63,690 nt of DNA, taken from positions 1-63,690 of the forward strand of contig VGOB01000001.1 in NCBI GenBank assembly GCA_016865935.1, in the 5' to 3' direction. This stretch comes from Chloroflexota bacterium (GTDB lineage Bacteria > Chloroflexota > Anaerolineae > UBA4142). Of this stretch, positions 1 through 63,690 are shown in pieces. Positions within the stretch are counted from its first letter, which is position 1, and each line of letters begins with the position of its first letter. The translations under genes and the position numbers were made by a program. The notes beneath the pieces were generated by a model. It was not told where the DNA came from and did not search any database. It saw nothing but the letters and a program-made list of their open reading frames with translations.

Positions 1-3
1 TGA

Positions 4-177
4 ACCGATTATGCGTAATTCACCCTTTGGCGTTACGTCAAGTGGCGGACCGTCCATTTTGATAGGCTCTTGAACGTGACGAGTCCCTGAGATGCCATCG
101 GTTGACTGATTTCCGACCTAATTTGAAGTGCTGAACTCGTTCGGCGGCGAGTGTATAGCCAATTACGCATAATCGGT
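4..177. mobile_element. MITE-like insert bounded by perfect 17-bp inverted repeats
   Basis: ACCGATTATGCGTAATT at 4..20 and its exact reverse complement at 161..177. The interior is more GC-rich than the AT-rich flank. The insert supplies the 3' end and stop codon of ORF 33..452. Confidence 0.45.
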
Positions 178-452
178 AATTGAATATATGCTGACCGCTT
201 ATACTTTTTTTTCCGATTTACGAATTGCAGAATATCAACTTGGTTTGTGAAAAAATCTACCGCAACTGGGTCTTTGTCAACGTAAACCACATGTGGGAAG
301 TAAAAAGAAGGTGTGATGTGGATGAAACAGCCTGGGTATAGTACTTCACCACAAGCGTAATTTTCGCTAATAAACTTAAACAATCCGACTCTCTCAAATT
401 CAAAATCGCCATAATACTTTCTGTACAAGTCAATTGTTGAATCATTTTTCAT
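33..452 (-). CDS. hypothetical protein, probably disrupted; the N-terminal part resembles a small class-I SAM-methyltransferase-like family
   Basis: 139-aa ORF in an AT-rich stretch unlike the rest of the window. Motif YPGCFIHITPSFYFPHVVYVD. Residues after ...SAYIQL are encoded by the IR-bounded insert 4..177. Confidence 0.4.
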   Translation of the reverse strand: MKNDSTIDLYRKYYGDFEFERVGLFKFISENYACGEVLYPGCFIHITPSFYFPHVVYVDKDPVAVDFFTNQVDILQFVNRKKKYKRSAYIQLPIMRNWLYTRRRTSSALQIRSEISQPMASQGLVTFKSLSKWTVRHLT

Positions 453-475
453 ATAGTGCGTTATTCATCTTGGAC

Positions 476-622
476 AGGCGGGCTAACGGTCAGGTTCAGC
501 CGCCCCCACCCGCCGCCGCTGGCAAGACCCGCCTGAAAAACAGACACCTTCGCAGGCAGAGCCGTGTTAGTTTAAAGCGCAAGGGTGGGGGTCGGCTGCA
601 ACCAGTGTTAGCCCGCCTTTTT
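476..622 (+). other. about 145-nt extended near-perfect hairpin ending in T5 (candidate sRNA, terminator or MITE)
   Basis: AGGCGGGCTAAC 476..487 pairs with GTTAGCCCGCCT 607..618. The inner arm CAGCCGCCCCCACCC 497..511 pairs with GGGTGGGGGTCGGCTG 583..598 with a one-base bulge. TTTTT follows at 618..622. Confidence 0.3.
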
Positions 623-678
623 GGCCTGTACAAAACCGCCGGAGAAAACCTGCGGCTTTCGCATTTCTGTGGTTCATG

Positions 679-1536
679 TCAACGCCAGAGGATCTCGGGC
701 TGCTTGTCATAAGATATTTCTTTTTTGTATGCGTATCTTGAATATCCAAAAATGCCTGCCGAATACATGCGATAGCCTTTTGGCAGATCAAGAAATCTCT
801 CGACGGCTTTATGGACATATTGGGCATAGCCGTTGATGCAGCTTCCAATGCCCTGTGTCTCGCCATACAGCATCATATATTGTTGAGCGATAATGCAATC
901 GTCCTGGGCCTGGATGTCGCCGCTCGGCGCGGCGATAAAGATCACGCAGGGCGCTTCTTTGAAAATGGGATTCAACCCCTGTTCAAAGGCTGTTTGCATG
1001 TGTTGGATATCCACTCGAATCCCCTGCAGCCCTTCGCTCATTTTGAGGTTGAAACCTTTGATTGCCTGTATCAGCCATGGGTGCAGGAGGTAGAGGAAGG
1101 ATCTGTGGGCTTCTACCACTGCTTTTTCAAGCTGTTTGATCCGGGCGCGGTCGGTGACAACGCAGTAGATCCGCTGCCGGTTATTGCCCGAGCTGGGCGC
1201 TTTTTCAGCATAGGCGACTAGCCTTTGCACCACATCCTGTTCCAGAGGTTTTTCCTTGAATTCTCTGACCGAGCGTTTTTTGCGTAAGAGCAGCTCCACG
1301 GGATCCAGCCCTTCTGCGGGCACGCTAACTTGAAAGGCACGATCGTTGCCTGTGTGATTGGATGTAATCGCCCCTTCTGGACAGATCGCGGCGCAATGCC
1401 CGCAAGAATGGCACAACGCCGGCCGGCTCACTGTTGGGGTTTTCCCGTCCATCGTGATGATCATGCTGCCGCAGATTTTGGCGCATAGGCCGCATCCGAT
1501 GCAGGCTTCCAAATCAAAAATGATGCTATTTTGCAT
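679..1536 (-). CDS. nitroreductase-family protein with N-terminal 2x[4Fe-4S] ferredoxin domain
   Basis: 285-aa ORF with ATG preceded by GGAGAT. Cluster motifs CIGCGLCAKIC and CHSCGHCAAICP are followed by nitroreductase-like sequence. Confidence 0.85.
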   Translation of the reverse strand: MQNSIIFDLEACIGCGLCAKICGSMIITMDGKTPTVSRPALCHSCGHCAAICPEGAITSNHTGNDRAFQVSVPAEGLDPVELLLRKKRSVREFKEKPLEQDVVQRLVAYAEKAPSSGNNRQRIYCVVTDRARIKQLEKAVVEAHRSFLYLLHPWLIQAIKGFNLKMSEGLQGIRVDIQHMQTAFEQGLNPIFKEAPCVIFIAAPSGDIQAQDDCIIAQQYMMLYGETQGIGSCINGYAQYVHKAVERFLDLPKGYRMYSAGIFGYSRYAYKKEISYDKQPEILWR

Positions 1537-1601
1537 AGGCGATCTCCATAAAGAAAAGCGCCAGCCTATGGGCTAACGGTCGCGCCCTATAATTAGAAGC
1601 C

Positions 1602-2696
1602 TTACTGCTGCGTTGCGCCTGCATTTGAAGATTGGCAACAGAGCCAATAGCATGGGTCAAGATACTGCTTATAGCGCGCAATGACTTCCTTCCCCACGAT
1701 AAAGCCGCCAACCCAAAAAGACGTTTCCCCCAAGATGATCAATATCGGCGATAGAGTCAACTTGTCCTGGGTGGCGATGGGCAGAAATGGAAGAGCAAGT
1801 AACCCACCATATAGTAAAAAGGAGAGCGCGATTAGTCCTATTCCAACCCATCTTGCCTGCGCAGATTTCTGAATGGGCGCGGTTTTACTCTCGGCGGCTA
1901 AAAAACGTTTGAGGATACTTCCATAGCGATTGAGGAGTAGCAGGTCTGCGAGGCGCGGCCAAATCGAATTGAGTTTCGCAAAAAGTGCCGTGCTTATGCC
2001 GCCCATGATGTGAACCTGCTTACGCTTTTCTATCGTGTTCAACAAAGCCGCTGCAACTTTTTCTTTGGGCGTAATGGTCAGACCCATTTCCTGCCATATC
2101 GGATGAAAAGGCTGCTCGGCTTTCGTGTCGGCGGCGGAGGGAGAGAAATACGCTATTACCACTTGGCTGCCTCCCATCCTGAGTTCGCGGTTCAGAGACT
2201 CCACAAACGAGAACAAGCCCGCGCGTGTGGCAACATCGGCGCTGTAATAGGGGAAGGCCAATCGTCCATCCGCAAAGCCGCCGATGTGGACAATCACGCC
2301 GTCATTCTGTTCGCGCATGAGGGGCAGAAATGTCTGGGTTAGCAGAAACGCGCCCATGAGGTTTACATCCAACGTGCGGCGAAAGTCCGAGAGGCTATGG
2401 TTGTCAAAAGGCTTCCGCACATCAACCCCTGTAGCATTGACGACTATATCTACCCTGCCGAAGGCTTCACCGACGAAATCTCGAAGGGTACTGAGGCTGG
2501 CAGGGTCGGTTAGATCCATCGAGACTGTTCGAGCGTTTACACCCAATTCAGCGGCTAGAGCATTGAGGGCCTCGGTATCACGGCCTGCTAAAACCAATTT
2601 TGCGCCTTCGATTGCGAAGGCGTGGGCAAAAGCAGAGCCGAGACCGCCGGTTGAACCGGCAATTACAACAACCTTATCCTGAAATCTCCTAGGCAT
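1602..2696 (-). CDS. SDR-family oxidoreductase with C-terminal transmembrane extension
   Basis: 364-aa ORF with AAGGAAGG SD. Rossmann motif VVVIAGSTGGLGSAFA. The C-terminal about 90 aa are hydrophobic (RWVGIGLIALSFLLYGGLLALPFLP...). Confidence 0.85.
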   Translation of the reverse strand: MPRRFQDKVVVIAGSTGGLGSAFAHAFAIEGAKLVLAGRDTEALNALAAELGVNARTVSMDLTDPASLSTLRDFVGEAFGRVDIVVNATGVDVRKPFDNHSLSDFRRTLDVNLMGAFLLTQTFLPLMREQNDGVIVHIGGFADGRLAFPYYSADVATRAGLFSFVESLNRELRMGGSQVVIAYFSPSAADTKAEQPFHPIWQEMGLTITPKEKVAAALLNTIEKRKQVHIMGGISTALFAKLNSIWPRLADLLLLNRYGSILKRFLAAESKTAPIQKSAQARWVGIGLIALSFLLYGGLLALPFLPIATQDKLTLSPILIILGETSFWVGGFIVGKEVIARYKQYLDPCYWLCCQSSNAGATQQ

Positions 2697-2786
2697 GTTA
2701 CCTTCCTTTGTGCTTTTGGCGAAATGGTTTGTGTTAAATTGTGCTCGTGAACTTGTGTGACTGGCAACGAGCGGGCTAACTACGTC

Positions 2787-2851
2787 TTATGCAGAATCGT
2801 TTCCGCATAACACCCCGCCGGGGGTTGTTATACAGAACTTTTTCCGTATAA
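2787..2851. promoter_or_regulatory. two 24-bp units with 6-bp inverted termini flanking a GC palindrome (candidate operator pair or small repeat)
   Basis: TTATGC-AGAATCGTTTCC-GCATAA at 2787..2810 and TTATAC-AGAACTTTTTCC-GTATAA at 2828..2851, separated by CACCCCGCCGGGGGTTG. The site lies 90-155 bp upstream of the SDR start. Confidence 0.25.
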
Positions 2852-2936
2852 GCCGCTTTAAGGTTCTCTACATTCGTCACAAAGAGCGGGACACGTCCTC
2901 GTGTCTCCGCCCGTAGGGGCAATTCAGGAATCGCCC

Positions 2937-3197
2937 CTACGAATTCTGCAAACTTTCCGGTTCCACCGGGCGCATTTCAGCCATCAAAGTCTCTGGCGCA
3001 ATATCCTGTTCGTGGGGCCAAGTGACTGCGCCAAGCAGAATACCCACTTGACGGAAGTATCGCGCGTCCTTGAGTTCGCGCATCACGCCGCGATCCAAAT
3101 AGGGCTTGAGATCGAAGATCCCCTTGCGTCCGTTCACCAGTTCCACGTAAATTCGATAATCGGAAAGCGGTTTGACAAACTTTGCATCCCAGTCCAT
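2937..3197 (-). CDS. DUF2442-domain protein
   Basis: ATG at 3197 with GAGGTGG SD (the ORF track starts at a GTG at 3218). Sequence MDWDAKFVKPLSDYRIYVELVNGRKGIFDLKPYL...TWPHEQDIAPETL is typical of DUF2442. Confidence 0.7.
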   Translation of the reverse strand: MDWDAKFVKPLSDYRIYVELVNGRKGIFDLKPYLDRGVMRELKDARYFRQVGILLGAVTWPHEQDIAPETLMAEMRPVEPESLQNS

Positions 3198-3293
3198 ACC
3201 CACCTCACAACGGAACACTATCGCTTGTCATCACTCCGCGTCGGGGCGAGTCCTTCGACTTGACTCAGGATGCCCGCCCCAACGCGTTACATT

Positions 3294-5303
3294 TTACTCC
3301 GCCGCGACCGGCATTCCGTACAACGCGTTCACGCGTTCTTCCAGCGGCTGCTTCAACAGTTCGCGCATCCGCCAATCGCCGGACTTGCCGAACTTCGCCG
3401 GATCGTACGCCGGCAGTTTGAGCGCGGCGCGTTTCGCGTCAATGTGCGCGAGCGAACGCCGGACGATTTCCATCGGGTCGGGCACGAATTCCATTTTGCC
3501 GCCGACGATCTTTTCCCAGCCCTCGCTCATAATCTTCGTCACTTCGTCGCTGTTCTCGACCGGCGAGTTGACGCCGAACAAGACGTAGACGCCCGACGCG
3601 GCAAAGTACGCGCCAATCGCCAACGCTTTTTCGCTCATCCACTCCGGCGCGATGCCGACGCCGGGAATATCGCTGATGTCGTCACCGAGTCCGCCTTCGC
3701 TCGCCATTTCGGTCAGCACGGTGAGGATGCGCGTGTTGTCCACGCACGAGCCCATATGCAAGACCGGCGGAATGCCGATCGCTTCGCACACTTCGCGCAA
3801 ACCGGGGCCCGCGTACTCCATCGCCGCTTCGCCGACGAGCAAACCGTACTTGGCATTCGCGAGCGCGCCGCAACCGGTCTGCACGACGAGAACGTCGTTC
3901 TTTAGAAATTCTTTGACGATGTCGAAATGCGCTTGATCGTGCGTCACGCGCGGGTTGTTGCAGCCGACGACGCCCGCGACGCCGCGCAGGCGACCGGTCA
4001 TCACCGCGTCGTTCAACGGACGGAACGAACCGCGCAACACGCCGCCCATCATATATCGAATGTACTCGTGCGAAAAACCGGGCACGAGATCGGAGAGGTG
4101 CGTCGGGATTTCGGTCTGCTTGCGATTCGGGTAATTCTCGATCGCGACGCGCACGATTTGGCGCGCGATGTCGAGCGCGTGATGCTCGTCGAATTCCATA
4201 TGCGTCGCGCCGCTGATCATCACTTTCGGCGAAGTCGTGATGAGTTTGGTATGGAATTTCGTGGAGAGATCGCTGAGCGATTGCATAATGCACTGCACAT
4301 CCACGACCATCGCTTCGACCGCGCCGGTGATGATCGCGAGTTCCTGGTTCAGGTCGTTCCCCGCGCTCGGAACACCTTGGCGCATCAACGTTTCGTTCGC
4401 GGTACAGCAGACGCCGCAAAGGGCGACGCCCTTGGCGCCTTTCGATTTCGCGAGTTCGATCAGTTCCGGTTCGTTCACGACGCGCACGATCATTTCCGAA
4501 AGCGTCGGCTCGTGTCCGTGAATGACGATGTTCACCTCGTCGCTCTTCAACACGCCGAGATTCACTTTCGTCACGAGCGGCGACGGCGTGCCGAACAAAA
4601 TGTCGGAGAGATCGGTCGCCATCATCGAGCCGCCCCAGCCGTCCGCGAGCGCGGTGCGAAGCGAGCCGAGCATCAAATGATCGGCGTCCTGGTCGTCGCC
4701 CATATGCGTGCGATGGAGCGTGTCCACCACTTCGCGATCCACGCCGCGCGGCAGGATGCCGAGTTGCGCCCAAATTTCTTGGCGCTTCTTCGGCGCGCGC
4801 TTGGTGTAGGTGAGTGTGCCTTTTTGCCGCGCCATATCGCCGATGGCGAGCGCGGCAATTTCCCCGGCGATCTGCTCCGGCTTTTTGCCGTCGGTCTTGA
4901 CGCCGAAATATCCGGCGACCGTATTGAGTTTGGCAAGGTCGCGCAGTTCGTACCCTTGCGACGCGCCCTCCGCGACGGCTTGCAACGTGAAGATCAGATC
5001 GCGTCCGTGATCGCTGTGCGCGGCGGTTCCGGCGGCGATGTGGCGCGCCATATTGCGCGCGGCAACCGTCGCGCGCGTCGCGCCGCAGACGCCGACCGGA
5101 TCGGGATTCGATTTCGTCGGCACGAGGCGGCACGGTCCCATATTGCAAATCTGACAGCACGCGCCTTCCGCGCCAATCGGGCAGGCGGGCATTTTGGCGG
5201 CGCGACTGAAGACCGTCGAATATCCCAACTCCTCCGCGCGTTTGATCATTTCAATCGCGGCGGGGTCAATCGTTTGTACTTTGGGTGCGGCTTCTCTAGC
5301 CAT
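3294..5303 (-). CDS. cooS: anaerobic carbon-monoxide dehydrogenase catalytic subunit
   Basis: 669-aa ORF with AAGGAGG SD. N-terminal Cys motifs CPIGAEGACCQICNMGPCRL and full-length CooS/AcsA-like sequence. Confidence 0.93.
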   Translation of the reverse strand: MAREAAPKVQTIDPAAIEMIKRAEELGYSTVFSRAAKMPACPIGAEGACCQICNMGPCRLVPTKSNPDPVGVCGATRATVAARNMARHIAAGTAAHSDHGRDLIFTLQAVAEGASQGYELRDLAKLNTVAGYFGVKTDGKKPEQIAGEIAALAIGDMARQKGTLTYTKRAPKKRQEIWAQLGILPRGVDREVVDTLHRTHMGDDQDADHLMLGSLRTALADGWGGSMMATDLSDILFGTPSPLVTKVNLGVLKSDEVNIVIHGHEPTLSEMIVRVVNEPELIELAKSKGAKGVALCGVCCTANETLMRQGVPSAGNDLNQELAIITGAVEAMVVDVQCIMQSLSDLSTKFHTKLITTSPKVMISGATHMEFDEHHALDIARQIVRVAIENYPNRKQTEIPTHLSDLVPGFSHEYIRYMMGGVLRGSFRPLNDAVMTGRLRGVAGVVGCNNPRVTHDQAHFDIVKEFLKNDVLVVQTGCGALANAKYGLLVGEAAMEYAGPGLREVCEAIGIPPVLHMGSCVDNTRILTVLTEMASEGGLGDDISDIPGVGIAPEWMSEKALAIGAYFAASGVYVLFGVNSPVENSDEVTKIMSEGWEKIVGGKMEFVPDPMEIVRRSLAHIDAKRAALKLPAYDPAKFGKSGDWRMRELLKQPLEERVNALYGMPVAAE

Positions 5304-5323
5304 ATGTGTTCCTCCTTATGATG

Positions 5324-5394
5324 TAGTCAATCAGTGATTAGTCAACTAGTCAATTGGTGACTAGTCACTAGTTGACCAATCACTAATTGACTAG
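5324..5394. repeat. palindromic repeat, GTGATTAG/TAGTCA family (copy G1)
   Basis: TAGTCAATCAGTGATTAGTCAACTAGTCAATTGGTGACTAGTCACTAGTTGACCAATCACTAATTGACTAG fills the cooS/HMA-like intergenic gap. A related copy lies at 62199..62285. Confidence 0.6.
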
Positions 5395-5720
5395 TATTTA
5401 CGAAATTCGCCGGACAATTGCAAATCTACCAAGTTCGTCGTCGTGATGCGTTGACCTTGTTTATCCCACGCGGGATCGGGCGTCGCATACGGCGATTCGG
5501 CGACGAATTGCTCTTCGCCGGGCGCGTACCCCGCGTCCGTCAACGCTTTGACGAGCGCGGCTTGCGACGTTTTGCCCGCGTCGAATTCGATCAGCACTTG
5601 TTTGAACGCGCTGCTGGCAAGAACATTCTCCACGCCCGAGAGCGGCGCGAGCAGGCGTTTGACGGCGATGACGTGATGATCCGCCCACACAGCGGGAATA
5701 GTGAGTGTGATTTGTTCCAT
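5391..5720 (-). CDS. small HMA-fold-like protein lacking the CxxC motif (WADHH in its place)
   Basis: 109-aa ORF with AAGGAGAGAGG SD. The pattern ITLTIPAVWADHHVIAVKRLLAPLSGVENV...FDAGKTSQAALVKALTDAGY matches the heavy-metal-associated domain layout. Confidence 0.55.
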   Translation of the reverse strand: MEQITLTIPAVWADHHVIAVKRLLAPLSGVENVLASSAFKQVLIEFDAGKTSQAALVKALTDAGYAPGEEQFVAESPYATPDPAWDKQGQRITTTNLVDLQLSGEFRKY

Positions 5721-5745
5721 TGTGATCCTCTCTCCTTATCAAATC

Positions 5746-6037
5746 AATTTTCGATTTTCGATTTCAGATTTTCGATTGGAGAGCTCGCCGTTGTCATTTC
5801 GAGACGCTGCGCGCATACCGCCGCGCGCGCAAAGCGTGTTCGCAATCAGAAACTGTGCGCGCTTGTTCGTAGTGGGCGATTCATCGCCGCTCCGTGCGCT
5901 GAAGCGCATACTACGAACGCCAAGTTTCTGGGTAGCGGAGCGACGCGAAGCGTCTCCGGTTGCGGAATCGAGATTTCTCATCGCGAAAACCGCTCCTCGA
6001 AATGACACACGCAATCTGCAATCGAAAATCGAAAATT
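5746..6037. repeat. TTTTCGA-heptamer hairpin whose two arms are separated by a nested MITE
   Basis: Left arm AATTTTCGATTTTCGATTTCAGATTTTCGATTGG at 5746..5778. Right arm CAATCTGCAATCGAAAATCGAAAATT at 6012..6037 is its reverse complement. Confidence 0.6.
5793..6006. mobile_element. MITE-like element, GTCATTKCGAG...CTCGMAATGAC family (copy H1)
   Basis: Termini are GTCATTTCGAGACGC ... CTCCTCGAAATGAC. The interior shares GAAGCG/CGCTTC-type blocks with the copies at 22462, 22985, 50144 and 51989. Confidence 0.55.
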
Positions 6038-6042
6038 ACAAA

Positions 6043-6828
6043 TTACTTTTTCTCTTCCACAAATCCTTCCGGTTTAAAGTACTGTACCTCGCGGTACGGT
6101 CGAATCGCGTCTGCCATCGCATCGCGCGCGAGGTTGCCGCTGACGTGCAAGAGCGTGTCGCTGTAATCGTTGTCCACGCCCATCGAAGCGAGACAGGGGT
6201 AGTGATGATGCAACATCCCGGCTTCGTACTCCGCGTCGTCAATTTTCTTGCCGACGATGTTTTCCGCGACGTAGCGCATCACGCCGCATGGCGTATCGCG
6301 CTCGACGGTGACGCTCGCAATCGTCTTCGATTCCGGATCCACCGTCGCGGTGACGCGCGGCTTGCCAAAGTGATGCGCGAATTCGGAAATGAACGGATCG
6401 CTGTACGCGACGCGCTGTCCGCGCAAACTGTAACTCGTTTCCGTGAGCGAACAAAGTGGTTTGGGAAAAACGCTGACGACGCCAACATCTTTGAGCCAGC
6501 CGCGCAGTTGATTCATCAGCCCCTTGGGCAGCCACTCCACGCGGTCAACCGGCGCGATCAGCGATCGTGCGCCGGTCATTGCGCAGAGGTCGGGCAAGAG
6601 TTCCGCGATCCCCGGATGCTCGCCGAGCGCGAGAATCAGATCGGCGGGCGGCAACTGCTTGGGCAAAAAGTCGGCTGGGTCGTCAATGACGATCGGGAAA
6701 AACGCGGGCGCGGTCCACTCGTGCACCTCCCAATCTTTCGGACCGTGCGCGCGAATGATGCGGGCTTTGCGTCGCCCGTATTCGCCGGAAACAACAGCGA
6801 GTAATTTCACAATGAGCCAATTTTCCAA
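6043..6828 (-). CDS. DUF166-family protein
   Basis: 261-aa ORF starting at a TTG inside a repeat. A GTG at 6810 would give MKLLAVVSGEYG..., which is the typical DUF166 N-terminus. Conserved Cys contexts PLCSL, TPCG and YPCLASM. Confidence 0.7.
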   Translation of the reverse strand: MENWLIVKLLAVVSGEYGRRKARIIRAHGPKDWEVHEWTAPAFFPIVIDDPADFLPKQLPPADLILALGEHPGIAELLPDLCAMTGARSLIAPVDRVEWLPKGLMNQLRGWLKDVGVVSVFPKPLCSLTETSYSLRGQRVAYSDPFISEFAHHFGKPRVTATVDPESKTIASVTVERDTPCGVMRYVAENIVGKKIDDAEYEAGMLHHHYPCLASMGVDNDYSDTLLHVSGNLARDAMADAIRPYREVQYFKPEGFVEEKK

Positions 6829-6878
6829 TGAGCCAATGAGCCAAATGCTTTGGTAAATTGGCTCATTGGCTCATTGGT
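6811..6878. repeat. palindromic repeat, GGCTCATT octamer family (copy F1)
   Basis: AATGAGCCAATTTTCCAATGAGCCAATGAGCCAAATG ... AATTGGCTCATTGGCTCATTGG between fhs and DUF166. Other copies lie at 26167..26201 and 58555..58616. Confidence 0.6.
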
Positions 6879-6887
6879 TCATTTCGT

Positions 6888-8756
6888 TTAGAACAACCCC
6901 ACAACCTTGCCCGTCTTCAAATCCAAATCCACATCGTAAAACACCGGACGCGTGGGGAGACCTGGCATCGTGCGCATCGCGCCGCAGAGCGGATAGAGAA
7001 AGCCCGCGCCGACGGACGCGCGAATATCGCGCACCGGCAGACGCCAACCGGTCGGACGCCCCTTGAGCGTGGCGTCGTGCGACAACGACAGGTGCGTCTT
7101 CGCCATATTGATCGGCAGTTTGTCGAAGCCGAGCCGCGTGTACAGTTCGATCTTCTTTTCGGCTTCGGGCATATAATCCACGCCATCCGCGCCGTACACT
7201 TTTTTCGCGATGATTTCGATCTTTTCCTTGATGGACCAATCGAGCGGGTAGAGGAATTCAAAGTGACTCTTTTGCTTTGCCGCATCCATCACCGCTTCGC
7301 CCAGTTCAATCGCGCCCTTGCCGCCGTTCATCCAGTGTGTACACGCCACCGCGACCGATCCGGCTTCTTCGGTCAGCCGCTTGACGAGTTTGACTTCGTC
7401 CTTCGTATCGTACTTGAACGAGTTGATCGCGACGACGACCGGCACGCCGAACAGTTTTGCGTTCTCGATGTGCTTGAGCAGATTGCCCATTCCTTTTTCG
7501 AGGAGCGCGAGATTTTCTTCGGTGTACGCTTTGTCGAGCGGGCGCCCGGCGACAACCCTGGGTCCGCCGCCGTGCATCTTGAGCGCGCGAATCGTCGCGA
7601 CGATGACGACGGCGTTGGGAATCAAGCCCGAGTAGCGGCACTTGATGTCCATAAATTTTTCCATGCCGATGTCCGCGCCAAAGCCGGATTCCGTGACGAC
7701 GTAATCGCCGAGTTTGAGCGCGATCTGATCCGCGACAATCGAGTTGTTGCCGTGCGCGATGTTCGCAAACGGTCCCGCGTGCACAAACGCCGGAGTGCCT
7801 TCGAGTGTCTGCATCAGGTTCGGCATCAACGCGTCTTTCATCAAGACGGTCATCGCACCGGCGACACCCAAATCTTCAGCCGTAATCGGATCGCCGGCTT
7901 TGCTCGTGCCGATGACGATGCGTCCGAGTCGGTCGCGCAAATCTTCCAAGCCAGTCGTCAGCGCGAGGATCGCCATAATTTCGGATGCGACGGCGATGTC
8001 ATAGCCGGTGAGGCGTTCGAGACCTTTGCCTTTTTCGTCGTCGCCAAGGTTGATCTGGATGCGGCGCAAGTGGCGGTCGTTGATGTCCACGACGCGCTGC
8101 CATTGGATCGCCGCCGGATCAATATCGAGCCGGAAGAGGCGGCGTTTTTCTTCGAGCGTCAAGTCTTTGAATTCTTTCTTGATGCCCAGTTTCGCCATCC
8201 GCTTGCGAATCGTCGGCGCGATGTAGCCGTCCGGGCAGTACGCCTGCGCGAGTTTGGCGTCGTCTGGGTTTTCCATCTCGTGGAGAATCCGCGAGTCAAT
8301 CGCCGCGGCGAGGAGATTGTTCGCCGCGCTGACCGCGTGAATGTCGCCGGTGAGATGGAGATTGAAATCTTCCATCGGGACGACTTGGGAATAGCCGCCG
8401 CCTGCCGCGCCACCCTTGATCCCGAACGTGGGACCCATCGAGGGTTGGCGGATGCAGGTGATGACGTTCTGTTTCAAATGCGCGCCGAGCGCTTGGGAGA
8501 GACCGCAGGTTGTGGTGGTTTTGCCTTCGCCGAGGGGAGTCGGCGTGATCGCGGTCACGTCAATGTACTTGCCGTTCTTGCGTTTTTTGAGGCGGTCGCG
8601 CACGTCGAGGTGAACCTTCGCCTTGTAGGGACCGAAGAGTTCCAGTTCTTTTTCTTTCAACCCGATTTCTTCCGCGACTTGAAGAATCGGTTTCAGCTTG
8701 CAGGCTTGCGCGATTTCAATGTCGCTGGGCACGGGGTGCTTGATCTTGATTGCCAT
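6888..8756 (-). CDS. fhs: formate--tetrahydrofolate ligase (long form)
   Basis: 622-aa ORF with GGAAGGAGG SD. P-loop [12 protein letters not shown]. The C-terminus ...[16 protein letters not shown] is typical of FTHFS. Confidence 0.95.
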
Positions 8757-8861
8757 CGTTGGCTCCTCCTTCCAGGATGCGTCATTGCGATTTGAGATCT
8801 GGAGATCAGAAAATCTCCAATGTCAAGATAACAAAGCGCGGTCAAAATCCAGTCAAAATGC

Positions 8862-8890
8862 AGTTTAACTATAGTACGATTCCTTGTCAA
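8862..8890 (-). promoter_or_regulatory. candidate sigma70-type promoter of fhs
   Basis: On the minus strand: TTGACA (8890..8885), 17-nt spacer, TAAACT (8867..8862). This lies about 100 nt upstream of the fhs ATG. Confidence 0.35.
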
Positions 8891-8900
8891 GAAACGAGAA

Positions 8901-8929
8901 TGGCGAATCCGGACCGTCCGGATTCGCCA
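8901..8929 (-). terminator. hairpin terminator downstream of the padR/Cys-rich operon
   Basis: TGGCGAATCCGGA-CCG-TCCGGATTCGCCA forms a 13-bp stem, followed on the minus strand by TTCTCGTTTCTT. Confidence 0.5.
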
Positions 8930-8992
8930 TCTGAGGCGCGCACAGGTTCTTAATCGGTTACGATTCGGTTACGAACTTTGACCGCGCGCGAT

Positions 8993-9238
8993 TTACTTGC
9001 GGAGATCCGCCAACCGCTCTTCGACGGCTTGGACTTCGGTCTTCAATTCCGCCAGATACTTTTCCAGTCCGGCAATCTGTTCGGCTTTGGTCTGGTAGCG
9101 GCGCTGGAATTTGCCGTGTCCACAACCACAGTCACAACCGCAACCGCAATTGCAGTCACAGCCGCAGCCGCCGTCGCAGCCGCCGTGTCCCTCGCCGCAG
9201 CCACAACTGCCCTGTCCGTGCTTTTCGTCGCAACTCAT
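8993..9238 (-). CDS. Cys/Gly-rich small protein with C-terminal coiled coil (DUF5320-like)
   Basis: 81 aa from the ATG at 9238, overlapping the padR stop by 4 nt (ATGA). Sequence MSCDEKHGQGSCGCGEGHGGCDGGCGCDCNCGCGCDCGCGHG followed by KAEQIAGLEKYLAELKTEVQAVEERLADL. Confidence 0.65.
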   Translation of the reverse strand: MSCDEKHGQGSCGCGEGHGGCDGGCGCDCNCGCGCDCGCGHGKFQRRYQTKAEQIAGLEKYLAELKTEVQAVEERLADLRK

Positions 9239-9654
9239 TTTCGCTTCTCCTTTTTTCGTTTGGTTGGCGATGGCGCAGGCGCGCGTGTGAGCGACGCGTA
9301 CTCGGCGAGAAAATGTTCCAGTTGGTCGCGCGTCTTGCGGATGTCCGCGCTCCACCATTCCAGGTACTCGCGTCCGGCGGACGTGAGCTGGTAGACGCGG
9401 CGCGCCGGTCCGCGCGCGGGCGTGTCCCACGTCGAATTCACCAAGCCCGCTTCCTCGAATTGGCGGAGCGTGCGGTACAACATTCCCGGATCGGCAAGGT
9501 TCTCCAGCCCGGCAGTCGAACGCAGCGCGTCCATCAGATCGTAACCGTGCGTGGCTTGCTGCGCCAACAGCAACAGCAAGCGCGGCTGGATAAAGCCCCG
9601 CACCTGACAACCACACCGACAGTTTCGCTTTGGTTCGCGTCGTTTGCCACACAT
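9235..9654 (-). CDS. PadR-family transcriptional regulator with Cys-containing N-terminal tail
   Basis: 139-aa ORF. Winged-helix signature LLLLLAQQATHGYDLMDAL...MLYRTLRQFEEAGLV...RRVYQLTSAGREYL. N-terminal tail MCGKRREPKRNCRCGC. Confidence 0.85.
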   Translation of the reverse strand: MCGKRREPKRNCRCGCQVRGFIQPRLLLLLAQQATHGYDLMDALRSTAGLENLADPGMLYRTLRQFEEAGLVNSTWDTPARGPARRVYQLTSAGREYLEWWSADIRKTRDQLEHFLAEYASLTRAPAPSPTKRKKEKRK

Positions 9655-9676
9655 CGCGTTTGTGCCATCTCCAACT

Positions 9677-9720
9677 ATATGATTTGTTCATATAATAAGC
9701 GAAAACATCTAGATTGTCAA
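9677..9720 (-). promoter_or_regulatory. candidate padR promoter with overlapping palindromic operator
   Basis: On the minus strand: TTGACA (9720..9715), 17-nt spacer, TATTAT (9697..9692). The palindrome ATATGA-5-TCATAT at 9677..9693 overlaps the -10. Confidence 0.4.
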
Positions 9721-9734
9721 ATTCGCCGCCGTTT

Positions 9735-9870
9735 GAAAACGACGGCTCAAAGAAGAAAACGACGGCTCAAAGACGTGGAAACTCGATAAATCGAGTTGGC
9801 GCTAATCGGTTTCTAACCGATTTCCACCTGATCAGACGCCGAATTCCATTCGGCGGCATTCGCGCCCCCA
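9735..9870. repeat. array of short consecutive stem-loops
   Basis: Direct GAAAACGACGGCTCAAAGA x2, then CTCGATAAATCGAG, AATCGGTTTCTAACCGATT and CGCCGAATTCCATTCGGCG. A similar architecture lies at 27300..27500. Confidence 0.4.
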
Positions 9871-9882
9871 AGATATGGCGTT

Positions 9883-10569
9883 TCATCGCGCCGCGCCCGC
9901 CAAGCGTTCAATCGCGCGCATCCACGCGTCGCCTTCCGCGCCAAAACCTTCCGCCATAAAACGATAATCGTTCTTACGAATGAACTCGTCCAACTCGGCG
10001 ACCAAGCGCGCGTTGATCTCGATTTGCATTTCGATCAGCGCGTCGAGCGTTTCGACGCGCGCTGCCGCGTCACACGCTTGCGCGAAATGCGGACGACACA
10101 AGCCAGCCGATGCCCGGAACTTGGCGCAGAAATCGCCTTCCGCCAGCGACTCGATCAGCACTTTGAGATCGCGCTGTTCGATTTCATTCTCGCGCTCACA
10201 CACCAAACATTTTTCTTTCGCGCGGTTCGCGTGCGCGGCGTGGTGGACAAATTTAGAAATTTGTCCTACGCCGCGCCCCCTTGGTTTTTGTACCTGTTCG
10301 AGCTGCGCCTGCCACTGGTTGAGCGCATCGCGATTCAGAAACGCCATCCCCAACGCGCTCCCGTGCACTGCGCGCATCTGCCACGCGTGGCGATGGCAAA
10401 AGCCAAGCGCTTGCGCCGCGCGGCGTCGAATGCCCGGATCGTTGACGCTTTCGTACAGCAGTCCATCCACAAAACGCGCGATCGCTTTTTGGGTCAGACG
10501 GCAGATCGCGCAACCTTCCTGAGATAACGCGTGTTCCAAATCCCAACGCGTGGAATCGCGTGAGTGCAT
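9883..10569 (-). CDS. Cys-motif protein, DUF6062-like
   Basis: 228 aa from the ATG at 10569 (AAGGAG SD). Motifs CAIC, FCHRH, CLVC and LCRPH are spaced as in DUF6062-type putative zinc-binding proteins (family recognised from memory). Confidence 0.65.
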   Translation of the reverse strand: MHSRDSTRWDLEHALSQEGCAICRLTQKAIARFVDGLLYESVNDPGIRRRAAQALGFCHRHAWQMRAVHGSALGMAFLNRDALNQWQAQLEQVQKPRGRGVGQISKFVHHAAHANRAKEKCLVCERENEIEQRDLKVLIESLAEGDFCAKFRASAGLCRPHFAQACDAAARVETLDALIEMQIEINARLVAELDEFIRKNDYRFMAEGFGAEGDAWMRAIERLAGAAR

Positions 10570-10677
10570 CTTGCTCCTTGAAAAATACAAGCCGCCACGG
10601 AAAATCCGTAGCGGCTATCAGTCGGCAAGCCGACGGTTGTTGCGAGCCACATCGCAATATGCGATTGAGTTGACTGC

Positions 10678-10705
10678 ATTATAGTTAAATCGTTCGTCTA
10701 GTCAA
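10678..10705 (-). promoter_or_regulatory. candidate promoter of the DUF6062-like gene
   Basis: On the minus strand: TTGACT (10705..10700), 16-nt spacer, TATAAT (10683..10678). The about 100-nt leader contains three hairpins. Confidence 0.4.
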
Positions 10706-10730
10706 ACCAGCCGTAGTTTGAAAGCGTCCA

Positions 10731-10824
10731 ATTTCATTCTCGCGTTCGCACGCCAGGCATTTTGCTTTCGCGCGATTCGCGTGCGCGGCGTGGTGGACAA
10801 ATTTAGAAATTTGTCCTACGCCGC
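10731..10824 (-). pseudogene. 94-bp fragment duplicated from the DUF6062-like gene (10184..10277)
   Basis: Near-identical run ...GTGCGCGGCGTGGTGGACAAATTTAGAAATTTGTCCTACGCCGCGCC. It encodes RRGVGQISKFVHHAAHANRAKAKCLACERENEI, against the intact gene's GRGVGQISKFVHHAAHANRAKEKCLVCERENEI. Confidence 0.6.
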
Positions 10825-10825
10825 G

Positions 10826-11009
10826 CCTGCGCGGTTGGCGCGGCTGAGCCGTTGCGCGAAATGTTGAATGAAAAAGATCGCCGCGCGTTTGACGACGAAG
10901 CCAGCGCGCTGCGCGCGCACCTCGGCGACGCGGCGTTTGAAACCGCGCGGGCAGAAGGACGCGCGATGACGTTGGAACAAGCGATGGAGTACACGCTGGA
11001 GCAGTCATA
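10826..11009 (+). pseudogene. orphan 3' fragment of a large TPR/LuxR-type regulator gene
   Basis: The plus-frame translation ...EPLREMLNEKDRRAFDDEASALRAHLGDAAFETARAEGRAMTLEQAMEYTLEQS* is the typical C-terminus of such regulators. No upstream body is present. Confidence 0.4.
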
Positions 11010-11041
11010 GACCTTCGAGGTCTCCAAGACCTCGAAGGTCT
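11009..11041. terminator. perfect hairpin of the AGACCTTC..TCCAA..GAAGGTCT family (copy I1), 11 nt after the rpoC stop
   Basis: AGACCTTCGAGGTC-TCCAA-GACCTCGAAGGTCT forms a 14-bp stem. There is no U-tract on either side. Confidence 0.45.
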
Positions 11042-11052
11042 CTTGAACCGCA

Positions 11053-15516
<4,464 letters not shown>

Positions 15517-15526
15517 TCTGCCTCCC

Positions 15527-15578
15527 AAAACAAAACACGCGCGCCGCGGCACGCCGAGCGTGGGGCGTGGAGCGTGTT
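15527..15578 (-). promoter_or_regulatory. terminator-like hairpin plus U-run abutting the rpoC SD (candidate attenuator)
   Basis: On the minus strand: AACACGC...(inner CACGCC/GGCGTG)...GCGTGTT, followed by TTTTGTTTT and directly by GGGAGG. Confidence 0.3.
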
Positions 15579-15793
15579 CCGTTGTTTGGGTCTCTTGAAC
15601 GAGCGGGTTTGAAAACGAGGAACGATCGTGGAGAAAAGCGCCGGGCGCACGGAAGCGGCGCGAATCGCGCGGCGCGAGATCGAATGTCCGGGGATACGAA
15701 CGATGGGGGTTTGCGACGTCCGCAAATCGGCTCCCGTCGCTTGCCGTGGCTGGACGATCACTTGACCGCCAAGTGGCAAAGCGTCTCGGGTGT

Positions 15794-15821
15794 ATTCTAT
15801 CCAACGATACCGAATTGTCAA
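15794..15821 (-). promoter_or_regulatory. candidate rpoC promoter
   Basis: On the minus strand: TTGACA (15821..15816), 16-nt spacer, TAGAAT (15799..15794). This implies a leader of about 270 nt. Confidence 0.3.
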
Positions 15822-15909
15822 ATCCGGTTGGATAAGAACGATCAAACAGCCCAAGATGCCAAAATCGCCAAACCAAACCTTGAGCGCGTTTGGCACATTT
15901 GCCTTGTCT

Positions 15910-15938
15910 TTGACGGATTTCCCTGCTTGGGATATAAT
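15910..15938 (+). promoter_or_regulatory. candidate yvcK-gap-pgk promoter
   Basis: TTGACG (15910..15915), 17-nt spacer, TATAAT (15933..15938), 34 nt upstream of the ATG at 15972. Confidence 0.4.
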
Positions 15939-15971
15939 AAAAACTGTGGTGAGTTCGAGAGAATCAGACCT

Positions 15972-17279
15972 ATGAGCGGCAAGATCAGCCCTGCCAGTTT
16001 TCAAGTATGGCTAGTCAAGCGGTTAAATTGCAAGTGGCTGTATATTGGGCTGGGAATCAAGCGCTGGCTGGTCTTGCTTTTTGTCGGGGTCGCGGCGCTG
16101 GCGTTGGGTATTCTCTGCATCCTGATCGATTTGTATCCGACCGCGCGCCTGCCAGAATATTTCTATTCTCTCACCCTTCGTCTGCTCGACCGTGATGTGC
16201 GCGGTCTTTTCCTCTGCGTAGTCGGCGTTGTGATGATTCTGATCGCCGTCGCTCGATTGAGCAAGTCGCTCACCTCCGCGCTTGCGCCGGAAGATACGGA
16301 TCTAGTCGAAGTGCTGTATCGCAAACGCGCGCGTAAAAAGGGTCCGAAGATCGTCGCGCTGGGCGGCGGCACCGGACTCTCGACCCTGTTGCGCGGCTTG
16401 AAGGAACACGCCGCGCAACTGACCGCGATCGTGACGGTGGCGGACGACGGCGGCAGTTCCGGTCGCTTGCGACGCGAATTGGGCGTACTGCCGCCCGGCG
16501 ATTTCCGGCAGTGCATCGCCGCGCTGGCGGATTCCGAACCGCTGATGACTTCACTGTTGCAGTACCGTTTCGGCAGCGGCTCTGGGTTGGAGGGGCACTC
16601 GTTCGGCAATCTGTTGATTGTCGCGATGGCGGGGATCACCGGCAGTTTCGAGCGCGCGTTGCGCGAATCGTCGCGCGTGCTTGCCGTGCGCGGACAAATT
16701 CTGCCTTCGACGCTGCGCCACGTGACGCTGTGCGCGGAGACGCGCACGCCGGAACTGGAGCGCGTCGCGGGCGAATCGGAAATCACGCGGCGCGGCGCGC
16801 GGATCGTGCGCGTGTACCTGGAACCGGAAAACACGCCCGCGTATCCGGACGCGGTGCGCGCGCTGCTCGACGCGGACTTGATCATCGCGGGTCCCGGCAG
16901 TTTGTACACCAGCATCCTGCCCAACTTGCTGGTGCCGGACATTCAAAACGCGCTGCGCGCAGCCACGGCGAAAAAAATCTACGTCTGCAACATCGCTACC
17001 CAACCGGGCGAGACGGACGATTTTTCGGTCGAGGATCATTTCGCCGCGCTGGAACAGCACGTCGGCGCGGGCATCTTCACGCACATCTTGGCAAACGACA
17101 ACTATCGCGTGAATTTCCCGGACGCGTCGCCCAGCCAACTGGTCAAGCCGCGCACTGGCGCGCCGCGCGATCGCGCGATCATTTTCGCCGACTTGGTGGA
17201 CGAGACCAAGTCGTGGCGGCACGATCCGAAAAAGTTGGCTCAAGTTATTTTGAATTGGCACGAGACACGGAACACGTGA
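15972..17279 (+). CDS. yvcK: YvcK/CofD-family gluconeogenesis factor with N-terminal membrane segments
   Basis: 435 aa from the ATG at 15972. Signature IVALGGGTGLSTLLRGLK...TAIVTVADDGGSSGRLRRELGVLPPGDFRQC. Confidence 0.85.
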   Translation: MSGKISPASFQVWLVKRLNCKWLYIGLGIKRWLVLLFVGVAALALGILCILIDLYPTARLPEYFYSLTLRLLDRDVRGLFLCVVGVVMILIAVARLSKSLTSALAPEDTDLVEVLYRKRARKKGPKIVALGGGTGLSTLLRGLKEHAAQLTAIVTVADDGGSSGRLRRELGVLPPGDFRQCIAALADSEPLMTSLLQYRFGSGSGLEGHSFGNLLIVAMAGITGSFERALRESSRVLAVRGQILPSTLRHVTLCAETRTPELERVAGESEITRRGARIVRVYLEPENTPAYPDAVRALLDADLIIAGPGSLYTSILPNLLVPDIQNALRAATAKKIYVCNIATQPGETDDFSVEDHFAALEQHVGAGIFTHILANDNYRVNFPDASPSQLVKPRTGAPRDRAIIFADLVDETKSWRHDPKKLAQVILNWHETRNT

Positions 17280-17337
17280 CACAACGGCGTGATCCGCCAT
17301 CCGTGAAAACAAACAACGCACATAGGAGGATTTTCCA

Positions 17338-18348
17338 ATGGCAATCAAAGTAGGCATCAATGGGTTTGGTCGTATCGGGCGTTTGGCGCTCCGCACGATC
17401 AAAGAACGAACCGCCGGCAAGGTCGAAGTGGTCGCGATCAACGATCTGTTCGACGCGGCGACGAACGCGCACTTGTTCAAGTACGATTCGACGTACGGCG
17501 CGTACGCCGGCACCGTCGAAGCGAAAGACGGCAACCTGGTTGTGGACGGCAAGACGATCAAGGTCTTTGCCGAAAAAGATTTGAACGCGATCAAGTGGGG
17601 CGAGCAGGGTGTTGACATCGTCGTCGAAGCGACGGGGTTGTTCGCCGACGCGACGAAATCACGCGGTCACATCACTTCCGGCGGCGCGAAAAAAGTGATC
17701 ATTGCCGCGCCCGGCAAAAACGAAGACCTCACGATCGTCTTGGGCGTGAACAGCGACAAGTACGATCCGGCGAAGCATCACGTCGTTTCGAACGCGTCTT
17801 GCACGACGAACGGTCTCGCGCCGGTCGCCAAAGTGTTGAACGACAAGTTCGGGATCGAAAAAGGTTTGCTGACGACGGTGCATGCGTACACCAACTCACA
17901 AAAATTGCAAGATGTCGGCGCGAAAGATTTGCGCGACGCGCGCGCCGCCGCGCAAAACATCGTCCCGTCGGAAACCGGCGCGGCAAAAGCAGTCGGGCTG
18001 GTGATTCCGGAACTCAAAGGCAAATTCGGCGGGATGGCGTTCCGCGTTCCCACGCCGACCGTTTCGGTGGTGGACTTTGTCGCGATCTTGAACAAGGAAA
18101 CGTCGAAGGACGACATTCGCGCGGCGATGCTCGAATACGCGAACGGAGCGATGAAGGGCATTCTCGGCGTCACCGACGAATTGCTCGTCTCGACCGATCT
18201 GCGCGGCACCACACTCTCGTCCGTCTTCAGCGCGCCGGATACCATCGTGTTGGGCAATCTGGTCAAAGTGCTGGCGTGGTACGATAACGAGTGGGGCTAC
18301 GCGTGCCGCATCGCGGATCTCGCGTTGATGATGGGAAGCAAGCTGTAA
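17338..18348 (+). CDS. gap: type I glyceraldehyde-3-phosphate dehydrogenase
   Basis: 336-aa ORF with AGGAGG SD. Motifs INGFGRIGR and the active site SNASCTTN. Confidence 0.95.
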
Positions 18349-18350
18349 GC

Positions 18351-18437
18351 AGTGGACAGTGAACAGTGGGCAGTATTCAGTATTCAGTATTCAGTGTTCA
18401 GTCACTGGATACTGGATACTGAACACTGAATACTGGA
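18351..18437. repeat. palindromic repeat built from CAGTATT heptamers (copy A1), between gap and pgk
   Basis: CAGTATTCAGTATTCAGTATTCAGTGTTCAGTCACTGG / ATACTGGATACTGAACACTGAATACTGG. Confidence 0.65.
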
Positions 18438-18438
18438 T

Positions 18439-19620
18439 GTGGCTATGAACAAAAAAACCGTCAAAGATATCAACCTTAAAGGCAAACGCGTCTTGATGCG
18501 CGTAGATTTCAACGTGCCGATGGACAAGGGTGTGGTGACTGACGACAAGCGCATCCGCGCCGCGCTGCCGACGATTCAGTACGTGCTGGAACAAGGCGCG
18601 GCGTTGATCGTGATGAGCCACCTGGGTCGCCCGAAAGGCGCGGGCTTTGAAGCCGAGTTCAGTTTGAAACCTGCCGCCGAAGTGTTGGGCAAACTGCTCA
18701 ACCAGCCAGTCCAGATCGCGCCCGATTGCATCGGACCCGAAGTTGAAGCGCTGGCAAAGTCGCTGAAGCCCGGCGAAGTGCTGATGCTGGAAAACGTGCG
18801 TTTCCACAAAGAAGAAGAGAAGAACGATCCTGGGTTCGCCAAGCAACTTGCCGCGCTCGGCGAAATCTACGTGAACGACGCGTTCGGCTCGGCGCACCGC
18901 GCGCACGCGAGTACCGAAGGCGTGGCGAAGTTTCTCCCCGCCGTCTCCGGCTTTTTGATGGAGCAGGAATTAGAGTACCTGGGTCGCGCGACGCTGAATC
19001 CTGCACGGCCGTACATCGCGATTCTGGGCGGCGCGAAGATCAGCGACAAGATCGCGGTGATCGAAAACTTGTTGACCAAGTGCGACAAGTTGATCATCGG
19101 CGGCGGAATGGCGAATACGTTCCTCGCGGCAAAGGGTTACGCGATGCAAGACAGTCTCGTCGAGCCCGGCGCGATTGAGACCGCGAAGAAAATCATCGCG
19201 AACGCCGGCGGCAAACTCCTCTTGCCGATTGACGCGGTGATCGCGGACAAGTTCGAAGCCGAAGCCGCGAACAAGGTCGTGGACGCGGACAAAGTTCCGG
19301 CGGGCTGGCGCATTATGGACATTGGTCCCCAATCGGTTGTGCTATTCAGCGACGCGCTCAAAGGCGCGAAACTCGTCGTGTGGAACGGACCGATGGGCGT
19401 GTTCGAAATGCCAAAGTTCGCCGAAGGCACATTCGCGATCGCGAAAGTGTTGGCGGCATCCGGCGCGACGACTGTGATCGGCGGCGGCGACAGCGCGAGC
19501 GCGGTGAAAAAAGCCGGAGTCGCGAAACAAATGACGCACGTCTCGACCGGCGGCGGCGCGTCGCTCGAATTTTTGGAAGGCAAGGTTCTGCCGGGCGTTG
19601 CGGCGTTGAATGACAAGTAA
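18439..19620 (+). CDS. pgk: phosphoglycerate kinase
   Basis: 393-aa ORF. Motifs RVDFNVP and [12 protein letters not shown], with full-length Pgk similarity. Confidence 0.95.
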
Positions 19621-19657
19621 ACGCAAGTAGACAGTCAACAGTAGACAGTAGACAGAT

Positions 19658-19695
19658 AGACCTTCGCGATTTCCAAAACGCGAAGGTCTTTTTTT
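19658..19695 (+). terminator. rho-independent terminator after pgk (family I hairpin, copy I2)
   Basis: AGACCTTCGCG-ATTTCCAAAA-CGCGAAGGTCT followed by TTTTTT. It is preceded by GTAGACA heptamers at 19626..19657. Confidence 0.7.
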
Positions 19696-19704
19696 GACGG
19701 GGTG

Positions 19705-19713
19705 TGGTATAAT
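19705..19713 (+). promoter_or_regulatory. extended -10 element upstream of the Uma2 gene
   Basis: TGGTATAAT at 19705..19713, 26 nt upstream of the ATG at 19739. Confidence 0.3.
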
Positions 19714-19738
19714 AGTGGCAGGGAAAGAGAGGTATGCA

Positions 19739-20320
19739 ATGATCGTTCGAACGTTGCCTGAACCAACTGTCAACGTGGTCATGTCGCCGGTGACAGCCGC
19801 TGAATTGGAACGGATGCCGCAACCCGACGCGCATGTTGAACTCGTGAAAGGAGAAATCGTCACGATGTCACCCTCAGGACACGAACACGGAGAAATCGCT
19901 CTGGCGATTGGATCGTTGTTGCGCGAGTTTGTCCGGAAGCACAAACTCGGCAAAGCCTATGCCGCCGAAACCGGTTTCATTCTTTCGCGCAATCCTGACA
20001 CGGTGCGCGCGCCGGACGCCGCGTTCGTCACGGCGGCGCGCGCGGCGCAACAGACGCGGCGGCAAGGTTTCTTCGATGGCGCGCCGGATCTCGCAGTCGA
20101 AGTCGTGTCGCCTGAAGACACGGTAGACGAGATTGATACCAAGGTGCTCGAGTATCTGCACGCCGGGACGAAGTTGGTGTGGGTCGTTCATCCGCGCACG
20201 CAAACGATCACCATCTATCGCTCGCTCGATCAAGTGCGCGTGTTGACGGCGAACGATACGTTGGACGGAAACGATGTGTTACCTGGGTTCGCGCGCGCGG
20301 CGCGCGAGATTTTTGAATAG
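19739..20320 (+). CDS. Uma2-family (DUF820) endonuclease
   Basis: ATG at 19739 with GGGAAAGAGAGG SD. Sequence ...VELVKGEIVTMSPSGHEHGEIA...RAPDAAFV...PDLAVEVVSPED is typical of Uma2. Confidence 0.8.
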   Translation: MIVRTLPEPTVNVVMSPVTAAELERMPQPDAHVELVKGEIVTMSPSGHEHGEIALAIGSLLREFVRKHKLGKAYAAETGFILSRNPDTVRAPDAAFVTAARAAQQTRRQGFFDGAPDLAVEVVSPEDTVDEIDTKVLEYLHAGTKLVWVVHPRTQTITIYRSLDQVRVLTANDTLDGNDVLPGFARAAREIFE

Positions 20321-20325
20321 AGACA

Positions 20326-20363
20326 AGACCTGGAAGATTTCCAAAACCTTCCAGGTCTTTTTT
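20326..20363 (+). terminator. terminator hairpin between the convergent Uma2 and rqcH genes (family I, copy I3)
   Basis: AGACCTGGAAG-ATTTCCAAAA-CCTTCCAGGTCT followed by TTTTT. Confidence 0.6.
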
Positions 20364-22020
20364 ATTTCAGCGCCACGCTCACCGTTCGTTCCCCGCGCAC
20401 CGTCACCATTCCGGCGCGTCCGCCGCGCGCGCGTTGCACCTGCTTGCGCGGCGCGACGATCACATCTACACGCGTCTCGCCGCGCGCGGCGGAGTAGCGC
20501 GCCGCCAACCCCGCCGCTTCCTCGATCGTGGATTCCGAAATCGCGCGTCCGGCGCGGACGATGACGACGTGCGCGCCCGCGACATTCCGCGCGTGCAACC
20601 ACACATCATCCGATTTCGCGCGCCGAAACGTGACCTCCTCATTTTGCCGCGCGTTCTTGCCAACCAGGATCGCAAATCCTTCGCGCGAGGTGAATTCGCG
20701 CGGCACGCTGGGCGCGGTTTTCACGCGTTGCTTGGCGACGGCGATCAATCCGGCGTCGCGCGCGGCGGCGATCACCGCGTCGATTTCCGCGCGACTCTCC
20801 GCCAGCTCGAGATCGGTCAACGTCTGCTCCGCGTATTCCACTTCGACGTTCGCGGCGGCGAGCAACGCCGGTACGCGCGCCCGCGCGTCTTTTTGCCGGT
20901 GATACTCTTTGAAAAATTTCTGCGCGTTCTCCACAGCGGACAAGTTCGGATTCAACGCAATCTCTAATCCCGAATCTCCGATCTCGATTTTCAAAATTCC
21001 TTGCCCTCGCGCGATCGCGTGCGCGTGCGCCAAGATCGTCTCGCCGCTGGCGCGCAACCGCTCCACCTCTGCCGCGCTGGGCAACGCGTCCGCGAGCGCG
21101 TCGCGTTTGCGCGCCAGCCGATCGCGCGCGTCCGCGATTTGCGCGCGCAGCGGTTCTTTCACCGCCGCGTACGATTCCGGCGCGCCGTAGAATGATTCGA
21201 TGGCGGCGCTGATAGATGGGAAAATTTGGTGATGCGGTGAGTGGGTGATGGGGTACGGCGCGAACGCCGCGGGCTCGTCGTCTTCGAACGCGACGCACGG
21301 TTGCCAGGGCGCGCGCGTCAGCGCGTGGAACGTCGCGACGATGTCCACCGCGCGCCGCGGATCGTTGGGCGCGTCACACTCGCCGGTGACGCGGAACGCG
21401 ATTTCGCGCGCGAGCAGCGGACTGACTCCGGCAATCGAACCGACGAGCGTGTGGCGCAGCAGCGCGCGCGGATTCGCGGCGAGAATGCGCGCCAGATCGG
21501 ACGGATCGAGATTGCCGGGATGAATTTTCGCTTGCGGCGGCGGCGGCGCGTAGACGTGGCGCGGCAACACAACGCGCGCGCGATTGATCGTCGCGTCCAC
21601 GCGCTTGAGCGCGTCGAGCACGACGCCGTCCGCGTCGAGCAAAACGAGGTTCGCGTACTTGCCAATCGTTTCGACGACGAGCGTGGTGATCCCTTCGCGC
21701 GCGTGATCGAATCGGAGTTGGAGGACGCGTTCGTGCTGCAGCGGCGTGATCGCGTCCAGCAACGCGTTCTCGACGCGCTTGCGGAGCAAGAGCAACAACG
21801 GCGACGGCGGCAGTCCGCGCGCGCGCAATTTCTGCGCAACGAGATGGACGCGCGCGTCTTGAGGATGCGCGGTGAGGTAGAGATAGCGCCGCGTGTGCTG
21901 CGCGTAAATTTCCACGCCGAACGCGTGCGCGTCGAGTTGCGCAATATCTTGGACGCGCCCGCGCAAGATTTTTTCGTTCAGTTCAGCCGCAACGGCGGCA
22001 AGTGTGATCGCGTCAAACAT
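20362..22020 (-). CDS. rqcH: NFACT/RqcH-family ribosome quality-control protein (FbpA-like)
   Basis: 552-aa ORF. NFACT-N start MFDAITLAAVAAELNEKILRGRVQDI, a coiled-coil middle, and C-terminal NFACT-R (DVWLHARNVAGAHVVI). Confidence 0.85.
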   Translation of the reverse strand: MFDAITLAAVAAELNEKILRGRVQDIAQLDAHAFGVEIYAQHTRRYLYLTAHPQDARVHLVAQKLRARGLPPSPLLLLLRKRVENALLDAITPLQHERVLQLRFDHAREGITTLVVETIGKYANLVLLDADGVVLDALKRVDATINRARVVLPRHVYAPPPPQAKIHPGNLDPSDLARILAANPRALLRHTLVGSIAGVSPLLAREIAFRVTGECDAPNDPRRAVDIVATFHALTRAPWQPCVAFEDDEPAAFAPYPITHSPHHQIFPSISAAIESFYGAPESYAAVKEPLRAQIADARDRLARKRDALADALPSAAEVERLRASGETILAHAHAIARGQGILKIEIGDSGLEIALNPNLSAVENAQKFFKEYHRQKDARARVPALLAAANVEVEYAEQTLTDLELAESRAEIDAVIAAARDAGLIAVAKQRVKTAPSVPREFTSREGFAILVGKNARQNEEVTFRRAKSDDVWLHARNVAGAHVVIVRAGRAISESTIEEAAGLAARYSAARGETRVDVIVAPRKQVQRARGGRAGMVTVRGERTVSVALK

Positions 22021-22039
22021 TTAGGTTGAGCTTCAAGGA

Positions 22040-22181
22040 GTCCCGCCCCAAGCGTCGCCGGTTCGTCGCTAGTCGCCTGGTCGGTTAGTCGCATCGTCGC
22101 GGCGGGTTGCGCGCGACGAGTTGACCACGTGACCGAGTGACTAGGTGACGATCGGTTACCACAGGGGGCGGGACGGTTTTT
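22040..22181. repeat. about 140-bp imperfect hairpin element closed by GTCCCGCCCC/GGGGCGGGAC
   Basis: 10-bp closing arms at 22040..22049 and 22165..22174. The interior has TAGTCGC/GTGACTA-type half-repeats. GGTTTTT follows on the plus strand. Confidence 0.4.
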
Positions 22182-22315
22182 ATTCGACTGGGCGACCTCG
22201 CGCGCGCCGCAGTCAGGACAGGGTCTGGACTTTCCCCCAGGGCGCCGCGGCTGCCATCCAGCGTAGCAGATGGACAGCATTTCTGGCGGTCCTTACGCCA
22301 CCTGCTGGGATAGTA

Positions 22316-22400
22316 CTCGACGCCACCACCACCCGCACACCGTTGTCGTTGTTGTCGTTGTTGCGGTTGTTGTTGTTGCGAGCGCGCACACCGGCGGTTT
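22316..22400 (-). repeat. DGR template repeat (TR), non-coding and AAC-rich
   Basis: The 85 bp align without gaps to 22703..22787 (offset 387). There are 73 identities and 12 mismatches, and every mismatch is at a coding-strand adenine of this copy. In the target frame it reads AGVRARNNNNRNNDNNDNGVRVVVAS. Confidence 0.8.
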
Positions 22401-22461
22401 AGACGACCCTGCCCTACAACACAGATTGACTTGCGCCAACCCGAATTGCCAAATTGATCTT

Positions 22462-22585
22462 GTCATTGCGAGGAGCGGTTTGTGCACCGAAGCAATCCCC
22501 AACTGCGATTTGGACGCTTCGCGGCTTCGGCATCCTTCGACTCCGCAGCAAAAACGCTGCTCCGCTCAGGATGCCTCGCAATGAC
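22462..22585. mobile_element. MITE-like element, GTCATTGCGAGGAGC family (copy H2), lying between VR and TR
   Basis: Termini are GTCATTGCGAGGAGCGG ... GCCTCGCAATGAC, followed by ACACGC as in copy H1. Confidence 0.55.
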
Positions 22586-22604
22586 ACACGCGAAAAATTT
22601 TTCG

Positions 22605-22631
22605 ACGAGGGGGCGCAATGCGCCCCCTCGT
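22605..22631 (-). terminator. GC-rich 12-bp stem, 3-nt loop hairpin downstream of the NACHT-FGE gene and VR
   Basis: ACGAGGGGGCGC-AAT-GCGCCCCCTCGT. On the minus strand it is followed by CGAAAAATTTTTCG. It lies 72 nt beyond the VR end. Confidence 0.45.
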
Positions 22632-22683
22632 GCTCCCCCAGCGCGTCAGAAAAAACAGAAAACAGAAGATCAGAAAACAGAAA

Positions 22684-25600
22684 TCAACTGCGGGGGAAAA
22701 TCCTCGACGCCACCACCACCCGCACACCGTCGGCGCTGTCGTCGTAGTAGCGGTCGGAGTAGCTGCGAGCGCGCACACCGGCGGATTCTGCTTTAGTCCA
22801 GTACGCGCCGCCGCGAAGGTACGCGGCATCAATGTTCTCGTAAAGAGTACTCGTCCACTCCCACGCATTCCCCGCCAAGTCCCAAATCTCGCCGCCATCC
22901 TCAGTGATGCGTTTTCCATCGGGATACATCGCGACCGGCGTCGTGCCGCCAATTTCGCTTTCTTTCACATTCGCGCGCGCCAATGTCATTGCGAGGAGCG
23001 ACCCTGAGCGGAGCGAAGCGGAGTCGAAGGGTTGCGACGAAGCAATCCCCGAATCGGGAGTTGGAGATTGCTTCGCTCCGCTCGCAATGACAGATGGATC
23101 CCAGGGATAGCGATTGTTTTCCTCACCGCCCGCCGCGCGCACCCACTCGGCTTCGGTGGGCAAACGAACAAAGGATGAAGGATGAAGGATGAAAGATGAA
23201 TTCTCTCCCCCTCTCCCGCTCTCCCCGTCTCCCCCTCTCAATCTCTCCGTCAGCCACGCGCAATACGCGCTCGCTTCGTACCACGTCACGCCGATCACCG
23301 GATAGCCGGCGCGATGGAAACGCGGATTGTCCCAGTACCTCGGTCGGCGTTCCGCGCCGCCCGCGCGTTTCAGCCAGTCCCACGCTTCGTCTTTCAAGTT
23401 TTTCGCGCGTCCGTTTTCATCCACGCCGGATGGGTCGCGCCAGTATTTTTCGTCGGCGTAGCCGCCCGCGTCAATGAATTTTTGGTACTGCGAACAAGTG
23501 ACCGGATATCTGGCGATCCAGAATTCGGGCAGGTCAGAAACCAGGTTTCTCCGAGAAACCTGGTTTCTCTCTGCGGCAGGGATGTGAACGAACGCGTCCA
23601 GATCGTCCGGCAGCCAGCCCAGCGCGTCGAGGATTTCGCCCGCGGCGGCGCGGTCTTTAATCGGCGTTTGGATGGACTGCATCATCGTTCGCAGTTTGGT
23701 CACAATCTCGTCGCGCAGCGGCGCGGCAAGCCGGTCGCTCATATCCACCGCCGCTTTGCCCGCCATCAAAAGATGTCCGCGTTGGAGCATTTCGTCCATC
23801 AACAACTTGCGGCGCGGGTCGCCCAGTTCCTTCAACGCCAGCGCGAGCAAAATCGTCTCTTCCCACCACGCCTCGCCGATGTGCGCCAACACTTTTTGCG
23901 CGAGCGCGGCATCGAGTTCTTTGACGAGTTCGGTCGCGGCGAGGTACTCGCGAAAGTTCGAGTGCGAAAAGTTGTAGAGATTCGGCGCGCCTTCGACGAA
24001 CAAGCCGCTGCGTTGGTGCGCGATGACGAGAAAACCGCGCGCCCACTGGTCCGGCACATTCTTTTCGCCCTCGCGCTCGCGGAAAAAAGTTCCCAGTTGC
24101 GCCAGCGCATCTTGTTCCGTCGTCTCGGCGCGTCCTTGCTGCTGCATCCAGTACGCCAGATGCGCGAGCGCGCGGTGTTTCGCTTCGACGGCTTCGCCGA
24201 CGTCGCGAAACGCGCGCCCGGTGCCGTCGTCGGTCGCCAGTTGAAACGCTTCCGCCACGTCGTAGCGCGACGTGTCCCAAAAGCCGAGCAAGAGGTCAAC
24301 GATTTCTTTGAAAATATCGACGCGGCGTTCCGGCAGCGTCGCGCCGCGATATTTCGAGACGAGGACGATCGTCGTGCAAAAAAGCGGATTGCGCGAGAGT
24401 TCGTCCACCTTTTCCTTTTGCGGAATTTCTGCGAGCAAGGTCGCCGCGTCGTGACTGGCGCGCGCGGCGTCCCGTTCGAGCGCGCGGCACAATTTGCGAA
24501 TCAATTCCGCGCGTCCTTCCGGCAGCAAGGGCTGGACCGTGCAAACGATGGGGCGCGGCAGGTACTCCGCCACTTCGTCGTATCCTTTGGGACGTGACGA
24601 AAGGACAAAACGATTTTTACGGGGGCGATAGCGATCGATGAATTGTGTGACGTGCTGCGCGACACACGCGCGCAGTTCCGGATCGGACACTTCGTCGAGC
24701 GCGTCGAGCAGGACGAGGCACTTGCCATTCTCCAGACGTTGGCGAAAGAAATCCGGCGTGAGCGCGAGCGCGTTCTTGGTGAAATGATCTTGAATGTACG
24801 TCAACAACGACATCGGCGCGGGCGCGGGAAATTCTTTGCGATGATTCTTGAGAAACTCGCCAAAGTTGCGGAGCGGGACGAGGATCGGCAAAAGCGGATC
24901 GCCTTGCCAATCCAATTTTTCTTTCGCGTCGCCGTTCGCAAACGCGAGCGCAAGATGGCGCAAGAGTGTCGTCTTGCCGGAACCCGGCGCGCCTTTGAGC
25001 AAGACGTAATCGTACCGCGGCAAAATGTCGTTGATCGTTTGCGGCTTGAAACCTTCCAGGTCTCCAAGACCTGGAAGGTTTTTGTCAACGCGCCGCCGCG
25101 CTTTTTCTTCCGCTTCGGGATCGTGGACTTGAAGCGGGACAAAGACGGCTTCCAGTTCGGCTTCGGTCGTCGCTTCGCGACTGCGCGGGCGCACAAAGAG
25201 GAACGAAAGGTAGGTGTGTTTTTCGCGGACGTGCGCGAGGTAATCGTTCAACGCCTGCGCGTGATCGCCCGTCGTCGCAATGCCTTGCGCGGCGGCAAGC
25301 GCGGCAAGCCAGGTGTTCGTCGCGTCCTGCTTTTTTGCCGCGCGCAATTCGAGCGCGAATTTCATCAGCGGCTCGTACGCCTTGATCTGCGCGAAACGCA
25401 AGCGAAATTCCCAGAGGAACGCGGCGAGCGTGGGACGCGCTTGCTCGTTCAAACCAAAGGCGCGCAAGAGATCGTCCGAAATGCGCGTGGGGCTGGGATC
25501 GTCCAGCGTGAGGAGCGCGGCAAGCGTCTGCTTTTGCAAGTTCCTGTCGGTCGCCAGTTTGGCAACGCGCGTGAGGATAGCGTCGGCTTGCGCGTTGGTC

Positions 25601-25815
25601 ACGCCCGGCGATTTGCGGAACGCGTCTTCGGTCGCCTCCAGCGCGCGCCGCAAATCGTTCTCGTGTTGCTTGGCTTGATAGCCGCGCAAAAAATTCGCGG
25701 CGAATTGTTCGGCAAGAGTCCTGGTCGCTGTTTTGGCGCCTTCTTCAGCCATCACTCTGCCAACGACTAGCGCTGCTGATGCAAGCGCCGACGCTGCAGG
25801 AATCCAATCTAACAT
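22684..25815 (-). CDS. STAND NTPase: N-terminal helical region, NACHT domain, helical repeats, C-terminal FGE-sulfatase/C-type-lectin domain (DGR target)
   Basis: 1043 aa from the ATG at 25815 (GGAGG SD). The ORF track start at 25902 runs through a hairpin repeat. Walker A LLKGAPGSGKTTLLRHLA. FGE motifs YPVIGVTWYEASAYCAWL, RLPTEAEW, GNAWEWTS and LRGGAYW. The last 28 codons are the VR. Confidence 0.85.
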   Translation of the reverse strand: MLDWIPAASALASAALVVGRVMAEEGAKTATRTLAEQFAANFLRGYQAKQHENDLRRALEATEDAFRKSPGVTNAQADAILTRVAKLATDRNLQKQTLAALLTLDDPSPTRISDDLLRAFGLNEQARPTLAAFLWEFRLRFAQIKAYEPLMKFALELRAAKKQDATNTWLAALAAAQGIATTGDHAQALNDYLAHVREKHTYLSFLFVRPRSREATTEAELEAVFVPLQVHDPEAEEKARRRVDKNLPGLGDLEGFKPQTINDILPRYDYVLLKGAPGSGKTTLLRHLALAFANGDAKEKLDWQGDPLLPILVPLRNFGEFLKNHRKEFPAPAPMSLLTYIQDHFTKNALALTPDFFRQRLENGKCLVLLDALDEVSDPELRACVAQHVTQFIDRYRPRKNRFVLSSRPKGYDEVAEYLPRPIVCTVQPLLPEGRAELIRKLCRALERDAARASHDAATLLAEIPQKEKVDELSRNPLFCTTIVLVSKYRGATLPERRVDIFKEIVDLLLGFWDTSRYDVAEAFQLATDDGTGRAFRDVGEAVEAKHRALAHLAYWMQQQGRAETTEQDALAQLGTFFREREGEKNVPDQWARGFLVIAHQRSGLFVEGAPNLYNFSHSNFREYLAATELVKELDAALAQKVLAHIGEAWWEETILLALALKELGDPRRKLLMDEMLQRGHLLMAGKAAVDMSDRLAAPLRDEIVTKLRTMMQSIQTPIKDRAAAGEILDALGWLPDDLDAFVHIPAAERNQVSRRNLVSDLPEFWIARYPVTCSQYQKFIDAGGYADEKYWRDPSGVDENGRAKNLKDEAWDWLKRAGGAERRPRYWDNPRFHRAGYPVIGVTWYEASAYCAWLTERLRGGDGESGRGGENSSFILHPSSFVRLPTEAEWVRAAGGEENNRYPWDPSVIASGAKQSPTPDSGIASSQPFDSASLRSGSLLAMTLARANVKESEIGGTTPVAMYPDGKRITEDGGEIWDLAGNAWEWTSTLYENIDAAYLRGGAYWTKAESAGVRARSYSDRYYDDSADGVRVVVASRIFPRS
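22703..22787 (-). repeat. DGR variable repeat (VR) at the 3' end of the NACHT-FGE gene
   Basis: Matches the TR except at 12 TR-adenine positions. It encodes SAGVRARSYSDRYYDDSADGVRVVVAS. The 28-bp GC-rich 3' block (22703..22730) is identical to the TR and is IMH-like. Confidence 0.8.
22985..23091. mobile_element. MITE-like element (copy H3) inserted in frame in the FGE domain
   Basis: GTCATTGCGAGGAGCGACC ... CGCTCGCAATGAC. It translates as ...IASGAKQSPTPDSGIASSQPFDSASLRSGSLLAMT... between the FGE motifs YPWDP and GGTTPVAMYPDG. Confidence 0.6.
23171..23249. repeat. GGATGAA-heptamer tract plus GGGAGAG-type tract inside the FGE domain (copies C1 and D1)
   Basis: AAGGATGAAGGATGAAGGATGAAAGATGAA then CTCTCCCCCTCTCCCGCTCTCCCCGTCTCCCCCTCTC. 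They translate as GGDGESGRGGENSSFILHPSSF between AWLTERL and RLPTEAEW. Confidence 0.6.
25049..25083. repeat. family I hairpin (copy I4) in frame inside the NACHT protein
   Basis: AAACCTTCCAGGTC-TCCAA-GACCTGGAAGGTTT. It encodes ...NLPGLGDLEGFKP... just upstream of the Walker A region. Confidence 0.6.
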
Positions 25816-25828
25816 CGCGCCTCCAAAG

Positions 25829-25861
25829 AGACCTTCCAGGTTTCCAAAACCTGGAAGGTCT
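25829..25861. repeat. family I hairpin (copy I5) between the Phd-like gene and the NACHT gene start
   Basis: AGACCTTCCAGGT-TTCCAAA-ACCTGGAAGGTCT. Confidence 0.55.
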
Positions 25862-25868
25862 GTGAGTT

Positions 25869-26111
25869 TCACGACAACGCGTCGGTATCTTTCGCTTTCC
25901 AACTCCCCGCCGCCGCGAGAAATGCATTACGGTCGGCTGTTCTATTCTTGCGATGATGTGGTAGGCGCGCGCGGAATGGCGTAAGTAGAACTAACACCTT
26001 GCCGCGCCTTTCCAATGCGACCGGTCTGCGCTCGCGCGTGACGCGTTTCAAGACGCGGGTTGGATTTTCAACCAGTTCGTCCACCGGAATCCGCGCAATG
26101 GCTCGATTCAT
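25869..26111 (-). CDS. small Phd/YefM-like antitoxin-fold protein
   Basis: 80-aa ORF with GGAGGAG SD. The N-terminus MNRAIARIPVDELVENPTRVLKRVTRERRPVALERRGKVLVLL resembles Phd/YefM antitoxins. No cognate toxin ORF is seen. Confidence 0.5.
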   Translation of the reverse strand: MNRAIARIPVDELVENPTRVLKRVTRERRPVALERRGKVLVLLTPFRARLPHHRKNRTADRNAFLAAAGSWKAKDTDALS

Positions 26112-26166
26112 CTTATTTTCTCCTCCGCCACATTATACCATGTTTCGCGTTTCACGCATCACGCCT

Positions 26167-26201
26167 TTGGCTCATTGGCTCATTGGTCAATTGGCTCATT
26201 G
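26167..26201. repeat. direct GGCTCATT octamer tract (copy F2, half element)
   Basis: TTGGCTCATTGGCTCATTGGTCAATTGGCTCATTG overlaps the stop codon of the permease gene. Confidence 0.5.
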
Positions 26202-27293
26202 TTTCTCATACGGCTGTCCGTCCGCCGCCGGAGGAATCGCGCGTCCGACGAAACCGGTGAGTACGAGAATCGTCAAGACGTACGGCAGCATCTGCGGAAT
26301 CTGCGACGGGATGTCGGGGCGAAAGATGCTGATCGTCGTCGTGATCGTGTTGCCCAAGCCGAAGATGAGCGCGCCGGCGAGCGCGCCAAACGGCGACCAA
26401 TTGCCAAAGATCATCGCCGCCAAACCGATAAAGCCCAAGCCGTTCGTCATCTGCGGGTTGAACACGTCCACCGCTTCCAGCGTGAACCACGCGCCCGCAA
26501 AACCGGCGAGCGCGCCGCCGAGCAAGACGTTGATGTACCGCACGCGAAAGACGTTGATGCCGAGCGTGTCCGCCGCGCGCGGATTCTCGCCGACCGCGCG
26601 CGTCCGCAAGCCCCAGGGCGTGAAAAACAAAACATAGTGAATCAACAGCGTGACGATCATCATAAAATAGACGATCGGTTTCTGTCCCTGGAACACAATC
26701 GGACCCAGGATCGGAATTTGCGCGAGTAGCGGAATATCGAACGGCGCGAACGTGCCGGGACCCGGCGGAATATCTTGCGCGAGATATTGGCGGTAGAAAT
26801 AGCCGGTGATGCCGAGCGCGAGAATGTTGATCACCGTGCCGCTGATGATTTGATCCGCTTTGAAACGGATCGAGACGACGCCGTGCAGCAGCGCCATCAA
26901 ACCGCTCGCAGCGATCGCGAGCAAGAGCGAAAGCCAGCGGCTCGCATCGCCCGCCAGCGCCGGATCCATCCCGCCGGCTTTTAGCCAGGTAAACGCGTAG
27001 ACGTTCACGCCATAGCCCACCATCGCCGCCGTCAGCATCATCCCTTCGATGCCGATATTGATGACGGCGGCGCGCTCGCACATCAAGCCGCAGTACGCCG
27101 CCAGCGCGACCGGCGCGGCGTATCGGATCGCCTGGTTCAGCGTGCCGATCACGCATTTGGAATCGCACTTGCCGCCGATGATCGCATCGAACACCAAGAA
27201 CACGGCAACCGCGCCAATGCCAATGAAAACGGCGTTGAGTATCTGACGCGAACTGATTTTGATTGCACGTTGCTTGTTTGCAAGTACCGCCAT
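26196..27293 (-). CDS. ABC transporter permease (BMP/nucleoside type, YufQ/NupC-like)
   Basis: 365-aa polytopic ORF, the last gene of the BMP-ABC operon. Confidence 0.88.
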   Translation of the reverse strand: MAVLANKQRAIKISSRQILNAVFIGIGAVAVFLVFDAIIGGKCDSKCVIGTLNQAIRYAAPVALAAYCGLMCERAAVINIGIEGMMLTAAMVGYGVNVYAFTWLKAGGMDPALAGDASRWLSLLLAIAASGLMALLHGVVSIRFKADQIISGTVINILALGITGYFYRQYLAQDIPPGPGTFAPFDIPLLAQIPILGPIVFQGQKPIVYFMMIVTLLIHYVLFFTPWGLRTRAVGENPRAADTLGINVFRVRYINVLLGGALAGFAGAWFTLEAVDVFNPQMTNGLGFIGLAAMIFGNWSPFGALAGALIFGLGNTITTTISIFRPDIPSQIPQMLPYVLTILVLTGFVGRAIPPAADGQPYEKQ

Positions 27294-27299
27294 ATTTTC

Positions 27300-27500
27300 C
27301 TCAGAGAGTTTTGAAATTCGACGGCGGTTAAAACCGCATCTACAAATTCACGAAATCCGCCTTCGCGGATTCAATTTCAGCCCGCGCAGGCGGGCTTGGC
27401 GATGTTGTTGCCGCGATTTCAATCGCCCGTGCCAATTTCAAAACACGTCCTCAATCTGAAATCTGAAATCGAAAACTTGTCCTGAGCAAAGTCGAAGGAT
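27300..27500. repeat. 217-bp intercistronic block of short stem-loops plus AATCTGA heptamers between the two permease genes
   Basis: GCGGTTAAAACCGC, AATCCGCCTTCGCGGATT, AGCCCGCGCAGGCGGGCT, GGCGAT...ATCGCC, then AATCTGAAATCTGAAATCGAAAAC. Confidence 0.5.
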
Positions 27501-27510
27501 CGAAAATACG

Positions 27511-28845
27511 CTAGCCCCAACCTCGGGTCAATGGCGCTTCGGCTTCGGTCTTGCTCGGCGCGCGCATTCGCAACAAGTAACGCACCACGGCGGGCGCGGC
27601 GACGAACAACAGCACCAAACCTTGGATCAGCGAAATGATGTACTTGGACACGCCCGAATTCAGTTCCATCAAGTCCGCGCCGTTTCGCATCGCGCCCCAC
27701 AAGAACGCGCCGCCGACGATGCCGATGGGATTGTTCTTGGCGAGGAGCGCGAGCGCGATACTGTCAAAGCCGTACCCGCTGGAGAAAAAGAGCGGCAGGC
27801 AGCGGCAAATCGAAACGCCCAGCACTTCAATCGTCCCGGCGATCCCGGCGAGCGCGCCGGAAATCGCCATCGTCACGATGATGTTGCGCGAGATGTTGAT
27901 GCCGGCATAGCGCGCCGCGTTCGGATTCGCGCCGACGGTCCGCATTTCAAAGCCGAGCGTCGTTTTGTACATCAGCCACCACACCACCGCCGCGGCGACG
28001 AGCGCGAGAATAATGCCGATGTGCAAACGATCGTACTGGTCGTCGAACAGCCACCAAACTTTCACGAGCGGCGGCAACGCGATGAAAGCGATCGCGCCGG
28101 TGGCGAAAACGATTCCGCCGACGACCACGCGGCGCGCGTGCGGCGCGAGCCAGCGCACGATGACGAACGCGCACAGCGCGCAAAAGAGCGCGACGCCAAG
28201 CGCGTTCAGCGGATCGGCTAAGCGTTCCGGAATTTGCCACAGCGACCACAATTCCGCGTTCGGCGAAACGCGCAACGTTTGCACTGCGGTCGAAAGCGGA
28301 TCGCGCAGCGGAAGACTCACCACGAATTCCGCCAGGCGAAACGCGATGTAATTCATCATCATCGTCGTGATGACTTCGTGCGCGCCGGTGCGCGCTTTGA
28401 GAAAGCCGGGAATGCCCGCCCAGAGCGCGCCGCCGAGCGCGCCCGCCAAAATCACGAGCGGCAGGTGAATGATCGCCGGCAGACCAGGGAACGCGACGCC
28501 CGCCCACACCGCGCTGATCGCGCCGATGTAGAATTGTCCTTCGACGCCGATGTTGAACAATCCGGCTTTGAAACCGATCGCCAAGCCCAGACCCAGAAAA
28601 ACGTACGGCGTCATCGCGACGAGCGTTTCGCTGAAACCGCGCTGTTTGAAAAACGCGCCGTTGATCAATCCCGCGTACGCCGCGCCAACGGTTTCCAAAC
28701 TTCCGCTGGTGATCCAAATGATGATCGCGCCGCCGAGGAATCCCAGGAACATCGCGAGCGCGGGCATACTGAGCACGTCGAGCGTGCGGAGCAAGGTGGC
28801 ACGCCCATCGGTTCGCGCGGCGCGCTCTGCAGCAAGGTTAGACAT
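27511..28845 (-). CDS. ABC transporter permease (YufP/NupB-like)
   Basis: 444-aa polytopic ORF. Its start overlaps the ATPase stop by 8 nt. Confidence 0.88.
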   Translation of the reverse strand: MSNLAAERAARTDGRATLLRTLDVLSMPALAMFLGFLGGAIIIWITSGSLETVGAAYAGLINGAFFKQRGFSETLVAMTPYVFLGLGLAIGFKAGLFNIGVEGQFYIGAISAVWAGVAFPGLPAIIHLPLVILAGALGGALWAGIPGFLKARTGAHEVITTMMMNYIAFRLAEFVVSLPLRDPLSTAVQTLRVSPNAELWSLWQIPERLADPLNALGVALFCALCAFVIVRWLAPHARRVVVGGIVFATGAIAFIALPPLVKVWWLFDDQYDRLHIGIILALVAAAVVWWLMYKTTLGFEMRTVGANPNAARYAGINISRNIIVTMAISGALAGIAGTIEVLGVSICRCLPLFFSSGYGFDSIALALLAKNNPIGIVGGAFLWGAMRNGADLMELNSGVSKYIISLIQGLVLLFVAAPAVVRYLLRMRAPSKTEAEAPLTRGWG

Positions 28846-30382
28846 GCGCGCCTCCTTTCACGCCCGCCATCAGCAAACCGAGTTGCTCGCGCGTCGCGTC
28901 CGGCGCGTTCAGCGTGTCCAAGATGCGTCCTTTGTACATCACCGCGATCCGATCCGAGAGCGACATAATTTCGTCCAATTCCGCCGAAACGAGCAACACC
29001 GCCGTGTGCCGGTCGCGCGCCTCCACGATTCGGCGATGAATGAATTCGATGGAGCCAACGTCGAGTCCGCGCGTCGGCTGGTTGACGATCAACAATTTCA
29101 CCGGGCGATCCAGTTCGCGCGCGACGATCACTTTTTGCTGATTGCCGCCGGAGAGCGAACCGACCAGCGTGCCGGTGCTGGGTGTGCGAATATCGAATTC
29201 CTTGACGAGTTTCTGCGCTTCGTTTTCGATGTGCGCTTCGTCAATTTCCACGCCGCGCGCAAACGGCGATTCGTAGTACGTGCACAGCACCAGGTTGTCG
29301 CGCACCGGAAAAGTCAACACCAAGCCGTGCTTGTGCCGATCTTCCGGCACGTGCCCGGTGCCAAACTCGGTGATCTGGCGCGGCGTTGCGTGTGTCGTGT
29401 CGTGATCGAGCAAGGCGACGTGTCCACCGGAAACAGGACGCAACCCGGTCAACGCTTCGACAAGTTCGCGCTGTCCGTTGCCCTGCACTCCGGCGATGCC
29501 AAGAATTTCTCCGGCGCGCACTTCGAACGAAACATCGTGCACGGTCGTCGCGTGACGATCATCTTGCACCTGGAGATTGCCGACGCGCAAAATCACATCG
29601 CCGGGTTGCGCGGCTTGCTTGTCAATCTGGAGAATGACCTGGCGTCCGACCATCATCTCGGCGAGCATTTCCGAAGTGGCTTGCTTGGGCGTGGTCGTGC
29701 CGACCATCTTGCCGCCGCGCATCACACTGATCCGATCCGTCACCGCGAACATTTCGCGCAGTTTGTGCGTGATGAAGACGATTGACTTGCCTTGCTTGAC
29801 CAGTTCGCGCATAATGACGAATAGCTCATCCGCTTCTTGCGGCGTCAACACCGCAGTCGGTTCATCGAGGATGAGAATTTCGGCGCGGCGGTACAGCGCC
29901 TTGACGATTTCGACGCGCTGCTGCGCGCCGACCGGCAGATCTTTGACGTGCGCGTCCGGATCCACGTCGAGCCGGTACTGGTGCGAGAGTTCGCGGATGC
30001 GCTGCGCCGCGCTGCGCCGGTCGAGCGCGGAGAGTTGACCCAGGAATTGCGTCGCGGGCTGGAGCGATTCTTGACCCAGGATGATGTTTTCGGTGACGGT
30101 GAGCGGCGGCACGAGCATAAAGTGCTGATGCACCATACCGATCCCTTGGGCAATCGCGTCGTGGGGGCTGCTGAACCGGGTCGGTGTGCCGACAATTGAA
30201 ATCGTTCCCTCGTCGGGCTGATACAAACCGTAGAGGATGTTCATCAGCGTGGATTTGCCCGCGCCGTTTTCGCCGAGGAGCCCGTGAATCTCGCCGGACT
30301 GCAAATCGAAATCCACGTGATCGTTGGCGAGCACGCCGGGAAAGCGTTTGGTGATGCCGGTGGCTTGCAGGGCAGGCGGCAT
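28838..30382 (-). CDS. ABC transporter ATP-binding protein with duplicated ABC domains
   Basis: 514-aa ORF. Walker A GENGAGKST and LSGG signature LSGGNQQKV in the two halves. Confidence 0.9.
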   Translation of the reverse strand: MPPALQATGITKRFPGVLANDHVDFDLQSGEIHGLLGENGAGKSTLMNILYGLYQPDEGTISIVGTPTRFSSPHDAIAQGIGMVHQHFMLVPPLTVTENIILGQESLQPATQFLGQLSALDRRSAAQRIRELSHQYRLDVDPDAHVKDLPVGAQQRVEIVKALYRRAEILILDEPTAVLTPQEADELFVIMRELVKQGKSIVFITHKLREMFAVTDRISVMRGGKMVGTTTPKQATSEMLAEMMVGRQVILQIDKQAAQPGDVILRVGNLQVQDDRHATTVHDVSFEVRAGEILGIAGVQGNGQRELVEALTGLRPVSGGHVALLDHDTTHATPRQITEFGTGHVPEDRHKHGLVLTFPVRDNLVLCTYYESPFARGVEIDEAHIENEAQKLVKEFDIRTPSTGTLVGSLSGGNQQKVIVARELDRPVKLLIVNQPTRGLDVGSIEFIHRRIVEARDRHTAVLLVSAELDEIMSLSDRIAVMYKGRILDTLNAPDATREQLGLLMAGVKGGAHV

Positions 30383-30442
30383 TGATACTCCTTGCGGTAC
30401 AATGGTAGGGGCGGGGTAATCCCGCCCCTACCTCATTGGAAA

Positions 30443-31495
30443 CTACTTGTAGCCGGTGGCAAGTTTGCCGCTCTTCAAATCTTCGGTGGCGGTTTTGATC
30501 TTGTCTTTGACAGTTTGCGGAATCTTGCTGTCCCAATCGTGGAACGGCGCGAGACCCACGCCGCCGTTCTGCAGATTCGCGGTAAAGACGCCGGCTTTAC
30601 TGGACTTGGCGTTGACGGACTTGAGGTAGTTGTAGACGGCGGCGTCCACGTTCTTCGCCGCGCTGCTCAGCAACGCGCCCTTGACTTCGGGATACGTGTT
30701 GTACTGATCCACATCCACGCCGATCGCCATCAGACCTTTCTCTTTCGCCGCGAGCAAGCCGCCGTTGCCGGTGTTACCGCCAACGCCGAACACGACATCG
30801 CAACCCTGGGCGATCATAGATTGACCGGTTTCTTTACCCTTTGCCGGATCAATGAACGAGGGGATGTAAACGTTCAAGGTCTTGACATCCGGCTTGATCC
30901 ATTTCGCGCCGTTTTGGAATCCGACGACAAAGCGGACGACCGGAGGAATTTCCATTCCGGAGACGGTGCAGACGGTGCCGGTCTTGGTCATCCCGCCGGC
31001 GAGCACTCCGGCGAGGAAGCCGACCTGGTCTTCTTGGAACATCAACGACGTGACGTTCTTCAAACCGCCGTCGTCGTAGCAATCTTTCTTGGTGTCATCG
31101 CAGTAGGCGACGCCCTTGGTGGGGAAGTACGCATTGTCCACGATCGCGAATTTGATGTTGGGATACTGCTTGGCTTTGATCGCGGTCGCATCGCCCATCA
31201 AGAAACCGACGGTGATGAGCACGTCGTACTTTTCGGTGGCGAACTGGTCAATGTTCTTTTCATAGTCGGTGGGTTGTTTCGATTCGATGAATTTGATGTC
31301 CCAGCCGAATTCCTTGGCGCCTTTTTGCGCGCCTTCCCAGGCGGATTGGTTGAACGACTTGTCATTCACGCCGCCCACGTCGGTGATGAGACCGACTCTG
31401 AGTTTGCCGGTGGTGGCAGCCGGAGCAGCGCACGCGGCGAGCGCGAGCGCGACCAAGGTCAACAGAGCGGCGAACACGAAAATTTTTGTACGCAT
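30443..31495 (-). CDS. BMP-family ABC substrate-binding lipoprotein (purine nucleoside type)
   Basis: 350-aa ORF with GGAGGAG SD. Lipoprotein signal ...LALAACAAP and BMP/PnrA-like sequence. Confidence 0.88.
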   Translation of the reverse strand: MRTKIFVFAALLTLVALALAACAAPAATTGKLRVGLITDVGGVNDKSFNQSAWEGAQKGAKEFGWDIKFIESKQPTDYEKNIDQFATEKYDVLITVGFLMGDATAIKAKQYPNIKFAIVDNAYFPTKGVAYCDDTKKDCYDDGGLKNVTSLMFQEDQVGFLAGVLAGGMTKTGTVCTVSGMEIPPVVRFVVGFQNGAKWIKPDVKTLNVYIPSFIDPAKGKETGQSMIAQGCDVVFGVGGNTGNGGLLAAKEKGLMAIGVDVDQYNTYPEVKGALLSSAAKNVDAAVYNYLKSVNAKSSKAGVFTANLQNGGVGLAPFHDWDSKIPQTVKDKIKTATEDLKSGKLATGYK

Positions 31496-31776
31496 TTTTT
31501 CTCCTCCAAGATGGTTGATTAAACTTGTCGAGTCGTCAGGTGACAGTTTAGGTCAGGTGATCACCTCCTCTCAAATCGAATCCACGTTCAGCATTGAACG
31601 GCGCATCTGCCGTTGGGGAAACCGGCAAAGGAGAAACCGGGGAGCGTCTTTGCCTTTCATATTATACGCGAAATCGGCAAACTGCAAAATAGGTATCGCA
31701 CGCCAACTTGGCAAAGGTCGCGCCGACGCGCAGCGGCGCGGCAATCGAATTTTCGCAAGAGGACGGACGACCTTGT

Positions 31777-31805
31777 TTGCGCTTTTGTTTGATTCGGAGT
31801 ATATT
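31777..31805 (+). promoter_or_regulatory. candidate promoter of the proline dehydrogenase gene
   Basis: TTGCGC (31777..31782), 17-nt spacer, TATATT (31800..31805). Confidence 0.3.
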
Positions 31806-31856
31806 TGAAACCGGAAGAGGGAACGCACCCGCCCACATCAAATCAAGGAGGATCCG

Positions 31857-32786
31857 ATGCCACTGATGCGTGATCTTTTTCTCGCAATGTCTACGAACGC
31901 GCTGATGCGCCGATTGATCGTCGGCTTTCCGTTGACGCGGCGCGTCACGCGCCGTTTTGTCGCCGGCGAAACGATTGACGAAGCAATTCAGGTGGTCAAG
32001 CAACTAAGGACGCAAGGAATTGACGTCACGTTCGATCAACTCGGCGAGAGCGTGACGAACGAAACGGAAGCGCGCGCCGCGAAAGACGGCTATTTGCGCG
32101 CGCTCGACGCGATTGCCGCGAACCAGGTGGCGTGCCAAATGTCGGTGAAATTGACGCAAATGGGACTCGACCTCAATGCCGATTTATGTCTCGCGAATAT
32201 GCGGGAGATTCTCACGCGCGCGCAACAAGCCGGCACGCTCGTCACGATTGATATGGAGGACTCGGCGCACACCCAGGTCACGCTCAACGTTTTCAAAACA
32301 CTGCGCGAAGAGTTCGACAATGTCGGGATCGTCCTGCAAAGTTATCTCTATCGCAGTGAAGAAGATTTCAGAGCGCTGATCGCGCTCGGCGCGAACGTGC
32401 GCTTGTGCAAAGGCGCGTACAAAGAACCGGCGACCGTCGCGTTTCCGGCAAAAAAAGACGTGGACGCGAATTACATCAAACTCGCGCAACTCTTTTTCGA
32501 TTCCAACGGCAGCGCGAATCGCGCGTATCTCGATCTGGCGACGCACGACGAAAAAATTATCGCGTGGACGAAAGAATACGTTACCGCGCACCAAGTCGAT
32601 CGGAAACGTTTTGAATTTCAAATGCTCTACGGAATTCGTTCCGATCTGCAAAAGAAGATCGTCGCGGAAGGATACACGATGCGCGTCTACGTCCCGTGCG
32701 GCACGCATTGGTATCCGTACTTTATGCGGCGGCTGGCGGAACGTCCGGCGAATGTGATCTTTTTGATTAGCAATCTCTTTCGTTGA
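31857..32786 (+). CDS. proline dehydrogenase
   Basis: 309-aa ORF with AAGGAGG SD. Sequence ...RRFVAGETIDEAIQVVKQLRTQGIDVTFDQLGESV... is typical of monofunctional PRODH. Confidence 0.85.
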   Translation: MPLMRDLFLAMSTNALMRRLIVGFPLTRRVTRRFVAGETIDEAIQVVKQLRTQGIDVTFDQLGESVTNETEARAAKDGYLRALDAIAANQVACQMSVKLTQMGLDLNADLCLANMREILTRAQQAGTLVTIDMEDSAHTQVTLNVFKTLREEFDNVGIVLQSYLYRSEEDFRALIALGANVRLCKGAYKEPATVAFPAKKDVDANYIKLAQLFFDSNGSANRAYLDLATHDEKIIAWTKEYVTAHQVDRKRFEFQMLYGIRSDLQKKIVAEGYTMRVYVPCGTHWYPYFMRRLAERPANVIFLISNLFR

Positions 32787-32843
32787 GTTCAAGGTTCAAA
32801 GTTCGACGTTCAAACTTTGAACCTTGAACTTGGAACTTTGAAC
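32787..32843. repeat. palindromic repeat built from GTTCAAG heptamers (copy B1)
   Basis: GTTCAAGGTTCAAAGTTCGACGTTCAAACTTTGAACCTTGAACTTGGAACTTTGAAC. Confidence 0.65.
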
Positions 32844-32853
32844 CAGGGGAATT

Positions 32854-34041
32854 ATGAAAGCCGAAACCATCTCCATCGGCACCGAGTTGTTGCTCGGGCA
32901 AATCACGGACACGAACGCGGTTTGGATCGCGGAGCGGCTGTCCGAAGTTGGCGTGGACTTGTACTTTCGCACGACCGTCGGCGATAACGTCGGGCGGATC
33001 GTGGACGCGATTCAACACGCGCTCACGCGCGCCGATGTCATCATCACGACCGGCGGCTTGGGACCAACCGTTGACGATATGACGCGCGAAGCGGTCGCCA
33101 AAGCGACGGCGCGCGATCTGGTGCTGGACGAAAACTTGCTCGCGCAGATTCGGCGAATGTTCGAGCGGTGGGGACGCGGGATGAGCGAGAACAACGTGCG
33201 GCAGGCGTACATTCCGCGCGGCGCGACGCCGATTGAAAATCCGGTCGGTACCGCGCCGGTCTTCATCGTCGAGCATCAGGGCAAGTACGTCATCGCGCTG
33301 CCGGGCGTGCCGCGCGAAATGAAATATTTGATGGAGACGCGCATCCTCCCCTGGTTGCGCGAAAAAACCGGCGGCGAGTGGATCATCCTCAGCAAAACAC
33401 TCCGCACCTGCGCGGTCGGCGAAAGTCAGGTGGATGAAAAGATCACCGATCTCGAAGCGTCATCGAATCCGACCGTGGGCTTGCTCGCGCACCCAGGGCA
33501 GACCGATGTGCGCGTCACGGCAAAAGCGCGTACGCGCGCGGAAGCGGAAACGCTGATCAAAGAGATGGAAGCGCGCGTGCGCGAACGGCTCGGCGATTGG
33601 ATTTACGGCGAAGGCGACGAAACAGTCGAAGAAGTGACCGCGCGCGCACTCGCGGCGCGCAATTGGCGCATCGCGCTCGCGGAGACGAACACCGCCGGAA
33701 AGATCGCGGAACGCTTGCGCGCGCGTCCGGAAGGCACGCGCATTATCAAATCCGCGATGTTGCTCGACAACGTGACGGAACTTTCGGAGAAAAACGCCGG
33801 GACGATTGCAGAGCAATTCCGCAACGTGACCGGCGCAGACATCGCCGTCGCCGTGCTGGGGACGACGAACTCCGGTCAAGATATGTACGCCGAAGATACC
33901 GGGCATTGCGCGATGGCAGTCGCCACCGCGTCCGGGACGATCACGCGCGCGTACTCCATCGGCGGGATCAGCGATCAAGCGCAAACCTGGATCATCACGC
34001 GCGCGTTGGATTTGGTGAGACGCGCGACGCTGAAAGCGTGA
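32854..34041 (+). CDS. cinA: CinA-family protein (MoCF-type N-domain plus CinA/NMN-deamidase-like C-domain)
   Basis: 395-aa ORF. N-terminus MKAETISIGTELLLGQITDTNAVWIAERL. Confidence 0.85.
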   Translation: MKAETISIGTELLLGQITDTNAVWIAERLSEVGVDLYFRTTVGDNVGRIVDAIQHALTRADVIITTGGLGPTVDDMTREAVAKATARDLVLDENLLAQIRRMFERWGRGMSENNVRQAYIPRGATPIENPVGTAPVFIVEHQGKYVIALPGVPREMKYLMETRILPWLREKTGGEWIILSKTLRTCAVGESQVDEKITDLEASSNPTVGLLAHPGQTDVRVTAKARTRAEAETLIKEMEARVRERLGDWIYGEGDETVEEVTARALAARNWRIALAETNTAGKIAERLRARPEGTRIIKSAMLLDNVTELSEKNAGTIAEQFRNVTGADIAVAVLGTTNSGQDMYAEDTGHCAMAVATASGTITRAYSIGGISDQAQTWIITRALDLVRRATLKA

Positions 34042-34042
34042 C

Positions 34043-34108
34043 AGGGAGAGAGGGAGACAAGGAGAGAGGGAGAGCAGATGCCTCATCTCCCCGTCTCCCG
34101 CTCTCCCA
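34043..34108. repeat. palindromic repeat, GGGAGAGA family (copy D2)
   Basis: AGGGAGAGAGGGAGACAAGGAGAGAGGGAGAGCAG ... CTCCCCGTCTCCCGCTCTCCC. Confidence 0.6.
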
Positions 34109-34130
34109 CTCATTTCTTGGGAGCAGAACA

Positions 34131-35045
34131 GTGGATAATCCCCAATTCGTCTGGGTGGACGGCAAACTGGTGGCGTGGAACGATGCGACGATTCACATCA
34201 CGACGCTCGGCACGGCAGGCGTGTCCTTGGTGTACGAAGGGATTCGCGCGTATTGGAACGCGGACGCGCGCAAACTATTCGTCTTGCAACTTGACGAACA
34301 TCTGGCGCGCTTTGAACAATCGATCCGTTTGACGCGAATGCGCCAGACGATTCCGACGGCGGAAATTCGCGCGGGGATTCTCGCGCTCGTGCGCGCGAAT
34401 CAATGCGCGCAAGACACGTACATCCGCCCGTTCGCGTTCGTCGAATCCACGTACTATAGCGGCATTTCGAACGATCAGGCGCGCCTCGTCATCAACTCGA
34501 TGCCGAACCCGTTGCCGGTGAGCGGCGTGCGCGTCGTCCACGCGTGCGTCAGTTCCTGGTCGCGCGTGACCGATAACGTGATGCCGCCGCGCGTCAAGGC
34601 GTCGTCGAATTATTTGAACTCGCGTTACGCGATGGAAGAAGCCAAGCGCAACGGCTACGATATCGCGCTGCTGCTCAATCCGAGCGGCAAAGTCGCGGAA
34701 GCGCCGGGCGCGTGTTTGATGATCGTCCGCGACGGCAAAATCATTACGCCGTCCGTCACGAGCGGCATCTTGGAAAGCATCACGCGCGAGACGATCATTC
34801 AACTCTGCCGCGAAGTTTTGCAGATCCAAGTGATCGAGCGCGACGTGGATCGTACCGAGTTGTACATCGCGCAGGAAGCATTCTTGTGCGGCACCGGCAC
34901 CGAAGTCACACCGATTGCGTCGGTGGATCGCTTTACGTTGGGCGATGGCAAAATCGGCGCGCTTACCCAACGCATCGCGACGCTGTTCCAAAACCTGGCG
35001 CGCGGGATCGATCCGCGCTACCCGGAATGGCGAACGGCAGTGTAA
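34131..35045 (+). CDS. ilvE: branched-chain-amino-acid aminotransferase (class IV)
   Basis: GTG start at 34131 after GGGAGCAG. Sequence (M)DNPQFVWVDGKLVAWNDATIHITTLG...YEGIRAY. The ORF-track upstream extension overlaps cinA and is not protein-like. Confidence 0.82.
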   Translation: MDNPQFVWVDGKLVAWNDATIHITTLGTAGVSLVYEGIRAYWNADARKLFVLQLDEHLARFEQSIRLTRMRQTIPTAEIRAGILALVRANQCAQDTYIRPFAFVESTYYSGISNDQARLVINSMPNPLPVSGVRVVHACVSSWSRVTDNVMPPRVKASSNYLNSRYAMEEAKRNGYDIALLLNPSGKVAEAPGACLMIVRDGKIITPSVTSGILESITRETIIQLCREVLQIQVIERDVDRTELYIAQEAFLCGTGTEVTPIASVDRFTLGDGKIGALTQRIATLFQNLARGIDPRYPEWRTAV

Positions 35046-35048
35046 GGC

Positions 35049-35140
35049 AGAAGGATGAGGGATGAAGGATAAAGGATGAAGGATGAAAATTTTCCTCATC
35101 GCGCACTTTTTCATCCTTCATCCTTCCGCCTTCATCCTTT
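35049..35140. repeat. palindromic repeat built from GGATGAA heptamers (copy C2)
   Basis: AGAAGGATGAGGGATGAAGGATAAAGGATGAAGGATGAA ... TCATCCTTCATCCTTCCGCCTTCATCCTT. Confidence 0.65.
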
Positions 35141-35150
35141 TGAGTGAATA

Positions 35151-36029
35151 ATGATACTTGGAATAATCTTGGGTCTCATCAGCGCGTTCATCTGGGCGAC
35201 GACGAGTTTGGCGATCAAAGAACAAGCGGCGCGCGTCAATCCGTTGTCGTTCAACGCGTTTCGGATGGTCGTCGCGACGATTTTTACGTTCGCGCTCTTG
35301 CCGTTTTTCGGCGGCATTGACGGCATCCTGCAAACCGCGTCGAGCGCGGTGCTGCTCTTGTCCATCTCCTCGATCATCGGGATCGCGATTGGCGACGCGC
35401 TCTACTTTTGGAGTATGACGAAAATCGGCGCGTCGCGCGCGCTGCCGCTTTCGGGAACGTACCCGCTCTTCACCTGGGCGCTCGCGGTGCCGCTCTTGGG
35501 CGAGCCGATTACGGCGGAAGCGATGTTCGGCACCGCGCTCGTCGTCGGCGGCGTGTATCTCCTGTCGCCCGGCAACGGGACCAGCGCGCACGCGGACGCG
35601 CGAACGGAACGGCTGGGAATGGTTGCCGCCATCGCCGCGGCGGCGCTGTGGGCGGTCGCGACGACGATGCTCAAGATCGGCGTGCAACAATCGCCCGGCG
35701 TGATCGTCGTGAACGCGATTCGTTTGCCGGTCGCGGCAATCGCGAGCATACTCGTCGCGCAGTGGTACGGCGGCTGGCGCGTGTGGGATGGCTATACGCG
35801 CCAGAATCTGCCGCGCCTGATCGCGCTGGCAATGTACAGCACGGGAATCGGGATGATCGTGTGGACGCTGGCGGTGGATTATGCCGGCGCGGCGCGCGCC
35901 GCGCTGCTCAATACCGCCGCGCCGTTGATCGGCGTGCCGCTCTCGGTGATATTTTTACACGAGCGCGTGACGCGCAAAGTGGTGATGGGGACACTGCTCG
36001 CGGTGTGCGGGGTGTGGTTGATTTTGTAA
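35151..36029 (+). CDS. DMT-superfamily (EamA) transporter
   Basis: 292-aa ORF with 10 predicted hydrophobic segments and two EamA-like halves. Confidence 0.85.
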   Translation: MILGIILGLISAFIWATTSLAIKEQAARVNPLSFNAFRMVVATIFTFALLPFFGGIDGILQTASSAVLLLSISSIIGIAIGDALYFWSMTKIGASRALPLSGTYPLFTWALAVPLLGEPITAEAMFGTALVVGGVYLLSPGNGTSAHADARTERLGMVAAIAAAALWAVATTMLKIGVQQSPGVIVVNAIRLPVAAIASILVAQWYGGWRVWDGYTRQNLPRLIALAMYSTGIGMIVWTLAVDYAGAARAALLNTAAPLIGVPLSVIFLHERVTRKVVMGTLLAVCGVWLIL

Positions 36030-36056
36030 GAAAAAATCGCGCGTCGAAACCGGAAA

Positions 36057-36097
36057 CAGGGTAGAGCCAGGTAGATTGGCTTTGCCCTGTTTTTTTG
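36057..36097 (+). terminator. rho-independent terminator after the EamA gene
   Basis: CAGGGTAGAGCCA ... TGGCTTTGCCCTG followed by TTTTTTT. Confidence 0.6.
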
Positions 36098-36149
36098 ATC
36101 CGGTGATTTGCTTTTTGTCAAAGACACGCGCGTCAATGTACTGTATGCT

Positions 36150-36273
36150 GGCAAGCGAAAAGAAGATTGGCGGAGAGTAGCGCGGCTACTTCTGCCCGCG
36201 CGATGCCGCGCGGAAACCTGGGTGGTGAACGCCTCCCGAATATCTGACGATATTCGGAGCAGGGCGTTTTTTG
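36150..36273 (+). promoter_or_regulatory. structured leader ending in a terminator hairpin plus T6 (riboswitch or attenuator candidate) upstream of the membrane-protein/ctaB operon
   Basis: GGCGGAGAGTAGCGCGGCTACTTCTGCC, GCGCGATGCCGCGC, then GCCTCCCGAATAT-CTGACG-ATATTCGGAGCAGGGC followed by TTTTTT at 36267..36272. This is 20 nt before the ATG at 36293. Confidence 0.3.
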
Positions 36274-36292
36274 TTTGAGAGGGAAGGTGATC

Positions 36293-37096
36293 ATGAAAGA
36301 TAATTTCAAACTTGGCGCGATTCTGGCGGCTGTCGGCGCGATCACGGGAATCATCGGATTCTTTGTGTTCACGCAAATCTACAACCCGCTCATCGAAACG
36401 ATGCTCAAACTCAATCGCGCGCACGAAGCGCAATCGGTGCGGTATACGTTTGCCGTGCTGGGTTATCTCGTGATCGCGGCGGGCGCGCTGTGGACGCTCG
36501 CGCTGTACGGTTTCTTAACCAAGGAGCGCTGGGCGTGGATGATCGGCGTCATCGCCAGCACGTTGAGCATCCTGGCGGGCTTTTTCCCATCCGTTCCGGC
36601 GATGGACGCCAAACAATCGCCTGCGACGATTATCGTCTTCGTTTCGAACCTGGTTTTGTGGCTGGCGTTGTTGCTTTTCGTCCGCAAGACCGATTGGCGC
36701 ATCGTCGTGCTTGCGCTCTTCACCGGCATTGCGTTCGTGCTATCGTTTATGGATGGCGTCGCGCCGATCGCGAAATTCCACGAATCAGTGGGACAAGGCG
36801 CGGTCAACGCGTTGTATTTGTTCGTGCAACAGATCAACTGGTGGGCGAGCGCGGCGTGGGCGGTGTTTCTCTTCGCGCTGCTCGGACAAAAATCGTGGGC
36901 GCGCGTCGTTGGGATTGGCGCGGGCTTGCTGGAATGTTGGGGCGGCTATCCGGTGGGCGTGTTGAATATGCTGGAGGTCAAACGCTTTTCGCTCTTTTTG
37001 CCCGCGCCGTTGCTCAGCACCGCGCTCGTCACCTTTTTGATGACACCCTACGCGCGCAAACTATTGGCGGATTGGACGGAACGACGGGGAGCGTGA
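36293..37096 (+). CDS. polytopic membrane protein, divergent member of the local paralog family (P1)
   Basis: ATG at 36293 with GAGAGGGAAGG SD. Motifs LYGFLTKERWAW and FVRKTDWR align with the PIYRGxxW and RKTD/EKSDW motifs of P3-P5. The stop overlaps the ctaB ATG by 1 nt. Confidence 0.7.
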   Translation: MKDNFKLGAILAAVGAITGIIGFFVFTQIYNPLIETMLKLNRAHEAQSVRYTFAVLGYLVIAAGALWTLALYGFLTKERWAWMIGVIASTLSILAGFFPSVPAMDAKQSPATIIVFVSNLVLWLALLLFVRKTDWRIVVLALFTGIAFVLSFMDGVAPIAKFHESVGQGAVNALYLFVQQINWWASAAWAVFLFALLGQKSWARVVGIGAGLLECWGGYPVGVLNMLEVKRFSLFLPAPLLSTALVTFLMTPYARKLLADWTERRGA

Positions 37097-37959
37097 TGGC
37101 AGACATCAAGACGCGCTTGCGCGCGTACTGGACACTGATCAAGAGTTTGCAAACCGGCTTGCTTCTCATCACGGGACTTGCCGCGTACCTCAGCGCGCGC
37201 TGTCCAGTGACGACCTGGGAAACCTTGCTCGCGGTCGCGGGCAGTCTGTTTCTTGCGATTAGCGGCAGTACGGTGTTGAATATGGTGTACGACCGCGACA
37301 TTGACGCGAAGATGCAGCGCGCGTGTCATCGTCCGCTTCCATCAGGGCGCGTCACCGTTCGCGAAGCGCTGATACTTGGATTGACGCTTTCCATTGCCGG
37401 AGTCGGTTGGGCACTCTGGCTCAGCCCATTGTACGGCGCGGTCGTTTTCGCGGGCTTGTTCTGCGATGTCGTCGTCTACACGATTTGGCTCAAGCGGCGT
37501 ACGCCGTACTCGATCATCCTGGGTGGCTTGTCCGGCGGAATGCCCGCGCTCGCCGGACGCGCGCTCGCGGTCAATGAGATCGACGCGATTGGATTGTTGC
37601 TCGCGCTCGCGGTGCTGTTGTGGATTCCGACGCACATTATGACGTACAACATCAAGTACGCGGACGATTATCGCCGCGCGCGCGTGCCGACGTTTCCGGC
37701 GGCGTATGGAATTCGCGCGACGCGCGCGATCATCACCTTGTCTTCGGTTGGCGCGGCAATCGCGGTGACATTAGCCGCGCTCAATGTCGGAATGGATTGG
37801 GGCTATTTGCGCTTGCTCGGCGTGTTGACCGGCGGATTGTTGGTGCTGGCAATCGCAAGTATGTGGCGTCCCTCGGAACGCTTGAACTTTGGCTTGTTCA
37901 AGTACGCGTCGGTCTATATGCTCAGTTCGATGTTGTTGTTGGCGGCGCGAGCGTTTTGA
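37096..37959 (+). CDS. ctaB: protoheme IX farnesyltransferase (heme O synthase), UbiA family
   Basis: 287 aa from the ATG at 37096. Motifs NMVYDRDIDAKMQRACHRPLPSG and IKYADDYRRARVPTFP. Confidence 0.82.
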   Translation: MADIKTRLRAYWTLIKSLQTGLLLITGLAAYLSARCPVTTWETLLAVAGSLFLAISGSTVLNMVYDRDIDAKMQRACHRPLPSGRVTVREALILGLTLSIAGVGWALWLSPLYGAVVFAGLFCDVVVYTIWLKRRTPYSIILGGLSGGMPALAGRALAVNEIDAIGLLLALAVLLWIPTHIMTYNIKYADDYRRARVPTFPAAYGIRATRAIITLSSVGAAIAVTLAALNVGMDWGYLRLLGVLTGGLLVLAIASMWRPSERLNFGLFKYASVYMLSSMLLLAARAF

Positions 37960-38564
37960 TGCGCCGGATGACGCTCTGGGATCGCGTCGGGTTGCTGGCG
38001 ACGGGATTGCTTGCCGCGTACCAGATCGTTGTGGGCGTGGAAGGCACGTCGCAACTCGCGACCTGGCTTTACACACTGGCGTTTGGCGTCTTGCTGATCG
38101 CCGGATTGTTGCTGATCATTTTCGGCTTTGAGGTTCTCGATAGTTCACTCGTCGTCATCGTCGCCGCGCTCATCCCGCTCAGTCTCTCGGTCGCGCTCGT
38201 GTTCGATCACGCGCCGGCGTTGGGCATCGGCTATGCGATCTTTGCGCTCCTCGGTTTGCTGGCGATTGCGCTCACGCGTTACGCGGCGACAAAAACGATT
38301 GCGACGATGACGCTCGCGTTCGTTCACGCCGTCGCCGCGCTCGTGATCGTCGGGCTGCCGCTTGTGCTTGTTGCGCGCGGCAACGCCGAGTGGGGCTTGG
38401 TGCTGGTCGCGATTGGCGGCGCGCTGATCGGCATCGGCGGATTGTTGCTCGCGTTTCTCAAAACCGGCAAGCCGCTTGTATCGCGCGATGTGATCTTGAC
38501 GATTCTGCCTGCGCTGCTTTTGGTAATGACGGCTGCGTTTGTGATCGGTTTGGCAATCCGATAA
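37959..38564 (+). CDS. hydrophobic membrane protein of unknown function
   Basis: 201 aa from the ATG at 37959, with a TGATG overlap onto the ctaB stop. About 6 hydrophobic segments. Confidence 0.65.
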   Translation: MRRMTLWDRVGLLATGLLAAYQIVVGVEGTSQLATWLYTLAFGVLLIAGLLLIIFGFEVLDSSLVVIVAALIPLSLSVALVFDHAPALGIGYAIFALLGLLAIALTRYAATKTIATMTLAFVHAVAALVIVGLPLVLVARGNAEWGLVLVAIGGALIGIGGLLLAFLKTGKPLVSRDVILTILPALLLVMTAAFVIGLAIR

Positions 38565-38584
38565 TTTTACAAAGGAGGCGCAAA

Positions 38585-39409
38585 ATGCAAAACACTTCGC
38601 AACGGGTACGCACAGTTCTGGCGGCGCTCGCTGTCATCATCGGCTTGTTCATGGTGATCGGCGCGCCTTTGCTGATCCAAACATCGTTGGATGGCGTGTT
38701 GACGAATCTAGTCCAAGCGTCCAAAGAACGTCCGCAGTACAGCAGTGGCATCTTGCTCTTTTCGATCTTTTATCCGCTTTGGCGCGCGTTGATTTTCGTC
38801 GGCGGCGTTGCGCTGATTGTCAGCGCGTTGCCGATCTATCGCGGCAAGGAGTGGACGTTGCCGGTCGCGTTGCTCGCGTACGCGATGCTGGCGATGGGCG
38901 GGATGTTTATGTTTCTGCCGTACGTCAGTTGGGTCAAAGGTTTTCCGATCCCAATGACGTTGATGCTCGTCGGTCTCGTCGGCTTTTGGTGTATGTTGCT
39001 GTTGCGAAAAACGGATCGGGTGCAGAAACTGGTGGATTTTCTCACCTTTACGTTTATCGGAATGTTGGCGACGCACAGCTTTGTCTTGTTCACCGGCGCG
39101 TTACGAATGTTGATGACGCGCCCCGGGCAACCCTTGTTCGTCGGCGTCGAATGGTGGATTCTGACGATGGTGGGCGGAATTGATTTGCTCGTCGTGATTA
39201 TGCTCGTCATCGCGATTCCGCTCTTGGCGCTGCGCCGAGAAGCTGGCTGGTGGATCGCGCTGATCGCGAGTCTGTCCGGCTTGCTGATTGACGCGCCGAC
39301 CCAAGTGATTCGGATGGCGACTTTCGATTATTTGTACGGCGCGCTGTTGGCGATTGGCGTACTCGTCTTTCTATTGATTCCCAAATTCCGACAACGCCTT
39401 GTCGGGTGA
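38585..39409 (+). CDS. polytopic membrane protein, paralog P3
   Basis: ATG at 38585 with AAAGGAGG SD. Motifs FYPLWRAL, PIYRGKEWTLP, LRKTDR, GWWIAL and FDYLYGALLA are shared with P4 and P5. Confidence 0.75.
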   Translation: MQNTSQRVRTVLAALAVIIGLFMVIGAPLLIQTSLDGVLTNLVQASKERPQYSSGILLFSIFYPLWRALIFVGGVALIVSALPIYRGKEWTLPVALLAYAMLAMGGMFMFLPYVSWVKGFPIPMTLMLVGLVGFWCMLLLRKTDRVQKLVDFLTFTFIGMLATHSFVLFTGALRMLMTRPGQPLFVGVEWWILTMVGGIDLLVVIMLVIAIPLLALRREAGWWIALIASLSGLLIDAPTQVIRMATFDYLYGALLAIGVLVFLLIPKFRQRLVG

Positions 39410-39437
39410 GGAATAACCACGCTTGAAGGAGGAAACT

Positions 39438-40277
39438 ATGACTAATGAAACAACCGCGCGTGACCGCTTGATTCTGGCGGTGATTACGCTTGTCGCGGCA
39501 ATTCTGCTGATGACCTGGGTGCCTGCCACCGTCATCAACGCGATGGACCAAGTGATGAAAGGCGCGGTCGTCAAGATCGCGGCGACGCAAAATCCGTTGC
39601 TCGCGCCTGCGACGACACTCGTCACGTTTTTCTTCCCGTTCTGGGGCGCGCTTTGCACGGTTGCCGGCGCGGCACTGCTTGTGTTGGTATACCCGATTTA
39701 TCGCGGGGAGCGCTGGGCGCGTCCGGCGGCAGTCGGGTTGCTGGCGATTCCATCCATCACCGGCGCGTATATGACGGGACCGATTATGTCGTTCGCGCAG
39801 GGCGCGCAAATGCTGTTCGTCATCGTGATGATGGCGGGCTTGATTCCGTACTTTGGGATTTTGCTCTGGGAAAGATCATCGTGGAAAAACAAAGCGGCGA
39901 ATTTCGTCCTGTTCCTGCTGTTGGGCATCACCGCCGCGTGGACGTTTGCAAACGGACATTCGTCACTCCGCATGGTCTTGGCGCGTCCACAACTCAACGT
40001 CTTTAACGAAAGTCTCTACGGCTATCTGTTCAATATCCCCGTAGTCTGGACTGGCGTGCTGGCGACGGTGATCGCGATTCCGTTGCTCGCCGCGCGCACG
40101 CGTGCTGGTTGGTGGCTGGCGGTTAGCGCGGTTGTCGTGATGCTCGTCGGCACCATCGGGCTGTACATCACGCATCCGAACGTCGTCGAATTCGTGCAAG
40201 GGATTGCGATGGCGGTGGGCAGTCTAGTCTTGTTGCTGATTCCAGGAATCGGCGGGAGACTTGCCAAGCAAGCATAG
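39438..40277 (+). CDS. polytopic membrane protein, paralog P4
   Basis: ATG at 39438 with GAAGGAGG SD. Motifs FFPFWGAL, PIYRGERWARP, FANGHSSLR and GWWLAV. Confidence 0.75.
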   Translation: MTNETTARDRLILAVITLVAAILLMTWVPATVINAMDQVMKGAVVKIAATQNPLLAPATTLVTFFFPFWGALCTVAGAALLVLVYPIYRGERWARPAAVGLLAIPSITGAYMTGPIMSFAQGAQMLFVIVMMAGLIPYFGILLWERSSWKNKAANFVLFLLLGITAAWTFANGHSSLRMVLARPQLNVFNESLYGYLFNIPVVWTGVLATVIAIPLLAARTRAGWWLAVSAVVVMLVGTIGLYITHPNVVEFVQGIAMAVGSLVLLLIPGIGGRLAKQA

Positions 40278-40369
40278 AAATCAAGAAAGAGGAGGCGCAC
40301 AAGCATACAATCCAAAATTCATTCGATTTCCACTGATCCGATCAAATCACTCGAAGAGGAGAATTCCAA

Positions 40370-41248
40370 ATGTCATCTGAAATGTCTCGCCAAGTTCGTC
40401 AAATCGTCACAGCCGTCGTCGTGATTGCCGCACTGTTGATGATCGTCGCCGTGCCGCTCATCGTGGATGGTACGCTCAACCCGATCATTCAAGGGCAATT
40501 AGATCGCATCGCGAAATTCAAGGCGCAAGGAACGCCCGAAGGGAACGCGCAAGCGGCGGTGATCCAGGTGGTCCCGTGGAGCATCGGTTTTCTTTTCCCG
40601 TTATGGGCAGTGCTGTCTTTGATCGCGGGATTCGCGTTGCTCGTCATCGCGCCAGAGTTCTATCGCGGCGCAAAATGGACGCGCGGCGTCGCGCTGGCGA
40701 TGCTCTCGATTCCCAGTATCGGCGGCGCGTTTATGCTGATCCCGTGGCTCAATTTTGTCGGCACCGGCGGCGGCTTTCCGCCCGCGTTGTGGATTATGGC
40801 GATTGGGCTGGTTCCGTACTTTACGGTTATTTTCGCGGAGAAATCGGATTGGCTCACCAAAGCCGCGAGCGCGCTCGTCTTTTTGATGCTGGGGGTCACG
40901 GCGGCGGAGAATTTCGCCAACGGGCACGCGTCCTTCCGCATCTACATCGGACATCCCAAGCGTCCCTTGTTCGCCGAAGGGATTCCGGTGTTGTGGCTCT
41001 CCTTCATCACGCTGTGGATCACCTGCTTTATGCTGATCGTCGCGATTTTCCAAATCGGCAATCGCAAGATGACCGGCTGGTACCTCGCGATGGTCGCCGG
41101 ACTTGCCACCGCCGTCGCCAGCGGCGCAACGCACTATTATCGTTCCGCGACGAACGATTATCTGTACGGCGCGCTGTTTGGCTTGAGCATTGTCGTTCTG
41201 CTCGTGATTCCCGCGGTGAAGAAACGCCTGTTTGAACCAAACCAATAA
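40370..41248 (+). CDS. polytopic membrane protein, paralog P5
   Basis: 292-aa ORF with GAAGAGGAG SD. Motifs LFPLWAVL, EFYRGAKWTRG, FANGHASFR, GWYLAM and NDYLYGALFG. Confidence 0.75.
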   Translation: MSSEMSRQVRQIVTAVVVIAALLMIVAVPLIVDGTLNPIIQGQLDRIAKFKAQGTPEGNAQAAVIQVVPWSIGFLFPLWAVLSLIAGFALLVIAPEFYRGAKWTRGVALAMLSIPSIGGAFMLIPWLNFVGTGGGFPPALWIMAIGLVPYFTVIFAEKSDWLTKAASALVFLMLGVTAAENFANGHASFRIYIGHPKRPLFAEGIPVLWLSFITLWITCFMLIVAIFQIGNRKMTGWYLAMVAGLATAVASGATHYYRSATNDYLYGALFGLSIVVLLVIPAVKKRLFEPNQ

Positions 41249-41252
41249 AACG

Positions 41253-41289
41253 AAAACTCCCAGAGCCACAAACGCCCTGGGAGTTTTTT
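41253..41289 (+). terminator. bidirectional terminator between P5 and crp
   Basis: AAAACTCCCAG-AGCCACAAACGCC-CTGGGAGTTTT followed by TT. Confidence 0.65.
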
Positions 41290-41981
41290 CATCCGCGCCT
41301 GGTCTTGTCCACCGTCTCGACGATGCGTTCGAGCGCGGCGCGATCGTGCAGTGTGATGCTGGCGCGCGTGATGTCGAGAACGCCTTCCGCTTGAAACTGA
41401 TGCAGGACGCGCGAAATGACTTCGGGCGTGGATGCGACGCGCGCCGCGATCTCGGCGAGCGTGATCGAGCGTTCGTGCGATTTTTTCTCCTGCGCCGGAA
41501 ACTGGGTCAACAAAAGTTTGGCAAGCCGCCCGGCGACCGGCTGAAACGCGAGCCCGTAGATGATCTCGCGCGCCCGACGCATCGTCGCGACCAACTCACG
41601 CGCGATGGCGTGCCAGATCGCCGGGTTGCGATCCAGGATCGGCAGGATCGCGTCGCGATGCCAGAGCGCCACTTCGGATGCGCCAACCGCCTGAAGCGAC
41701 GCGGGCATCGGCTGATCGTCAAAGAGCGAATGTCCCCAAAAGACGCGCCCTGGATCGATCGAGTACAGCATAAATTCGCGTCCGGCGGGCGACAACATCG
41801 TCCAACGCAGTTGACCCGACACGAGGTAAAGCGCGTGCGCCCACACTTCGCCTTGATGACACAAGTATTCGCTCGGCGCCAGCGCGCGCCGGCGCGCCAG
41901 CCGCGCCAGTGTCGCACAGTCCGCTGGCGGGAGCCGATTGAAGACTTGGGTCTGCCCGAGTTTCTTCGCGAGATCACTCAT
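41289..41981 (-). CDS. Crp/Fnr-family transcriptional regulator
   Basis: 230-aa ORF with GGAGGAAAG SD. Cyclic-nucleotide-binding-like N-domain and C-terminal HTH (TLAEIAARVASTPEVISRVL). Confidence 0.85.
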   Translation of the reverse strand: MSDLAKKLGQTQVFNRLPPADCATLARLARRRALAPSEYLCHQGEVWAHALYLVSGQLRWTMLSPAGREFMLYSIDPGRVFWGHSLFDDQPMPASLQAVGASEVALWHRDAILPILDRNPAIWHAIARELVATMRRAREIIYGLAFQPVAGRLAKLLLTQFPAQEKKSHERSITLAEIAARVASTPEVISRVLHQFQAEGVLDITRASITLHDRAALERIVETVDKTRRG

Positions 41982-42006
41982 TTTCTTTCCTCCGCCAGTC
42001 GGCGAT

Positions 42007-43557
42007 CTATTTCGTCCAAACCGGATGATCGCCGGACTTGGTCGTCAAGCGCGTGACGTTGCTCCCGTTGCGATCCATCATATAAATATCGTTCTGCCCT
42101 TCGCGCGTGGACGCGAATGCGATCCAGTTTCCATCGGGCGACCAGGTCGGCGAGAAATCCGAGTAGACGCCGTTGCTCAAGCGACGCAAGCCGGTGCCGT
42201 CCGGGTTCACCAGATAAATTTGCGCCTTGCCATCGCGATTCGACGTGAACGCGAGCAGTTTGCCGTCGGGACTGAATGCCGGCGCGGAATCGTCCGCGTC
42301 GTGCTTGGCGAGCACGCGCACGTCACTGCCATCCGGCTTCATCGTGTAAATGTCGTTGAACGCCGTCGTGTTGAACGACACGGCGAGCAGGTCTTGTTTC
42401 GACCAAGAGACTTCGCGATATTGTTCTTCGCCGACTTGCTTGTACAAACATTCGTGGCGAGAGTCCGTGCATTTGCTCCCGTCGGCGTTGACGATGACGA
42501 GCATCCGCGTTTTGCCGTCCGCGCGAAAACTGGTCAGCGCGATCCGCGTGCCGTCCGGCGACCAGGAGGGGCTGGAGAGACTGCCGGTGTTCTCACCAGG
42601 ATAGATCATCACGGGCTTGTCGTCGGTGTACGGATTTTTGATCATCAAGGAGTTGACCGCGCCCAATGACGCGGCGTAGATGTACGCGAACTTGGCATTA
42701 TCCGGCGACCAATCCGCGATGCGCGCGTTCGTCCGCTTGACGATGTCCGGCAACGGTCCCGAGACGACGAGCGGCGTGATGGTTTTCGTTTCGAGATTGT
42801 AGATCGAAATGCGATCGATCCCCTTGTCGTTCCAGTGATACGCGATGCTCCCTTTCGGCGCGGGGAATTTCACCGGCGTCGGCGTCGCGGAGGGCTTGGG
42901 CGTCGCGACAGCCACCTTGGTTGCCGTACGCGTCGCAGTTGGCGTGACCGGCGTCGTCGAAACGAGTTTGCCGTCTTGCAGTTTGAACTTGCGCGTTGTA
43001 TCGAGCATCGGATTTGCCATCGAATCTTTTGGACCCTGGGTCAAAAAGTTGGCGTTGATCTCGCCCCCTTGGATCGTCAGCGATTTGAGTTTGATCCGAT
43101 CGCCTAATACTTCGGGCGCGCTGGGCTTGGGCGCGCCTTGGTCGTTCAGCACGCCGTACAAATTGTAAAACGTGCCGGTGCCGCCGGAGTTGAGCGTGAG
43201 AATGATCGCCACGTCCGCAATGCCGTCGCCGTTCAGATCGCCGACGGAGAGCACCTCGTTGAACGCGACGGCGATCTGTGCGGACGCGTTGGGGATTTTT
43301 TCCTGATACGATCCGTTGACGAGTTTGGCTTTGCCGCTCGCCGGACCTTCGATCAGATACTCGGCGTTCTTGAGCGCGTCGAGCGTGAGCGACGGAATCG
43401 CGGTCGGCGTCCAGGTTGGCGTCGGTGGAATCGCGGTGGGGGTTGCAGTTGGAAACGGCGTGGGCGTGGGAACAGGCGTCGGCGTCGGTGATGCGCCGCA
43501 CGCGCTGGTGCTGAGCGCCAGCGCGATCAACGCGCCCAGGATGAAATGTTTTTTCAT
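42007..43557 (-). CDS. PD40/TolB-like beta-propeller lipoprotein with Pro/Thr-rich linkers
   Basis: ATG at 43557 (AAAGGAG SD). Lipobox LALSTSAC. Repeated SPDG-type (W/F)SPDG PD40 motifs. Confidence 0.8.
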   Translation of the reverse strand: MKKHFILGALIALALSTSACGASPTPTPVPTPTPFPTATPTAIPPTPTWTPTAIPSLTLDALKNAEYLIEGPASGKAKLVNGSYQEKIPNASAQIAVAFNEVLSVGDLNGDGIADVAIILTLNSGGTGTFYNLYGVLNDQGAPKPSAPEVLGDRIKLKSLTIQGGEINANFLTQGPKDSMANPMLDTTRKFKLQDGKLVSTTPVTPTATRTATKVAVATPKPSATPTPVKFPAPKGSIAYHWNDKGIDRISIYNLETKTITPLVVSGPLPDIVKRTNARIADWSPDNAKFAYIYAASLGAVNSLMIKNPYTDDKPVMIYPGENTGSLSSPSWSPDGTRIALTSFRADGKTRMLVIVNADGSKCTDSRHECLYKQVGEEQYREVSWSKQDLLAVSFNTTAFNDIYTMKPDGSDVRVLAKHDADDSAPAFSPDGKLLAFTSNRDGKAQIYLVNPDGTGLRRLSNGVYSDFSPTWSPDGNWIAFASTREGQNDIYMMDRNGSNVTRLTTKSGDHPVWTK

Positions 43558-43722
43558 AGAAACTCCTTTGTGCTCGACCGACGACGGATGACCGGCGACC
43601 GCCGCGCGGCGCAAGGAAAAGATCGTTGCTATTTTTATATCACAAAAATCGAAATGCGTAAAATCGCGCGCAAGAAAATGGCGCAGGAGATTGCCCCCTG
43701 CGCCATTCGATTGGCGGATCGT

Positions 43723-44889
43723 TTATCGCGTCCAGGTGGGATGCGAACCGCCCGACTTTGTAATCTGCGTCAGATTGCCGCCGTGCGTGTCCACCATCCA
43801 GATATCGAACTGACCGCCGCGCGTGGAGGCAAAGCCGAGCCAGTTTCCATCCGGCGACCAAGTCGGCGTCAAGTCCATCGGACCCGCCGTGATCGCGCGC
43901 ACGTTCGTGCCATCCACATTCATCAGGTAGATGCGCCACTTGCCATCGCGATTCGACGTGAACGCGATCGTCTTGCCGTCGGGACTGAAGACCGGCGCGA
44001 TGTCGTCACCCGGACTCTTGGTCAGGTTGCGTGCGCCTTCGCCGTTCGCGTAGATCGTGAAGACATCCGGCGCGGCATCGGTATTGAAACTGATCGTCAA
44101 CAAGTTTTCCTTGCCCCACGACACGCCGCCGCGGTATTGTTCGCCTTGCCCGAATTTGATCAGACATTCGAACTTGTCGCCGCACTTTGTGCCGTCCGAG
44201 TTGATGATGATCAGCGCCCACGATTGTTTGTCCGCGCTCATCTTGATAAACGCGATTCGCTTGCCGTCGGATGACCAGGTGGGGCTGGACAAGCCGCCGC
44301 CGCCATCGGACGAGTAGAGCGCGACTTCTTTATCGCCGTCGCGGATCTTGAGAATGTTCGACGCGCCCGGCGCTCCGGCGAAAATGTACGCGAACGCGGA
44401 ACTCGCGGTGGACCATTCACCCAGGTGCGCGTTGGTGCCGTGATCGTTCAGCGTCAAATCCATCACCGGACCGACCGTGACAAACGGACGCACGTCGCCG
44501 GTATTGACGTCAACCACAGCCATTCGCCGGACGCCGCCTTCGTTCACCTGGTAGGCGATGCTTCCTTTGGGATTCGCGGGACGCGGCGAAGTGGGCGTTG
44601 CCAGCGGTTTGGGCGTTGCGACGACCACCGGGCGCGTGCGCGTCGGCGTCACGCTCGGCAGCGCTGGCGTTGGCGATGCAGGTACCGGCGTCAACGTCGG
44701 CGGCACGGTCGGTGTCGGTGGAACGCGCGTGGCAGTGGGCGGCGGAGGCGGAAGCGTAATCGTCGGCGTGGGCACACGCGTCGGCGTGGGCGGCGCGCTA
44801 CAACCCAACACGAACAGAGCCAGCGCGAGCAGCGCAAGCAAGGTCAAACTTTTTTCTTTCACGAATTTTCTCCTTTCAAGAAATGACAC
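43723..44889 (-). CDS. PD40/TolB-like beta-propeller lipoprotein (paralog)
   Basis: 388-aa ORF. Signal/lipobox LALFVLGC, a PT-rich linker, and repeated SSDG/SPDG motifs. Confidence 0.8.
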   Translation of the reverse strand: MSFLERRKFVKEKSLTLLALLALALFVLGCSAPPTPTRVPTPTITLPPPPPTATRVPPTPTVPPTLTPVPASPTPALPSVTPTRTRPVVVATPKPLATPTSPRPANPKGSIAYQVNEGGVRRMAVVDVNTGDVRPFVTVGPVMDLTLNDHGTNAHLGEWSTASSAFAYIFAGAPGASNILKIRDGDKEVALYSSDGGGGLSSPTWSSDGKRIAFIKMSADKQSWALIIINSDGTKCGDKFECLIKFGQGEQYRGGVSWGKENLLTISFNTDAAPDVFTIYANGEGARNLTKSPGDDIAPVFSPDGKTIAFTSNRDGKWRIYLMNVDGTNVRAITAGPMDLTPTWSPDGNWLGFASTRGGQFDIWMVDTHGGNLTQITKSGGSHPTWTR

Positions 44890-45035
44890 GTTGAACCGCA
44901 GAGACGGAACGCACGCCAGACATCAGCGGCGCAGTCCGCGACTCTGCGGTCGGTTGACGATATGAGTGCCGAACGCCACTGCCAGCGTCCATTCCAACTA
45001 TAGCACAAAATTTGAGAGAGGACAAATTTGGAAAA

Positions 45036-47468
45036 TCATTCTTTTTCCAAATCCTCCCAATCTTCTTCCGTCCAATCCGCAAACTCGTCTTCCTCTTTGA
45101 ATTGGCGCGGCGCGGTTGCGCGTGCCGCAGTTTTTTCCACGCGACGCGGTCTGTCATCTGGCGTCTGGTGTCTGTGATCTGCCAGCGCCCGCACCGCGCG
45201 CCCTTTCGTCGGACCCTCGTCGGGTCCCACCACCCCTTGCTCTTCCAGCAATTCGATCAAGCGCGCCGCGCGCGAATAACCGATCCGCAATTTGCGTTGC
45301 AGCAGCGACACCGACGCGCGACTGCTCTGCCGGACGATCGCGCTGGCTTGCGGCAGCAAATCGTCTTCCAGCGCGTGCGATTTTTTTCCGGGCGCGCCAT
45401 TGTGCCACAACGGCGGTTGCAAGTACTCGTCCGCGTCAATCTCCGGCGCGGCGATTTTCTTTTCCGGCGGCGGAGGCGGCGCAAAGTCTTTCCAATACGT
45501 CACCAGTTTTTCCAGCTCGCGATCCGAAACGAAGCAACCTTGCAAGCGCACCAATTTCGACGAGTCGCTCGCCATATACAACAGATCGCCGCGCCCCAGC
45601 AATTTTTCCGCGCCCGGCGTATCCAGCACGACGCGCGAATCAATCTGGCTCGTCACCGCGAACGAAATGCGCGACGGAAAATTCGCCTTGATCAAACCGG
45701 TCACCACATCCACCGACGGACGTTGCGTCGCGAGAATCAAATGAATGCCGGTCGCGCGCGCCATTTGCGCCAGACGCGTGATCGCCTTTTCCACTTCGTC
45801 CGGCGAAATCATCATCAAGTCCGCCAGTTCGTCTACGATGACGATCAGAAACGGCAGTCGCTCCGCGTCCGGTTTACCTTCGACGATGTGATTGTAAATG
45901 TCAATGTTGCGCGCGCCGTGCTTGGCAAACAACTGAAAACGCCGATCCATCTCCGCGACCGCGCTTTGCAACGCGGCAACCGCCTTGTCCATTTCGACGA
46001 CGACCGGCTCGCGCAAATGCGGAATGCCGTTGAAATTCACCAGCTCGACGCGCTTGGGGTCCACCATCACGAATTTAATTTCGTCCGGCGTCGTCGTGCA
46101 AAGCAAACAGCCGATGATCGCGTTCACGCAGACCGATTTACCGGAACCGGTCGCGCCCGCGATGAGCAAGTGGGGCATCGAATCGAGATTCGCGCAAATC
46201 GGCTGACCGGCGACATCCTGCCCTAGCGCGATCTTCAATTTCGATTTGATCCCCTTGAACGATTCCGATTCCATCACGCCGCGCAAACTGACCGTCGCGA
46301 TCTGCGAATTCGGCACTTCGATCCCGACGATGCTTTTGCCCGGCACCGGCGCTTCGATCCGGATCGGCGCGGCGGCGAGCGCAAGTTCGAGATCGTGTTG
46401 CAGCGCGCTGATGCGGCTCACTTTGACTTTGACGCGATGCACTTTGCCGTCCACGCCTTTTTGCTCGACGAAACCTGGTTCGACGCCGAACTGCGTGATC
46501 GTCGGTCCCTGGTTCACCTCCAGCACTTTGGCGGGCACACCGAAATGCGCGAGTGTTTCTTCGATCTTGTGAACGCGCTCGCGGATTTCTTGCTGATTGA
46601 TTTCGCCCTCGGTGCTCTCTTCCAGCATTTGCGCGATCTCGGGCAAACGCCATTCGCGCGAAATGACCGGCGCGGCAGAAACAGAATCTCCCCCAATGAT
46701 GCGCGCGGCGACGGGCATGCGCGGTTTCGTTTCCGCGATCTTTCGCTCTGTTGTGGGCGAGGGGCGGGGGGCGGGATCAGAAATCGGCGCGCGCGTGATC
46801 GGGACTTGCGGATAATCCACGCGCGGCGCGACCGTCGGTTGCGCGGGCGGCGCGGTCGGTTTCGCGCGGAATCGCGCGAGTTCTTGCGGCAGATGCTTGA
46901 CGATACGCGCGAGAAAAATCGCGCGACGCGCGATCTCCGGCAGCGAAATGTTGAACAGCAAGATCAACGTGATGCCGGTTGCGGCAATCAGCGCAAGCAG
47001 CGCGCCGATTTCGCCGAATGCGCCGACGAGCGCGGACAAAATCGCCCAGCCGATCACGCCGCCGCCTTGAAACGCGCCCGGTTGACGCATCAAATTCATC
47101 GGCGCGGAGAGCCAGTGCAAAATTGCCAGCAAGACCAGGTACATCAAGCCGATGCCGATCGGGCGTTCCCAACCCAGGTTCCAGGTTTTATCGAGCGCGT
47201 CGAGGATCAGCCAAATGCCCAAGCCCAGCAAAAGCAAGGGCGCGAAATAGACACCCCAGCCAAACAAGCCCTGGAGCAATTGCGTCCAGACCGCGAGAAA
47301 AACTCCGCCGCTCAGATTGAACGCGCCGAGCGCGGTGAGCGCGGCGAGAATGATCACGCCAATCGCGGCGATCTCTTCCCAGCGGTCCGGATCGAGTCGC
47401 AGGAGCGGCTTGCTCGGTTTGGGTTCTTCTTTGGGGGTTGCGCGCGCGCGCGGTTTACGGGTGCTCAT
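45036..47468 (-). CDS. ftsK: FtsK/SpoIIIE DNA translocase
   Basis: 810-aa ORF. N-terminal TM segments, Walker A GATGSGKSVCVN, and a C-terminal gamma-like winged helix (SVSLLQRKLRIGYSRAARLIE). Confidence 0.92.
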   Translation of the reverse strand: MSTRKPRARATPKEEPKPSKPLLRLDPDRWEEIAAIGVIILAALTALGAFNLSGGVFLAVWTQLLQGLFGWGVYFAPLLLLGLGIWLILDALDKTWNLGWERPIGIGLMYLVLLAILHWLSAPMNLMRQPGAFQGGGVIGWAILSALVGAFGEIGALLALIAATGITLILLFNISLPEIARRAIFLARIVKHLPQELARFRAKPTAPPAQPTVAPRVDYPQVPITRAPISDPAPRPSPTTERKIAETKPRMPVAARIIGGDSVSAAPVISREWRLPEIAQMLEESTEGEINQQEIRERVHKIEETLAHFGVPAKVLEVNQGPTITQFGVEPGFVEQKGVDGKVHRVKVKVSRISALQHDLELALAAAPIRIEAPVPGKSIVGIEVPNSQIATVSLRGVMESESFKGIKSKLKIALGQDVAGQPICANLDSMPHLLIAGATGSGKSVCVNAIIGCLLCTTTPDEIKFVMVDPKRVELVNFNGIPHLREPVVVEMDKAVAALQSAVAEMDRRFQLFAKHGARNIDIYNHIVEGKPDAERLPFLIVIVDELADLMMISPDEVEKAITRLAQMARATGIHLILATQRPSVDVVTGLIKANFPSRISFAVTSQIDSRVVLDTPGAEKLLGRGDLLYMASDSSKLVRLQGCFVSDRELEKLVTYWKDFAPPPPPEKKIAAPEIDADEYLQPPLWHNGAPGKKSHALEDDLLPQASAIVRQSSRASVSLLQRKLRIGYSRAARLIELLEEQGVVGPDEGPTKGRAVRALADHRHQTPDDRPRRVEKTAARATAPRQFKEEDEFADWTEEDWEDLEKE

Positions 47469-47564
47469 ATTGGAACATTTGTATTATACACCCATTTGCG
47501 CGGAAAAGTAAAACGCGATACGAGGGGCGAGAGGCGAGGAGCGTAATTCGCAATTCCTAATTCG

Positions 47565-48758
<1,194 letters not shown>

Positions 48759-48759
48759 A

Positions 48760-49167
48760 TCACCTAACAAACCCATTCACAAAATCGTAATACCCGCGCC
48801 GTCCGAATTCTTTCTGCCACATCTCGATTGAGCGCAGGACGCGCTGCAGGCACGCGATCATTTCGTCCAGCGTTTTGGGCAGCGGCAACTCGGCGGGTGG
48901 TTTGCCATCCTCAGTCAAAATGGTGGCGCGTCCCAACCGCCAATCGCACAGCATCTTGACGTTGGTGTACGCTTCTTGGGTGAGCGGCTTGAGATTCAAA
49001 TTGGGTTCGGCGCGTCCATCGCGTTCCGCTTTGTACGTCCGCATCAATGCTTTGACCGCGTCGCGCGCCTCCCAGTCCGTCATCTCGGCATGTTTGTCGT
49101 ACGTATGCACCAGCGCGGTTTCGATGTTGTGCAAAACGTCGAGATACTTGTCTTCAAATTTTTCCAA
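48760..49167 (-). CDS. hypothetical protein
   Basis: 135-aa ORF with a TTG start 3 nt after the GT2 stop. Its stop is 1 nt before the GT4 ATG. Composition is protein-like. No recognisable domain. Confidence 0.5.
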   Translation of the reverse strand: MEKFEDKYLDVLHNIETALVHTYDKHAEMTDWEARDAVKALMRTYKAERDGRAEPNLNLKPLTQEAYTNVKMLCDWRLGRATILTEDGKPPAELPLPKTLDEMIACLQRVLRSIEMWQKEFGRRGYYDFVNGFVR

Positions 49168-49170
49168 TCT

Positions 49171-50130
49171 CTAATCTCCAATCTCTAATCTCGATTTGAC
49201 CACTTGCCAATACGCCTTCACCCGCGCCGCGCGCATTTCGCGTTTGTGCCCCAACAACCATTTCGTTGCTTCTTCCGCGATCTGGTACACAAACATCAGC
49301 AACAAAAACACGCGCAAGATTTCAGCGACGAACGCGCCGCGCGTCTTGCGGAAAAAGCGCACCTTGCTCGAATGAAAATGAATATCGCGCTGCGCGACCA
49401 CTTGCTCCGATGATTTGCCTTCGTAATGCGTCACCTGCGCGGTCGGCAGGTAGACGATTTGCCATCCGGCTTGCTTCGCGCGATAGCACCAGTCAAGTTC
49501 TTCCGAGTACATAAAGAACCCTTCGTCCAAGCCGCCGATTTGATCGTAGACCGCGCGCTGCACGAACATCGCCGCGCCGTTGACCCAGTCCACCACTTGC
49601 GTCGCGTCGTCGCGCGTGTCGAGAATGTAATAGCGCGTCAGCGCGCGATTGCGCGGAAACCACTGTTGCAGTTTTGTAGATTCGAGAAACGCGGTCGCCA
49701 GCGTCGGGAAACGTCGCCGCGACGATTGGTGCGATCCATCGCCGTAAAAAAGTTGCGGACCGATGATGCCGACGCGCGGATGCGTTTCCGCGTACTCGTA
49801 CAACGTTTGCAGCGCGCCCGCGCGCAATTCCGTATCAGGGTTGAGCAGAAAAAGATAACGCCCCTGCGCGACCGCAAGGGCTTGATTGTTCGCGCGAGTA
49901 AAACCCGCGTTCTCGGTATTCGCAATCACGCGCACGCCGGGAAATTCCGCGCGCACCATTTCGACGGTGCCGTCAGAGGAGGCGTTGTCAACTACGACAA
50001 GTTCAAGGTTCAACGTTCGAGGTTCAAGGGTTGAACTTTGAACTTTGAACTTTGAACCTGCAACCGATGCAAGGCACTTGCGAAGCAGATCGCGCACGTT
50101 CCAACTGACGATGAGGATCGAAATGTCCAT
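49171..50130 (-). CDS. family-2 glycosyltransferase with an in-frame repeat insertion
   Basis: The ATG at 50130 gives MDISILIVSWNVRDLL. Motifs VVVDNASSDGT and NAGFTRANN. The ORF-track N-terminal extension is MITE sequence. Confidence 0.85.
   Translation of the reverse strand: MDISILIVSWNVRDLLRKCLASVAGSKFKVQSSTLEPRTLNLELVVVDNASSDGTVEMVRAEFPGVRVIANTENAGFTRANNQALAVAQGRYLFLLNPDTELRAGALQTLYEYAETHPRVGIIGPQLFYGDGSHQSSRRRFPTLATAFLESTKLQQWFPRNRALTRYYILDTRDDATQVVDWVNGAAMFVQRAVYDQIGGLDEGFFMYSEELDWCYRAKQAGWQIVYLPTAQVTHYEGKSSEQVVAQRDIHFHSSKVRFFRKTRGAFVAEILRVFLLLMFVYQIAEEATKWLLGHKREMRAARVKAYWQVVKSRLEIGD
50001..50058. repeat. GTTCAAG palindromic repeat (copy B3) in frame inside the GT2 gene
   Basis: GTTCAAGGTTCAACGTTCGAGGTTCAAGGGTTGAACTTTGAACTTTGAACTTTGAAC. 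It encodes SKFKVQSSTLEPRTLNLE between LASVAG and LVVVDNASSDGT. Confidence 0.65.
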
Positions 50131-50143
50131 TCCGTAATATTGT

Positions 50144-50234
50144 GTCATTGCGAGGAGCGCTTTTTGCGACGAAGCCGCCGTAGGCGTCCGAATCGCGAAT
50201 TGGGGATTGCTTCGCAAACTTCGCTCGCAATGAC
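50144..50234. mobile_element. MITE-like element (copy H4) between the polyprenyl synthase and GT2 genes
   Basis: GTCATTGCGAGGAGCGC ... CGCTCGCAATGAC. Confidence 0.55.
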
Positions 50235-50242
50235 AATCCACA

Positions 50243-51193
50243 TCACAGCGTCCGCTCGACGACGTAATCCGCAAGCTCGATGAGCGCGCGGCGATATACC
50301 GTGTCCGGGAAGATCGCCAGCGCGTCACGCGCGGCGTGCGCGGTGCGTTGCGCTTCGGCTTTCGCCGCGGCAATCGCAGGCGAATTCCGGATCGCGTCGA
50401 TCAAACGCTCGATGTCCGCGCCGGTGAAATCGCCCAGCGTCTTGGCGCGCGCGTCTTGTTCCAAATAATAAAAGATCGGCAAGGTGAATGTGCCCTGCCG
50501 CAAATCACTGCCGACCGGTTTGCCGAGTTCGTTTTCGTCCGCCGTGAAATCGAGAATGTCGTCCACCATTTGGAACGCCATTCCCAAGGTACGCCCGTAC
50601 TCTTTCAGCGCGGCAATCTCGTTTTCCGGCGCGCCGCTCAAAATCGCGCCGCCTTCCGTCGCGGCGACGAACAACGACGCGGTTTTGCTTTCGATGTGGC
50701 GATAATATTCTTCGCGATTGGGGGGCCAGTGCGCGCGCGCAAAATCCTGGCGAATCTCGCCTTCACAGATCGTCATCAGCGTCCGCGCAAAAATTCGCAT
50801 CACGCGAAAATTTTCGATGCTTGCCGCGATGTCCGCCGCGCGCGCCAGCAGAAAATCGCCTGCCAGCACCGTCGCGGTACCGCTCCAGCGCGAGTTGACC
50901 GTCGGGCTGCCGCGCCGCACGGACGACTTGTCAATCAAGTCGTCGTGGATCAACGTTGCCGCGTGCACCAGTTCGGTCGAGATCGCCAGCGTGATCGCTT
51001 GCTCCGGATCGGTCGGATGAAACCGCGTCGCCAGAACGCACAACCCCGGGCGAATGCGCTTGCCGCCGCTGCCGATCAGCATTTCGAAAATATTTGCCAG
51101 CGGAATGTATTCGACGCGCACCGTCTCGCGCAAGCGCGCTTCGATTTGTTGCAACTCATTTTGGATGGGCGCAAAGATTTGCTGAATACTCAC
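50243..51193 (-). CDS. polyprenyl diphosphate synthase (IspB/HepT-like)
   Basis: 316-aa ORF with a GTG start. Asp-rich motifs LIHDDLIDKS and MVDDILDFT. Confidence 0.88.
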   Translation of the reverse strand: MSIQQIFAPIQNELQQIEARLRETVRVEYIPLANIFEMLIGSGGKRIRPGLCVLATRFHPTDPEQAITLAISTELVHAATLIHDDLIDKSSVRRGSPTVNSRWSGTATVLAGDFLLARAADIAASIENFRVMRIFARTLMTICEGEIRQDFARAHWPPNREEYYRHIESKTASLFVAATEGGAILSGAPENEIAALKEYGRTLGMAFQMVDDILDFTADENELGKPVGSDLRQGTFTLPIFYYLEQDARAKTLGDFTGADIERLIDAIRNSPAIAAAKAEAQRTAHAARDALAIFPDTVYRRALIELADYVVERTL

Positions 51194-51213
51194 GAGTCCT
51201 CACTCACTATGGA

Positions 51214-51993
51214 TCAACCGAGCACGGCTCGACAATTTTCCGTTGTGATTCGCGCAACCGTCGCCGGTTCGATCTTTTTCAGTTCCGCGATTTTCGCGGC
51301 GACGCGCGCCACATTCGCCGGTTCGTTGCGCTTGCCGCGCAAGGGTGACAAGTACGGCGCGTCCGTTTCGATCACAAAGTGTTCCAGCGGCAACGCAGAC
51401 GCGAGCGCGTGCAGGCGCGGCGCGTTTTTGAACGTCACGCTTCCGGCGAACGAAATCAGATAACCCAAGTCAATCGCGGCGCGCGCCATCGTCTCATCGC
51501 CGGAAAAGCAATGCAGGATGCCGCGCGGTTTTGTGGAAGCGTTTGAAAAAACGCCGAGCACTGCCATCACCGCGTCGTCGGCATCGCGATTGTGAATCAC
51601 GACCGGCTTGCCCAGTTCCGCCGCGAGATCGAGTTGCGCGTTGAAAACGCGTTCCTGCAATTCGCGCGGCGCGGCATCGGCGTAATGAAAATCCAAACCG
51701 ATTTCGCCAATGCCGACAACTTTGGGATGTGTCGCTAGATCGCGAATCGCCGCGCGGTTTTCATCGTTCCAAGTTTCCGAGTGGTGCGGATGAATTCCGA
51801 CGACGGCGTAAACGATTTCGTATTTTTCCGCCAGCGCGATTGCCGCGCGACTCGACGCGACATCTGCGCCCGCCGTGATGATCGCGCCCACTCCGGCATC
51901 CTCCGCGCGCGCGATCACCGCGTCGAGATCATTGGCGAATTGCGCGTCGTCCAAATGGCAGTGCGCGTCGATCAACATATTCGTGCTTGTCAT
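51214..51993 (-). CDS. tatD: TatD-family metal-dependent hydrolase
   Basis: 259-aa ORF. Motif MLIDAHCHLDD. The second ATG at 51978 may be the real start, because the first ATG lies inside a MITE terminus. Confidence 0.88.
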   Translation of the reverse strand: MTSTNMLIDAHCHLDDAQFANDLDAVIARAEDAGVGAIITAGADVASSRAAIALAEKYEIVYAVVGIHPHHSETWNDENRAAIRDLATHPKVVGIGEIGLDFHYADAAPRELQERVFNAQLDLAAELGKPVVIHNRDADDAVMAVLGVFSNASTKPRGILHCFSGDETMARAAIDLGYLISFAGSVTFKNAPRLHALASALPLEHFVIETDAPYLSPLRGKRNEPANVARVAAKIAELKKIEPATVARITTENCRAVLG

Positions 51994-52230
51994 TGCGGTA
52001 ACTGCTCAGCCCATTGTCATGCTGAGCGAAGCGAAGCATCTCGCTAATCGCGAATTGCGAGACGCAAAGCGTTCGTCGCAAAAACCGCTCCTCAGAATGA
52101 CAGCCTGAGCAGTTACTCATTGCGAGTGTTGTGCGCGAAGCAATCCCCAAATTGCAACACGGAGATTGCTTCGTCGCATCGTTCGACTGCGCTGCGCTCC
52201 GCTCACGATGCTCCTCGCAATAACACCGCC
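51989..52230. mobile_element. cluster of two MITE-like elements (H5 nested between GTAACTGCTCAG/CTGAGCAGTTAC arms, then H6)
   Basis: GTCATTGCGGTAACTGCTCAG [GTCATGCTGAGCGAAGCG...CTCCTCAGAATGAC] CTGAGCAGTTAC TCATTGCGAG...CTCCTCGCAATAAC. Confidence 0.5.
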
Positions 52231-52232
52231 AA

Positions 52233-53081
52233 TCATTTCGGCGTGAGCCACGCCAGCCCGACCACGCCGGGACCGACGTGTGTGCCGGAAACGGGACCGG
52301 TTTCTGCGAGCGTCACTTGGGCGTTCGGCACTTGCGCCACCAGCAAATATTTCAGACGCCGCGCCAGCACTTCGGCGTAGCAATGCACGACCGCGACTTC
52401 TTGACTCAAGCCCTGTTCCGTCGCGATCTCGACGAGCCGTTCCAGCGCGGCTTGTTGCGTGCGCGCCGCGCCCAGCGGCAACACTTCGCCGCGCGCAATC
52501 GAAAGCAAAGGCTTGACGTTCAACATTGCGCCGACCATTCCGGCGGCTTTGCCCAAGCGTCCGCTCCGCTGCGCGTATTGCAACGAATCGAGCATCGCGA
52601 TCAGGCGCGGACGTCCGCGCAACGATTCCACCAATTCGATGATCTGCATCAAGTTCGCGCCGCGCGCCGCCGCGCGCGCGGCTTGGACGGCGAGCCACCC
52701 TTGCGCCATACTCAATTGTTGCGAGTCCACCACTTCGATCATCACCGGCGCGTCTTGCTTGACGCTTTGCGCGGCAAGACGCGCGGAGTTGAACGTGCCG
52801 CTCAACGAACTCGCGACGTGGATCGAAATGATCTGGCGGCTCGTGCGCGCGAGTTGGCGATACGTTTCTTCGAACACACCGACCGCTGGATTCGAAGTCG
52901 TCGGCGGCTTGGGCGTGGACGCCAACAAGCGATAGAACCCTTCCGTGTCCAAATCCAACTTGTCGCGGTACGTTTTGTTGCCGACCTGGACGGTGCACGG
53001 AACGATCGTGATGTCCAGCCCTTGCATCAACGACAGCGGAATGTCCGCCAAACTATCGGTGACGATCTTGACGTTTGCCAT
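52233..53081 (-). CDS. DegV-family fatty-acid-binding protein
   Basis: The ATG at 53081 gives MANVKIVTDSLADIP. DegV-like sequence throughout. Confidence 0.85.
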   Translation of the reverse strand: MANVKIVTDSLADIPLSLMQGLDITIVPCTVQVGNKTYRDKLDLDTEGFYRLLASTPKPPTTSNPAVGVFEETYRQLARTSRQIISIHVASSLSGTFNSARLAAQSVKQDAPVMIEVVDSQQLSMAQGWLAVQAARAAARGANLMQIIELVESLRGRPRLIAMLDSLQYAQRSGRLGKAAGMVGAMLNVKPLLSIARGEVLPLGAARTQQAALERLVEIATEQGLSQEVAVVHCYAEVLARRLKYLLVAQVPNAQVTLAETGPVSGTHVGPGVVGLAWLTPK

Positions 53082-53083
53082 AA

Positions 53084-54505
53084 TTATTTCAATCCCGCCA
53101 GTTTCAAACCCGCGTCCAACACATCGCGCCGTTTGTGATTTTGGGTCGTCTCGACGTAAAAGCGCATAATCGGTTCCGTGCCGGAGAAACGAATGACCAA
53201 CCAACCGCCGTCGGCAAGCAAATATTTAAAGCCGTCCATCAAATTGATCCCGGTCACTTTGAATCCGGCGATCTCGCTCGGCTGCGCGCTTTGCAAACGC
53301 GCGATGATCGCGCCGCGCTGTTCTTCCGGAAACGACGTGTCAATCCGTTCGTAGTAATGCGGTCCCACCAATTCAAACAGATGATCGAGCAATTGCGACG
53401 GCGTTTTGCCGGTCTGCACGACGAAATCGAGCAGATACAATCCGGCGACGATCCCATCGCGTTCCGGAATGTGTCCTTGGAATGCGTACCCGCCCGATTC
53501 TTCGCCGCCGATCAGCGCTTTCGTCTCGACGATTTTCGGCGCGACGTACTTGAACCCGACGCCGGTTTCATAAAGCGGCACATTGAAACGCTTTGCCAGT
53601 TTATCGAGCATCACCGTCGTATTCAGCGTTCGCACAATCGCGCCGCGCTGTCCGCGCACTTCCAGCAGATACAACGCGAGCAGCGCGTACATCTGCAACT
53701 GATTGATGAACACGCCCTTTTCCGTCGAGCCGCCGATGCGATCCGCGTCGCCGTCCGTCGCGATGCCGAGATGCGCGCGTTCGCGCTTGACGAGTTCCAT
53801 CAAGTGGTTGACGTTCGGCGGAATCGGTTCGGGGTTGTTCATCTCCGGGAAACTGGGATTGCGATGATCGTGAATTTCGACGACGCGCGTCGCGCCGCCC
53901 GCGAGCAAATCTTTGAACCAGCCCATCCCCGCGCCCCACATCGAATCCACTGCGACCGTCAGTCCAGCTTGGCGCAACGGCGCGCGGTTCACGAGTTTAT
54001 CGAGTTGCTTGACGAACGCCGGCTTGGGATCGAAGATTTCGATCAAGCCCTTGGCGCGCGCGTCATCAAAGTTGACGCGCTGGATTTCCTCCGGCGGCGG
54101 AATGAGCGATTCGATCTGTTTCAACCCTTCCGGCGCGATCGCGCCCGCGTAGTCGGCGCGCACCTTGAACCCGCCCCAGATCGGCGGATTGTGTGACGAA
54201 GTGAGGTTGACCGCGCCGTGCGCGTTCTGCGCGAGAATCGCGTACGAAATAACCGGCGTCGGCGTTGGGCGATCGACGAGATACACTTTGATTCCGTGCG
54301 CGGCAAGCACTTCGGCGACCGCCTGTGCGAACAAGTCCGATTCAAAACGCGTGTCGTAGCCGACGACCAAGCCGCGCGTCGTCTGTTTCGTCGCGATCAA
54401 ATAGCGCGCCATTCCTTGCGCGCACCGGCGCACGTTTTCAAACGTGAAATCCTCGGCGATCACGCCACGCCAGCCGTCCGTGCCGAAAATAATTTGAGTA
54501 GGCAT
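53084..54505 (-). CDS. phosphoglucomutase/phosphomannomutase-family protein
   Basis: ATG at 54505 (GAGGA SD). The ORF track starts at a TTG at 54517. Motif FGTDGWRG and phosphoserine loop TSSHNPPIWGGFK. Confidence 0.85.
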   Translation of the reverse strand: MPTQIIFGTDGWRGVIAEDFTFENVRRCAQGMARYLIATKQTTRGLVVGYDTRFESDLFAQAVAEVLAAHGIKVYLVDRPTPTPVISYAILAQNAHGAVNLTSSHNPPIWGGFKVRADYAGAIAPEGLKQIESLIPPPEEIQRVNFDDARAKGLIEIFDPKPAFVKQLDKLVNRAPLRQAGLTVAVDSMWGAGMGWFKDLLAGGATRVVEIHDHRNPSFPEMNNPEPIPPNVNHLMELVKRERAHLGIATDGDADRIGGSTEKGVFINQLQMYALLALYLLEVRGQRGAIVRTLNTTVMLDKLAKRFNVPLYETGVGFKYVAPKIVETKALIGGEESGGYAFQGHIPERDGIVAGLYLLDFVVQTGKTPSQLLDHLFELVGPHYYERIDTSFPEEQRGAIIARLQSAQPSEIAGFKVTGINLMDGFKYLLADGGWLVIRFSGTEPIMRFYVETTQNHKRRDVLDAGLKLAGLK

Positions 54506-54520
54506 CGTTGTCCTCAAGCG

Positions 54521-54593
54521 CAGTGTTCAGTATTCAGTTTTCAGTATCAAGTGAACTGAATACTGAACACTGAATACTGAATACTGTTCACTG
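54521..54593. repeat. CAGTATT palindromic repeat (copy A2), overlapping the glmM stop
   Basis: CAGTGTTCAGTATTCAGTTTTCAGTATCAAGTGAACTGAATACTGAACACTGAATACTGAATACTG. Confidence 0.65.
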
Positions 54594-55943
54594 GATTGTC
54601 TCCTGAATCACCGCCGCAATCGCGTTTGCCGCGCGTTCAATCGCGGCGGCGTCTTGTCCTTCAATCATCACGCGCGCCAAGTTTTCCGTGCCGGAGTAGC
54701 GCACCAAAATTCGCGCGTCGCCCAGCGCGGCGCGCGCGCGCGCGATCTCATTTTGAATCGCCGGAAATTGATCGAGCGGCGGCTTGCGCGGGACGCGCGC
54801 GTTCACCAGCACTTGCGGGTAGCGCGTCATACACGCGGCAAGTTGCGAAAGCGATTTTCCACTGCGCGCGATCACATCCGCCACGCGAATCGCCGTGTAC
54901 AAACCATCGCCGGTCGTGTGCCCGCCGTCGAACAAAATGATGTGCCCCGATTGTTCGCCGCCGATCACCGCGTCTAACACGCGCATCTGCTCGGTCACCC
55001 AGCGGTCGCCGACGATGGTACGTTCCATTTTGATCCCGGCGTCGCGCAGCGATTTTTCCAAGCCGATGTTCGCCATCACAGTCGAAACGACCGCGTGATT
55101 ATTCAACTTGCCGCGCGTTTTCAAATCGCGCGCGAGAATCGCCAGCACGAAATCGCCGTCCACGAAATTGCCGCGCTCGTCCACGAACACCGCGCGATCA
55201 CCATCGCCGTCGAACTGCGCGCCGAAATCCGCACGCTCGCGCAAAACTGTTTCGCGCAGCACTTTGGGTTCCAGCGCGTTGTAGCCGTGATTGATATTGA
55301 GTCCGTCCGGCTGATGGTTCAGCGCGAGCACCTCCGCGCCTAGTTCGCGCAAAACGCGCGGCGCGAGATCGAACGTCGCGCCGTTGTTGCAATCAATGAC
55401 GACGCGTTTGCCGCGCAAGATCGGTTGCCGCGCGACGGCGTTCAGCAGAAAATCAAGGTACGCGCCGATGTGTTTACCGTCGTCGTGGCGTTGTCCGATC
55501 GCACCGATCACTGCGCGCGAAATATCGTCGCGCTCCCGCGAAGCGTGCGCCAGCGTTTCGATTTTGTTTTCGGCGGCATCGGGAATTTTGAAACCATCCG
55601 CGCCAAAAATCTTGATCCCGTTGTAATCGAACGGATTGTGCGACGCAGAAATTGCGATGCCGCACCGCGCGTTCAGCGCGCGCGTCAGAAACGCGATCCC
55701 CGGCGTCGGCAACACGCCGACGTGCAACGTGTCAAAGCCCTGCGCCATCAATCCGGCGGCGAGCGCGCTTTCGATCATCGCGCCGCTGATGCGCGGATCG
55801 CGTCCGAGCAGCGCGAGCGCGGGACGCGGCGTCTGCCCCAGCACTTTGCCCAGCGCGCTGCCAATGTGCGTGACGAATTCCGGCGTCAGCGGAAATTGAT
55901 TCGCGATGCCGCGAATGCCATCAGTGCCGAAGAGTTTTTCCAT
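54588..55943 (-). CDS. glmM: phosphoglucosamine mutase
   Basis: 451-aa ORF. Motifs FGTDGIRG and SASHNPFDYNGIK. The ATG abuts the gmd stop. Confidence 0.9.
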   Translation of the reverse strand: MEKLFGTDGIRGIANQFPLTPEFVTHIGSALGKVLGQTPRPALALLGRDPRISGAMIESALAAGLMAQGFDTLHVGVLPTPGIAFLTRALNARCGIAISASHNPFDYNGIKIFGADGFKIPDAAENKIETLAHASRERDDISRAVIGAIGQRHDDGKHIGAYLDFLLNAVARQPILRGKRVVIDCNNGATFDLAPRVLRELGAEVLALNHQPDGLNINHGYNALEPKVLRETVLRERADFGAQFDGDGDRAVFVDERGNFVDGDFVLAILARDLKTRGKLNNHAVVSTVMANIGLEKSLRDAGIKMERTIVGDRWVTEQMRVLDAVIGGEQSGHIILFDGGHTTGDGLYTAIRVADVIARSGKSLSQLAACMTRYPQVLVNARVPRKPPLDQFPAIQNEIARARAALGDARILVRYSGTENLARVMIEGQDAAAIERAANAIAAVIQETIQ

Positions 55944-56921
55944 TTACAAGTGATGCTGCTTCTTCAGCGCGGCGAGATCCGCTTCGACCATCTTTTCGAT
56001 CATCTGCTCGAATGTGACGGTTGGCTCCCAACCCAATTTCGTTTTCGCTTTGGTCGCATCACCGATCAGCAAGTCTACATCGGCGGGGCGCAGATCGGCT
56101 TCGTTCACGTAAACGTATCTCTGCCAATCCAAATCCACGCACTCGAACGCGACCTGGCACAGGCGTTTGATCGAATGAGTTTTGCCGGTGGCGATCACGT
56201 AATCTTCCGGATGATCTTGTTGCAACATCAAGTTCATCATCCGCACGTAATCCGGCGCCCAGCCCCAATCGCGCTGCGCGTCCAGATTGCCGAGCGGCAG
56301 TTTATCGGCAAGCCCCAGCGCGATCTTCGCCGCGTTGTACGTGACCTTGTGCGTGACGAATTCCAAGCCGCGCCGAGGCGATTCGTGATTGAACAAAATA
56401 CCGGAGACGGCGAACAAGTTGTACGACTCGCGATAGTTGATCGTGATCCAATGCCCGTACACTTTGGCGACGCCGTACGGACTGCGCGGATGAAACGGCG
56501 TCGTCTCTTTTTGCGGCACCTCGACGACTTTGCCGAACATTTCGGACGACGATGCTTGGTAAAAACGGATTTCCGGATTGACGATGCGGATCGCTTCCAA
56601 CATTCGCGTCACGCCGAGCGCGGTGAATTCGCCGGTCAGCACCGGTTGTTTGAACGATGTCGGAATGAACGATTGCGCGGCGAGATTGTACACCTCAGTC
56701 GGTTTGTGTTCGCGCAAAATATCAATCAGCGAAACTTGATCGAGCAGGTCACCCTGCACGATGCAAATTTTGTCCTGAATGTCAATGATGCGCTCGAAAT
56801 TGATCGTCGAAGTGCGGCGCACCATTCCGATCACATCGTACCCTTGCTCCAACAAAAATTCGGCAAGGTACGAACCGTCCTGGCCGGTGATGCCGGTAAT
56901 CAACGCGCGTTTCTTCGTCAC
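55944..56921 (-). CDS. gmd: GDP-mannose 4,6-dehydratase
   Basis: 325-aa ORF with a GTG start. N-terminus [21 protein letters not shown]. Confidence 0.9.
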
Positions 56922-56922
56922 T

Positions 56923-57882
56923 CTATCTGTTTCCTTTCACTTGATTTCGCCAATACTCCAAAATATCTTGCAGACTTGTCTCCAACGGAATCGTCGGCGT
57001 CCAGCCGGTCTGCGCGCAAAATTTCGCCGCGTCGCAAATGAGGATCGGCGTATCGGACGGGCGCAAGCGCGCCGGGTCTTGCTCGATCCGGATCGCCAGA
57101 TGACTTTGCTTCAGCATCAGCTCGACCACCGTTTGAATCGTGACCGCGTGCGCGCTGCCGATGTTGTACACCTCGCCGGGAACGCCGCGTTCGAGCGCGA
57201 GATCGTACGCGCGCACCATATCGCGCACGTCCGTAAAATCGCGCTGCGCGTCCAGATTGCCGACGCGCAGCACCGGCGCGCGCGCGCCGCTTTCGATCTC
57301 GGCGATCTGCTTGGCAAAGTTCGACGTGACGAACTGCTCGTTCTGGCGCGGACCGATGTGATTGGACGGGCGCACGCGCACAATCGCGAGTTGGTGGCTG
57401 AGAAAATATTGCAAGCCCAAAAAATCTTGCGCGATTTTGCTGACCGCGTACGGACTATCGGGGCGCAGCGGCGTCGCTTCCGTGATCGGCAGATCGCGCG
57501 GTTCGATCCGACCGTACTCGTCCAGCGAACCGACGACGAGGACGCGCGCCGACGATTGCGCACGCGCGGCAGCGTGCAACACGTTCACTTGCGCGCGGAT
57601 GTTGACCTCCAGCGTCGCCCACGGATCGCGCCACGACACCGGCGCAAACGCTTGCCCGGCGAGATGATAAATGCGCGTGGGCTGAGTCCGCGTCAACAAT
57701 GATTCACAAAAACGCGCGTCGGTCAAATCGCCGGAAATGAACGCGACGCGCCTACCCAGATGCGCGAGGTTCGCCGTTGCGCCAATGCCTGCGCCGAAAA
57801 TCTGCGCATCGGGCTGAGTCAGCAAAAAATCAGCCAGATGGCTACCGGCAAAACCGTTCATTCCTGTAATCAATACGCGCAT
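56923..57882 (-). CDS. rmd: NAD-dependent epimerase/dehydratase, likely GDP-4-dehydro-6-deoxy-D-mannose reductase
   Basis: 319-aa ORF. Motifs [33 protein letters not shown] and [10 protein letters not shown] resemble Rmd (from memory). Its stop is 1 nt from the gmd start. Confidence 0.7.
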
Positions 57883-58008
57883 CGTGTGGGCTCCACTAGT
57901 TCGGGGCGCATTATACCTTAATTCGGCGCGATTCGCAAAACGTTTGCCGCGTTTGCCAACGCGGTGGGTTGGGAATACAATAGATCCTCAAAGATAAAAA
58001 TGTTGCGA

Positions 58009-58038
58009 CGGTCGGCGGTCATCGGTCGGCGGTCGTAG
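58009..58038. repeat. CGGTCGG heptamer tract upstream of the NUDIX gene
   Basis: CGGTCGGCGGTCATCGGTCGGCGGTCGTAG. Confidence 0.45.
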
Positions 58039-58051
58039 TTGGAGAGTCATC

Positions 58052-58567
58052 GTGGAATCGAAATTTTGCGAACGGTGTGGAAACCCACTTGAACGGCGCG
58101 TCGTCGAAGAAAATCATCTGCGCCCGGTGTGTCCGGTATGTGGTTTCATCGTCTATCTCAATCCGCCGATTGCGGCAGGCGTGATCGCGGAACGCGCGGA
58201 TGGTAAAATCGCGCTGGTCTTGCGCGGCGAAAATCCGGGCAAGGGGTTGTGGGGGTTGCCCGCCGGGTTTATGGAGATTGACGAAACCGTCGAACAAGCC
58301 GCGCAGCGCGAATGCCTGGAGGAGACCGGCTTGCGCGTCGAGTTGCGCGATTTGCTGGGCGTGTGGTCATACCATCACCAGGAGAAACAAACGGCGGGCG
58401 TCCTCGTCGTCTACGCGGCGCGTGTGGATGGCGGCACGCCGCGCGCGGGGAGCGATTCCGTCGAAGTAAAATTTTTCGCGTTGGACGAAATTCCGGACGC
58501 GCAACTCGCGTTCGCGACGCACCGCGACGCGATTGCGCGTTGGCGAGAGAAGAAAATGAGCCAATGA
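58052..58567 (+). CDS. NUDIX hydrolase with N-terminal zinc ribbon
   Basis: 171-aa ORF with a GTG start after GGAGAG. Zinc-ribbon Cys pairs CERCG...CPVCG. Nudix box GLWGLPAGFMEIDETVEQAAQRECLEETG. Confidence 0.82.
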   Translation: MESKFCERCGNPLERRVVEENHLRPVCPVCGFIVYLNPPIAAGVIAERADGKIALVLRGENPGKGLWGLPAGFMEIDETVEQAAQRECLEETGLRVELRDLLGVWSYHHQEKQTAGVLVVYAARVDGGTPRAGSDSVEVKFFALDEIPDAQLAFATHRDAIARWREKKMSQ

Positions 58568-58616
58568 ACCAATTGACCAATGAGCCAAATCATCGCGGAT
58601 GATTTGGCTCATTGGT
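58555..58616. repeat. GGCTCATT palindromic repeat (copy F3) covering the stop codons of two convergent genes
   Basis: AATGAGCCAATGAACCAATTGACCAATGAGCCAAATCATC ... GATGATTTGGCTCATTGG. Confidence 0.6.
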
Positions 58617-59526
58617 TTATGCCGAGTCCAAGCTCTGCGGCGAATTGCTGCGCGCGCAACAATTCGCGGAGTGTGACAGTGCGATTCAATTCGGGATAGT
58701 GAGACGCGTGATAGCGCGGGCGATACTGCGCCATCACGTTGACGTACGTCCGTGGTGAGATGTCGTGCGCCAGCCAGCGCAAGGTTTCGCGTGTGCCGGC
58801 AAGATCGTCCGGCAACAGCAGATGCCGCACGAGCAGACCGCGCGTCGCGATGCCCCATTCATCCATTTGCAAATCGCCCACCTGCCGATGCATCTCTTGC
58901 GCCGCCGCGCGATTGATCGCGGGATAATCGCGCGCCTTGGAATATTGGCGCGCGATTTCCGCGTCGGCGTATTTCATATCCGGCATATAAAGATCCACGA
59001 CGCCGTCGAGCAGCGCGAGCGCTTCCGGCGAATCGTACCCGCCGGTGTTGTAGACGATTGGGATACGCAAACCGGCTTGCGCGGCGATCAGCGTCGCCGC
59101 GAGAATCGGCGCGACGACGTGACTGGGGCTGACGAAATTGATGTTGTGACACCCGCGCGCTTGCAGACGCAACATCGCCGCCGCCAGGTCTTCAGGTTCG
59201 ACCTCGTTCCCCTCGCCCAGTTGACTGATTTCGTAATTCTGGCAGTAGACGCACCGCAAGTTGCACCACGCGAAAAAGATCGTCCCCGATCCGCCGCGCC
59301 CAACGAGCGGTGGTTCTTCTCCAAAATGCGCGCCGTAACTCGCGAGCACGGCGCGCGCGCCCGTGCGACACACCGCGCCCTGGATCGTCGTGTGACGATT
59401 GACGCCGCAATGCTGCGCGCACAAATCGCATCGTTCCAAGTGTTGGTACGCCGCGCGCGCGCGCGCCGCCAGTTCGCCGGTTTTGTGCAGACGAAGGTAC
59501 GCCGGCTCGAACATTGCTGGGCTCAC
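58609..59526 (-). CDS. radical SAM protein, PflX-like (COG1313-type)
   Basis: 305-aa ORF. The GTG at 59526 overlaps the ggt stop by 4 nt; an alternative ATG lies at 59514. Cluster motif CNLRCVYCQN. Confidence 0.8.
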   Translation of the reverse strand: MSPAMFEPAYLRLHKTGELAARARAAYQHLERCDLCAQHCGVNRHTTIQGAVCRTGARAVLASYGAHFGEEPPLVGRGGSGTIFFAWCNLRCVYCQNYEISQLGEGNEVEPEDLAAAMLRLQARGCHNINFVSPSHVVAPILAATLIAAQAGLRIPIVYNTGGYDSPEALALLDGVVDLYMPDMKYADAEIARQYSKARDYPAINRAAAQEMHRQVGDLQMDEWGIATRGLLVRHLLLPDDLAGTRETLRWLAHDISPRTYVNVMAQYRPRYHASHYPELNRTVTLRELLRAQQFAAELGLGINQ

Positions 59527-61154
59527 ATTCCAATCGCGCAGCCGTCCGCGCGCGGATCACTTCCGCCCCAGAGCGTTCCGTCCGGCTCGCGCCGAATGAT
59601 TTGTCCGCGCCCAAACGTCGCGCGCGCATAGCCGCTGACCGGCACAACCGAATGCCCCATCTGCGCCAAGCGTTCCATCGTCTCAGGTTCGATTCCTTCT
59701 TCAAGTTGCACCGCGCTGGATGGCTGCGCTGCGGTCAAGCAAAAACGCGGACGATCGAGCGCGGCTTGCGGATCGAGATCGTCGTCAATCATTCCGGCGA
59801 CGACTTGGACGTGCCCTTGCGGCTGCATAAATCCGCCCATCACGCCAAAGGGCGCGTACAACGATCCGTCCGCTTCGCGCGTGATCATTCCGGGAATGAT
59901 CGTGTGGTACGGTCGTTTGCGCGGCGCGAGCGCGTTGGGGTGATCGGGAGCGAGCGAAAAGTTGTTGCCGCGATTTTGCAGCGTAAAGCCCCAGCCCTGC
60001 GGAACGATCCCGGTCCCAAAGCCCATATAATTTGAATTGATGATCGAGGCGCCGTTGCCTTGCGCGTCCACCACGCAAAAATACACCGTGTCCGACGACG
60101 CCACCGGCGCGCCGTGGCGCGTGTCCAGCGTAGCGTATTCCGGACTGATCAGCGCGCGCCGCGCCGCCGCATATTTTTTCGACAGCAAGCCGGCAAGCGG
60201 CGCAGGCGAAAATTTTGGATCGGCGACGTACCAACTCGTGTCTGCAAACGCGACGCGCAGCGCTTCGATCAACAAGTGCCACCGCGCCGCGCTCGATGGC
60301 GCGCTCGCTTTCAGATCGAATCCTTCGAGAAGGTTCAGCGCGATCAATGCGGCAAGTCCTTGTCCGTTTGGCGGGCACTCCCATACGCGATAGCCGCGAT
60401 ACGTCGCGCTGATTGGTTCATCCCAGGTTGATTCGTGCGCGGCGAGATCGTCCGGCGTCATCACGCCGCCGGATTGCCGGATCACGTCCGCAATCGCGCG
60501 CGCGATCTCGCCGCGATAGTACGCGTCCGTGCCGCCTTCGGCAATCGCGCGGAACGTGCGCGCGAGTCCGGGGTTGCGAAAGAGTTCGCCGGCGTGCGGA
60601 CCGCGTCCATCCAGCGTCAGTTCGCGTCCGTTCAACGCGGCTTTGAGTTGACGTTCCGCGCCGCGCTGCCAAAAGTACGCCGTCGTCGGCGCGACCGGAA
60701 ATCCTTTTTCTGCAAGTTCAATCGCGGGTACGAGAATTTCGCTCATCGGCATTGTGCCGTGCCGCGCGATCAGATCGCACCACCCCGCGCACGCGCCGGG
60801 CACCGTGACGTTATGTGCGTGATAGGGATCGGAGATTTGGTGATGGGGTGATTGGAGGTTTTGTTGCTTGATCACGTCAATCGTCAACGCGGCGGGCGCG
60901 CGCCCAGAGCCATTGAGCGCGGTGATATGTTTCGTGCACGCGTCGTAGAACAGCGCAAAAAAATCGCCGCCGAGTCCGGTGGAAGTCGGCTCGGTAACAT
61001 TCAGCGCGGCGGCGGTGGCGATTGCCGCATCGGCGGCGTTGCCACCCTGCAATAAGATTTTTACTCCCGCCATCGTCGCGAGCGGCTGGCTGGAGGCAAC
61101 CATTCCATGGCGCGCGAGGACGGGGGAGCGGCGGGAGGCAAAGTCGAATGACAT
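59523..61154 (-). CDS. ggt: gamma-glutamyltransferase-family protein
   Basis: ATG at 61154 (GAGGGA SD). The ORF-track start lies in a repeat. Sequence ...RHGMVASSQPLAT..., TVYFCVVD, and GGSDPRADG near the C-terminus. Confidence 0.88.
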   Translation of the reverse strand: MSFDFASRRSPVLARHGMVASSQPLATMAGVKILLQGGNAADAAIATAAALNVTEPTSTGLGGDFFALFYDACTKHITALNGSGRAPAALTIDVIKQQNLQSPHHQISDPYHAHNVTVPGACAGWCDLIARHGTMPMSEILVPAIELAEKGFPVAPTTAYFWQRGAERQLKAALNGRELTLDGRGPHAGELFRNPGLARTFRAIAEGGTDAYYRGEIARAIADVIRQSGGVMTPDDLAAHESTWDEPISATYRGYRVWECPPNGQGLAALIALNLLEGFDLKASAPSSAARWHLLIEALRVAFADTSWYVADPKFSPAPLAGLLSKKYAAARRALISPEYATLDTRHGAPVASSDTVYFCVVDAQGNGASIINSNYMGFGTGIVPQGWGFTLQNRGNNFSLAPDHPNALAPRKRPYHTIIPGMITREADGSLYAPFGVMGGFMQPQGHVQVVAGMIDDDLDPQAALDRPRFCLTAAQPSSAVQLEEGIEPETMERLAQMGHSVVPVSGYARATFGRGQIIRREPDGTLWGGSDPRADGCAIGM

Positions 61155-61165
61155 AATCCCTCGTT

Positions 61166-61222
61166 TCAAAAGTTCAAAGTTCAAGGTTCGATGTTGAACT
61201 TGGAACCTTGAACTTTGAACCT
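61166..61222. repeat. GTTCAAG palindromic repeat (copy B4)
   Basis: TCAAAAGTTCAAAGTTCAAGGTTCGATGTTGAACTTGGAACCTTGAACTTTGAACC. Confidence 0.65.
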
Positions 61223-61230
61223 CAAGCTCA

Positions 61231-62187
61231 CTATGCGGCGCGCGAGCCGGGCACTGCGACCGAGTGGAGCAACTCGTCCACGACCGCGCGCGCGTCCACG
61301 TTCTTCAGGCGCGCGGCGGGGCTGACGATGAGCCGGTGCGCGAGCGCGGCTCCGGCAAGCGCTTTGATGTCGTCGGGGATGACGTAAGCGCGACCCTGGA
61401 TCGCGGCGCGCGCTTGCGCGGTTTTGTAGAGCGCGAGCGAGCCGCGCGGGCTCGCGCCGAGATAGATATCGGGATGTTTGCGCGTCGCTTCGATCAGCGC
61501 GAGGATGTACTCTTTGACGAGCGCGTCAATGTACACATCTTTGACCGCGCGCTGTGCGTGCGTCAATTCATCCGCGCGGGCAACCTGATCGATCTGATCG
61601 ATCGGGTGCGCGAATTGCTGCGCGTCGAGCATCGCCATTTCGTCTTGCGGGGCAGGATAGCCGAGGTGGAGGCGAAGCATAAAGCGATCGAGTTGCGCTT
61701 CGGGCAAGGGAAACGTGCCTTCGTACTCGATGGGATTTTGCGTTGCCATCACCAGAAACGGTTGCGGCATCGGATACGTGATGCCGTCCACGGTGACCTG
61801 GCGCTCCTCCATACATTCGAGGAGCGCGCTTTGCGTCTTGGGCGTCGCGCGATTGATCTCATCGGTCAGCACGATTTGCGCGTGCACGGGTCCGGGACGA
61901 AATTCGAATTCGCGCGATTTTTGGTTGAAGACGCTGACGCCGGTCACATCGGTCGGCAACATATCCGGCGTAAATTGAATCCGCTTGAACGAACAGCCCA
62001 ACGATTTTGCCAGCGCGCGTGTGAGCATCGTCTTGCCGACGCCCGGCACATCTTCGATCAGCAAATGCCCCTGACACAAGAGCGCGATCAGCGCGAGTTC
62101 GACTTCGTTATGTTTGCCCAGGATCACGCGCTCGACATTCGCGGAAATTTTTTGCGCGAGCGTTTGAACGATTTGGATGTCAGACAT
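61231..62187 (-). CDS. MoxR-family AAA+ ATPase
   Basis: 318-aa ORF. Motifs [13 protein letters not shown] and [16 protein letters not shown]. Confidence 0.9.
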
Positions 62188-62198
62188 AGTTTTTTGGG

Positions 62199-62285
62199 GG
62201 TTGGGTGATTAGTGATCGGCGAGTAGATGATTGGGTGATTGGGCAACGTGTTGACTAATCACCGATTACCAATCACTGCTTGACT
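62199..62285. repeat. GTGATTGG/GTGATTAG palindromic repeat (copy G2)
   Basis: GGGTTGGGTGATTAGTGATCGG...GATTGGGTGATTGGG ... GACTAATCACCGATTACCAATCAC. Confidence 0.55.
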
Positions 62286-62288
62286 GAA

Positions 62289-62843
62289 CTACGGATTCGC
62301 AATCGTGAAACGGATTTCGCACGGCGGCGGATATTGTCCGTCTTTTTGGACGACCATCAGGCGTAACCAGTAGACGCCGTTGGGCAACGTGCGCGTGGCG
62401 AGGCGCGCCAGCACCTCGTTTACGATTGGCGCGTCGCCATTGCCCAGCATCGCGTAGTTCGTGTTGCCATCGGTGCGATATTCGACTTTCCAGTACTGTA
62501 AGATCGGATGCGTCGCCGTGCCGCGAACTTCGATGATGTCAGTCACCTGACTGTCCATCGTCGGCGCGCTGATCGTCGCGCTGGAATTGCGACACGCGAG
62601 CGGCGACGCGCTGGTCGGCGTGCGCGCGGGCAGAGTTGGCGTTAGCGTCAATGTTGCCACAAGTGTCGGCGTGGATGAGGGTTCGAGCGTGACGGTGGGT
62701 AACAAGGTCGCGGTGGGTGGGAACGCGGTGGGTTGACCGAGCGTTGGCAGGACGGCGGGCAGGGGTGTGGGCTCCGCCGGTTGGCAACTTGAAATCAATC
62801 CAAGTGTGGTGATGAGGAACAGCATGCAAAAATATCGTCGCAT
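62289..62843 (-). CDS. secreted lipoprotein with a PT-rich linker and a C-terminal beta-rich domain
   Basis: 184-aa ORF. Lipobox LGLISSC. C-terminal sequence ...VEYRTDGNTNYAML...NGVYWLRLMVVQKDGQYPPPCEIRFTI. Confidence 0.6.
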   Translation of the reverse strand: MRRYFCMLFLITTLGLISSCQPAEPTPLPAVLPTLGQPTAFPPTATLLPTVTLEPSSTPTLVATLTLTPTLPARTPTSASPLACRNSSATISAPTMDSQVTDIIEVRGTATHPILQYWKVEYRTDGNTNYAMLGNGDAPIVNEVLARLATRTLPNGVYWLRLMVVQKDGQYPPPCEIRFTIANP

Positions 62844-62899
62844 TACTCAACCTTGAGTGTTCAGTATTCAGGCATCAGAAAATATTGTCTGGCGACTGT

Positions 62900-63493
62900 C
62901 TACTGACGACTGACGAGTTGCTTGCTTCGCGCGTCTCCCTGGAACGCCGGCACGCGTCCTTCTTCCGTGATGCGGTACAAGTCCTCTGGTTTTTCCAAGC
63001 GGTCGGTGAACAAGATGCCGTCGAGGTGATCGATCTCGTGTTGAAACGCGCGCGCGAGCAATCCTTCGCCGGTCAGTTTGACTTCCTTGCCGTTGCGGTT
63101 CAAACCCTTGACGATCACTTTTTCTGCGCGGCGCACCATACCGACGTACCCCGGAATCGAAAGACATCCTTCCTCGCCAATCTGTTCGCCTTCCGCTTTG
63201 ACGATTTCCGGATTGACGAGCGCGATGCGTTCGCCGCTGTATTTGATGCGGCGTCGTTTTTCGCGCGCTTCGGCTTCAATCGTATCGTCCACCTCTTCCT
63301 TCGTCATCTCGACGATAAAGACGCGCGCGCTCACGCCGATCTGCGGCGCGGCAAGTCCAAGTCCGTACGCTTCGTGCATCGAATCGAACATATCGTCAAT
63401 CAGTTTTTGGATCGCCGCGTCGACGCGTTTAACTTTTTTTGCTTTTTGCCGGAGCGCGGGATGCTCCGAAGTGAGTATTTCTTTGATAGCCAT
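62900..63493 (-). CDS. def: peptide deformylase
   Basis: 197-aa ORF. Motifs GLAAPQIG, EGCLSIPG and HEIDHLDG. Confidence 0.9.
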   Translation of the reverse strand: MAIKEILTSEHPALRQKAKKVKRVDAAIQKLIDDMFDSMHEAYGLGLAAPQIGVSARVFIVEMTKEEVDDTIEAEAREKRRRIKYSGERIALVNPEIVKAEGEQIGEEGCLSIPGYVGMVRRAEKVIVKGLNRNGKEVKLTGEGLLARAFQHEIDHLDGILFTDRLEKPEDLYRITEEGRVPAFQGDARSKQLVSRQ

Positions 63494-63498
63494 TCCAT

Positions 63499-63548
63499 CA
63501 GTATCCAGTATTCAGTATTCAGTATCCACTGAATGCTGAATACTGAAC
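63499..63548. repeat. CAGTATT palindromic repeat (copy A3)
   Basis: CAGTATCCAGTATTCAGTATTCAGTATCCACTGAATGCTGAATACTGAAC. Confidence 0.6.
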
Positions 63549-63690
63549 ACGATCTCCCACTCAGTATCATCTCAATCTTTCAGGGGAGACGCCGGCGAAA
63601 CTCTTGTGAAAATCTGACCGCCGTTTGACTCGGCTTGATACCACCACCTGCGATAATCATGGCAACCCTGATACCGGTAGGCGACCTGAG

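Follow-up and report, generated by a model that had tools for sequence, protein, structure and literature searches.

Operons of an uncultured lake Anaerolineae (Chloroflexota) bacterium are punctuated by short tandem repeats, many of them arranged as palindromes, which raises the question of whether these are mobile DNA, by-products of replication or retained RNA structures. In the stretch analysed here (63.7 kb, hereafter the window), a period scan requiring 12 of 14 matches at lag p detected 24 period-7 runs and nine period-8 runs, against 0.6 and 0.2 expected from Markov-1 simulations, with no excess over background at periods 4, 5, 10 and 11. Tandem Repeats Finder recovered a period-7 or period-8 array at every locus named in the original prediction, and both the periodicity and the multi-family structure which it described are supported.

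The original prediction was also open to refutation by a lack of enrichment past the window or by assembly artefact. The contig's further 17.6 kb holds seven period-7 and five period-8 arrays of the same families, including more copies of the TTTTCGA family, hence arrays are enriched throughout the inspected part of the contig (81 kb). Dozens of metagenome contigs carry the same hairpins: 45 and 35 match two of them (35 for the CAGTATT hairpin at 54521), several at the genome's own depth (~12–22×). The repeats are not assembly artefacts, because JGI, Logan and ENA assemblies (at least eight runs) match base for base, with 100% identity across elements, including an identical ENA copy of the hairpin at 18351.

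Several units recur at dispersed loci, here given by their start positions from Tandem Repeats Finder. The heptamer families are CAGTATT (18351, 54521, 63499 and a half copy at 62856), GTTCAAG (32787, 48245, 50001, 61166), GGATGAA (23171, 35049), GACCGCT (47777, 48585), TTTTCGA/AATCTGA (5746, 6012, 27451) and TCTCTAA/TTGGAGA (47979, 49164), with AATTCGC (47546), CGGTCGG (58009), GTAGACA (19626) and AACAGAA (22647) at single loci. Octamers comprise GGCTCATT (6811, 26167, 58555) and GGGAGAGA (23203, 34043). Identical units are shared by nine locus pairs, where 0.3–0.5 would be expected (P about 1e-4). Copies within one family also have the order of their variant units in common, and the dispersed copies therefore derive from common master copies rather than from independent slippage.

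The expectation that an inverted copy usually follows each array holds for approximately half of the loci, where unit array and inverted array fold into hairpins of −25 to −50 kcal/mol. Long, near-perfect hairpins were found at 6811, 18351, 32787, 34043, 35049, 50001, 54521, 58555, 61166 and 63499, and the 5746/6012 arm pair folds in the same way. It fails for eight arrays that are direct only (19626, 22647, 26167, 27451, 47546, 47777, 48245, 48585). Hairpin loops in the window span 3–20 nt and contain no gene relics, and the G-rich arm lies 5′ in 7/7 asymmetric hairpins. Comparison of G·U with A·C mismatches gave no sense-strand preference (n = 12); a strand bias of this kind might be expected from RNA-level constraint.

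Most elements lie in co-directional (operon) spacers, beginning 0–10 nt past the stop of the preceding gene and ending right before the Shine-Dalgarno (SD) sequence of the following one; arrays occupy 11 of the 30 such spacers of at least 40 nt. The CAGTATT hairpin at 18351–18438 fills the gap-pgk spacer, beginning 2 nt past the TAA and ending 6 nt before the pgk ATG. Its counterpart at 54521–54590 fills the PGM1-PGM2 spacer with the PGM1 stop codon inside its outer unit, a third (63499–63550) lies 5 nt ahead of the def start codon, and the half copy (62856–62916) is a degenerate CAGTATT/ACTGACG element. GTTCAAG hairpins occupy the ProDH-CinA spacer (32787–32845, adjoining the TGA on its 5′ side and followed by the SD GGGGA) and the MoxR-GGT spacer (61166–61222). 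The CinA-IlvE spacer holds a GGGAGAGA/TCTCCCC octamer hairpin (34043–34111), the IlvE-EamA spacer an AAGGATG/CATCCTT hairpin (35049–35139), and the DUF166-FTHFS spacer is filled by a AATGAGCC/ATTGGCTC octamer hairpin (6811–6884), with 3 nt between its end and the FTHFS stop codon. A further AATGAGCC octamer hairpin (58555–58615) extends over the 3′ end of NUDIX and the spacer that separates it from a convergent radical-SAM gene. The arms of the TTTTCGA-family hairpin (5746–6037; left arm 5746–5778, right arm 6012–6037) are parted by a 214-nt insert (5793–6006), and fold at −31 kcal/mol when joined. None of the window's hairpins is followed by a U-tract.

Direct arrays include five GTAGACA units 3′ of the pgk stop (19626–19661), followed by a separate canonical terminator with a GC stem and T7 (~19659–19697), an AACAGAA array lacking an inverted partner (22647–22686), four ATTGGCTC octamer units directly 3′ of a BMP permease stop (26164–26201), and an AATCTGA/AATCGAA array (27451–27475) in the 217-nt spacer separating two permease cistrons. 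The AATTCGC array (47545–47587) covers the 3′ end of a GT4 gene and the GT4-FtsK spacer. Arrays at 15556 and 58009 lie in divergent spacers, the latter (CGGTCGG, 58009–58035) between epimerase and NUDIX genes.

The proposed location between cistrons thus describes most hairpins, but not at least nine arrays that run in frame inside the glycosyltransferase genes GT4 and GT2 and the NACHT-FGE gene. On the minus strand, GT4 contains GACCGCT ×4 (47774–47808), a TTGGAGA array (47979–48001), GGTGATTN ×3 with GTTCAAG/GTTAAAA ×4 in the interdomain linker (48200–48280), and GACCGCT ×7 close to the N-terminus (48583–48633). A TCTCTAA/TCCAATC array (49163–49194, minus strand) takes in the final codons of GT2 and the beginning of a 135-aa gene, while a complete GTTCAAG hairpin (50001–50059, minus strand) is read in frame as GT2 residues 29–50, encoding the peptide ..GSKFKVQSSTLEPRTLNLE... 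In the NACHT-FGE protein a 69-nt tract of AAGGATG ×4 then CTCTCCCC ×4 (23168–23239, minus strand) separates the motifs YCAWL and RLPTEAEW. Copies within coding regions, a whole hairpin among them, cannot be spacer signals there.

In syntenic relatives at ~80% nucleotide identity, two of three compared operon-spacer hairpins are kept and the third is absent. The kept spacers are 83–88% identical, against 58–66% at four-fold sites (Fisher p about 5e-7), so the two hairpins have changed far more slowly than synonymous positions. L089, L090 and L092 all retain the IlvE-EamA hairpin, which shows a 14-nt (two-unit) indel, one compensatory pair altered on both sides and two changes on a single side that leave pairing intact; with ~10 substitutions, its stem still folds at −39 to −46 kcal/mol (p about 0.001). 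At the same site L091 has a different family. The ProDH-CinA hairpin has an ortholog of the same length in L089, whose stability does not exceed that predicted for random substitution (p about 0.1), and in L090 the site holds a (GTTNCAG)5 arm with a 563-nt insert. L089 and L090 have no CinA-IlvE hairpin in their spacer of ~30 nt, so it is dispensable there. Between gap and pgk, all Anaerolineae relatives examined have a hairpin of some kind, different from that of the window, and its arms are tandem only in the window and L001. Presence and absence of elements differ among the relatives compared. Elsewhere L090 has one or two degenerate units at the 26164 site, a GAAACGT/CCTCCTG hairpin at 47545, AACTTTG/AACCTTG units at 47774 and, at 48583, seven GAACGAC/GGAGGAC units of equal total length; the GT4-linker arrays are conserved in it. 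These comparisons show that the elements change by whole units and by unit-sequence turnover, and that a site can gain an element, lose it or exchange it for one of another family.

We give an even chance to the reading that the elements are STRR-type heptanucleotide-repeat hairpins, probably kept as intercistronic RNA stem-loops and remodelled by slippage; STRR-type hairpins are here found in a further lineage. The hairpins would be transcribed within polycistronic mRNAs as stems of 25–36 bp and retained as processing or stability elements, acting as RNase III-type substrates or 3′-exonuclease barriers. Replication slippage in 7-nt steps, with template switching within the palindrome, would remodel the arms and match them again. 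In the metatranscriptomes searched, gap/pgk came from other organisms only. Homogenisation within arrays or template-switch correction, rather than selection, could also underlie the compensatory pair and the slow divergence.

Alternatively, the elements could be pure by-products, with heptamer repeats growing in situ by polymerase slippage, palindromes forming by fold-back template switching, and the functionless products being only slowly deleted. The whole-unit indel at IlvE-EamA, the full turnover of unit sequence at fixed length in GT4, the gain and loss of arrays among relatives and the lack of G·U bias toward the sense strand are all as this would predict, and slippage is the published hypothesis for heptamer excess (Mrazek 2007, as relayed in PMC4679880 and PMC4692102). 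We nevertheless consider it unlikely: independent local growth predicts neither shared units nor a shared order of variant units, and the faster divergence of four-fold sites, the stop-to-SD placement and the constant 5′ position of the G-rich arm also count against it.

Rather doubtful, too, is that the elements are selfish DNA of REP/REPIN, MITE or Rickettsia palindromic element (RPE) type, mobilised by an enzyme encoded elsewhere (for example a RAYT/IS200-like Y1 transposase), with position and conservation reflecting insertion tolerance. Multi-copy families with common internal structure, differences in presence and in family at one site among relatives, in-frame insertion into genes as in RPEs, and the targeting of hairpin loops by other small inserts would suit mobile elements. 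However, no Y1/RAYT or other transposase appears in the JGI Pfam lists for the 81 kb of contig inspected, ten or more families would need many cognate enzymes, the window's elements have neither target-site duplications nor a conserved terminal motif, and two hairpins stay at an unchanged site across ~20% nucleotide divergence.

There is little likelihood that the hairpins are gene-less derivatives of intervening-sequence-type cassettes, in which a PF05635 four-helix-bundle gene within inverted 7–8-nt arrays is excised from transcripts at the long stem. Such arms bracket PF05635 genes in L006 and in three further contexts (L107, L108 and L109), two of these three being Chloroflexota, many homologues lie on very short contigs, which flanking repeats would lead one to expect, and the cassettes share their G-arm-first polarity with the window's G/C-asymmetric hairpins. 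Yet neither the window nor the 17.6 kb beyond, Pfam lists included, contains a PF05635 gene or remnant, and the short loops are equally gene-free. All four cassettes have GGTGAT-type arms, unlike the window's main hairpin families, the only similar tract in the window being (GGTGATTN)3 in GT4 (48200–48225), and they are not independent, having been picked by similarity to one protein. A DNA-level signal, such as binding sites for nucleoid, repair or replication proteins or cruciform extrusion, would suit perfectly strand-symmetric palindromes without sense-strand G·U bias and arrays in divergent spacers and genes, but is highly improbable given placement by stop codons and SD sequences rather than promoters, and the lack of a candidate protein.

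The preferred reading, of STRR-type hairpins retained as RNA stem-loops, can be set against known systems. Short tandemly repeated repetitive (STRR) heptanucleotide sequences were reportedly described by Mazel in 1990 from heterocystous cyanobacteria, and the proposed resemblance is borne out: like the wider heptanucleotide simple-repeat class, our elements form tandem arrays of 3–7 copies of a 7-nt unit at many dispersed, mostly intergenic loci, with several unit families per genome and copy number shifting by whole units. One family here has the CAGT core of STRR1 and STRR3. Unlike STRRs, they occur in Chloroflexota (Anaerolineae) with different unit sequences, approximately half are complete palindromes filling stop-to-SD spacers, and octamer families and in-frame arrays occur alongside. 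RPEs, said to have been reported by Ogata in 2000 as elements of 100–150 bp not built of tandem short units, are by description also palindromic repeats in frame in genes, tolerated as a peptide loop (GT2 and NACHT-FGE here), in a host of a different phylum.

REP/BIME/REPIN elements (PMC3116915, PMC2817692) are likewise multi-copy intergenic palindromes in operons, forming hairpins without U-tracts and serving as insertion targets for other small elements, and their proposed stabiliser role is our working model. The suggested kinship is nevertheless analogy only, and on features testable here the window's hairpins are not REP/RAYT elements: their arms are tandem repeats of many families, no conserved REP-type 5′ motif or RAYT (in 81 kb) is present, and copies in coding regions mean that they are not strictly extragenic.

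The statement that no such system had been described was too strong. Heptanucleotide simple repeats are over-represented in many bacteria (Mrazek 2007, summarised by PMC4679880 and PMC4692102), Chloroflexus has a reported heptamer satellite (PMC6749651), and intergenic heptamers include GGGAATC in Xanthomonas and GGGGA(C/T)T in Nostoc PCC 7120 (PMC4692102) and TAACTGA in Beggiatoaceae, cyanobacteria and Bacteroidetes (PMC4679880). These three intergenic repeats also form arrays near start or stop codons, some as inverted pairs, at conserved sites with length and sequence variable between close relatives; they differ in having one dominant, mostly direct unit per genome, whereas at least ten units, often in full hairpins and mostly not G-quadruplex-forming, occur here. 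Within the group I intron of Nostoc tRNA-Leu(UAA), the P6b stem-loop (PMC4476775) is like the present hairpins in that both arms consist of 7-nt motifs, length differences of 7 or 14 nt affect one side or both, motif classes are swapped at the same site and extra inserts enter the stem-loop. P6b is a single locus in a structured intron, whereas the elements described here form a dispersed, multi-family set in operon spacers and coding regions.

At every position where the original prediction had placed a tandem array of heptamers or octamers, Tandem Repeats Finder returned one of period 7 or 8. In a period scan with a threshold of 12 matches out of 14 at lag p, and with Markov-1 simulations as the null, the window held 24 period-7 runs (0.6 expected) and nine period-8 runs (0.2 expected). 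The 20 period-14 runs are harmonic, and periods 4, 5, 10 and 11 remained at background level. Unit families recur as proposed, with nine locus pairs carrying an identical unit against 0.3–0.5 expected.

Folding gave near-perfect long hairpins (−25 to −50 kcal/mol) at 6811, 18351, 32787, 34043, 35049, 50001, 54521, 58555, 61166 and 63499. The arm pair 5746/6012 folds too, despite a 214-nt insert between its arms; this element (5793–6006) sits in the loop and splits the TTTTCGA hairpin. An inverted copy was said usually to follow each array, which is true of approximately half of the loci, but the direct arrays at 19626, 22647, 26167, 27451, 47546, 47777, 48245 and 48585 have no partner. Where base composition was skewed (|G−C| of at least 0.2 per nt), the G-rich arm was 5′ in seven of seven hairpins. 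As a palindrome is identical on both strands, this polarity is genuine and does not depend on which strand is read. The main families of the window are G/C-neutral, and the rule has no application to them. Comparison of G·U and A·C mismatches with gene orientation gave no consistent strand bias (n = 12).

A 96-kb JGI lake-water metagenome contig (Ga0194113_10000082) opens with the exact sequence of the window (63,690 bases), and the elements are 100% identical in Logan assemblies from at least eight runs, in a second and third JGI sample and in one ENA assembly. This identity of JGI, Logan and ENA assemblies across the elements excludes an assembly artefact. All longer assemblies were 100% identical, as in a clonal population; along a 19.5-kb stretch covered with Logan contigs, the unitigs break at the repeats. 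The best matches of the Pgk protein were to Anaerolineales MAGs (78%) and Thermoflexales MAGs (65–66%), which places the bacterium in the class Anaerolineae of the Chloroflexota.

The next 17.6 kb of the contig contain seven period-7 and five period-8 arrays, with any other period found at most twice, and include two more CAGTATT hairpins, one TTTTCGA hairpin and one AATGAGCC array. In a metagenome run with the genome at ~17× coverage, the GTTCAAG hairpin had matches on 45 contigs and the CAGTATT hairpin on 35, with a depth of 12–22× for several of these contigs. The extension, the matching contigs and the identical assemblies show that the enrichment is genuine and continues beyond the window.

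At 22859–23509 the k-mer depths of the source metagenome sum to ~10,700, against ~25 in neighbouring bins, and other repeat-bearing bins showed only a 5–16-fold excess, far below this. Some word in this interval, in the arrays at 23168–23239 or a nearby DGR-like repeat, is extremely abundant in the community. At window position 1, two samples of the same lake are identical up to the first base and diverge past it (lake contigs L093 and L105 versus L094, L105 being the contig of the window extended beyond it). Past that base, a 120-aa gene and an MmeI-type restriction-modification gene come next in one sample, and genes for a Big_7 protein and a 1097-aa protein in the other, a strain-variable island at the edge of the window. 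Past the window, L105 (9343–22262) encodes an acetyl-CoA synthase/CODH cluster (CdhC, CdhD, corrinoid Fe-S protein, RACo and pterin-binding methyltransferase) which complements the cooS-fhs genes of the window and has heptamer hairpins between several of its cistrons.

The elements were expected to sit between cistrons. Based on the JGI gene calls, approximately 20 of 33 arrays do fall in non-coding DNA, which makes up 10% of the window, but at least nine are within genes. Of the 30 spacers between co-directional genes that are 40 nt or longer, 11 contain an array. Hairpins start 0–10 nt past the upstream stop codon, that of PGM1 even sitting within the outer unit of the hairpin. They stop 6–40 nt short of the following start codon, and the Shine-Dalgarno sequence, such as GGGGA for cinA or GGGAG for ilvE, lies outside them. 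Intrinsic (Rho-independent) terminators were rejected, as the heptamer hairpins are inside operons, none is followed by a U-tract and the terminator scan called none of them. A separate canonical terminator (GC stem plus T7, ~19659–19697) was found after the GTAGACA array.

Metagenome contigs recovered with IlvE provided only a small sample of four syntenic relatives (L089–L092, 77–83% nucleotide identity), the spacers of which form a clean comparative case of the fate of these elements over time. Between IlvE and EamA, the AAGGATG/CATCCTT hairpin is kept in L089, L090 and L092 at 85–88% identity, and in the window the left arm, but not the right, is longer by exactly two units (14 nt). One base pair of this hairpin has changed on both sides (AAGGATG/CATCCTT versus AAGTATG/CATACTT) and two more pairs show a one-sided change with pairing retained. 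At the same site, the hairpin of L091 is of GATTTCN / NGAAATC type and so belongs to a different family. Between ProDH and CinA, L089 has an orthologous GTTCAAG hairpin of equal length and 83% identity, and L090 has a (GTTNCAG)5 left arm, then a 563-nt insert. This GC-rich, palindromic insert (L090 8229–8792) contained no convincing ORF and no PF05635 gene.

Presence/absence differences, which had been suggested as a check between strains, were found between relatives, the CinA-IlvE octamer hairpin being absent from L089 and L090 (spacer ~30 nt). At 26164, four octamer units in the window correspond to one or two degenerate units in L090. The gap-pgk spacer holds a hairpin in six of six Anaerolineae relatives examined, simple in four of them and octamer-armed in the contig L001. 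In these comparisons the elements persist, slip by whole units, re-match their arms, swap families and gain copies.

The hairpin spacers (83–88% identical) were more conserved than four-fold degenerate sites of the flanking genes, where identity was only 66% (L089) and 58% (L090; Fisher p ~5 × 10−7). The IlvE-EamA stem folds at −39 to −46 kcal/mol across relatives, versus −23 ± 5 kcal/mol after ten random substitutions (p ~0.001). The ProDH-CinA stem of L089 was weaker (−19 versus −29 kcal/mol) and showed no difference from random expectation. Homogenisation could account for the apparent constraint at the hairpin spacers, and the elements may be purely selfish or neutral. Our best reading is that these are predicted stems, transcribed within operons and retained as intercistronic processing or stability elements, and that slippage in steps of 7 nt and template switching inside the palindrome would constantly reshape them. 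The slower change of two hairpins compared with silent codon positions makes this putative role as RNA stems between cistrons directly testable. Three metatranscriptomes sharing words with the region yielded only gap/pgk fragments of other organisms, none of which covered the hairpin.

The arrays inside genes were all in frame and occurred in two glycosyltransferase genes (GT4 and GT2) and a DGR-target-like NACHT-FGE protein gene. In the latter, 69 nt comprising AAGGATG ×4 and CTCTCCCC ×4 separate the YCAWL and RLPTEAEW motifs. GT2 contains a complete GTTCAAG hairpin of 59 nt, which encodes ..GSKFKVQSSTLEPRTLNLE.. after the first helix and ahead of the VVDN strand; this insert was judged from Pfam alignment length and sequence, and comparison of GT2 with solved structures gave no match. 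GT4 (47565–48758, minus strand) carries five in-frame arrays, and its orthologue in L090 (19690–20912) is intact. Near the 5′ end, (GACCGCT)7 in the window corresponds to seven GAACGAC/GGAGGAC units in L090, and in the donor-binding loop (GACCGCT)4 corresponds to AACTTTG/AACCTTG units. At both sites the unit is wholly different, while the tract has either the same length or one that differs by a multiple of three; this is concerted turnover or replacement under frame constraint. A change of one unit would shift the frame, hence GT4 is a candidate phase-variable glycosyltransferase, and the arrays that lie in frame within the glycosyltransferase genes are candidates for switching surface-sugar genes on and off.

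Members of a family share more than their basic unit. Five CAGTATT hairpins have in common that two or three units of CAGTATT type follow one another in the left arm; the variant unit CAGTGTT is present in three of the five, two of which share the apex ...CAGTATT CAGTGTT CAGTC(A)ACTG... All four AATGAGCC arrays include a AATTNNCC variant unit (AATTGACC, AATTGTCC or AATTTTCC), as second unit in three arrays and as third in the fourth. The three GTTCAAG hairpins have a common end (...TTTGAACC), and the third left-arm unit is GTTCGAN in those at 32787 and 50001, with GTTCGAT on the plus strand as the counterpart at 61166. Independent local slippage does not predict such sharing of variant units. 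The families are copies dispersed from masters, so a mechanism of spreading must exist and can be sought. Alignment of family copies and their flanks revealed no target-site duplication or common terminal motif, and since no direct duplication of this kind flanks any aligned copy, MITEs were rejected. The genes called in the 81 kb of contig inspected include no Y1/RAYT (PF01797) or other transposase.

An automated search for wide gaps between inverted arrays at 100-odd loci gave one case, a PF05635 gene (E = 8e-26) in a 422-nt gap on the Fimbriimonadales contig L006. PF05635 is the family of the 23S rRNA intervening-sequence (IVS) protein, a four-helix bundle. The cassette occupies 9422–9990 of L006, which is from a Fimbriimonadales MAG, and many PF05635 homologues lie on contigs below 1.5 kb, as would be seen were assembly interrupted by repeats. 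As in L006, three more homologues (L107, L108 and L109, two of them in Chloroflexota MAGs) are preceded by a G-rich arm and followed by the C-rich complement of that arm. The arms of all four cassettes consist of tandem 7–8-nt units of GGTGAT type, not of the main families of the window. No PF05635 gene was detected in the window or contig, whether among small ORFs (E ≤ 1), by tblastn or in the Pfam lists of called genes, and a single-protein query found none in phage contigs. The link of these cassettes to the window is therefore architectural only, although the cassettes and the skewed hairpins of the window agree in having the G-rich arm first. It is conceivable, though we think it improbable, that a dedicated and still unrecognised copy mechanism common to several phyla makes and spreads tandem-armed palindromes, maybe the same one that carries PF05635 IVS cassettes. 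The 7–8-nt period would then be the footprint of this machinery, and hairpins without a gene would be ‘mini-IVS’ cut by the cell at the long stem, hence harmless in operon spacers and even in coding regions.

Bacterial heptanucleotide repeats have been known since 1990, to our knowledge without an accepted function or origin. The likeness to STRR repeats suggested at the outset is borne out by the period-7 excess, the dispersed, mainly intergenic multi-unit loci and the whole-unit copy-number differences between relatives, and the elements belong to this known heptanucleotide-repeat (STRR/LSSR) class. The units of cyanobacterial STRR1-3 are CCCCAGT, TTGGTCA and CAACAGT, whereas those of the window are CAGTATT, GTTCAAG, AAGGATG, TTTTCGA and others, with the CAGT core alone in common. 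Among 80 pgk neighbourhoods across bacteria, period-7 arrays and hairpins are about as dense as here in only a few and are lacking in most; the array-rich loci (L073, L014, L022 and L006) are from Pyrinomonadaceae, ‘delta proteobacterium’, archaeon-labelled and Fimbriimonadales MAGs, a sporadic distribution across phyla.

CRISPR-like arrays were rejected, as there are no spacers. The kinship with REP/BIME elements also proposed was unsupported on the features tested, the elements having no common motif and not being strictly extragenic. Unlike REP, BIME and REPIN elements, they lack a conserved 5′ tetranucleotide motif and have tandem arrays of variable unit number as arms, and whereas REP elements are extragenic, GT4, GT2 and NACHT-FGE here contain one full hairpin and no fewer than nine arrays in frame. 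The closest structural precedent for the hairpins is the P6b stem of Nostoc trnL, with 7-nt motifs, 7/14-nt indels and class switching (PMC4476775). Heptamer repeats in Xanthomonas and Nostoc (PMC4692102) and in Beggiatoaceae (PMC4679880) are further precedents, and a heptamer satellite is described from Chloroflexus (PMC6749651). To these precedents the present case adds its host lineage, how many families exist side by side, the hairpin design reaching from stop codon to Shine-Dalgarno sequence and the in-frame occupation of coding loops, together with the evidence of constraint at two sites and of dispersal from masters.

Follow-up and report, generated by a model that had tools for sequence, protein, structure and literature searches.

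Diversity-generating retroelements (DGRs) are usually defined and sought as cassettes centred on a reverse transcriptase (RT), with the template (TR) adjoining the RT gene. In the prototype, the BPP-1 DGR (mtd-avd-TR-Sp-brt), elements of avd and Sp pair across TR in the 'cPRT Stop' duplex, which has been reported for 207 DGRs and after which come a stem-loop and adenosines. In Trichodesmium erythraeum, TR is an independent, abundant non-coding RNA of ~265 nt with its own transcription start, and one enzyme set acts on many sites, a single RT-adjacent TR serving 12 remote variable regions (VRs) (Pfreundt et al, 2014; PMC4143802). In multicellular bacteria, filamentous Chloroflexi among them, DGRs diversify STAND NTPase (NACHT/nSTAND)-CLec 'antigen sensors', and Thiohalocapsa PB-PSB1 carries 'degenerate' loci, whose machinery is missing or pseudogenised and which may be acted on in trans (Dore et al, 2024; PMC10907252).

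Here we describe a DGR locus on a 63.7-kb stretch of DNA, the whole of which was analysed and is referred to below as the window. The host is a freshwater Chloroflexota bacterium, and the locus is chromosomal, amid housekeeping genes. With BPP-1 it shares the adenine-specific relation of TR to VR, the identical GC-rich 3' block and the position of VR at the C-terminal tip of a C-type-lectin-fold domain; unlike BPP-1, it is not part of a phage, is without RT and Avd, and targets a cytoplasmic-type NACHT NTPase instead of a tail fibre. Like our target, those of Dore et al (2024) place NACHT centrally, between an uncharacterised N-terminus and a C-terminal CLec domain that the DGR diversifies. 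Whereas the Trichodesmium TR lies beside the RT and its VRs are remote, here TR lies beside the target and the RT is remote or missing. The PB-PSB1 degenerate loci occur within one genome, where remote TRs or structural variants with intact RTs were offered as their explanation (PMC10907252); the layout described here, which lacks RT and Avd but has a TR of its own, is instead found in six diverged lineages, with a conserved dedicated RNA module and with co-evolution of TR and VR. NACHT-CLec DGR targets and degenerate loci have already been published, and the module described here is a new variation on them: a conserved, structured template RNA for which another locus probably supplies the enzyme.

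Results

A NACHT-FGE target with an adenine-specific TR/VR pair

The target gene P0001 (22684..25815, minus strand; 1043 aa) encodes an N-terminal region without known domain, a NACHT NTPase and a C-terminal FGE-sulfatase/C-type-lectin-fold domain that bears VR. Pfam, run on the 1072-aa ORF 22684-25902, whose N-terminus is 29 aa longer than that of P0001, placed NACHT at aa 299-472 (E=8e-15) and FGE-sulfatase at aa 790-1062 (E=3e-33), and also matched nSTAND3 (E=6e-7). The N-terminal ~290 aa of this ORF, ahead of NACHT, contain no Pfam domain and hence no recognisable effector. The protein thus combines a NACHT/STAND NTPase core with a C-terminal sensor domain, as in Avs/bNACHT defence proteins. 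PADLOC returned marginal P-loop-level matches alone (E about 3e-4) and no meaningful match to a defence family, and a scan of genome contigs with the target alignment was dominated by the generic P-loop pattern, with distant relatives at ≤31% identity among the matches listed. By analogy with the targets of Dore et al (2024; PMC10907252), the protein may have a role in defence, and it would presumably function as a sensor.

The initial annotation had reported that an 85-nt segment at the end of this gene reappears downstream with differences confined to adenines. An ungapped minus-strand alignment of the two copies, TR (22316..22400) and VR (22703..22787), reproduces the claimed 73 identities and 12 mismatches, the latter exactly at the listed TR positions (22344, 46, 49, 53, 59, 62, 68, 70, 71, 74, 76 and 98), and the start-to-start distance of 387 nt. 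All 12 mismatches fall on a coding-strand A of the downstream copy, whose 85 nt include 24 A (hypergeometric P = 2.1e-8), and no non-A difference separates the repeats (61 of 61 non-A positions identical). One detail was inexact: VR is not the very last 85 bp of the gene but stops 17 nt short of the stop codon (22684-22686), coding for residues 7-34 when counted back from the C-terminal residue.

The codon reading was likewise correct, with NNNNRNNDNNDN in TR against SYSDRYYDDSAD in VR, which encodes ...SAGVRAR-SYSDRYYDDSAD-GVRVVVAS. In the target frame TR has nine AAC, two GAC and one ACC codons; changes at its adenines cannot reach any stop codon, and about 2.5e12 peptide variants are possible. 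The GC-rich, IMH-like 3' block of VR (22703..22730, minus strand) is, as annotated, identical to TR over 28 nt (22316-22343), past which the flanks differ (GATTTTCCC on the VR side, TACTATCCC on the TR side). Its 26-nt core occurs at only two places in the window, where chance expectation is 0. An adenine-specific pair at the C-terminal tip of an FGE/CLec domain, with true DGR RTs and bAvd in homologous loci, bears out the assignment to a DGR, and the repeat is strongly supported as a genuine TR/VR pair made by adenine-specific mutagenic retrohoming.

The window holds neither RT nor Avd

The DGR interpretation holds for the TR/VR pair and does not extend to a complete cassette, as the window contains neither of the enzyme components. 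Queries with BPP-1 Brt, the RT of a decayed relative (L004) and a 120-sequence clade HMM gave no RT match in six frames of the 63.7 kb; RVT_1 was absent from Pfam scans of the window's large ORFs; and BPP-1 Avd and clade bAvds (from L051 and L043) found no Avd or bAvd in the window. The slot that holds RT and Avd in relatives measures only about 660 bp here. The locus is an RT/Avd-less target-template module, not a complete DGR. Loss of the RT by assembly collapse between VR and TR was rejected, since the assembly contains both copies, separated by 302 nt of unique sequence, and since independent assemblies gave this layout on several contigs and in several lineages. The 100-aa ORF 21978-22280, between TR and NFACT, was deemed spurious; it has no family match and overlaps conserved RNA helices. 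Rfam and tRNA scans of the window gave no matches.

Intact, RT-less and decayed relatives

In relatives, the corresponding slot holds an intact cassette in the order target, RT, bAvd, TR, structured RNA, NFACT; the gene order target-RT-Avd-TR differs from the target-Avd-TR-RT order of BPP-1, and the clade RT is 37% identical to BPP-1 Brt. In GCA_020723345.1 (L003+L051) the target-RT-bAvd-TR-RNA series is spread over two overlapping contig ends, and in L054-56 an intact cassette has the synteny of the window on both sides, 17 of 17 mismatches at A and matching RNA motifs. These intact sisters and the window are homologous in target family, or at least in chromosomal slot, and have in common A-only mismatches and the TR-flanking RNA motifs GGGCAAGGTC and CCGTCCCGCCCCCTGTGGTA...GACGCTTGGGGCGGGA; unlike the window, the sisters carry an RT (354-360 aa) and a bAvd (117 aa) between target and TR. 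Decay is seen in L004, where a thumb-less RT is fused to a 26-nt TR stump.

The RT-less layout is common to six lineages (the window, L046, L050, L005/6, L042 and L047-49), all on contigs without RT. In each of them the mismatches are essentially restricted to TR adenines, which account for 58 of 63 when the lineages are pooled. Where the TRs of two RT-less lineages differ at a non-A position, VR carries the base of its own TR at 126 of 127 such pairwise differences.

The TR lies in a conserved structured RNA module

TR is contained in a conserved, structured non-coding unit of ~410 nt (22041..22450, minus strand). RNAalifold, applied to an alignment of seven sequences (A5), predicted 81 pairs, 21 of them with double changes. 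Pairing reached 95% in place, as against 35-46% when the structure was slid, and 20 covarying pairs compare with 7.1±1.8 in shuffled alignments, none of 500 shuffles attaining the observed number. The single-sequence fold of the window module has z = -4.2 and recovers H1, H2, H6 and H7. A predicted helix within TR was excluded from the structure test because TR must be read as template; its pairs barely vary.

At its 5' end the module has a hairpin with a GNRA-type loop, H1 (GGGTTGGC-GCAA-GTCAATCT; 22416..22449, minus strand), which has three pairs with double changes and a counterpart in L047 (GAAATGGC..GCCATTTC). H1 is confined to RT-less modules and was absent from L051, L054-56, L043, L039 and L004; it occupies the position of the avd 3' end in intact cassettes, and in BPP-1, too, the avd 3' end lies upstream of TR where the window has H1. 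Directly upstream of TR, the 5' strand of H2 (AGGGCAGGGTC; 22405..22415, minus strand) pairs with 22215-22225, the 3' strand (GACC-CTGTCCT; minus strand), and so closes TR into a loop. This helix of 11 bp, predicted by RNAalifold and by the single-sequence fold, has three pairs with double changes, is kept also in the intact cassette L051 and is comparable to the cPRT Stop duplex of BPP-1. It is followed by the H6 stem-loop (22186-22214; three pairs with double changes) and the A-rich GAATAAAAA (22177-22185), together 22177..22214 on the minus strand, which resemble the 'stem-loop plus adenosines' of BPP-1. H2, H6 with its A-run and further stem-loops are supported by covariation and resemble the published TR-flanking elements of cis-primed reverse transcription.

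Inside the H2 loop, a candidate template strand, TACTATCCC (22307..22315, minus strand), begins exactly at the end of TR/VR homology, and a candidate primer strand, GGGAAAGT (22229..22236, minus strand), lies 3 nt upstream of the H2 3' strand, a geometry like that of Sp47-56 in BPP-1. With 84% of cells paired and one covarying pair, the assignment of a template:primer duplex is suggestive only. Downstream of TR, the H3/H4 stem-loop (GCTGTCCATC...GGATGGCAGC; 22243..22288, minus strand; four pairs with double changes in H4) is a candidate Avd-binding stem-loop by comparison with the published description. The module ends in the long hairpin H7/H8 (GTCCCGCCCC-CTGTGGTAA ... GACGCTT-GGGGCGGGAC; 22040..22174, minus strand), identified in the covariation alignment and having a variable apical insert. 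This hairpin is common to the clade's intact cassettes and was found in L051, L054-56 and L004, with compensatory GCGCC/GGCGC.

Between target and module, downstream of the target stop, lies a GC-rich hairpin followed by A5T5 (cgagggggcgc-att-gcgccccctcg; 22606..22630, minus strand), which is kept as a hairpin in all relatives (six-locus alignment; homology to L004). Judged from its sequence, it is likely a terminator and possibly a DGR target-side hairpin. A simple terminator scan around the module called nothing, this hairpin included, and a scan for sigma-70-type promoters around the module detected none. A MITE-like palindromic element (GTCATTGCGAGG...CCTCGCAATGAC; 22462..22585) is inserted between the putative terminator and the TR module and is missing from the other RT-less loci.

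VR alleles segregate in sister lineages

Present or very recent activity of the system, as initially proposed, is plausible given the 61 unchanged non-A positions and the intact RNA elements. The window's own lineage has one VR allele on record, on five contigs from at least four samples, and searching with the C-terminal 140 aa recovered no further allele; evidence for activity comes from sister lineages. A scan with the TR/VR 3' block, in a metagenome collection that excludes the sample of the window, matched seven contigs and yielded neither population variants of this VR nor an RT-linked copy of this TR. Among RT-less targets clustered at ≥90% identity, variation is concentrated in VR. L050, L052 and L053, nearly identical contigs from three samples, lack an RT and agree fully in TR, yet each has a different VR allele. 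Changes at A alone suffice to derive the two alleles of the L046 lineage, and likewise the two of the L047 lineage, from the local TR. In the L050 lineage, by contrast, four of the five VR alleles require AAC at the same two codons, for which the local TR reads GAC or CTC. The local TR is therefore not the sole donor in the L050 lineage, and these alleles hint at cross-templating between related TRs.

Discussion

We regard it as fairly probable that the locus is an RT/Avd-less DGR target-template module whose VR is rewritten by a trans-acting enzyme. Ancestrally, the slot would have contained a cassette of the NACHT-FGE target with VR, a DGR RT, bAvd, TR, the structured spacer RNA and NFACT. 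The lineage of the window would then have lost RT and bAvd, leaving the target gene and a stand-alone TR-RNA gene of ~410 nt. In the RNA, the TR-flanking sequences would pair (H2) and the downstream stem-loops be presented; an RT-bAvd belonging to the same clade and encoded at another genomic site may bind these elements, cis-prime at the 3' boundary of TR and copy TR with misincorporation opposite adenines. The cDNA would replace VR via the shared GC-rich 3' block, so that as many as 12 codons would be rewritten where the C-type-lectin-fold sensor domain forms its ligand-binding tip. We infer that the genome contains such a trans-acting RT-Avd, that the module is transcribed and that priming proceeds in this way.

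The main rival to service in trans is a recent fossil, in which RT and bAvd disappeared by deletion in the recent past, the genome retains no compatible RT, and the TR/VR pair is frozen and will decay. The absence of RT and Avd across 63.7 kb and the single VR allele across samples of the window lineage agree with such a loss, which is plausible as an in-situ deletion because L054-56 hold an intact cassette in the same slot, and which has precedents in the broken cassette of L004 and in the degenerate DGR loci already known (Dore et al, 2024; PMC10907252). The complete identity at non-A positions and the fully intact RNA helices would nevertheless demand that it was very recent. Moreover, the RT-less-specific H1 is common to five other diverged lineages, in which TR-VR co-evolution held, and VR alleles still segregate in other RT-less lineages; together, these observations argue that the RT-less state has long persisted and functions, rather than having arisen by recent breakage. 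A single origin of that state is suggested by the shared H1, although the two flanks that the window shares with the intact L054-56 cassette are also compatible with a separate deletion in situ in the window lineage. On balance, we consider a recent fossil unlikely.

A complete remote DGR could instead rewrite VR in trans from its own related TR, with the local TR a leftover or an occasional donor. Distant TRs matched to remote targets are documented, and the L050-lineage alleles imply a second template, predicted to have AAC at TR codons 9 and 19. The window VR, however, matches the local TR at every non-A base, including sites that differ from the TRs of relatives; the L046 and L047 lineage alleles fit their local TRs; and RNA elements conserved by covariation around the local TR are not expected of an inert remnant, which makes this origin improbable. 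Without any retroelement, an ordinary duplication of the gene's 3' end, or gene conversion there, with mismatches due to chance or composition, would account for the existence of a direct repeat and nothing further; this reading is refuted by the A-only mismatches, the AAC-codon design from which no stop is reachable, the A-biased pattern recurring in six lineages and the DGR RT and bAvd of homologous loci.

Rewriting in trans leads to a broader proposal, on which our judgement is evenly balanced: that selection maintains, as a stable architecture in these Chloroflexota, satellite TR-RNA genes without RT or Avd, which borrow RT-bAvd from another DGR in the genome. If so, each target would have a private template RNA with a dedicated 5' hairpin in place of the avd 3' end, and one enzyme set would serve several TR RNAs, with occasional cross-templating of related TRs.

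The covarying RNA module offers a natural data set for the RNA elements that are sufficient to recruit a DGR RT in trans, which is relevant to DGR-based directed-evolution tools. If TR RNA persists long beside its target without RT and Avd, template and enzyme are separable modules in nature, and a single RT-Avd could drive many private templates as a network. Because published DGR surveys take the RT gene as their anchor, they would, if such satellites exist, systematically undercount RT-less modules and their targets, and so underestimate how many genes are hypermutated, which here are NLR-like NACHT sensors with a presumed role in bacterial immunity.

A template/variable repeat pair in a NACHT-FGE gene

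The initial annotation had proposed that the end of a NACHT-FGE gene reappears downstream as the template repeat of a diversity-generating retroelement (DGR). A gapless minus-strand alignment of the non-coding template repeat (TR, 22316-22400) with the variable region (VR, 22703-22787) bears this out, with 73 identities and 12 mismatches, all 12 at the coordinates originally named. Each mismatch falls, as claimed, on one of the 24 adenines in the 85 nt of the downstream copy (hypergeometric P = 2.1e-8), and none of the 61 non-A positions differs. The codon readings also hold: in the target frame the TR is AAC AAC AAC AAC CGC AAC AAC GAC AAC AAC GAC AAC and the VR is AGC TAC TCC GAC CGC TAC TAC GAC GAC AGC GCC GAC. 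Within the window, the 26-nt core of the 3' block that they share is confined to the TR and VR sites, and no further copies of the TR/VR block were found elsewhere in it. The VR lies 17 nt upstream of the stop codon of the target gene (22684-25815), which encodes a 1043-aa protein (P0001) with a NACHT domain and a C-terminal FGE-sulfatase/C-type-lectin-fold domain.

A MITE-like palindromic family (GTCATTGCGAGG...CTCGCAATGAC, ~105-135 nt) is present at 22984-23090, 22462-22585, ~50143-50250 and ~52072-52226, with a fragment at 5987-6007. One copy lies in frame within the FGE domain of the target, where the ORF remains open and gains ~35 aa (…IASSQPFDSASLRSGSLLAMT…); the homologous proteins P0002-P0010 do not have this insert. 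Short tandem 7-8-nt repeats, often in inverted arrays (AGTTCAAGGTTCAA.., CAGTATTCAG.., CTGACCG.., TTGGCTCA..), occupy many intergenic regions of the window (32786-32858, 50000-50072, 61163-61229; 18357-18435, 54521-54600, 63499-63559; 47776-47806, 48576-48634; 6803-6891, 26149-26208, 58555-58598; 22645-22683), and TTCTGAT-type heptamers follow the target stop codon in all relatives.

The window lacks reverse transcriptase and Avd

The gene after the TR, in the place of a reverse transcriptase (RT), is an NFACT/RqcH homologue (20362-22020). Six-frame searches of the 63.7-kb window, which is the first part of a 96-kb freshwater metagenome contig (JGI 3300020074), gave no RT match with BPP-1 Brt, a close relative's RT or an HMM built from 120 clade RTs, and no match to the accessory protein Avd with BPP-1 Avd or the clade's own bAvds. 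Only housekeeping genes emerged from Pfam scans of large ORFs and from the genes called on the source contig, and the slot matching the relatives' RT region spans merely ~660 bp. Because neither RT nor Avd is present, the locus is not a complete DGR; very probably it works like one. The window also encodes a MoxR-type AAA ATPase (weak bpMoxR match, 61231-62187) and two PD40 beta-propeller proteins (42007-44889), for which we saw no tie to the DGR module.

The RT-less layout recurs in five further lineages

The same layout was found in five more lineages (L046, L050/52/53, L005/6, L042 and L047/48/49), again on metagenomic contigs, as is all evidence here; the window's relatives carry the annotation Chloroflexota/Anaerolineae. 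Targets whose complete gene is available share 61-74% identity with P0001 (the L042 gene is cut by the contig end). In all five the VR is at the 3' end of the gene and the TR 230-360 nt downstream, and no RT was found on their contigs. Pooled over the RT-less lineages, 58 of 63 TR/VR mismatches are at TR adenines, the few others being mostly terminal in the segments compared. The intergenic regions align in full and define a conserved module of ~330-410 nt around the TR.

Across the window, L046, L050, L005, L042, L047, L004 and L054, the target gene is flanked upstream by an ABC permease or MurJ and downstream by NFACT or an amidohydrolase. All four combinations occur, and therefore the cassette either sits at a rearrangement-prone junction or moves between two loci.

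The module is predicted to form a conserved RNA

RNAalifold applied to an alignment of seven sequences predicted 81 pairs in the TR-RNA module, of which 21 show compensatory double changes. Leaving out the intra-TR helix, 95% of cells are paired compared with 35-46% for slid partners, and 20 pairs show double changes compared with 7.1+/-1.8 after shuffling (0/500) and 2-5 in slid controls. Folded singly, the window's own 415 nt gave z = -4.2 and the same main helices. The predicted helix H2 joins the 11 nt directly 5' of the TR to a segment ~100 nt 3' of it and thereby encloses the TR; it is followed by a predicted stem-loop (H6) with an A-run and a predicted long terminal hairpin (H7/H8). This arrangement agrees with what has been published on the BPP-1 DGR RNA (Handa et al., bioRxiv 10.1101/2023.10.23.563531), in which cis-primed reverse transcription needs an avd:Sp "cPRT Stop" duplex, averaging 13 bp over 207 DGRs, the stem-loop next to it with the adenosines that follow, and a stem-loop to which Avd binds. 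A weakly supported candidate template:primer duplex starts precisely where the TR/VR homology stops.

Of these helices, H2 and H7 recur in the intact cassettes (L051, L054-56). H1, a 5' hairpin, is confined to RT-less modules, where it occupies the position of the avd 3' end, and its sharing may point to a single origin of the RT-less state.

Intact and broken relatives

Three kinds of relative reveal the ancestral state of the window's locus. The target of the MAG GCA_020723345.1 has the same upstream synteny and, across the shared 80% of its length, 78% identity to P0001. It ends one contig, and a DGR RT followed by bAvd opens another; because the two contig ends overlap by ~45 nt, the order is target, RT, bAvd, TR and structured RNA. 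The loci L054/55/56 share synteny with the window on both sides (Bmp, ABC ATPase, two permeases, target ... NFACT) and carry an RT (354 aa) and a bAvd (117 aa) between target and NFACT, with 17 of 17 TR/VR mismatches at A. This clade has a genuine DGR RT (37% identity to Brt, E = 1e-49, with IGNLTSQ and YADD motifs). Lastly, L004 (GCA_016223105.1, 8810-9934) has a broken RT between target and NFACT, whose homology to Brt ends at about residue 288 (no thumb domain) and whose ORF continues into the final 26 nt of a TR and the RNA region beyond. The locus has lost Avd and most of the TR, and NCBI annotates its RT as a group II intron RT.

More distant RT-linked cassettes (L043, 103-1700, and L039, minus strand) show the gene orders RT-Avd-TR and target-Avd-TR-RT. 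Their terminal hairpins are analogous to the clade's, with a CCCTGAGT motif, which suggests that the RNA design reaches beyond this clade.

Continued transfer in RT-less lineages

At non-A positions where TRs differ between lineages, the VR carries the base of its own TR in 126 of 127 pairwise cases; TR-to-VR transfer therefore went on while the lineages diverged. Within RT-less target clusters (at least 90% protein identity), variation is densest in the last 45 residues (variable columns 23/45 versus 29/1013 elsewhere in the P0009 cluster, and 6/45 versus 6/977 in the P0005 cluster). The two alleles each of the L046 and L047 lineages can all be reached from the local TR by A-only changes. L050, L052 and L053, from three samples, are near-identical over 4.4 kb, with 100% identical TRs and no RT on their contigs, and despite this have three different VR alleles. 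In this near-clonal lineage (L050 6292-6384 and the L052/L053 equivalents; P0009 cluster), four of five alleles need non-A changes relative to the invariant local TR, requiring AAC at the same two codons where that TR has GAC or CTC and encoding N/Y and N/D/G there, respectively; one allele has a 3-nt indel. These codons suggest either another, related template at a different place in the genome or VR recombination. The last ~84 aa of P0251, which clusters with P0004 at the same threshold, are of the window/L046 type (AGVRAR…GLRVVVASRAFPRS). Because this stretch exceeds any TR, whole 3' ends have seemingly been swapped between subtypes by recombination.

A template module probably served in trans

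In the window's lineage a single VR allele is on record (five contigs, at least four samples), and a targeted search found no others. This makes a recent fossil, in which the TR/VR pair is the remnant of a lost DGR, a serious rival, especially since both flanks are common to an intact cassette (L054-56) and L004 is a case of decay within the clade. Service in trans is indicated for this lineage indirectly, by zero non-A differences, intact helices and clade membership.

Published work (Dore et al. 2024, PMC10907252) describes NACHT/nSTAND-CLec proteins diversified by DGRs in multicellular bacteria, filamentous Chloroflexi among them, and "degenerate" loci that lack machinery and may be served in trans inside a single genome; "partial DGRs" are catalogued (Yan et al. 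2019). Large surveys are anchored on RT genes and by their own statement miss non-adjacent arrangements (Roux et al. 2021). Avd, TR and brt function in trans in experiments cited in Wu et al. 2018, and TR RNAs can be independent transcripts, as in Trichodesmium (Pfreundt et al. 2014, PMC4143802). NACHT-CLec targets and degenerate loci are thus known; in the literature searched we came across no conserved module that lacks RT and Avd, has a TR RNA of its own plus a dedicated 5' hairpin, and shows TR and VR co-evolving across lineages, and such a module is in this respect new. We infer that the module is transcribed and primed and that the target acts as a sensor. Most likely, the window's locus is a DGR target-template module lacking RT and Avd, and its TR RNA would be used by an RT-bAvd encoded elsewhere in the genome.

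Follow-up and report, generated by a model that had tools for sequence, protein, structure and literature searches.

Selfish repeats that colonize genes in frame are best known from Rickettsia, and in cyanobacteria the STRR heptamers form short tandemly repeated repetitive families that are scattered over the genome. The Rickettsia palindromic elements (RPEs), dispersed repeats with a length of about 100-150 nt, reside in frame within unrelated functional genes, to which they add a peptide, and orthologs lacking the insert exist (Ogata et al. 2000, 2002, via PMC10969869). Intragenic REPs tagged with GTAG or CGTC have been described in ORFs of several species, many of them replication and repair genes, where they encode 20-30 residues that are argued to sit in linkers or loops (Di Nocera, De Gregorio, Rocco 2013, PMC3733652). 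The CGTC-tagged REPs often carry TGTC, have 8-9-bp stems starting with AT, a 4-5-nt loop, a 3-nt tail and no known transposase, and the Chloroflexi are listed for the GTAG repeats only (PMC3733652). In the REPIN-RAYT systems, hundreds of short hairpin doublets per genome coexist with one or a few repeat-flanked small enzyme genes, and target-site duplications are absent (PMC3116915, PMC3337134). The QMITEs of Coxiella burnetii are described, in passages of PMC5896051 and PMC10969869, as small inverted-repeat elements that supply peptide to host ORFs, and the abundance of heptamers in bacteria is mentioned in PMC4692102.

Here we have compared these systems with a gene in a window of 63,690 nucleotides (the whole stretch of DNA analyzed) from an uncultured Chloroflexi-type bacterium, whose repeat-rich 4.8-Mb genome is a 322-contig draft. 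The gene and its landmarks are the following.

22684-25815, minus strand: NACHT-FGE STAND gene of 1043 codons, which hosts the repeats and is the DGR target
24970-24993, minus strand: Walker A (GAPGSGKT), a landmark read from the sequence
22694-22787, minus strand: DGR variable region (VR), at the 3' end of the NACHT-FGE gene
22307-22400, minus strand: DGR template repeat (TR), unique in the genome

The ORF is open throughout from 22684 to 25902 on the minus strand, and the called protein (P0002, 1043 aa), which is recorded in identical form on 5 contigs, starts at the ATG at 25815, with which the N-termini of the orthologs line up. Pfam matches both NACHT and FGE-sulfatase within one reading frame of 22684-25815, and the gene retains Walker A, Walker B and the conserved FGE-domain motifs. 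Its orthologs are syntenic, with 49-82% identity and a dS of about 0.85. The gene is under purifying selection, with a dN/dS of about 0.2 (0.18-0.26 versus six syntenic orthologs, a pairwise average that is blind to very recent lineage-specific loss). Two orthologs appear to be damaged, G003 by an internal TAG together with a 1.2-kb gap in the match and L012 by a frame shift after YPWDE. Every mismatch between VR and TR falls at a TR adenine, within AAC codons, and the 82 nt are otherwise free of decay; the host domain is thus a DGR target, in line with the earlier proposal. No reverse transcriptase (RT) adjoins the TR, whose neighbor is an NFACT gene, and RT candidates lie on other contigs; at L012, a family-level ortholog locus, a retained RT separates the target gene from the NFACT gene. 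The DGR, which lacks an RT at this locus, may by now be inactive.

Within the gene lie five pieces of repeat families that occur throughout the genome, and two more copies lie close by.

25049-25081, unstranded: palA, a perfect 15-3-15 palindrome, in frame, encoding KNLPGLGDLEGF, in the linker before the NACHT P-loop
25829-25861, unstranded: second palA-family palindrome, outside the gene, immediately ahead of a GGAGG ribosome-binding site and 14 nt upstream of the ATG
23536-23568, unstranded: palB, a perfect 16-1-16 palindrome, in frame, encoding NQVSRRNLVS, at the N-terminal edge of the FGE domain
23203-23235, minus strand: purine-rich 8-mer array, GGGGAGAS x4, in frame, a sequence repeat
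23173-23200, minus strand: heptamer array, TTCATCY x4 (GGATGAA on the plus strand), in frame, FILHPSS, a sequence repeat
22984-23092, unstranded: 109-nt element, REPIN/MITE-like, with ends TGTCATTGCGAG / CTCGCAATGACA, in frame (VIASGAKQSP...SLLAMT)
22461-22586, unstranded: further copy of the 109-nt inverted-repeat family, between VR and TR

Every repeat family of the gene recurs across the 4.8-Mb genome, and the pieces match the dispersed families at 88-100% DNA identity. The 109-nt family has about 275 copies, the palA family 51-68 hairpins of the form AGACCT-NNN-AGGTTT and palB ten perfect copies, and GGATGAA x3 is found 139 times. Three repeat motifs occur 12, 9 and 4 times in the window, far more often than by chance (0.01, 0.58 and 0 times in shuffles). 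The RNA folds of palA (-24.5 kcal/mol, z -5.3), palB (-22.6 kcal/mol, z -4.4) and the 109-nt element (-53.1 kcal/mol, z -6.1) are strong, and that of the heptamer array is not significant (z +0.96). A structure model of the protein (pLDDT 84 overall) contains the FGE fold, and the inserts are its low-pLDDT coil parts, with values of about 70, 59 and 46-57.

The preliminary description had placed four elements inside this gene without breaking its ORF. All of these are present, within an open 1043-codon frame: a palindrome before Walker A, which proves to be perfect and lies about 20 codons ahead of GAPGSGKT; GGATGAA and GGGAGAG tracts between AWLTERL and RLPTEAEW, which together span 23173-23235; and a MITE of 107 bp between YPWDP and the RANV/GGTTPVAMYPDG block, which measures 109 nt. 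palB had been left unlisted, so that the pieces number five. The family counts, the open ORF and the dN/dS uphold the central point of that description: multi-copy dispersed repeats are read in frame, inside a gene that proves to be intact and under selection. The intact frame and the dN/dS speak against a decaying gene, which it had named as a refutation.

Across orthologs, the same four sites hold different repeats, always in frame. At the palA site, read in ortholog DNA, palindromes of different sequence that are perfect or near-perfect occur in the window gene, G003, L007, L008, L012/G004 and G011, and no hairpin is present in L009, L010 or L011. Among the 15 stem pairs, 6 changed on both sides, 8 are invariant and none changed on one side only; 97.8% of the cells in this comparison pair, and G-U intermediates are absent. 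Perfect palindromes cannot outlast a dS of about 0.85 through descent alone, and the missing G-U intermediates point to a DNA-level copying process at this site, not to selection on the RNA fold. At the palB site, L007, L009, L010 and G011 carry an ancestral, conserved GETTF..KRVRV sequence without a hairpin, the proteins P0006, P0016 and P0019 have the NQVSRRNLVS peptide at the equivalent site, and in G003 another, unlike hairpin element, some 120 nt long, fills the site in frame. In an ortholog model the GETTF..KRVRV segment is a beta-hairpin of two strands with pLDDT above 92; palB has taken the place of this structured hairpin, which could impair the FGE domain, and it does not fit the picture of a loop insert.

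The tandem-repeat tract has another history. Short arrays occur at this site in 9 of the 9 orthologs read there at the DNA level, the most distant included, and their units differ: the heptamer unit TTCATCY is common to L010 and G003, with CTCCAAY in the remaining orthologs, and the 8-mer position holds related GGAGACAN or unrelated GCAGATT arrays. The position is therefore ancestral, with only the sequence turning over, and the tract is not the new insertion it had been taken for. The frame is maintained across the site in every orthologous gene read through there. The heptamer array is close to perfect, with a single mismatch over 28 nt. Heptamer arrays in ORFs have 3-5 units versus up to 14 units in intergenic arrays, which looks like selection against long, unstable tracts within genes.

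The site of the 109-nt element is empty in G003, which belongs to the same genus, and in L007, L008, L010 and L011; these have an unrelated, mutually conserved loop instead. L009 has an independent copy of the 109-nt family elsewhere within the same loop, and G011 has another palindrome of equal total length in place of the element. A 51-nt (17-codon) loop, still present in the same-genus ortholog, was lost with the arrival of the element, so that the net change is +60 nt, or +20 residues. Each insertion had been expected to be a multiple of three and to add 10-35 residues: the 109-nt element is not such a multiple and keeps the frame through the loss of 51 nt, and it is the one piece with a net gain in length; palA, palB and the repeat tract add only 0 to 3 residues. 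As to placement in loops, two of the sites are probably peripheral FGE loops, and pLDDT is low at the inserts; three pieces replace sequence of about equal length, and one of these, palB, a beta-hairpin. Alignment with orthologs, which had been proposed as a check, shows empty sites in relatives for the 109-nt element and palB but an ancestral site for the tandem repeats.

The 109-nt element has 12-nt perfect terminal inverted repeats, and members of its family are 70-380 nt long (mode 80), the closest other copies being 88-94% identical (BLAST). Its ends read TGTC-ATTGCGAG, an 8-nt arm starting with AT after a TGTC tag; the complement of this arm is found 55-100 nt away, at the opposite end of the element, and the inner arms pair only partly. 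It shares small size and terminal inverted repeats with MITEs, but no target-site duplication was seen at the flanks of the family, where only a T before and an A after are constant, or between filled and empty sites in mfd, and no parent IS with its ends was seen. The sole gene found framed by these ends encodes a GIY-YIG nuclease (Pfam PF01541, ~95 aa) and has one copy of the family on one side and four tandem copies on the other. In relatives, end motifs of the element lie within 400 nt of 15 of 20 homologous GIY-YIG genes, and the gene is likewise paired with the family at loci in Nostoc and Woesebacteria. By this association, the small GIY-YIG nuclease is the best candidate for the mover of the 109-nt family. 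The family occurs in many phyla. In this lineage, 56% of its copies are 2 mod 3 in length, and 75% can be read through in one frame, a bias that copies from other phyla do not have.

The NACHT-FGE gene is not special in kind, as the phenomenon is genome-wide. According to a home-made codon-usage gene caller, with ten hosts checked against Pfam, the 109-nt family has 50 of its 249 copies in frame inside coding-like ORFs; for the palA-like hairpins the figure is 10 of 68, and for the heptamer arrays (73 distinct units) it is 129 of the 372 tested. At least 167 coding-like ORFs serve as hosts, including mfd, mutS2 and restriction enzymes, and Pfam domains flank the insert in at least five of the ten (MutS2, Mfd, two Type ISP enzymes and a TIR-NB-ARC-TPR protein). 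A clean in-frame insertion of a 109-nt family element in mfd is present in 2 genomes of the genus and absent from 7 relatives. The palindrome families normally lie just after stop codons.

Based on these data, we consider it likely, with a probability of roughly 0.8, that the five segments stem from non-coding repeat families, copies of which have settled at a handful of permissive sites in a gene that still works. The sources would be a REPIN/MITE-like hairpin element, two short perfect palindrome families and tandem heptamer or octamer arrays. Copies would persist because they are free of stop codons and leave the frame intact, which would let the ribosome read an extra or substitute peptide, and copies that break the gene would presumably be lost. 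The linker before the P-loop, the N-terminal FGE edge and two peripheral FGE loops are probably long-lived landing pads, because orthologs hold same-family or unrelated repeats at the same codons. Sequence at these pads would turn over by re-insertion, conversion from other copies or slippage, with the loop length staying roughly constant. Recurrent occupancy could also reflect old inheritance followed by conversion instead of repeated new insertion. Translation of the inserts is suggested by the open frame and by the selection on the rest of the gene, and we infer both the tolerance of the insert peptides and the manner in which the DNA moves.

Several other explanations have to be weighed against the residence of repeat copies in a working gene. 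The palindromes might be kept because the hairpin itself acts inside the gene, whether by pausing transcription or translation at domain borders, as a site of RNA processing or as a hot spot of recombination. palA and palB do lie at domain borders and fold strongly, and the palA-site hairpin is near-perfect in six orthologs, with its 8 invariant and 6 doubly changed pairs, at a dS of about 0.85; but hairpins are missing from three orthologs at the palA site and four at the palB site, the same families lie mostly after stop codons, and the stems lack G-U intermediates, all of which makes such a role unlikely. Hardly more attractive, and in our view quite unlikely, is a role of the heptamer tract as a contingency (phase-variation) switch, in which one 7-nt unit more or less would shift the frame and silence the portion of the FGE domain that bears VR. 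In its favor, the 7-nt unit is not a multiple of three, and an array so close to perfect at an old site suggests ongoing slippage or conversion; against this stand an array of just four units, the restriction of in-ORF arrays to 3-5 units and the frame kept in every ortholog read through.

It is improbable that the gene has become a pseudogene, in decay and open to invading repeats, even though it contains five repeats, has no RT at its locus and a repeat copy between VR and TR, has lost structured strands to palB and has damaged-looking counterparts in G003 and L012. Its 1043 codons are free of stops, its motifs are retained, its dN/dS is about 0.2, its VR-TR differences are confined to adenines, and the housekeeping genes mfd and mutS2 hold the same elements. 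The idea that the segments are ancestral protein sequence of the family, their likeness to repeats being secondary, draws on the stretches of about equal length in orthologs at all four sites and on the universal tandem arrays at the tract site; we regard it as very improbable in view of the 88-100% DNA identity to dispersed families, the unrelated conserved loop at the 109-nt site in five orthologs, the conserved beta-hairpin at the palB site in four, and palindromes too perfect for a dS of about 0.85 under descent alone. For the 109-nt element and palB, an ancestral origin is refuted by the empty orthologous sites. Finally, collapsed or mis-joined repeats are conceivable in a repeat-rich metagenome assembly of 322 contigs, but an assembly artefact is scarcely credible when the identical protein recurs on 5 contigs, the flanks of every insert are collinear with orthologs on both sides, and independent assemblies of relatives contain comparable in-frame elements.

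A broader reading, which we offer as tentative and rather doubtful, joins these observations: the 109-nt family would be pan-bacterial and moved by the GIY-YIG nuclease, would have turned translatable in this lineage and, together with palindromes and heptamers, would repeatedly rewrite the same peripheral loops of a DGR-diversified sensor. If true, nuclease and repeat would form a partnership that parallels REPIN-RAYT, the enzyme that TGTC/CGTC-tagged repeats are reported to lack would be in hand, the translatable form (2 mod 3 lengths, open frames) would explain how the family colonizes genes at scale, and an already hypervariable receptor would gain a second, repeat-driven layer of variation. 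The recurring GIY-YIG pairing provides a testable enzyme candidate for a repeat class without a known enzyme (PMC3733652). The re-use of sites with kept loop length amounts to a natural map of the rewritable positions of a STAND/FGE sensor. For annotation, it should be noted that peptides such as VIAS..AKQSP..LLAMT in database proteins are derived from repeats, the same element being present in many phyla.

In comparison with the known systems, the tandem heptamers resemble the STRR families in that many families of 3-14 units are scattered over the genome, but the host is of the Chloroflexi type and coding-like ORFs contain, in frame, about one third of the arrays. As far as the passages on the Coxiella QMITEs go, the element family and the host differ from ours. 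The 109-nt element is like the CGTC-tagged REPs in its TGTC start, its 8-nt arm from AT and its presence in mfd and mutS2; unlike them, its partner arm does not lie across a 4-5-nt loop, and the element flanks GIY-YIG nuclease genes. It looks like an inverted pair of degenerate REP units. With its hundreds of hairpin copies, its repeat-flanked enzyme gene and its lack of target-site duplications, the pairing with GIY-YIG appears to work like a REPIN-RAYT pair, but it is not a member of that group: the flanked gene does not encode an IS200/IS605-type Y1/tyrosine transposase, and the family spans many phyla. The comparison with the RPEs, made in the preliminary description, is apt, as dispersed palindromic repeat families add peptide in frame within a selected gene. 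A dispersed multi-copy family, a real stop-free ORF and insert-free orthologs are all found here, which places the repeats in the same functional class, with no kinship to RPE-1 to RPE-10 claimed or expected. They differ in that the host is a free-living-type bacterium of another phylum with a 4.8-Mb genome, that a single gene holds several repeat classes unrelated to one another, that different families occupy the same sites in orthologs, and that most events replace sequence instead of adding it. The repeats of the window thus seem comparable to the RPEs and the intragenic REPs, and the NACHT-FGE gene, in a free-living-type genome, is a strong example of selfish DNA inside genes.

An inverted-repeat scan together with direct reading of the sequence located five repeat elements within the NACHT-FGE gene. 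The preliminary description had stated that such elements lie inside this gene without breaking its ORF, and this is borne out: all five are in frame, with the NACHT and FGE-sulfatase domains encoded in one frame around them.

Repeat elements within the NACHT-FGE gene (22684-25815, minus strand)
25049-25081: (a), palA, a perfect 15-3-15 palindrome about 20 codons ahead of the Walker A motif
23536-23568: (b), palB, a perfect 16-1-16 palindrome immediately before the FGE domain, absent from the preliminary description
23203-23235: (c), four purine-rich 8-mers
23173-23200: (d), four TTCATCY heptamers, directly after (c)
22984-23092: (e), a 109-nt element with 12-nt ends TGTCATTGCGAG

The motif counts in the window were 12, 9 and 4, against chance expectations of 0.01, 0.58 and 0, respectively, and the RNA folds of elements (a), (b) and (e) are far more stable than those of shuffled sequences (-24.5, -22.6 and -53.1 kcal/mol). 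We also considered a hairpin formed by the two tandem arrays (c) and (d), which was rejected for the window's copy because its fold is no better than that of shuffles (z +0.96); complementary arms are present at this site in G003, a genome of the same genus. An Rfam scan of 20000-26200 with E values up to 1 gave no family match to the elements and a single chance miRNA hit, and a full-text literature search for the end and inner motifs of (e) returned unrelated primers only. Another palA-family palindrome (25829-25861) lies outside the gene, in its 5' leader; it stops 5 nt short of the GGAGG ribosome-binding site and 14 nt short of the start codon, a position from which it could influence translation initiation or terminate the upstream transcript.

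The host gene has the features of a functional gene. A single open frame runs on the minus strand from 25902 to 22684. Both gene callers and ortholog N-termini indicate the ATG at 25815 as the start, giving a 1043-residue protein (P0002) that is identical on five contigs according to protein records. Pfam identifies NACHT (P-loop GAPGSGKT) and a C-terminal FGE-sulfatase domain, and the predicted structure of the last 319 residues (mean pLDDT 84) matches FGE/EgtB-type structures. The final ~90 nt of the gene constitute the variable region (VR) of a DGR, with a template repeat (TR) copy 387 nt downstream; each VR-TR difference is at a template adenine, within AAC codons. Six orthologs share the flanking genes, i.e., branched-chain permeases upstream and an NFACT gene downstream, and dN/dS against each of them is 0.18-0.26 (834 aligned codons, repeat sites excluded). 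It is therefore unlikely that the gene is a pseudogene, although an averaged dN/dS leaves room for a very recent loss of function. As to the DGR itself, VR and TR are present in 22020-22690 without an RT or Avd gene between the target and NFACT genes; the equivalent gap of a family-level ortholog encodes a 352-aa RT (L012:6076-7134). The TR occurs once in the genome, and contigs C182, C253 and C288 carry RT candidates. The same-genus ortholog L186 (G003:C43:54782-59038) carries a TAG within the gene, and its protein match is broken between residues 156 and 170 by a gap of ~1.2 kb; a larger insertion may interrupt it.

A codon-level alignment of the six orthologs and the copies from three same-genus or same-family genomes modifies the view that the elements are insertions adding residues in loops: the repeats are indeed in frame, but pure insertion does not hold, because host loop or beta-hairpin sequence is replaced at sites (e) and (b), and tandem arrays occupy site (c)+(d) in all nine orthologs read there. 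At site (e), a conserved loop (…PGESTGKLP.EK.KEIV…) is common to G003, L007, L008, L010 and L011; in the window the PGESTGKLP loop is missing and the element directly abuts the conserved LARANV block, for a net gain of 60 nt. The loop of L009 holds an independent family (e) copy at another position, and that of the relative G011 is occupied by another palindrome (CCCTCCCC…GGGGAGGG), equal in total length. The family-level ortholog P0018 (L012:3001-5883) loses frame straight after YPWDE, in the loop that holds the 109-nt element in the window, which might reflect a deletion scar or an error in sequencing.

Site (b) runs counter to the expectation that the inserts lie in predicted loops. The stretch GETTF..KRVRV, common to L007, L009, L010 and G011, forms two beta-strands in an ortholog model (pLDDT above 92), and the window has palB in its place, predicted as coil (pLDDT about 70), with a net gain of three residues. 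The peptide encoded by palB is found at the same place in the related proteins P0006 (at the protein level only), P0016 and P0019, and G003 has a different hairpin element of ~120 nt, in frame. The possibility that the palindromes mark domain-swap junctions was rejected, since the similarity to the DUF4062-type proteins P0004 and P0006 begins ~25 residues upstream of palB and the borders do not coincide. At site (c)+(d), each of the nine orthologs read has a left array of 7-8-mers and a right array of heptamers whose units differ, being TTCATCC in the window, L010 and G003 and CTCCAAY in the others, a distribution that conflicts with the gene tree.

Site (a) bears on how the palindromes are maintained. 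The palindrome is present in the window, G003, L007, L008, L012/G004 and G011, and not in L009-L011. Among the 15 aligned stem pairs, eight are invariant, six have changed on both sides and none on one side, and 97.8% of the cells pair. As dS between these genes is ~0.85, simple descent is insufficient to account for palindromes that are near-perfect. The absence of G-U intermediates favours a DNA-level mechanism (for instance, one in which an arm or other family members are copied) over selection for the RNA fold. Between the window (25049-25081) and L186:1719-1751, of one genus, the 3-nt loop is inverted (TGG versus CCA, changing Gly to Gln), which looks like a flip of the entire palindrome.

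In-frame repeats are not confined to this gene. We scored an element as in-ORF when an ORF of 100 codons or more ran across it and both 60-codon flanks scored as coding, using a home-made gene caller; the test is crude but conservative, and 56% of random positions passed it. The window's own copy of (e) fails it owing to tandem repeats in its flank, and the counts are therefore lower bounds.

Elements in frame within coding-like ORFs of the genome
(e) 109-nt element: 50 of 249
(a) palA-like hairpins: 10 of 68
(b) palB: 1 of 10
Heptamer arrays: 129 of 372

These repeats are distributed over at least 167 host ORFs. The length of 38 of the 50 in-ORF copies of (e) is 2 mod 3, and most copies encode VIAS..AKQSP..EIAS..LLAMT. 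A Pfam scan of ten hosts gave hits for eight, including MutS2, Mfd, two Type ISP restriction enzymes, a MacB-type permease, a histidine kinase and a TIR-NB-ARC-TPR protein. The mfd copy is a clean in-frame insertion that one other genome of the genus shares; seven relatives, two of them of the same genus, lack it.

In-frame copies of (e) in identified genes
G000:C24:7303-7406: mfd
G000:C3:34363-34448: mutS2
C93:9730-9821 and 12409-12488: a Type ISP enzyme, one copy being within the C-terminal specificity domain

The 4.8-Mb genome contains ~275 copies of (e), mostly of 77-92 nt, 51-68 perfect palA hairpins (AGACCT-NNN-AGGTTT, with a variable but always compensated core), ten copies of palB and 139 occurrences of three consecutive GGATGAA units. 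The usual place of palA is right after stop codons; at G000:C206:6700-7180 a unit made up of a gene's last ~80 nt and the palA-type hairpin past its stop occurs four times in tandem (period 116-118 nt). Further perfect-hairpin families have GTAG-type starts (e.g. GTAGGGGCG...), and the genome may also hold classical GTAG REPs.

Family (e) occurs in 30 of 31 related genomes and, with exact ends, in Bacteroidota, Planctomycetota, Patescibacteria, Cyanobacteria, several proteobacterial classes and others. In this genome 56% of the copies have a length of 2 mod 3, and in 75% one frame is open. The cross-phylum copies fall into length classes of 40/46/46 with ~40% open frames, so that translatability was rejected as a family-wide property; the bias is confined to this genome, where it may stem from a founder effect. 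One of the three small GIY-YIG nuclease genes in the genome (~95 aa; G000:C194:3880-4635, L143/L157) sits between one copy of (e) and four tandem 80-nt copies. In relatives, the end motif, expected by chance ~0.25 times per kb, lies within 400 nt of 15 of 20 homologous genes and on both sides of 11, and in a random sample of 120 cross-phylum loci, a Nostoc (L097) and a Woesebacteria (L057) locus have a 55-69% identical gene right beside (e). This association, which is not proof of mobilisation, makes the GIY-YIG gene a candidate partner or mover of (e). No target-site duplication was found in the genome-wide flanks of (e) or at the filled and empty mfd sites, and the literature on REP, RAYT or REPIN made no mention of GIY-YIG among the matches listed.

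In-frame palindromic repeats are known from Rickettsia as RPEs (PMC10969869), and REPs with GTAG or CGTC tags have been reported inside genes, with many of these copies in genes for replication and repair (PMC3733652). Element (e) resembles the CGTC-class REPs in having a TGTC tag and an 8-nt arm beginning with AT, but it is without the 4-5-nt loop of that class; like a REPIN it is an inverted doublet, although its putative partner gene is not a RAYT. The suggested analogy with Rickettsia is appropriate in that the repeats behave like RPEs or intragenic REPs read in frame within a host gene. By this analogy, we regard them as a new example of such behaviour in another phylum and not as a new kind of element. 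Judging from the aligned orthologs, two aspects go beyond the RPE and REP descriptions cited here: the same four sites are re-used by different families across orthologs, and host sequence is replaced rather than added to.
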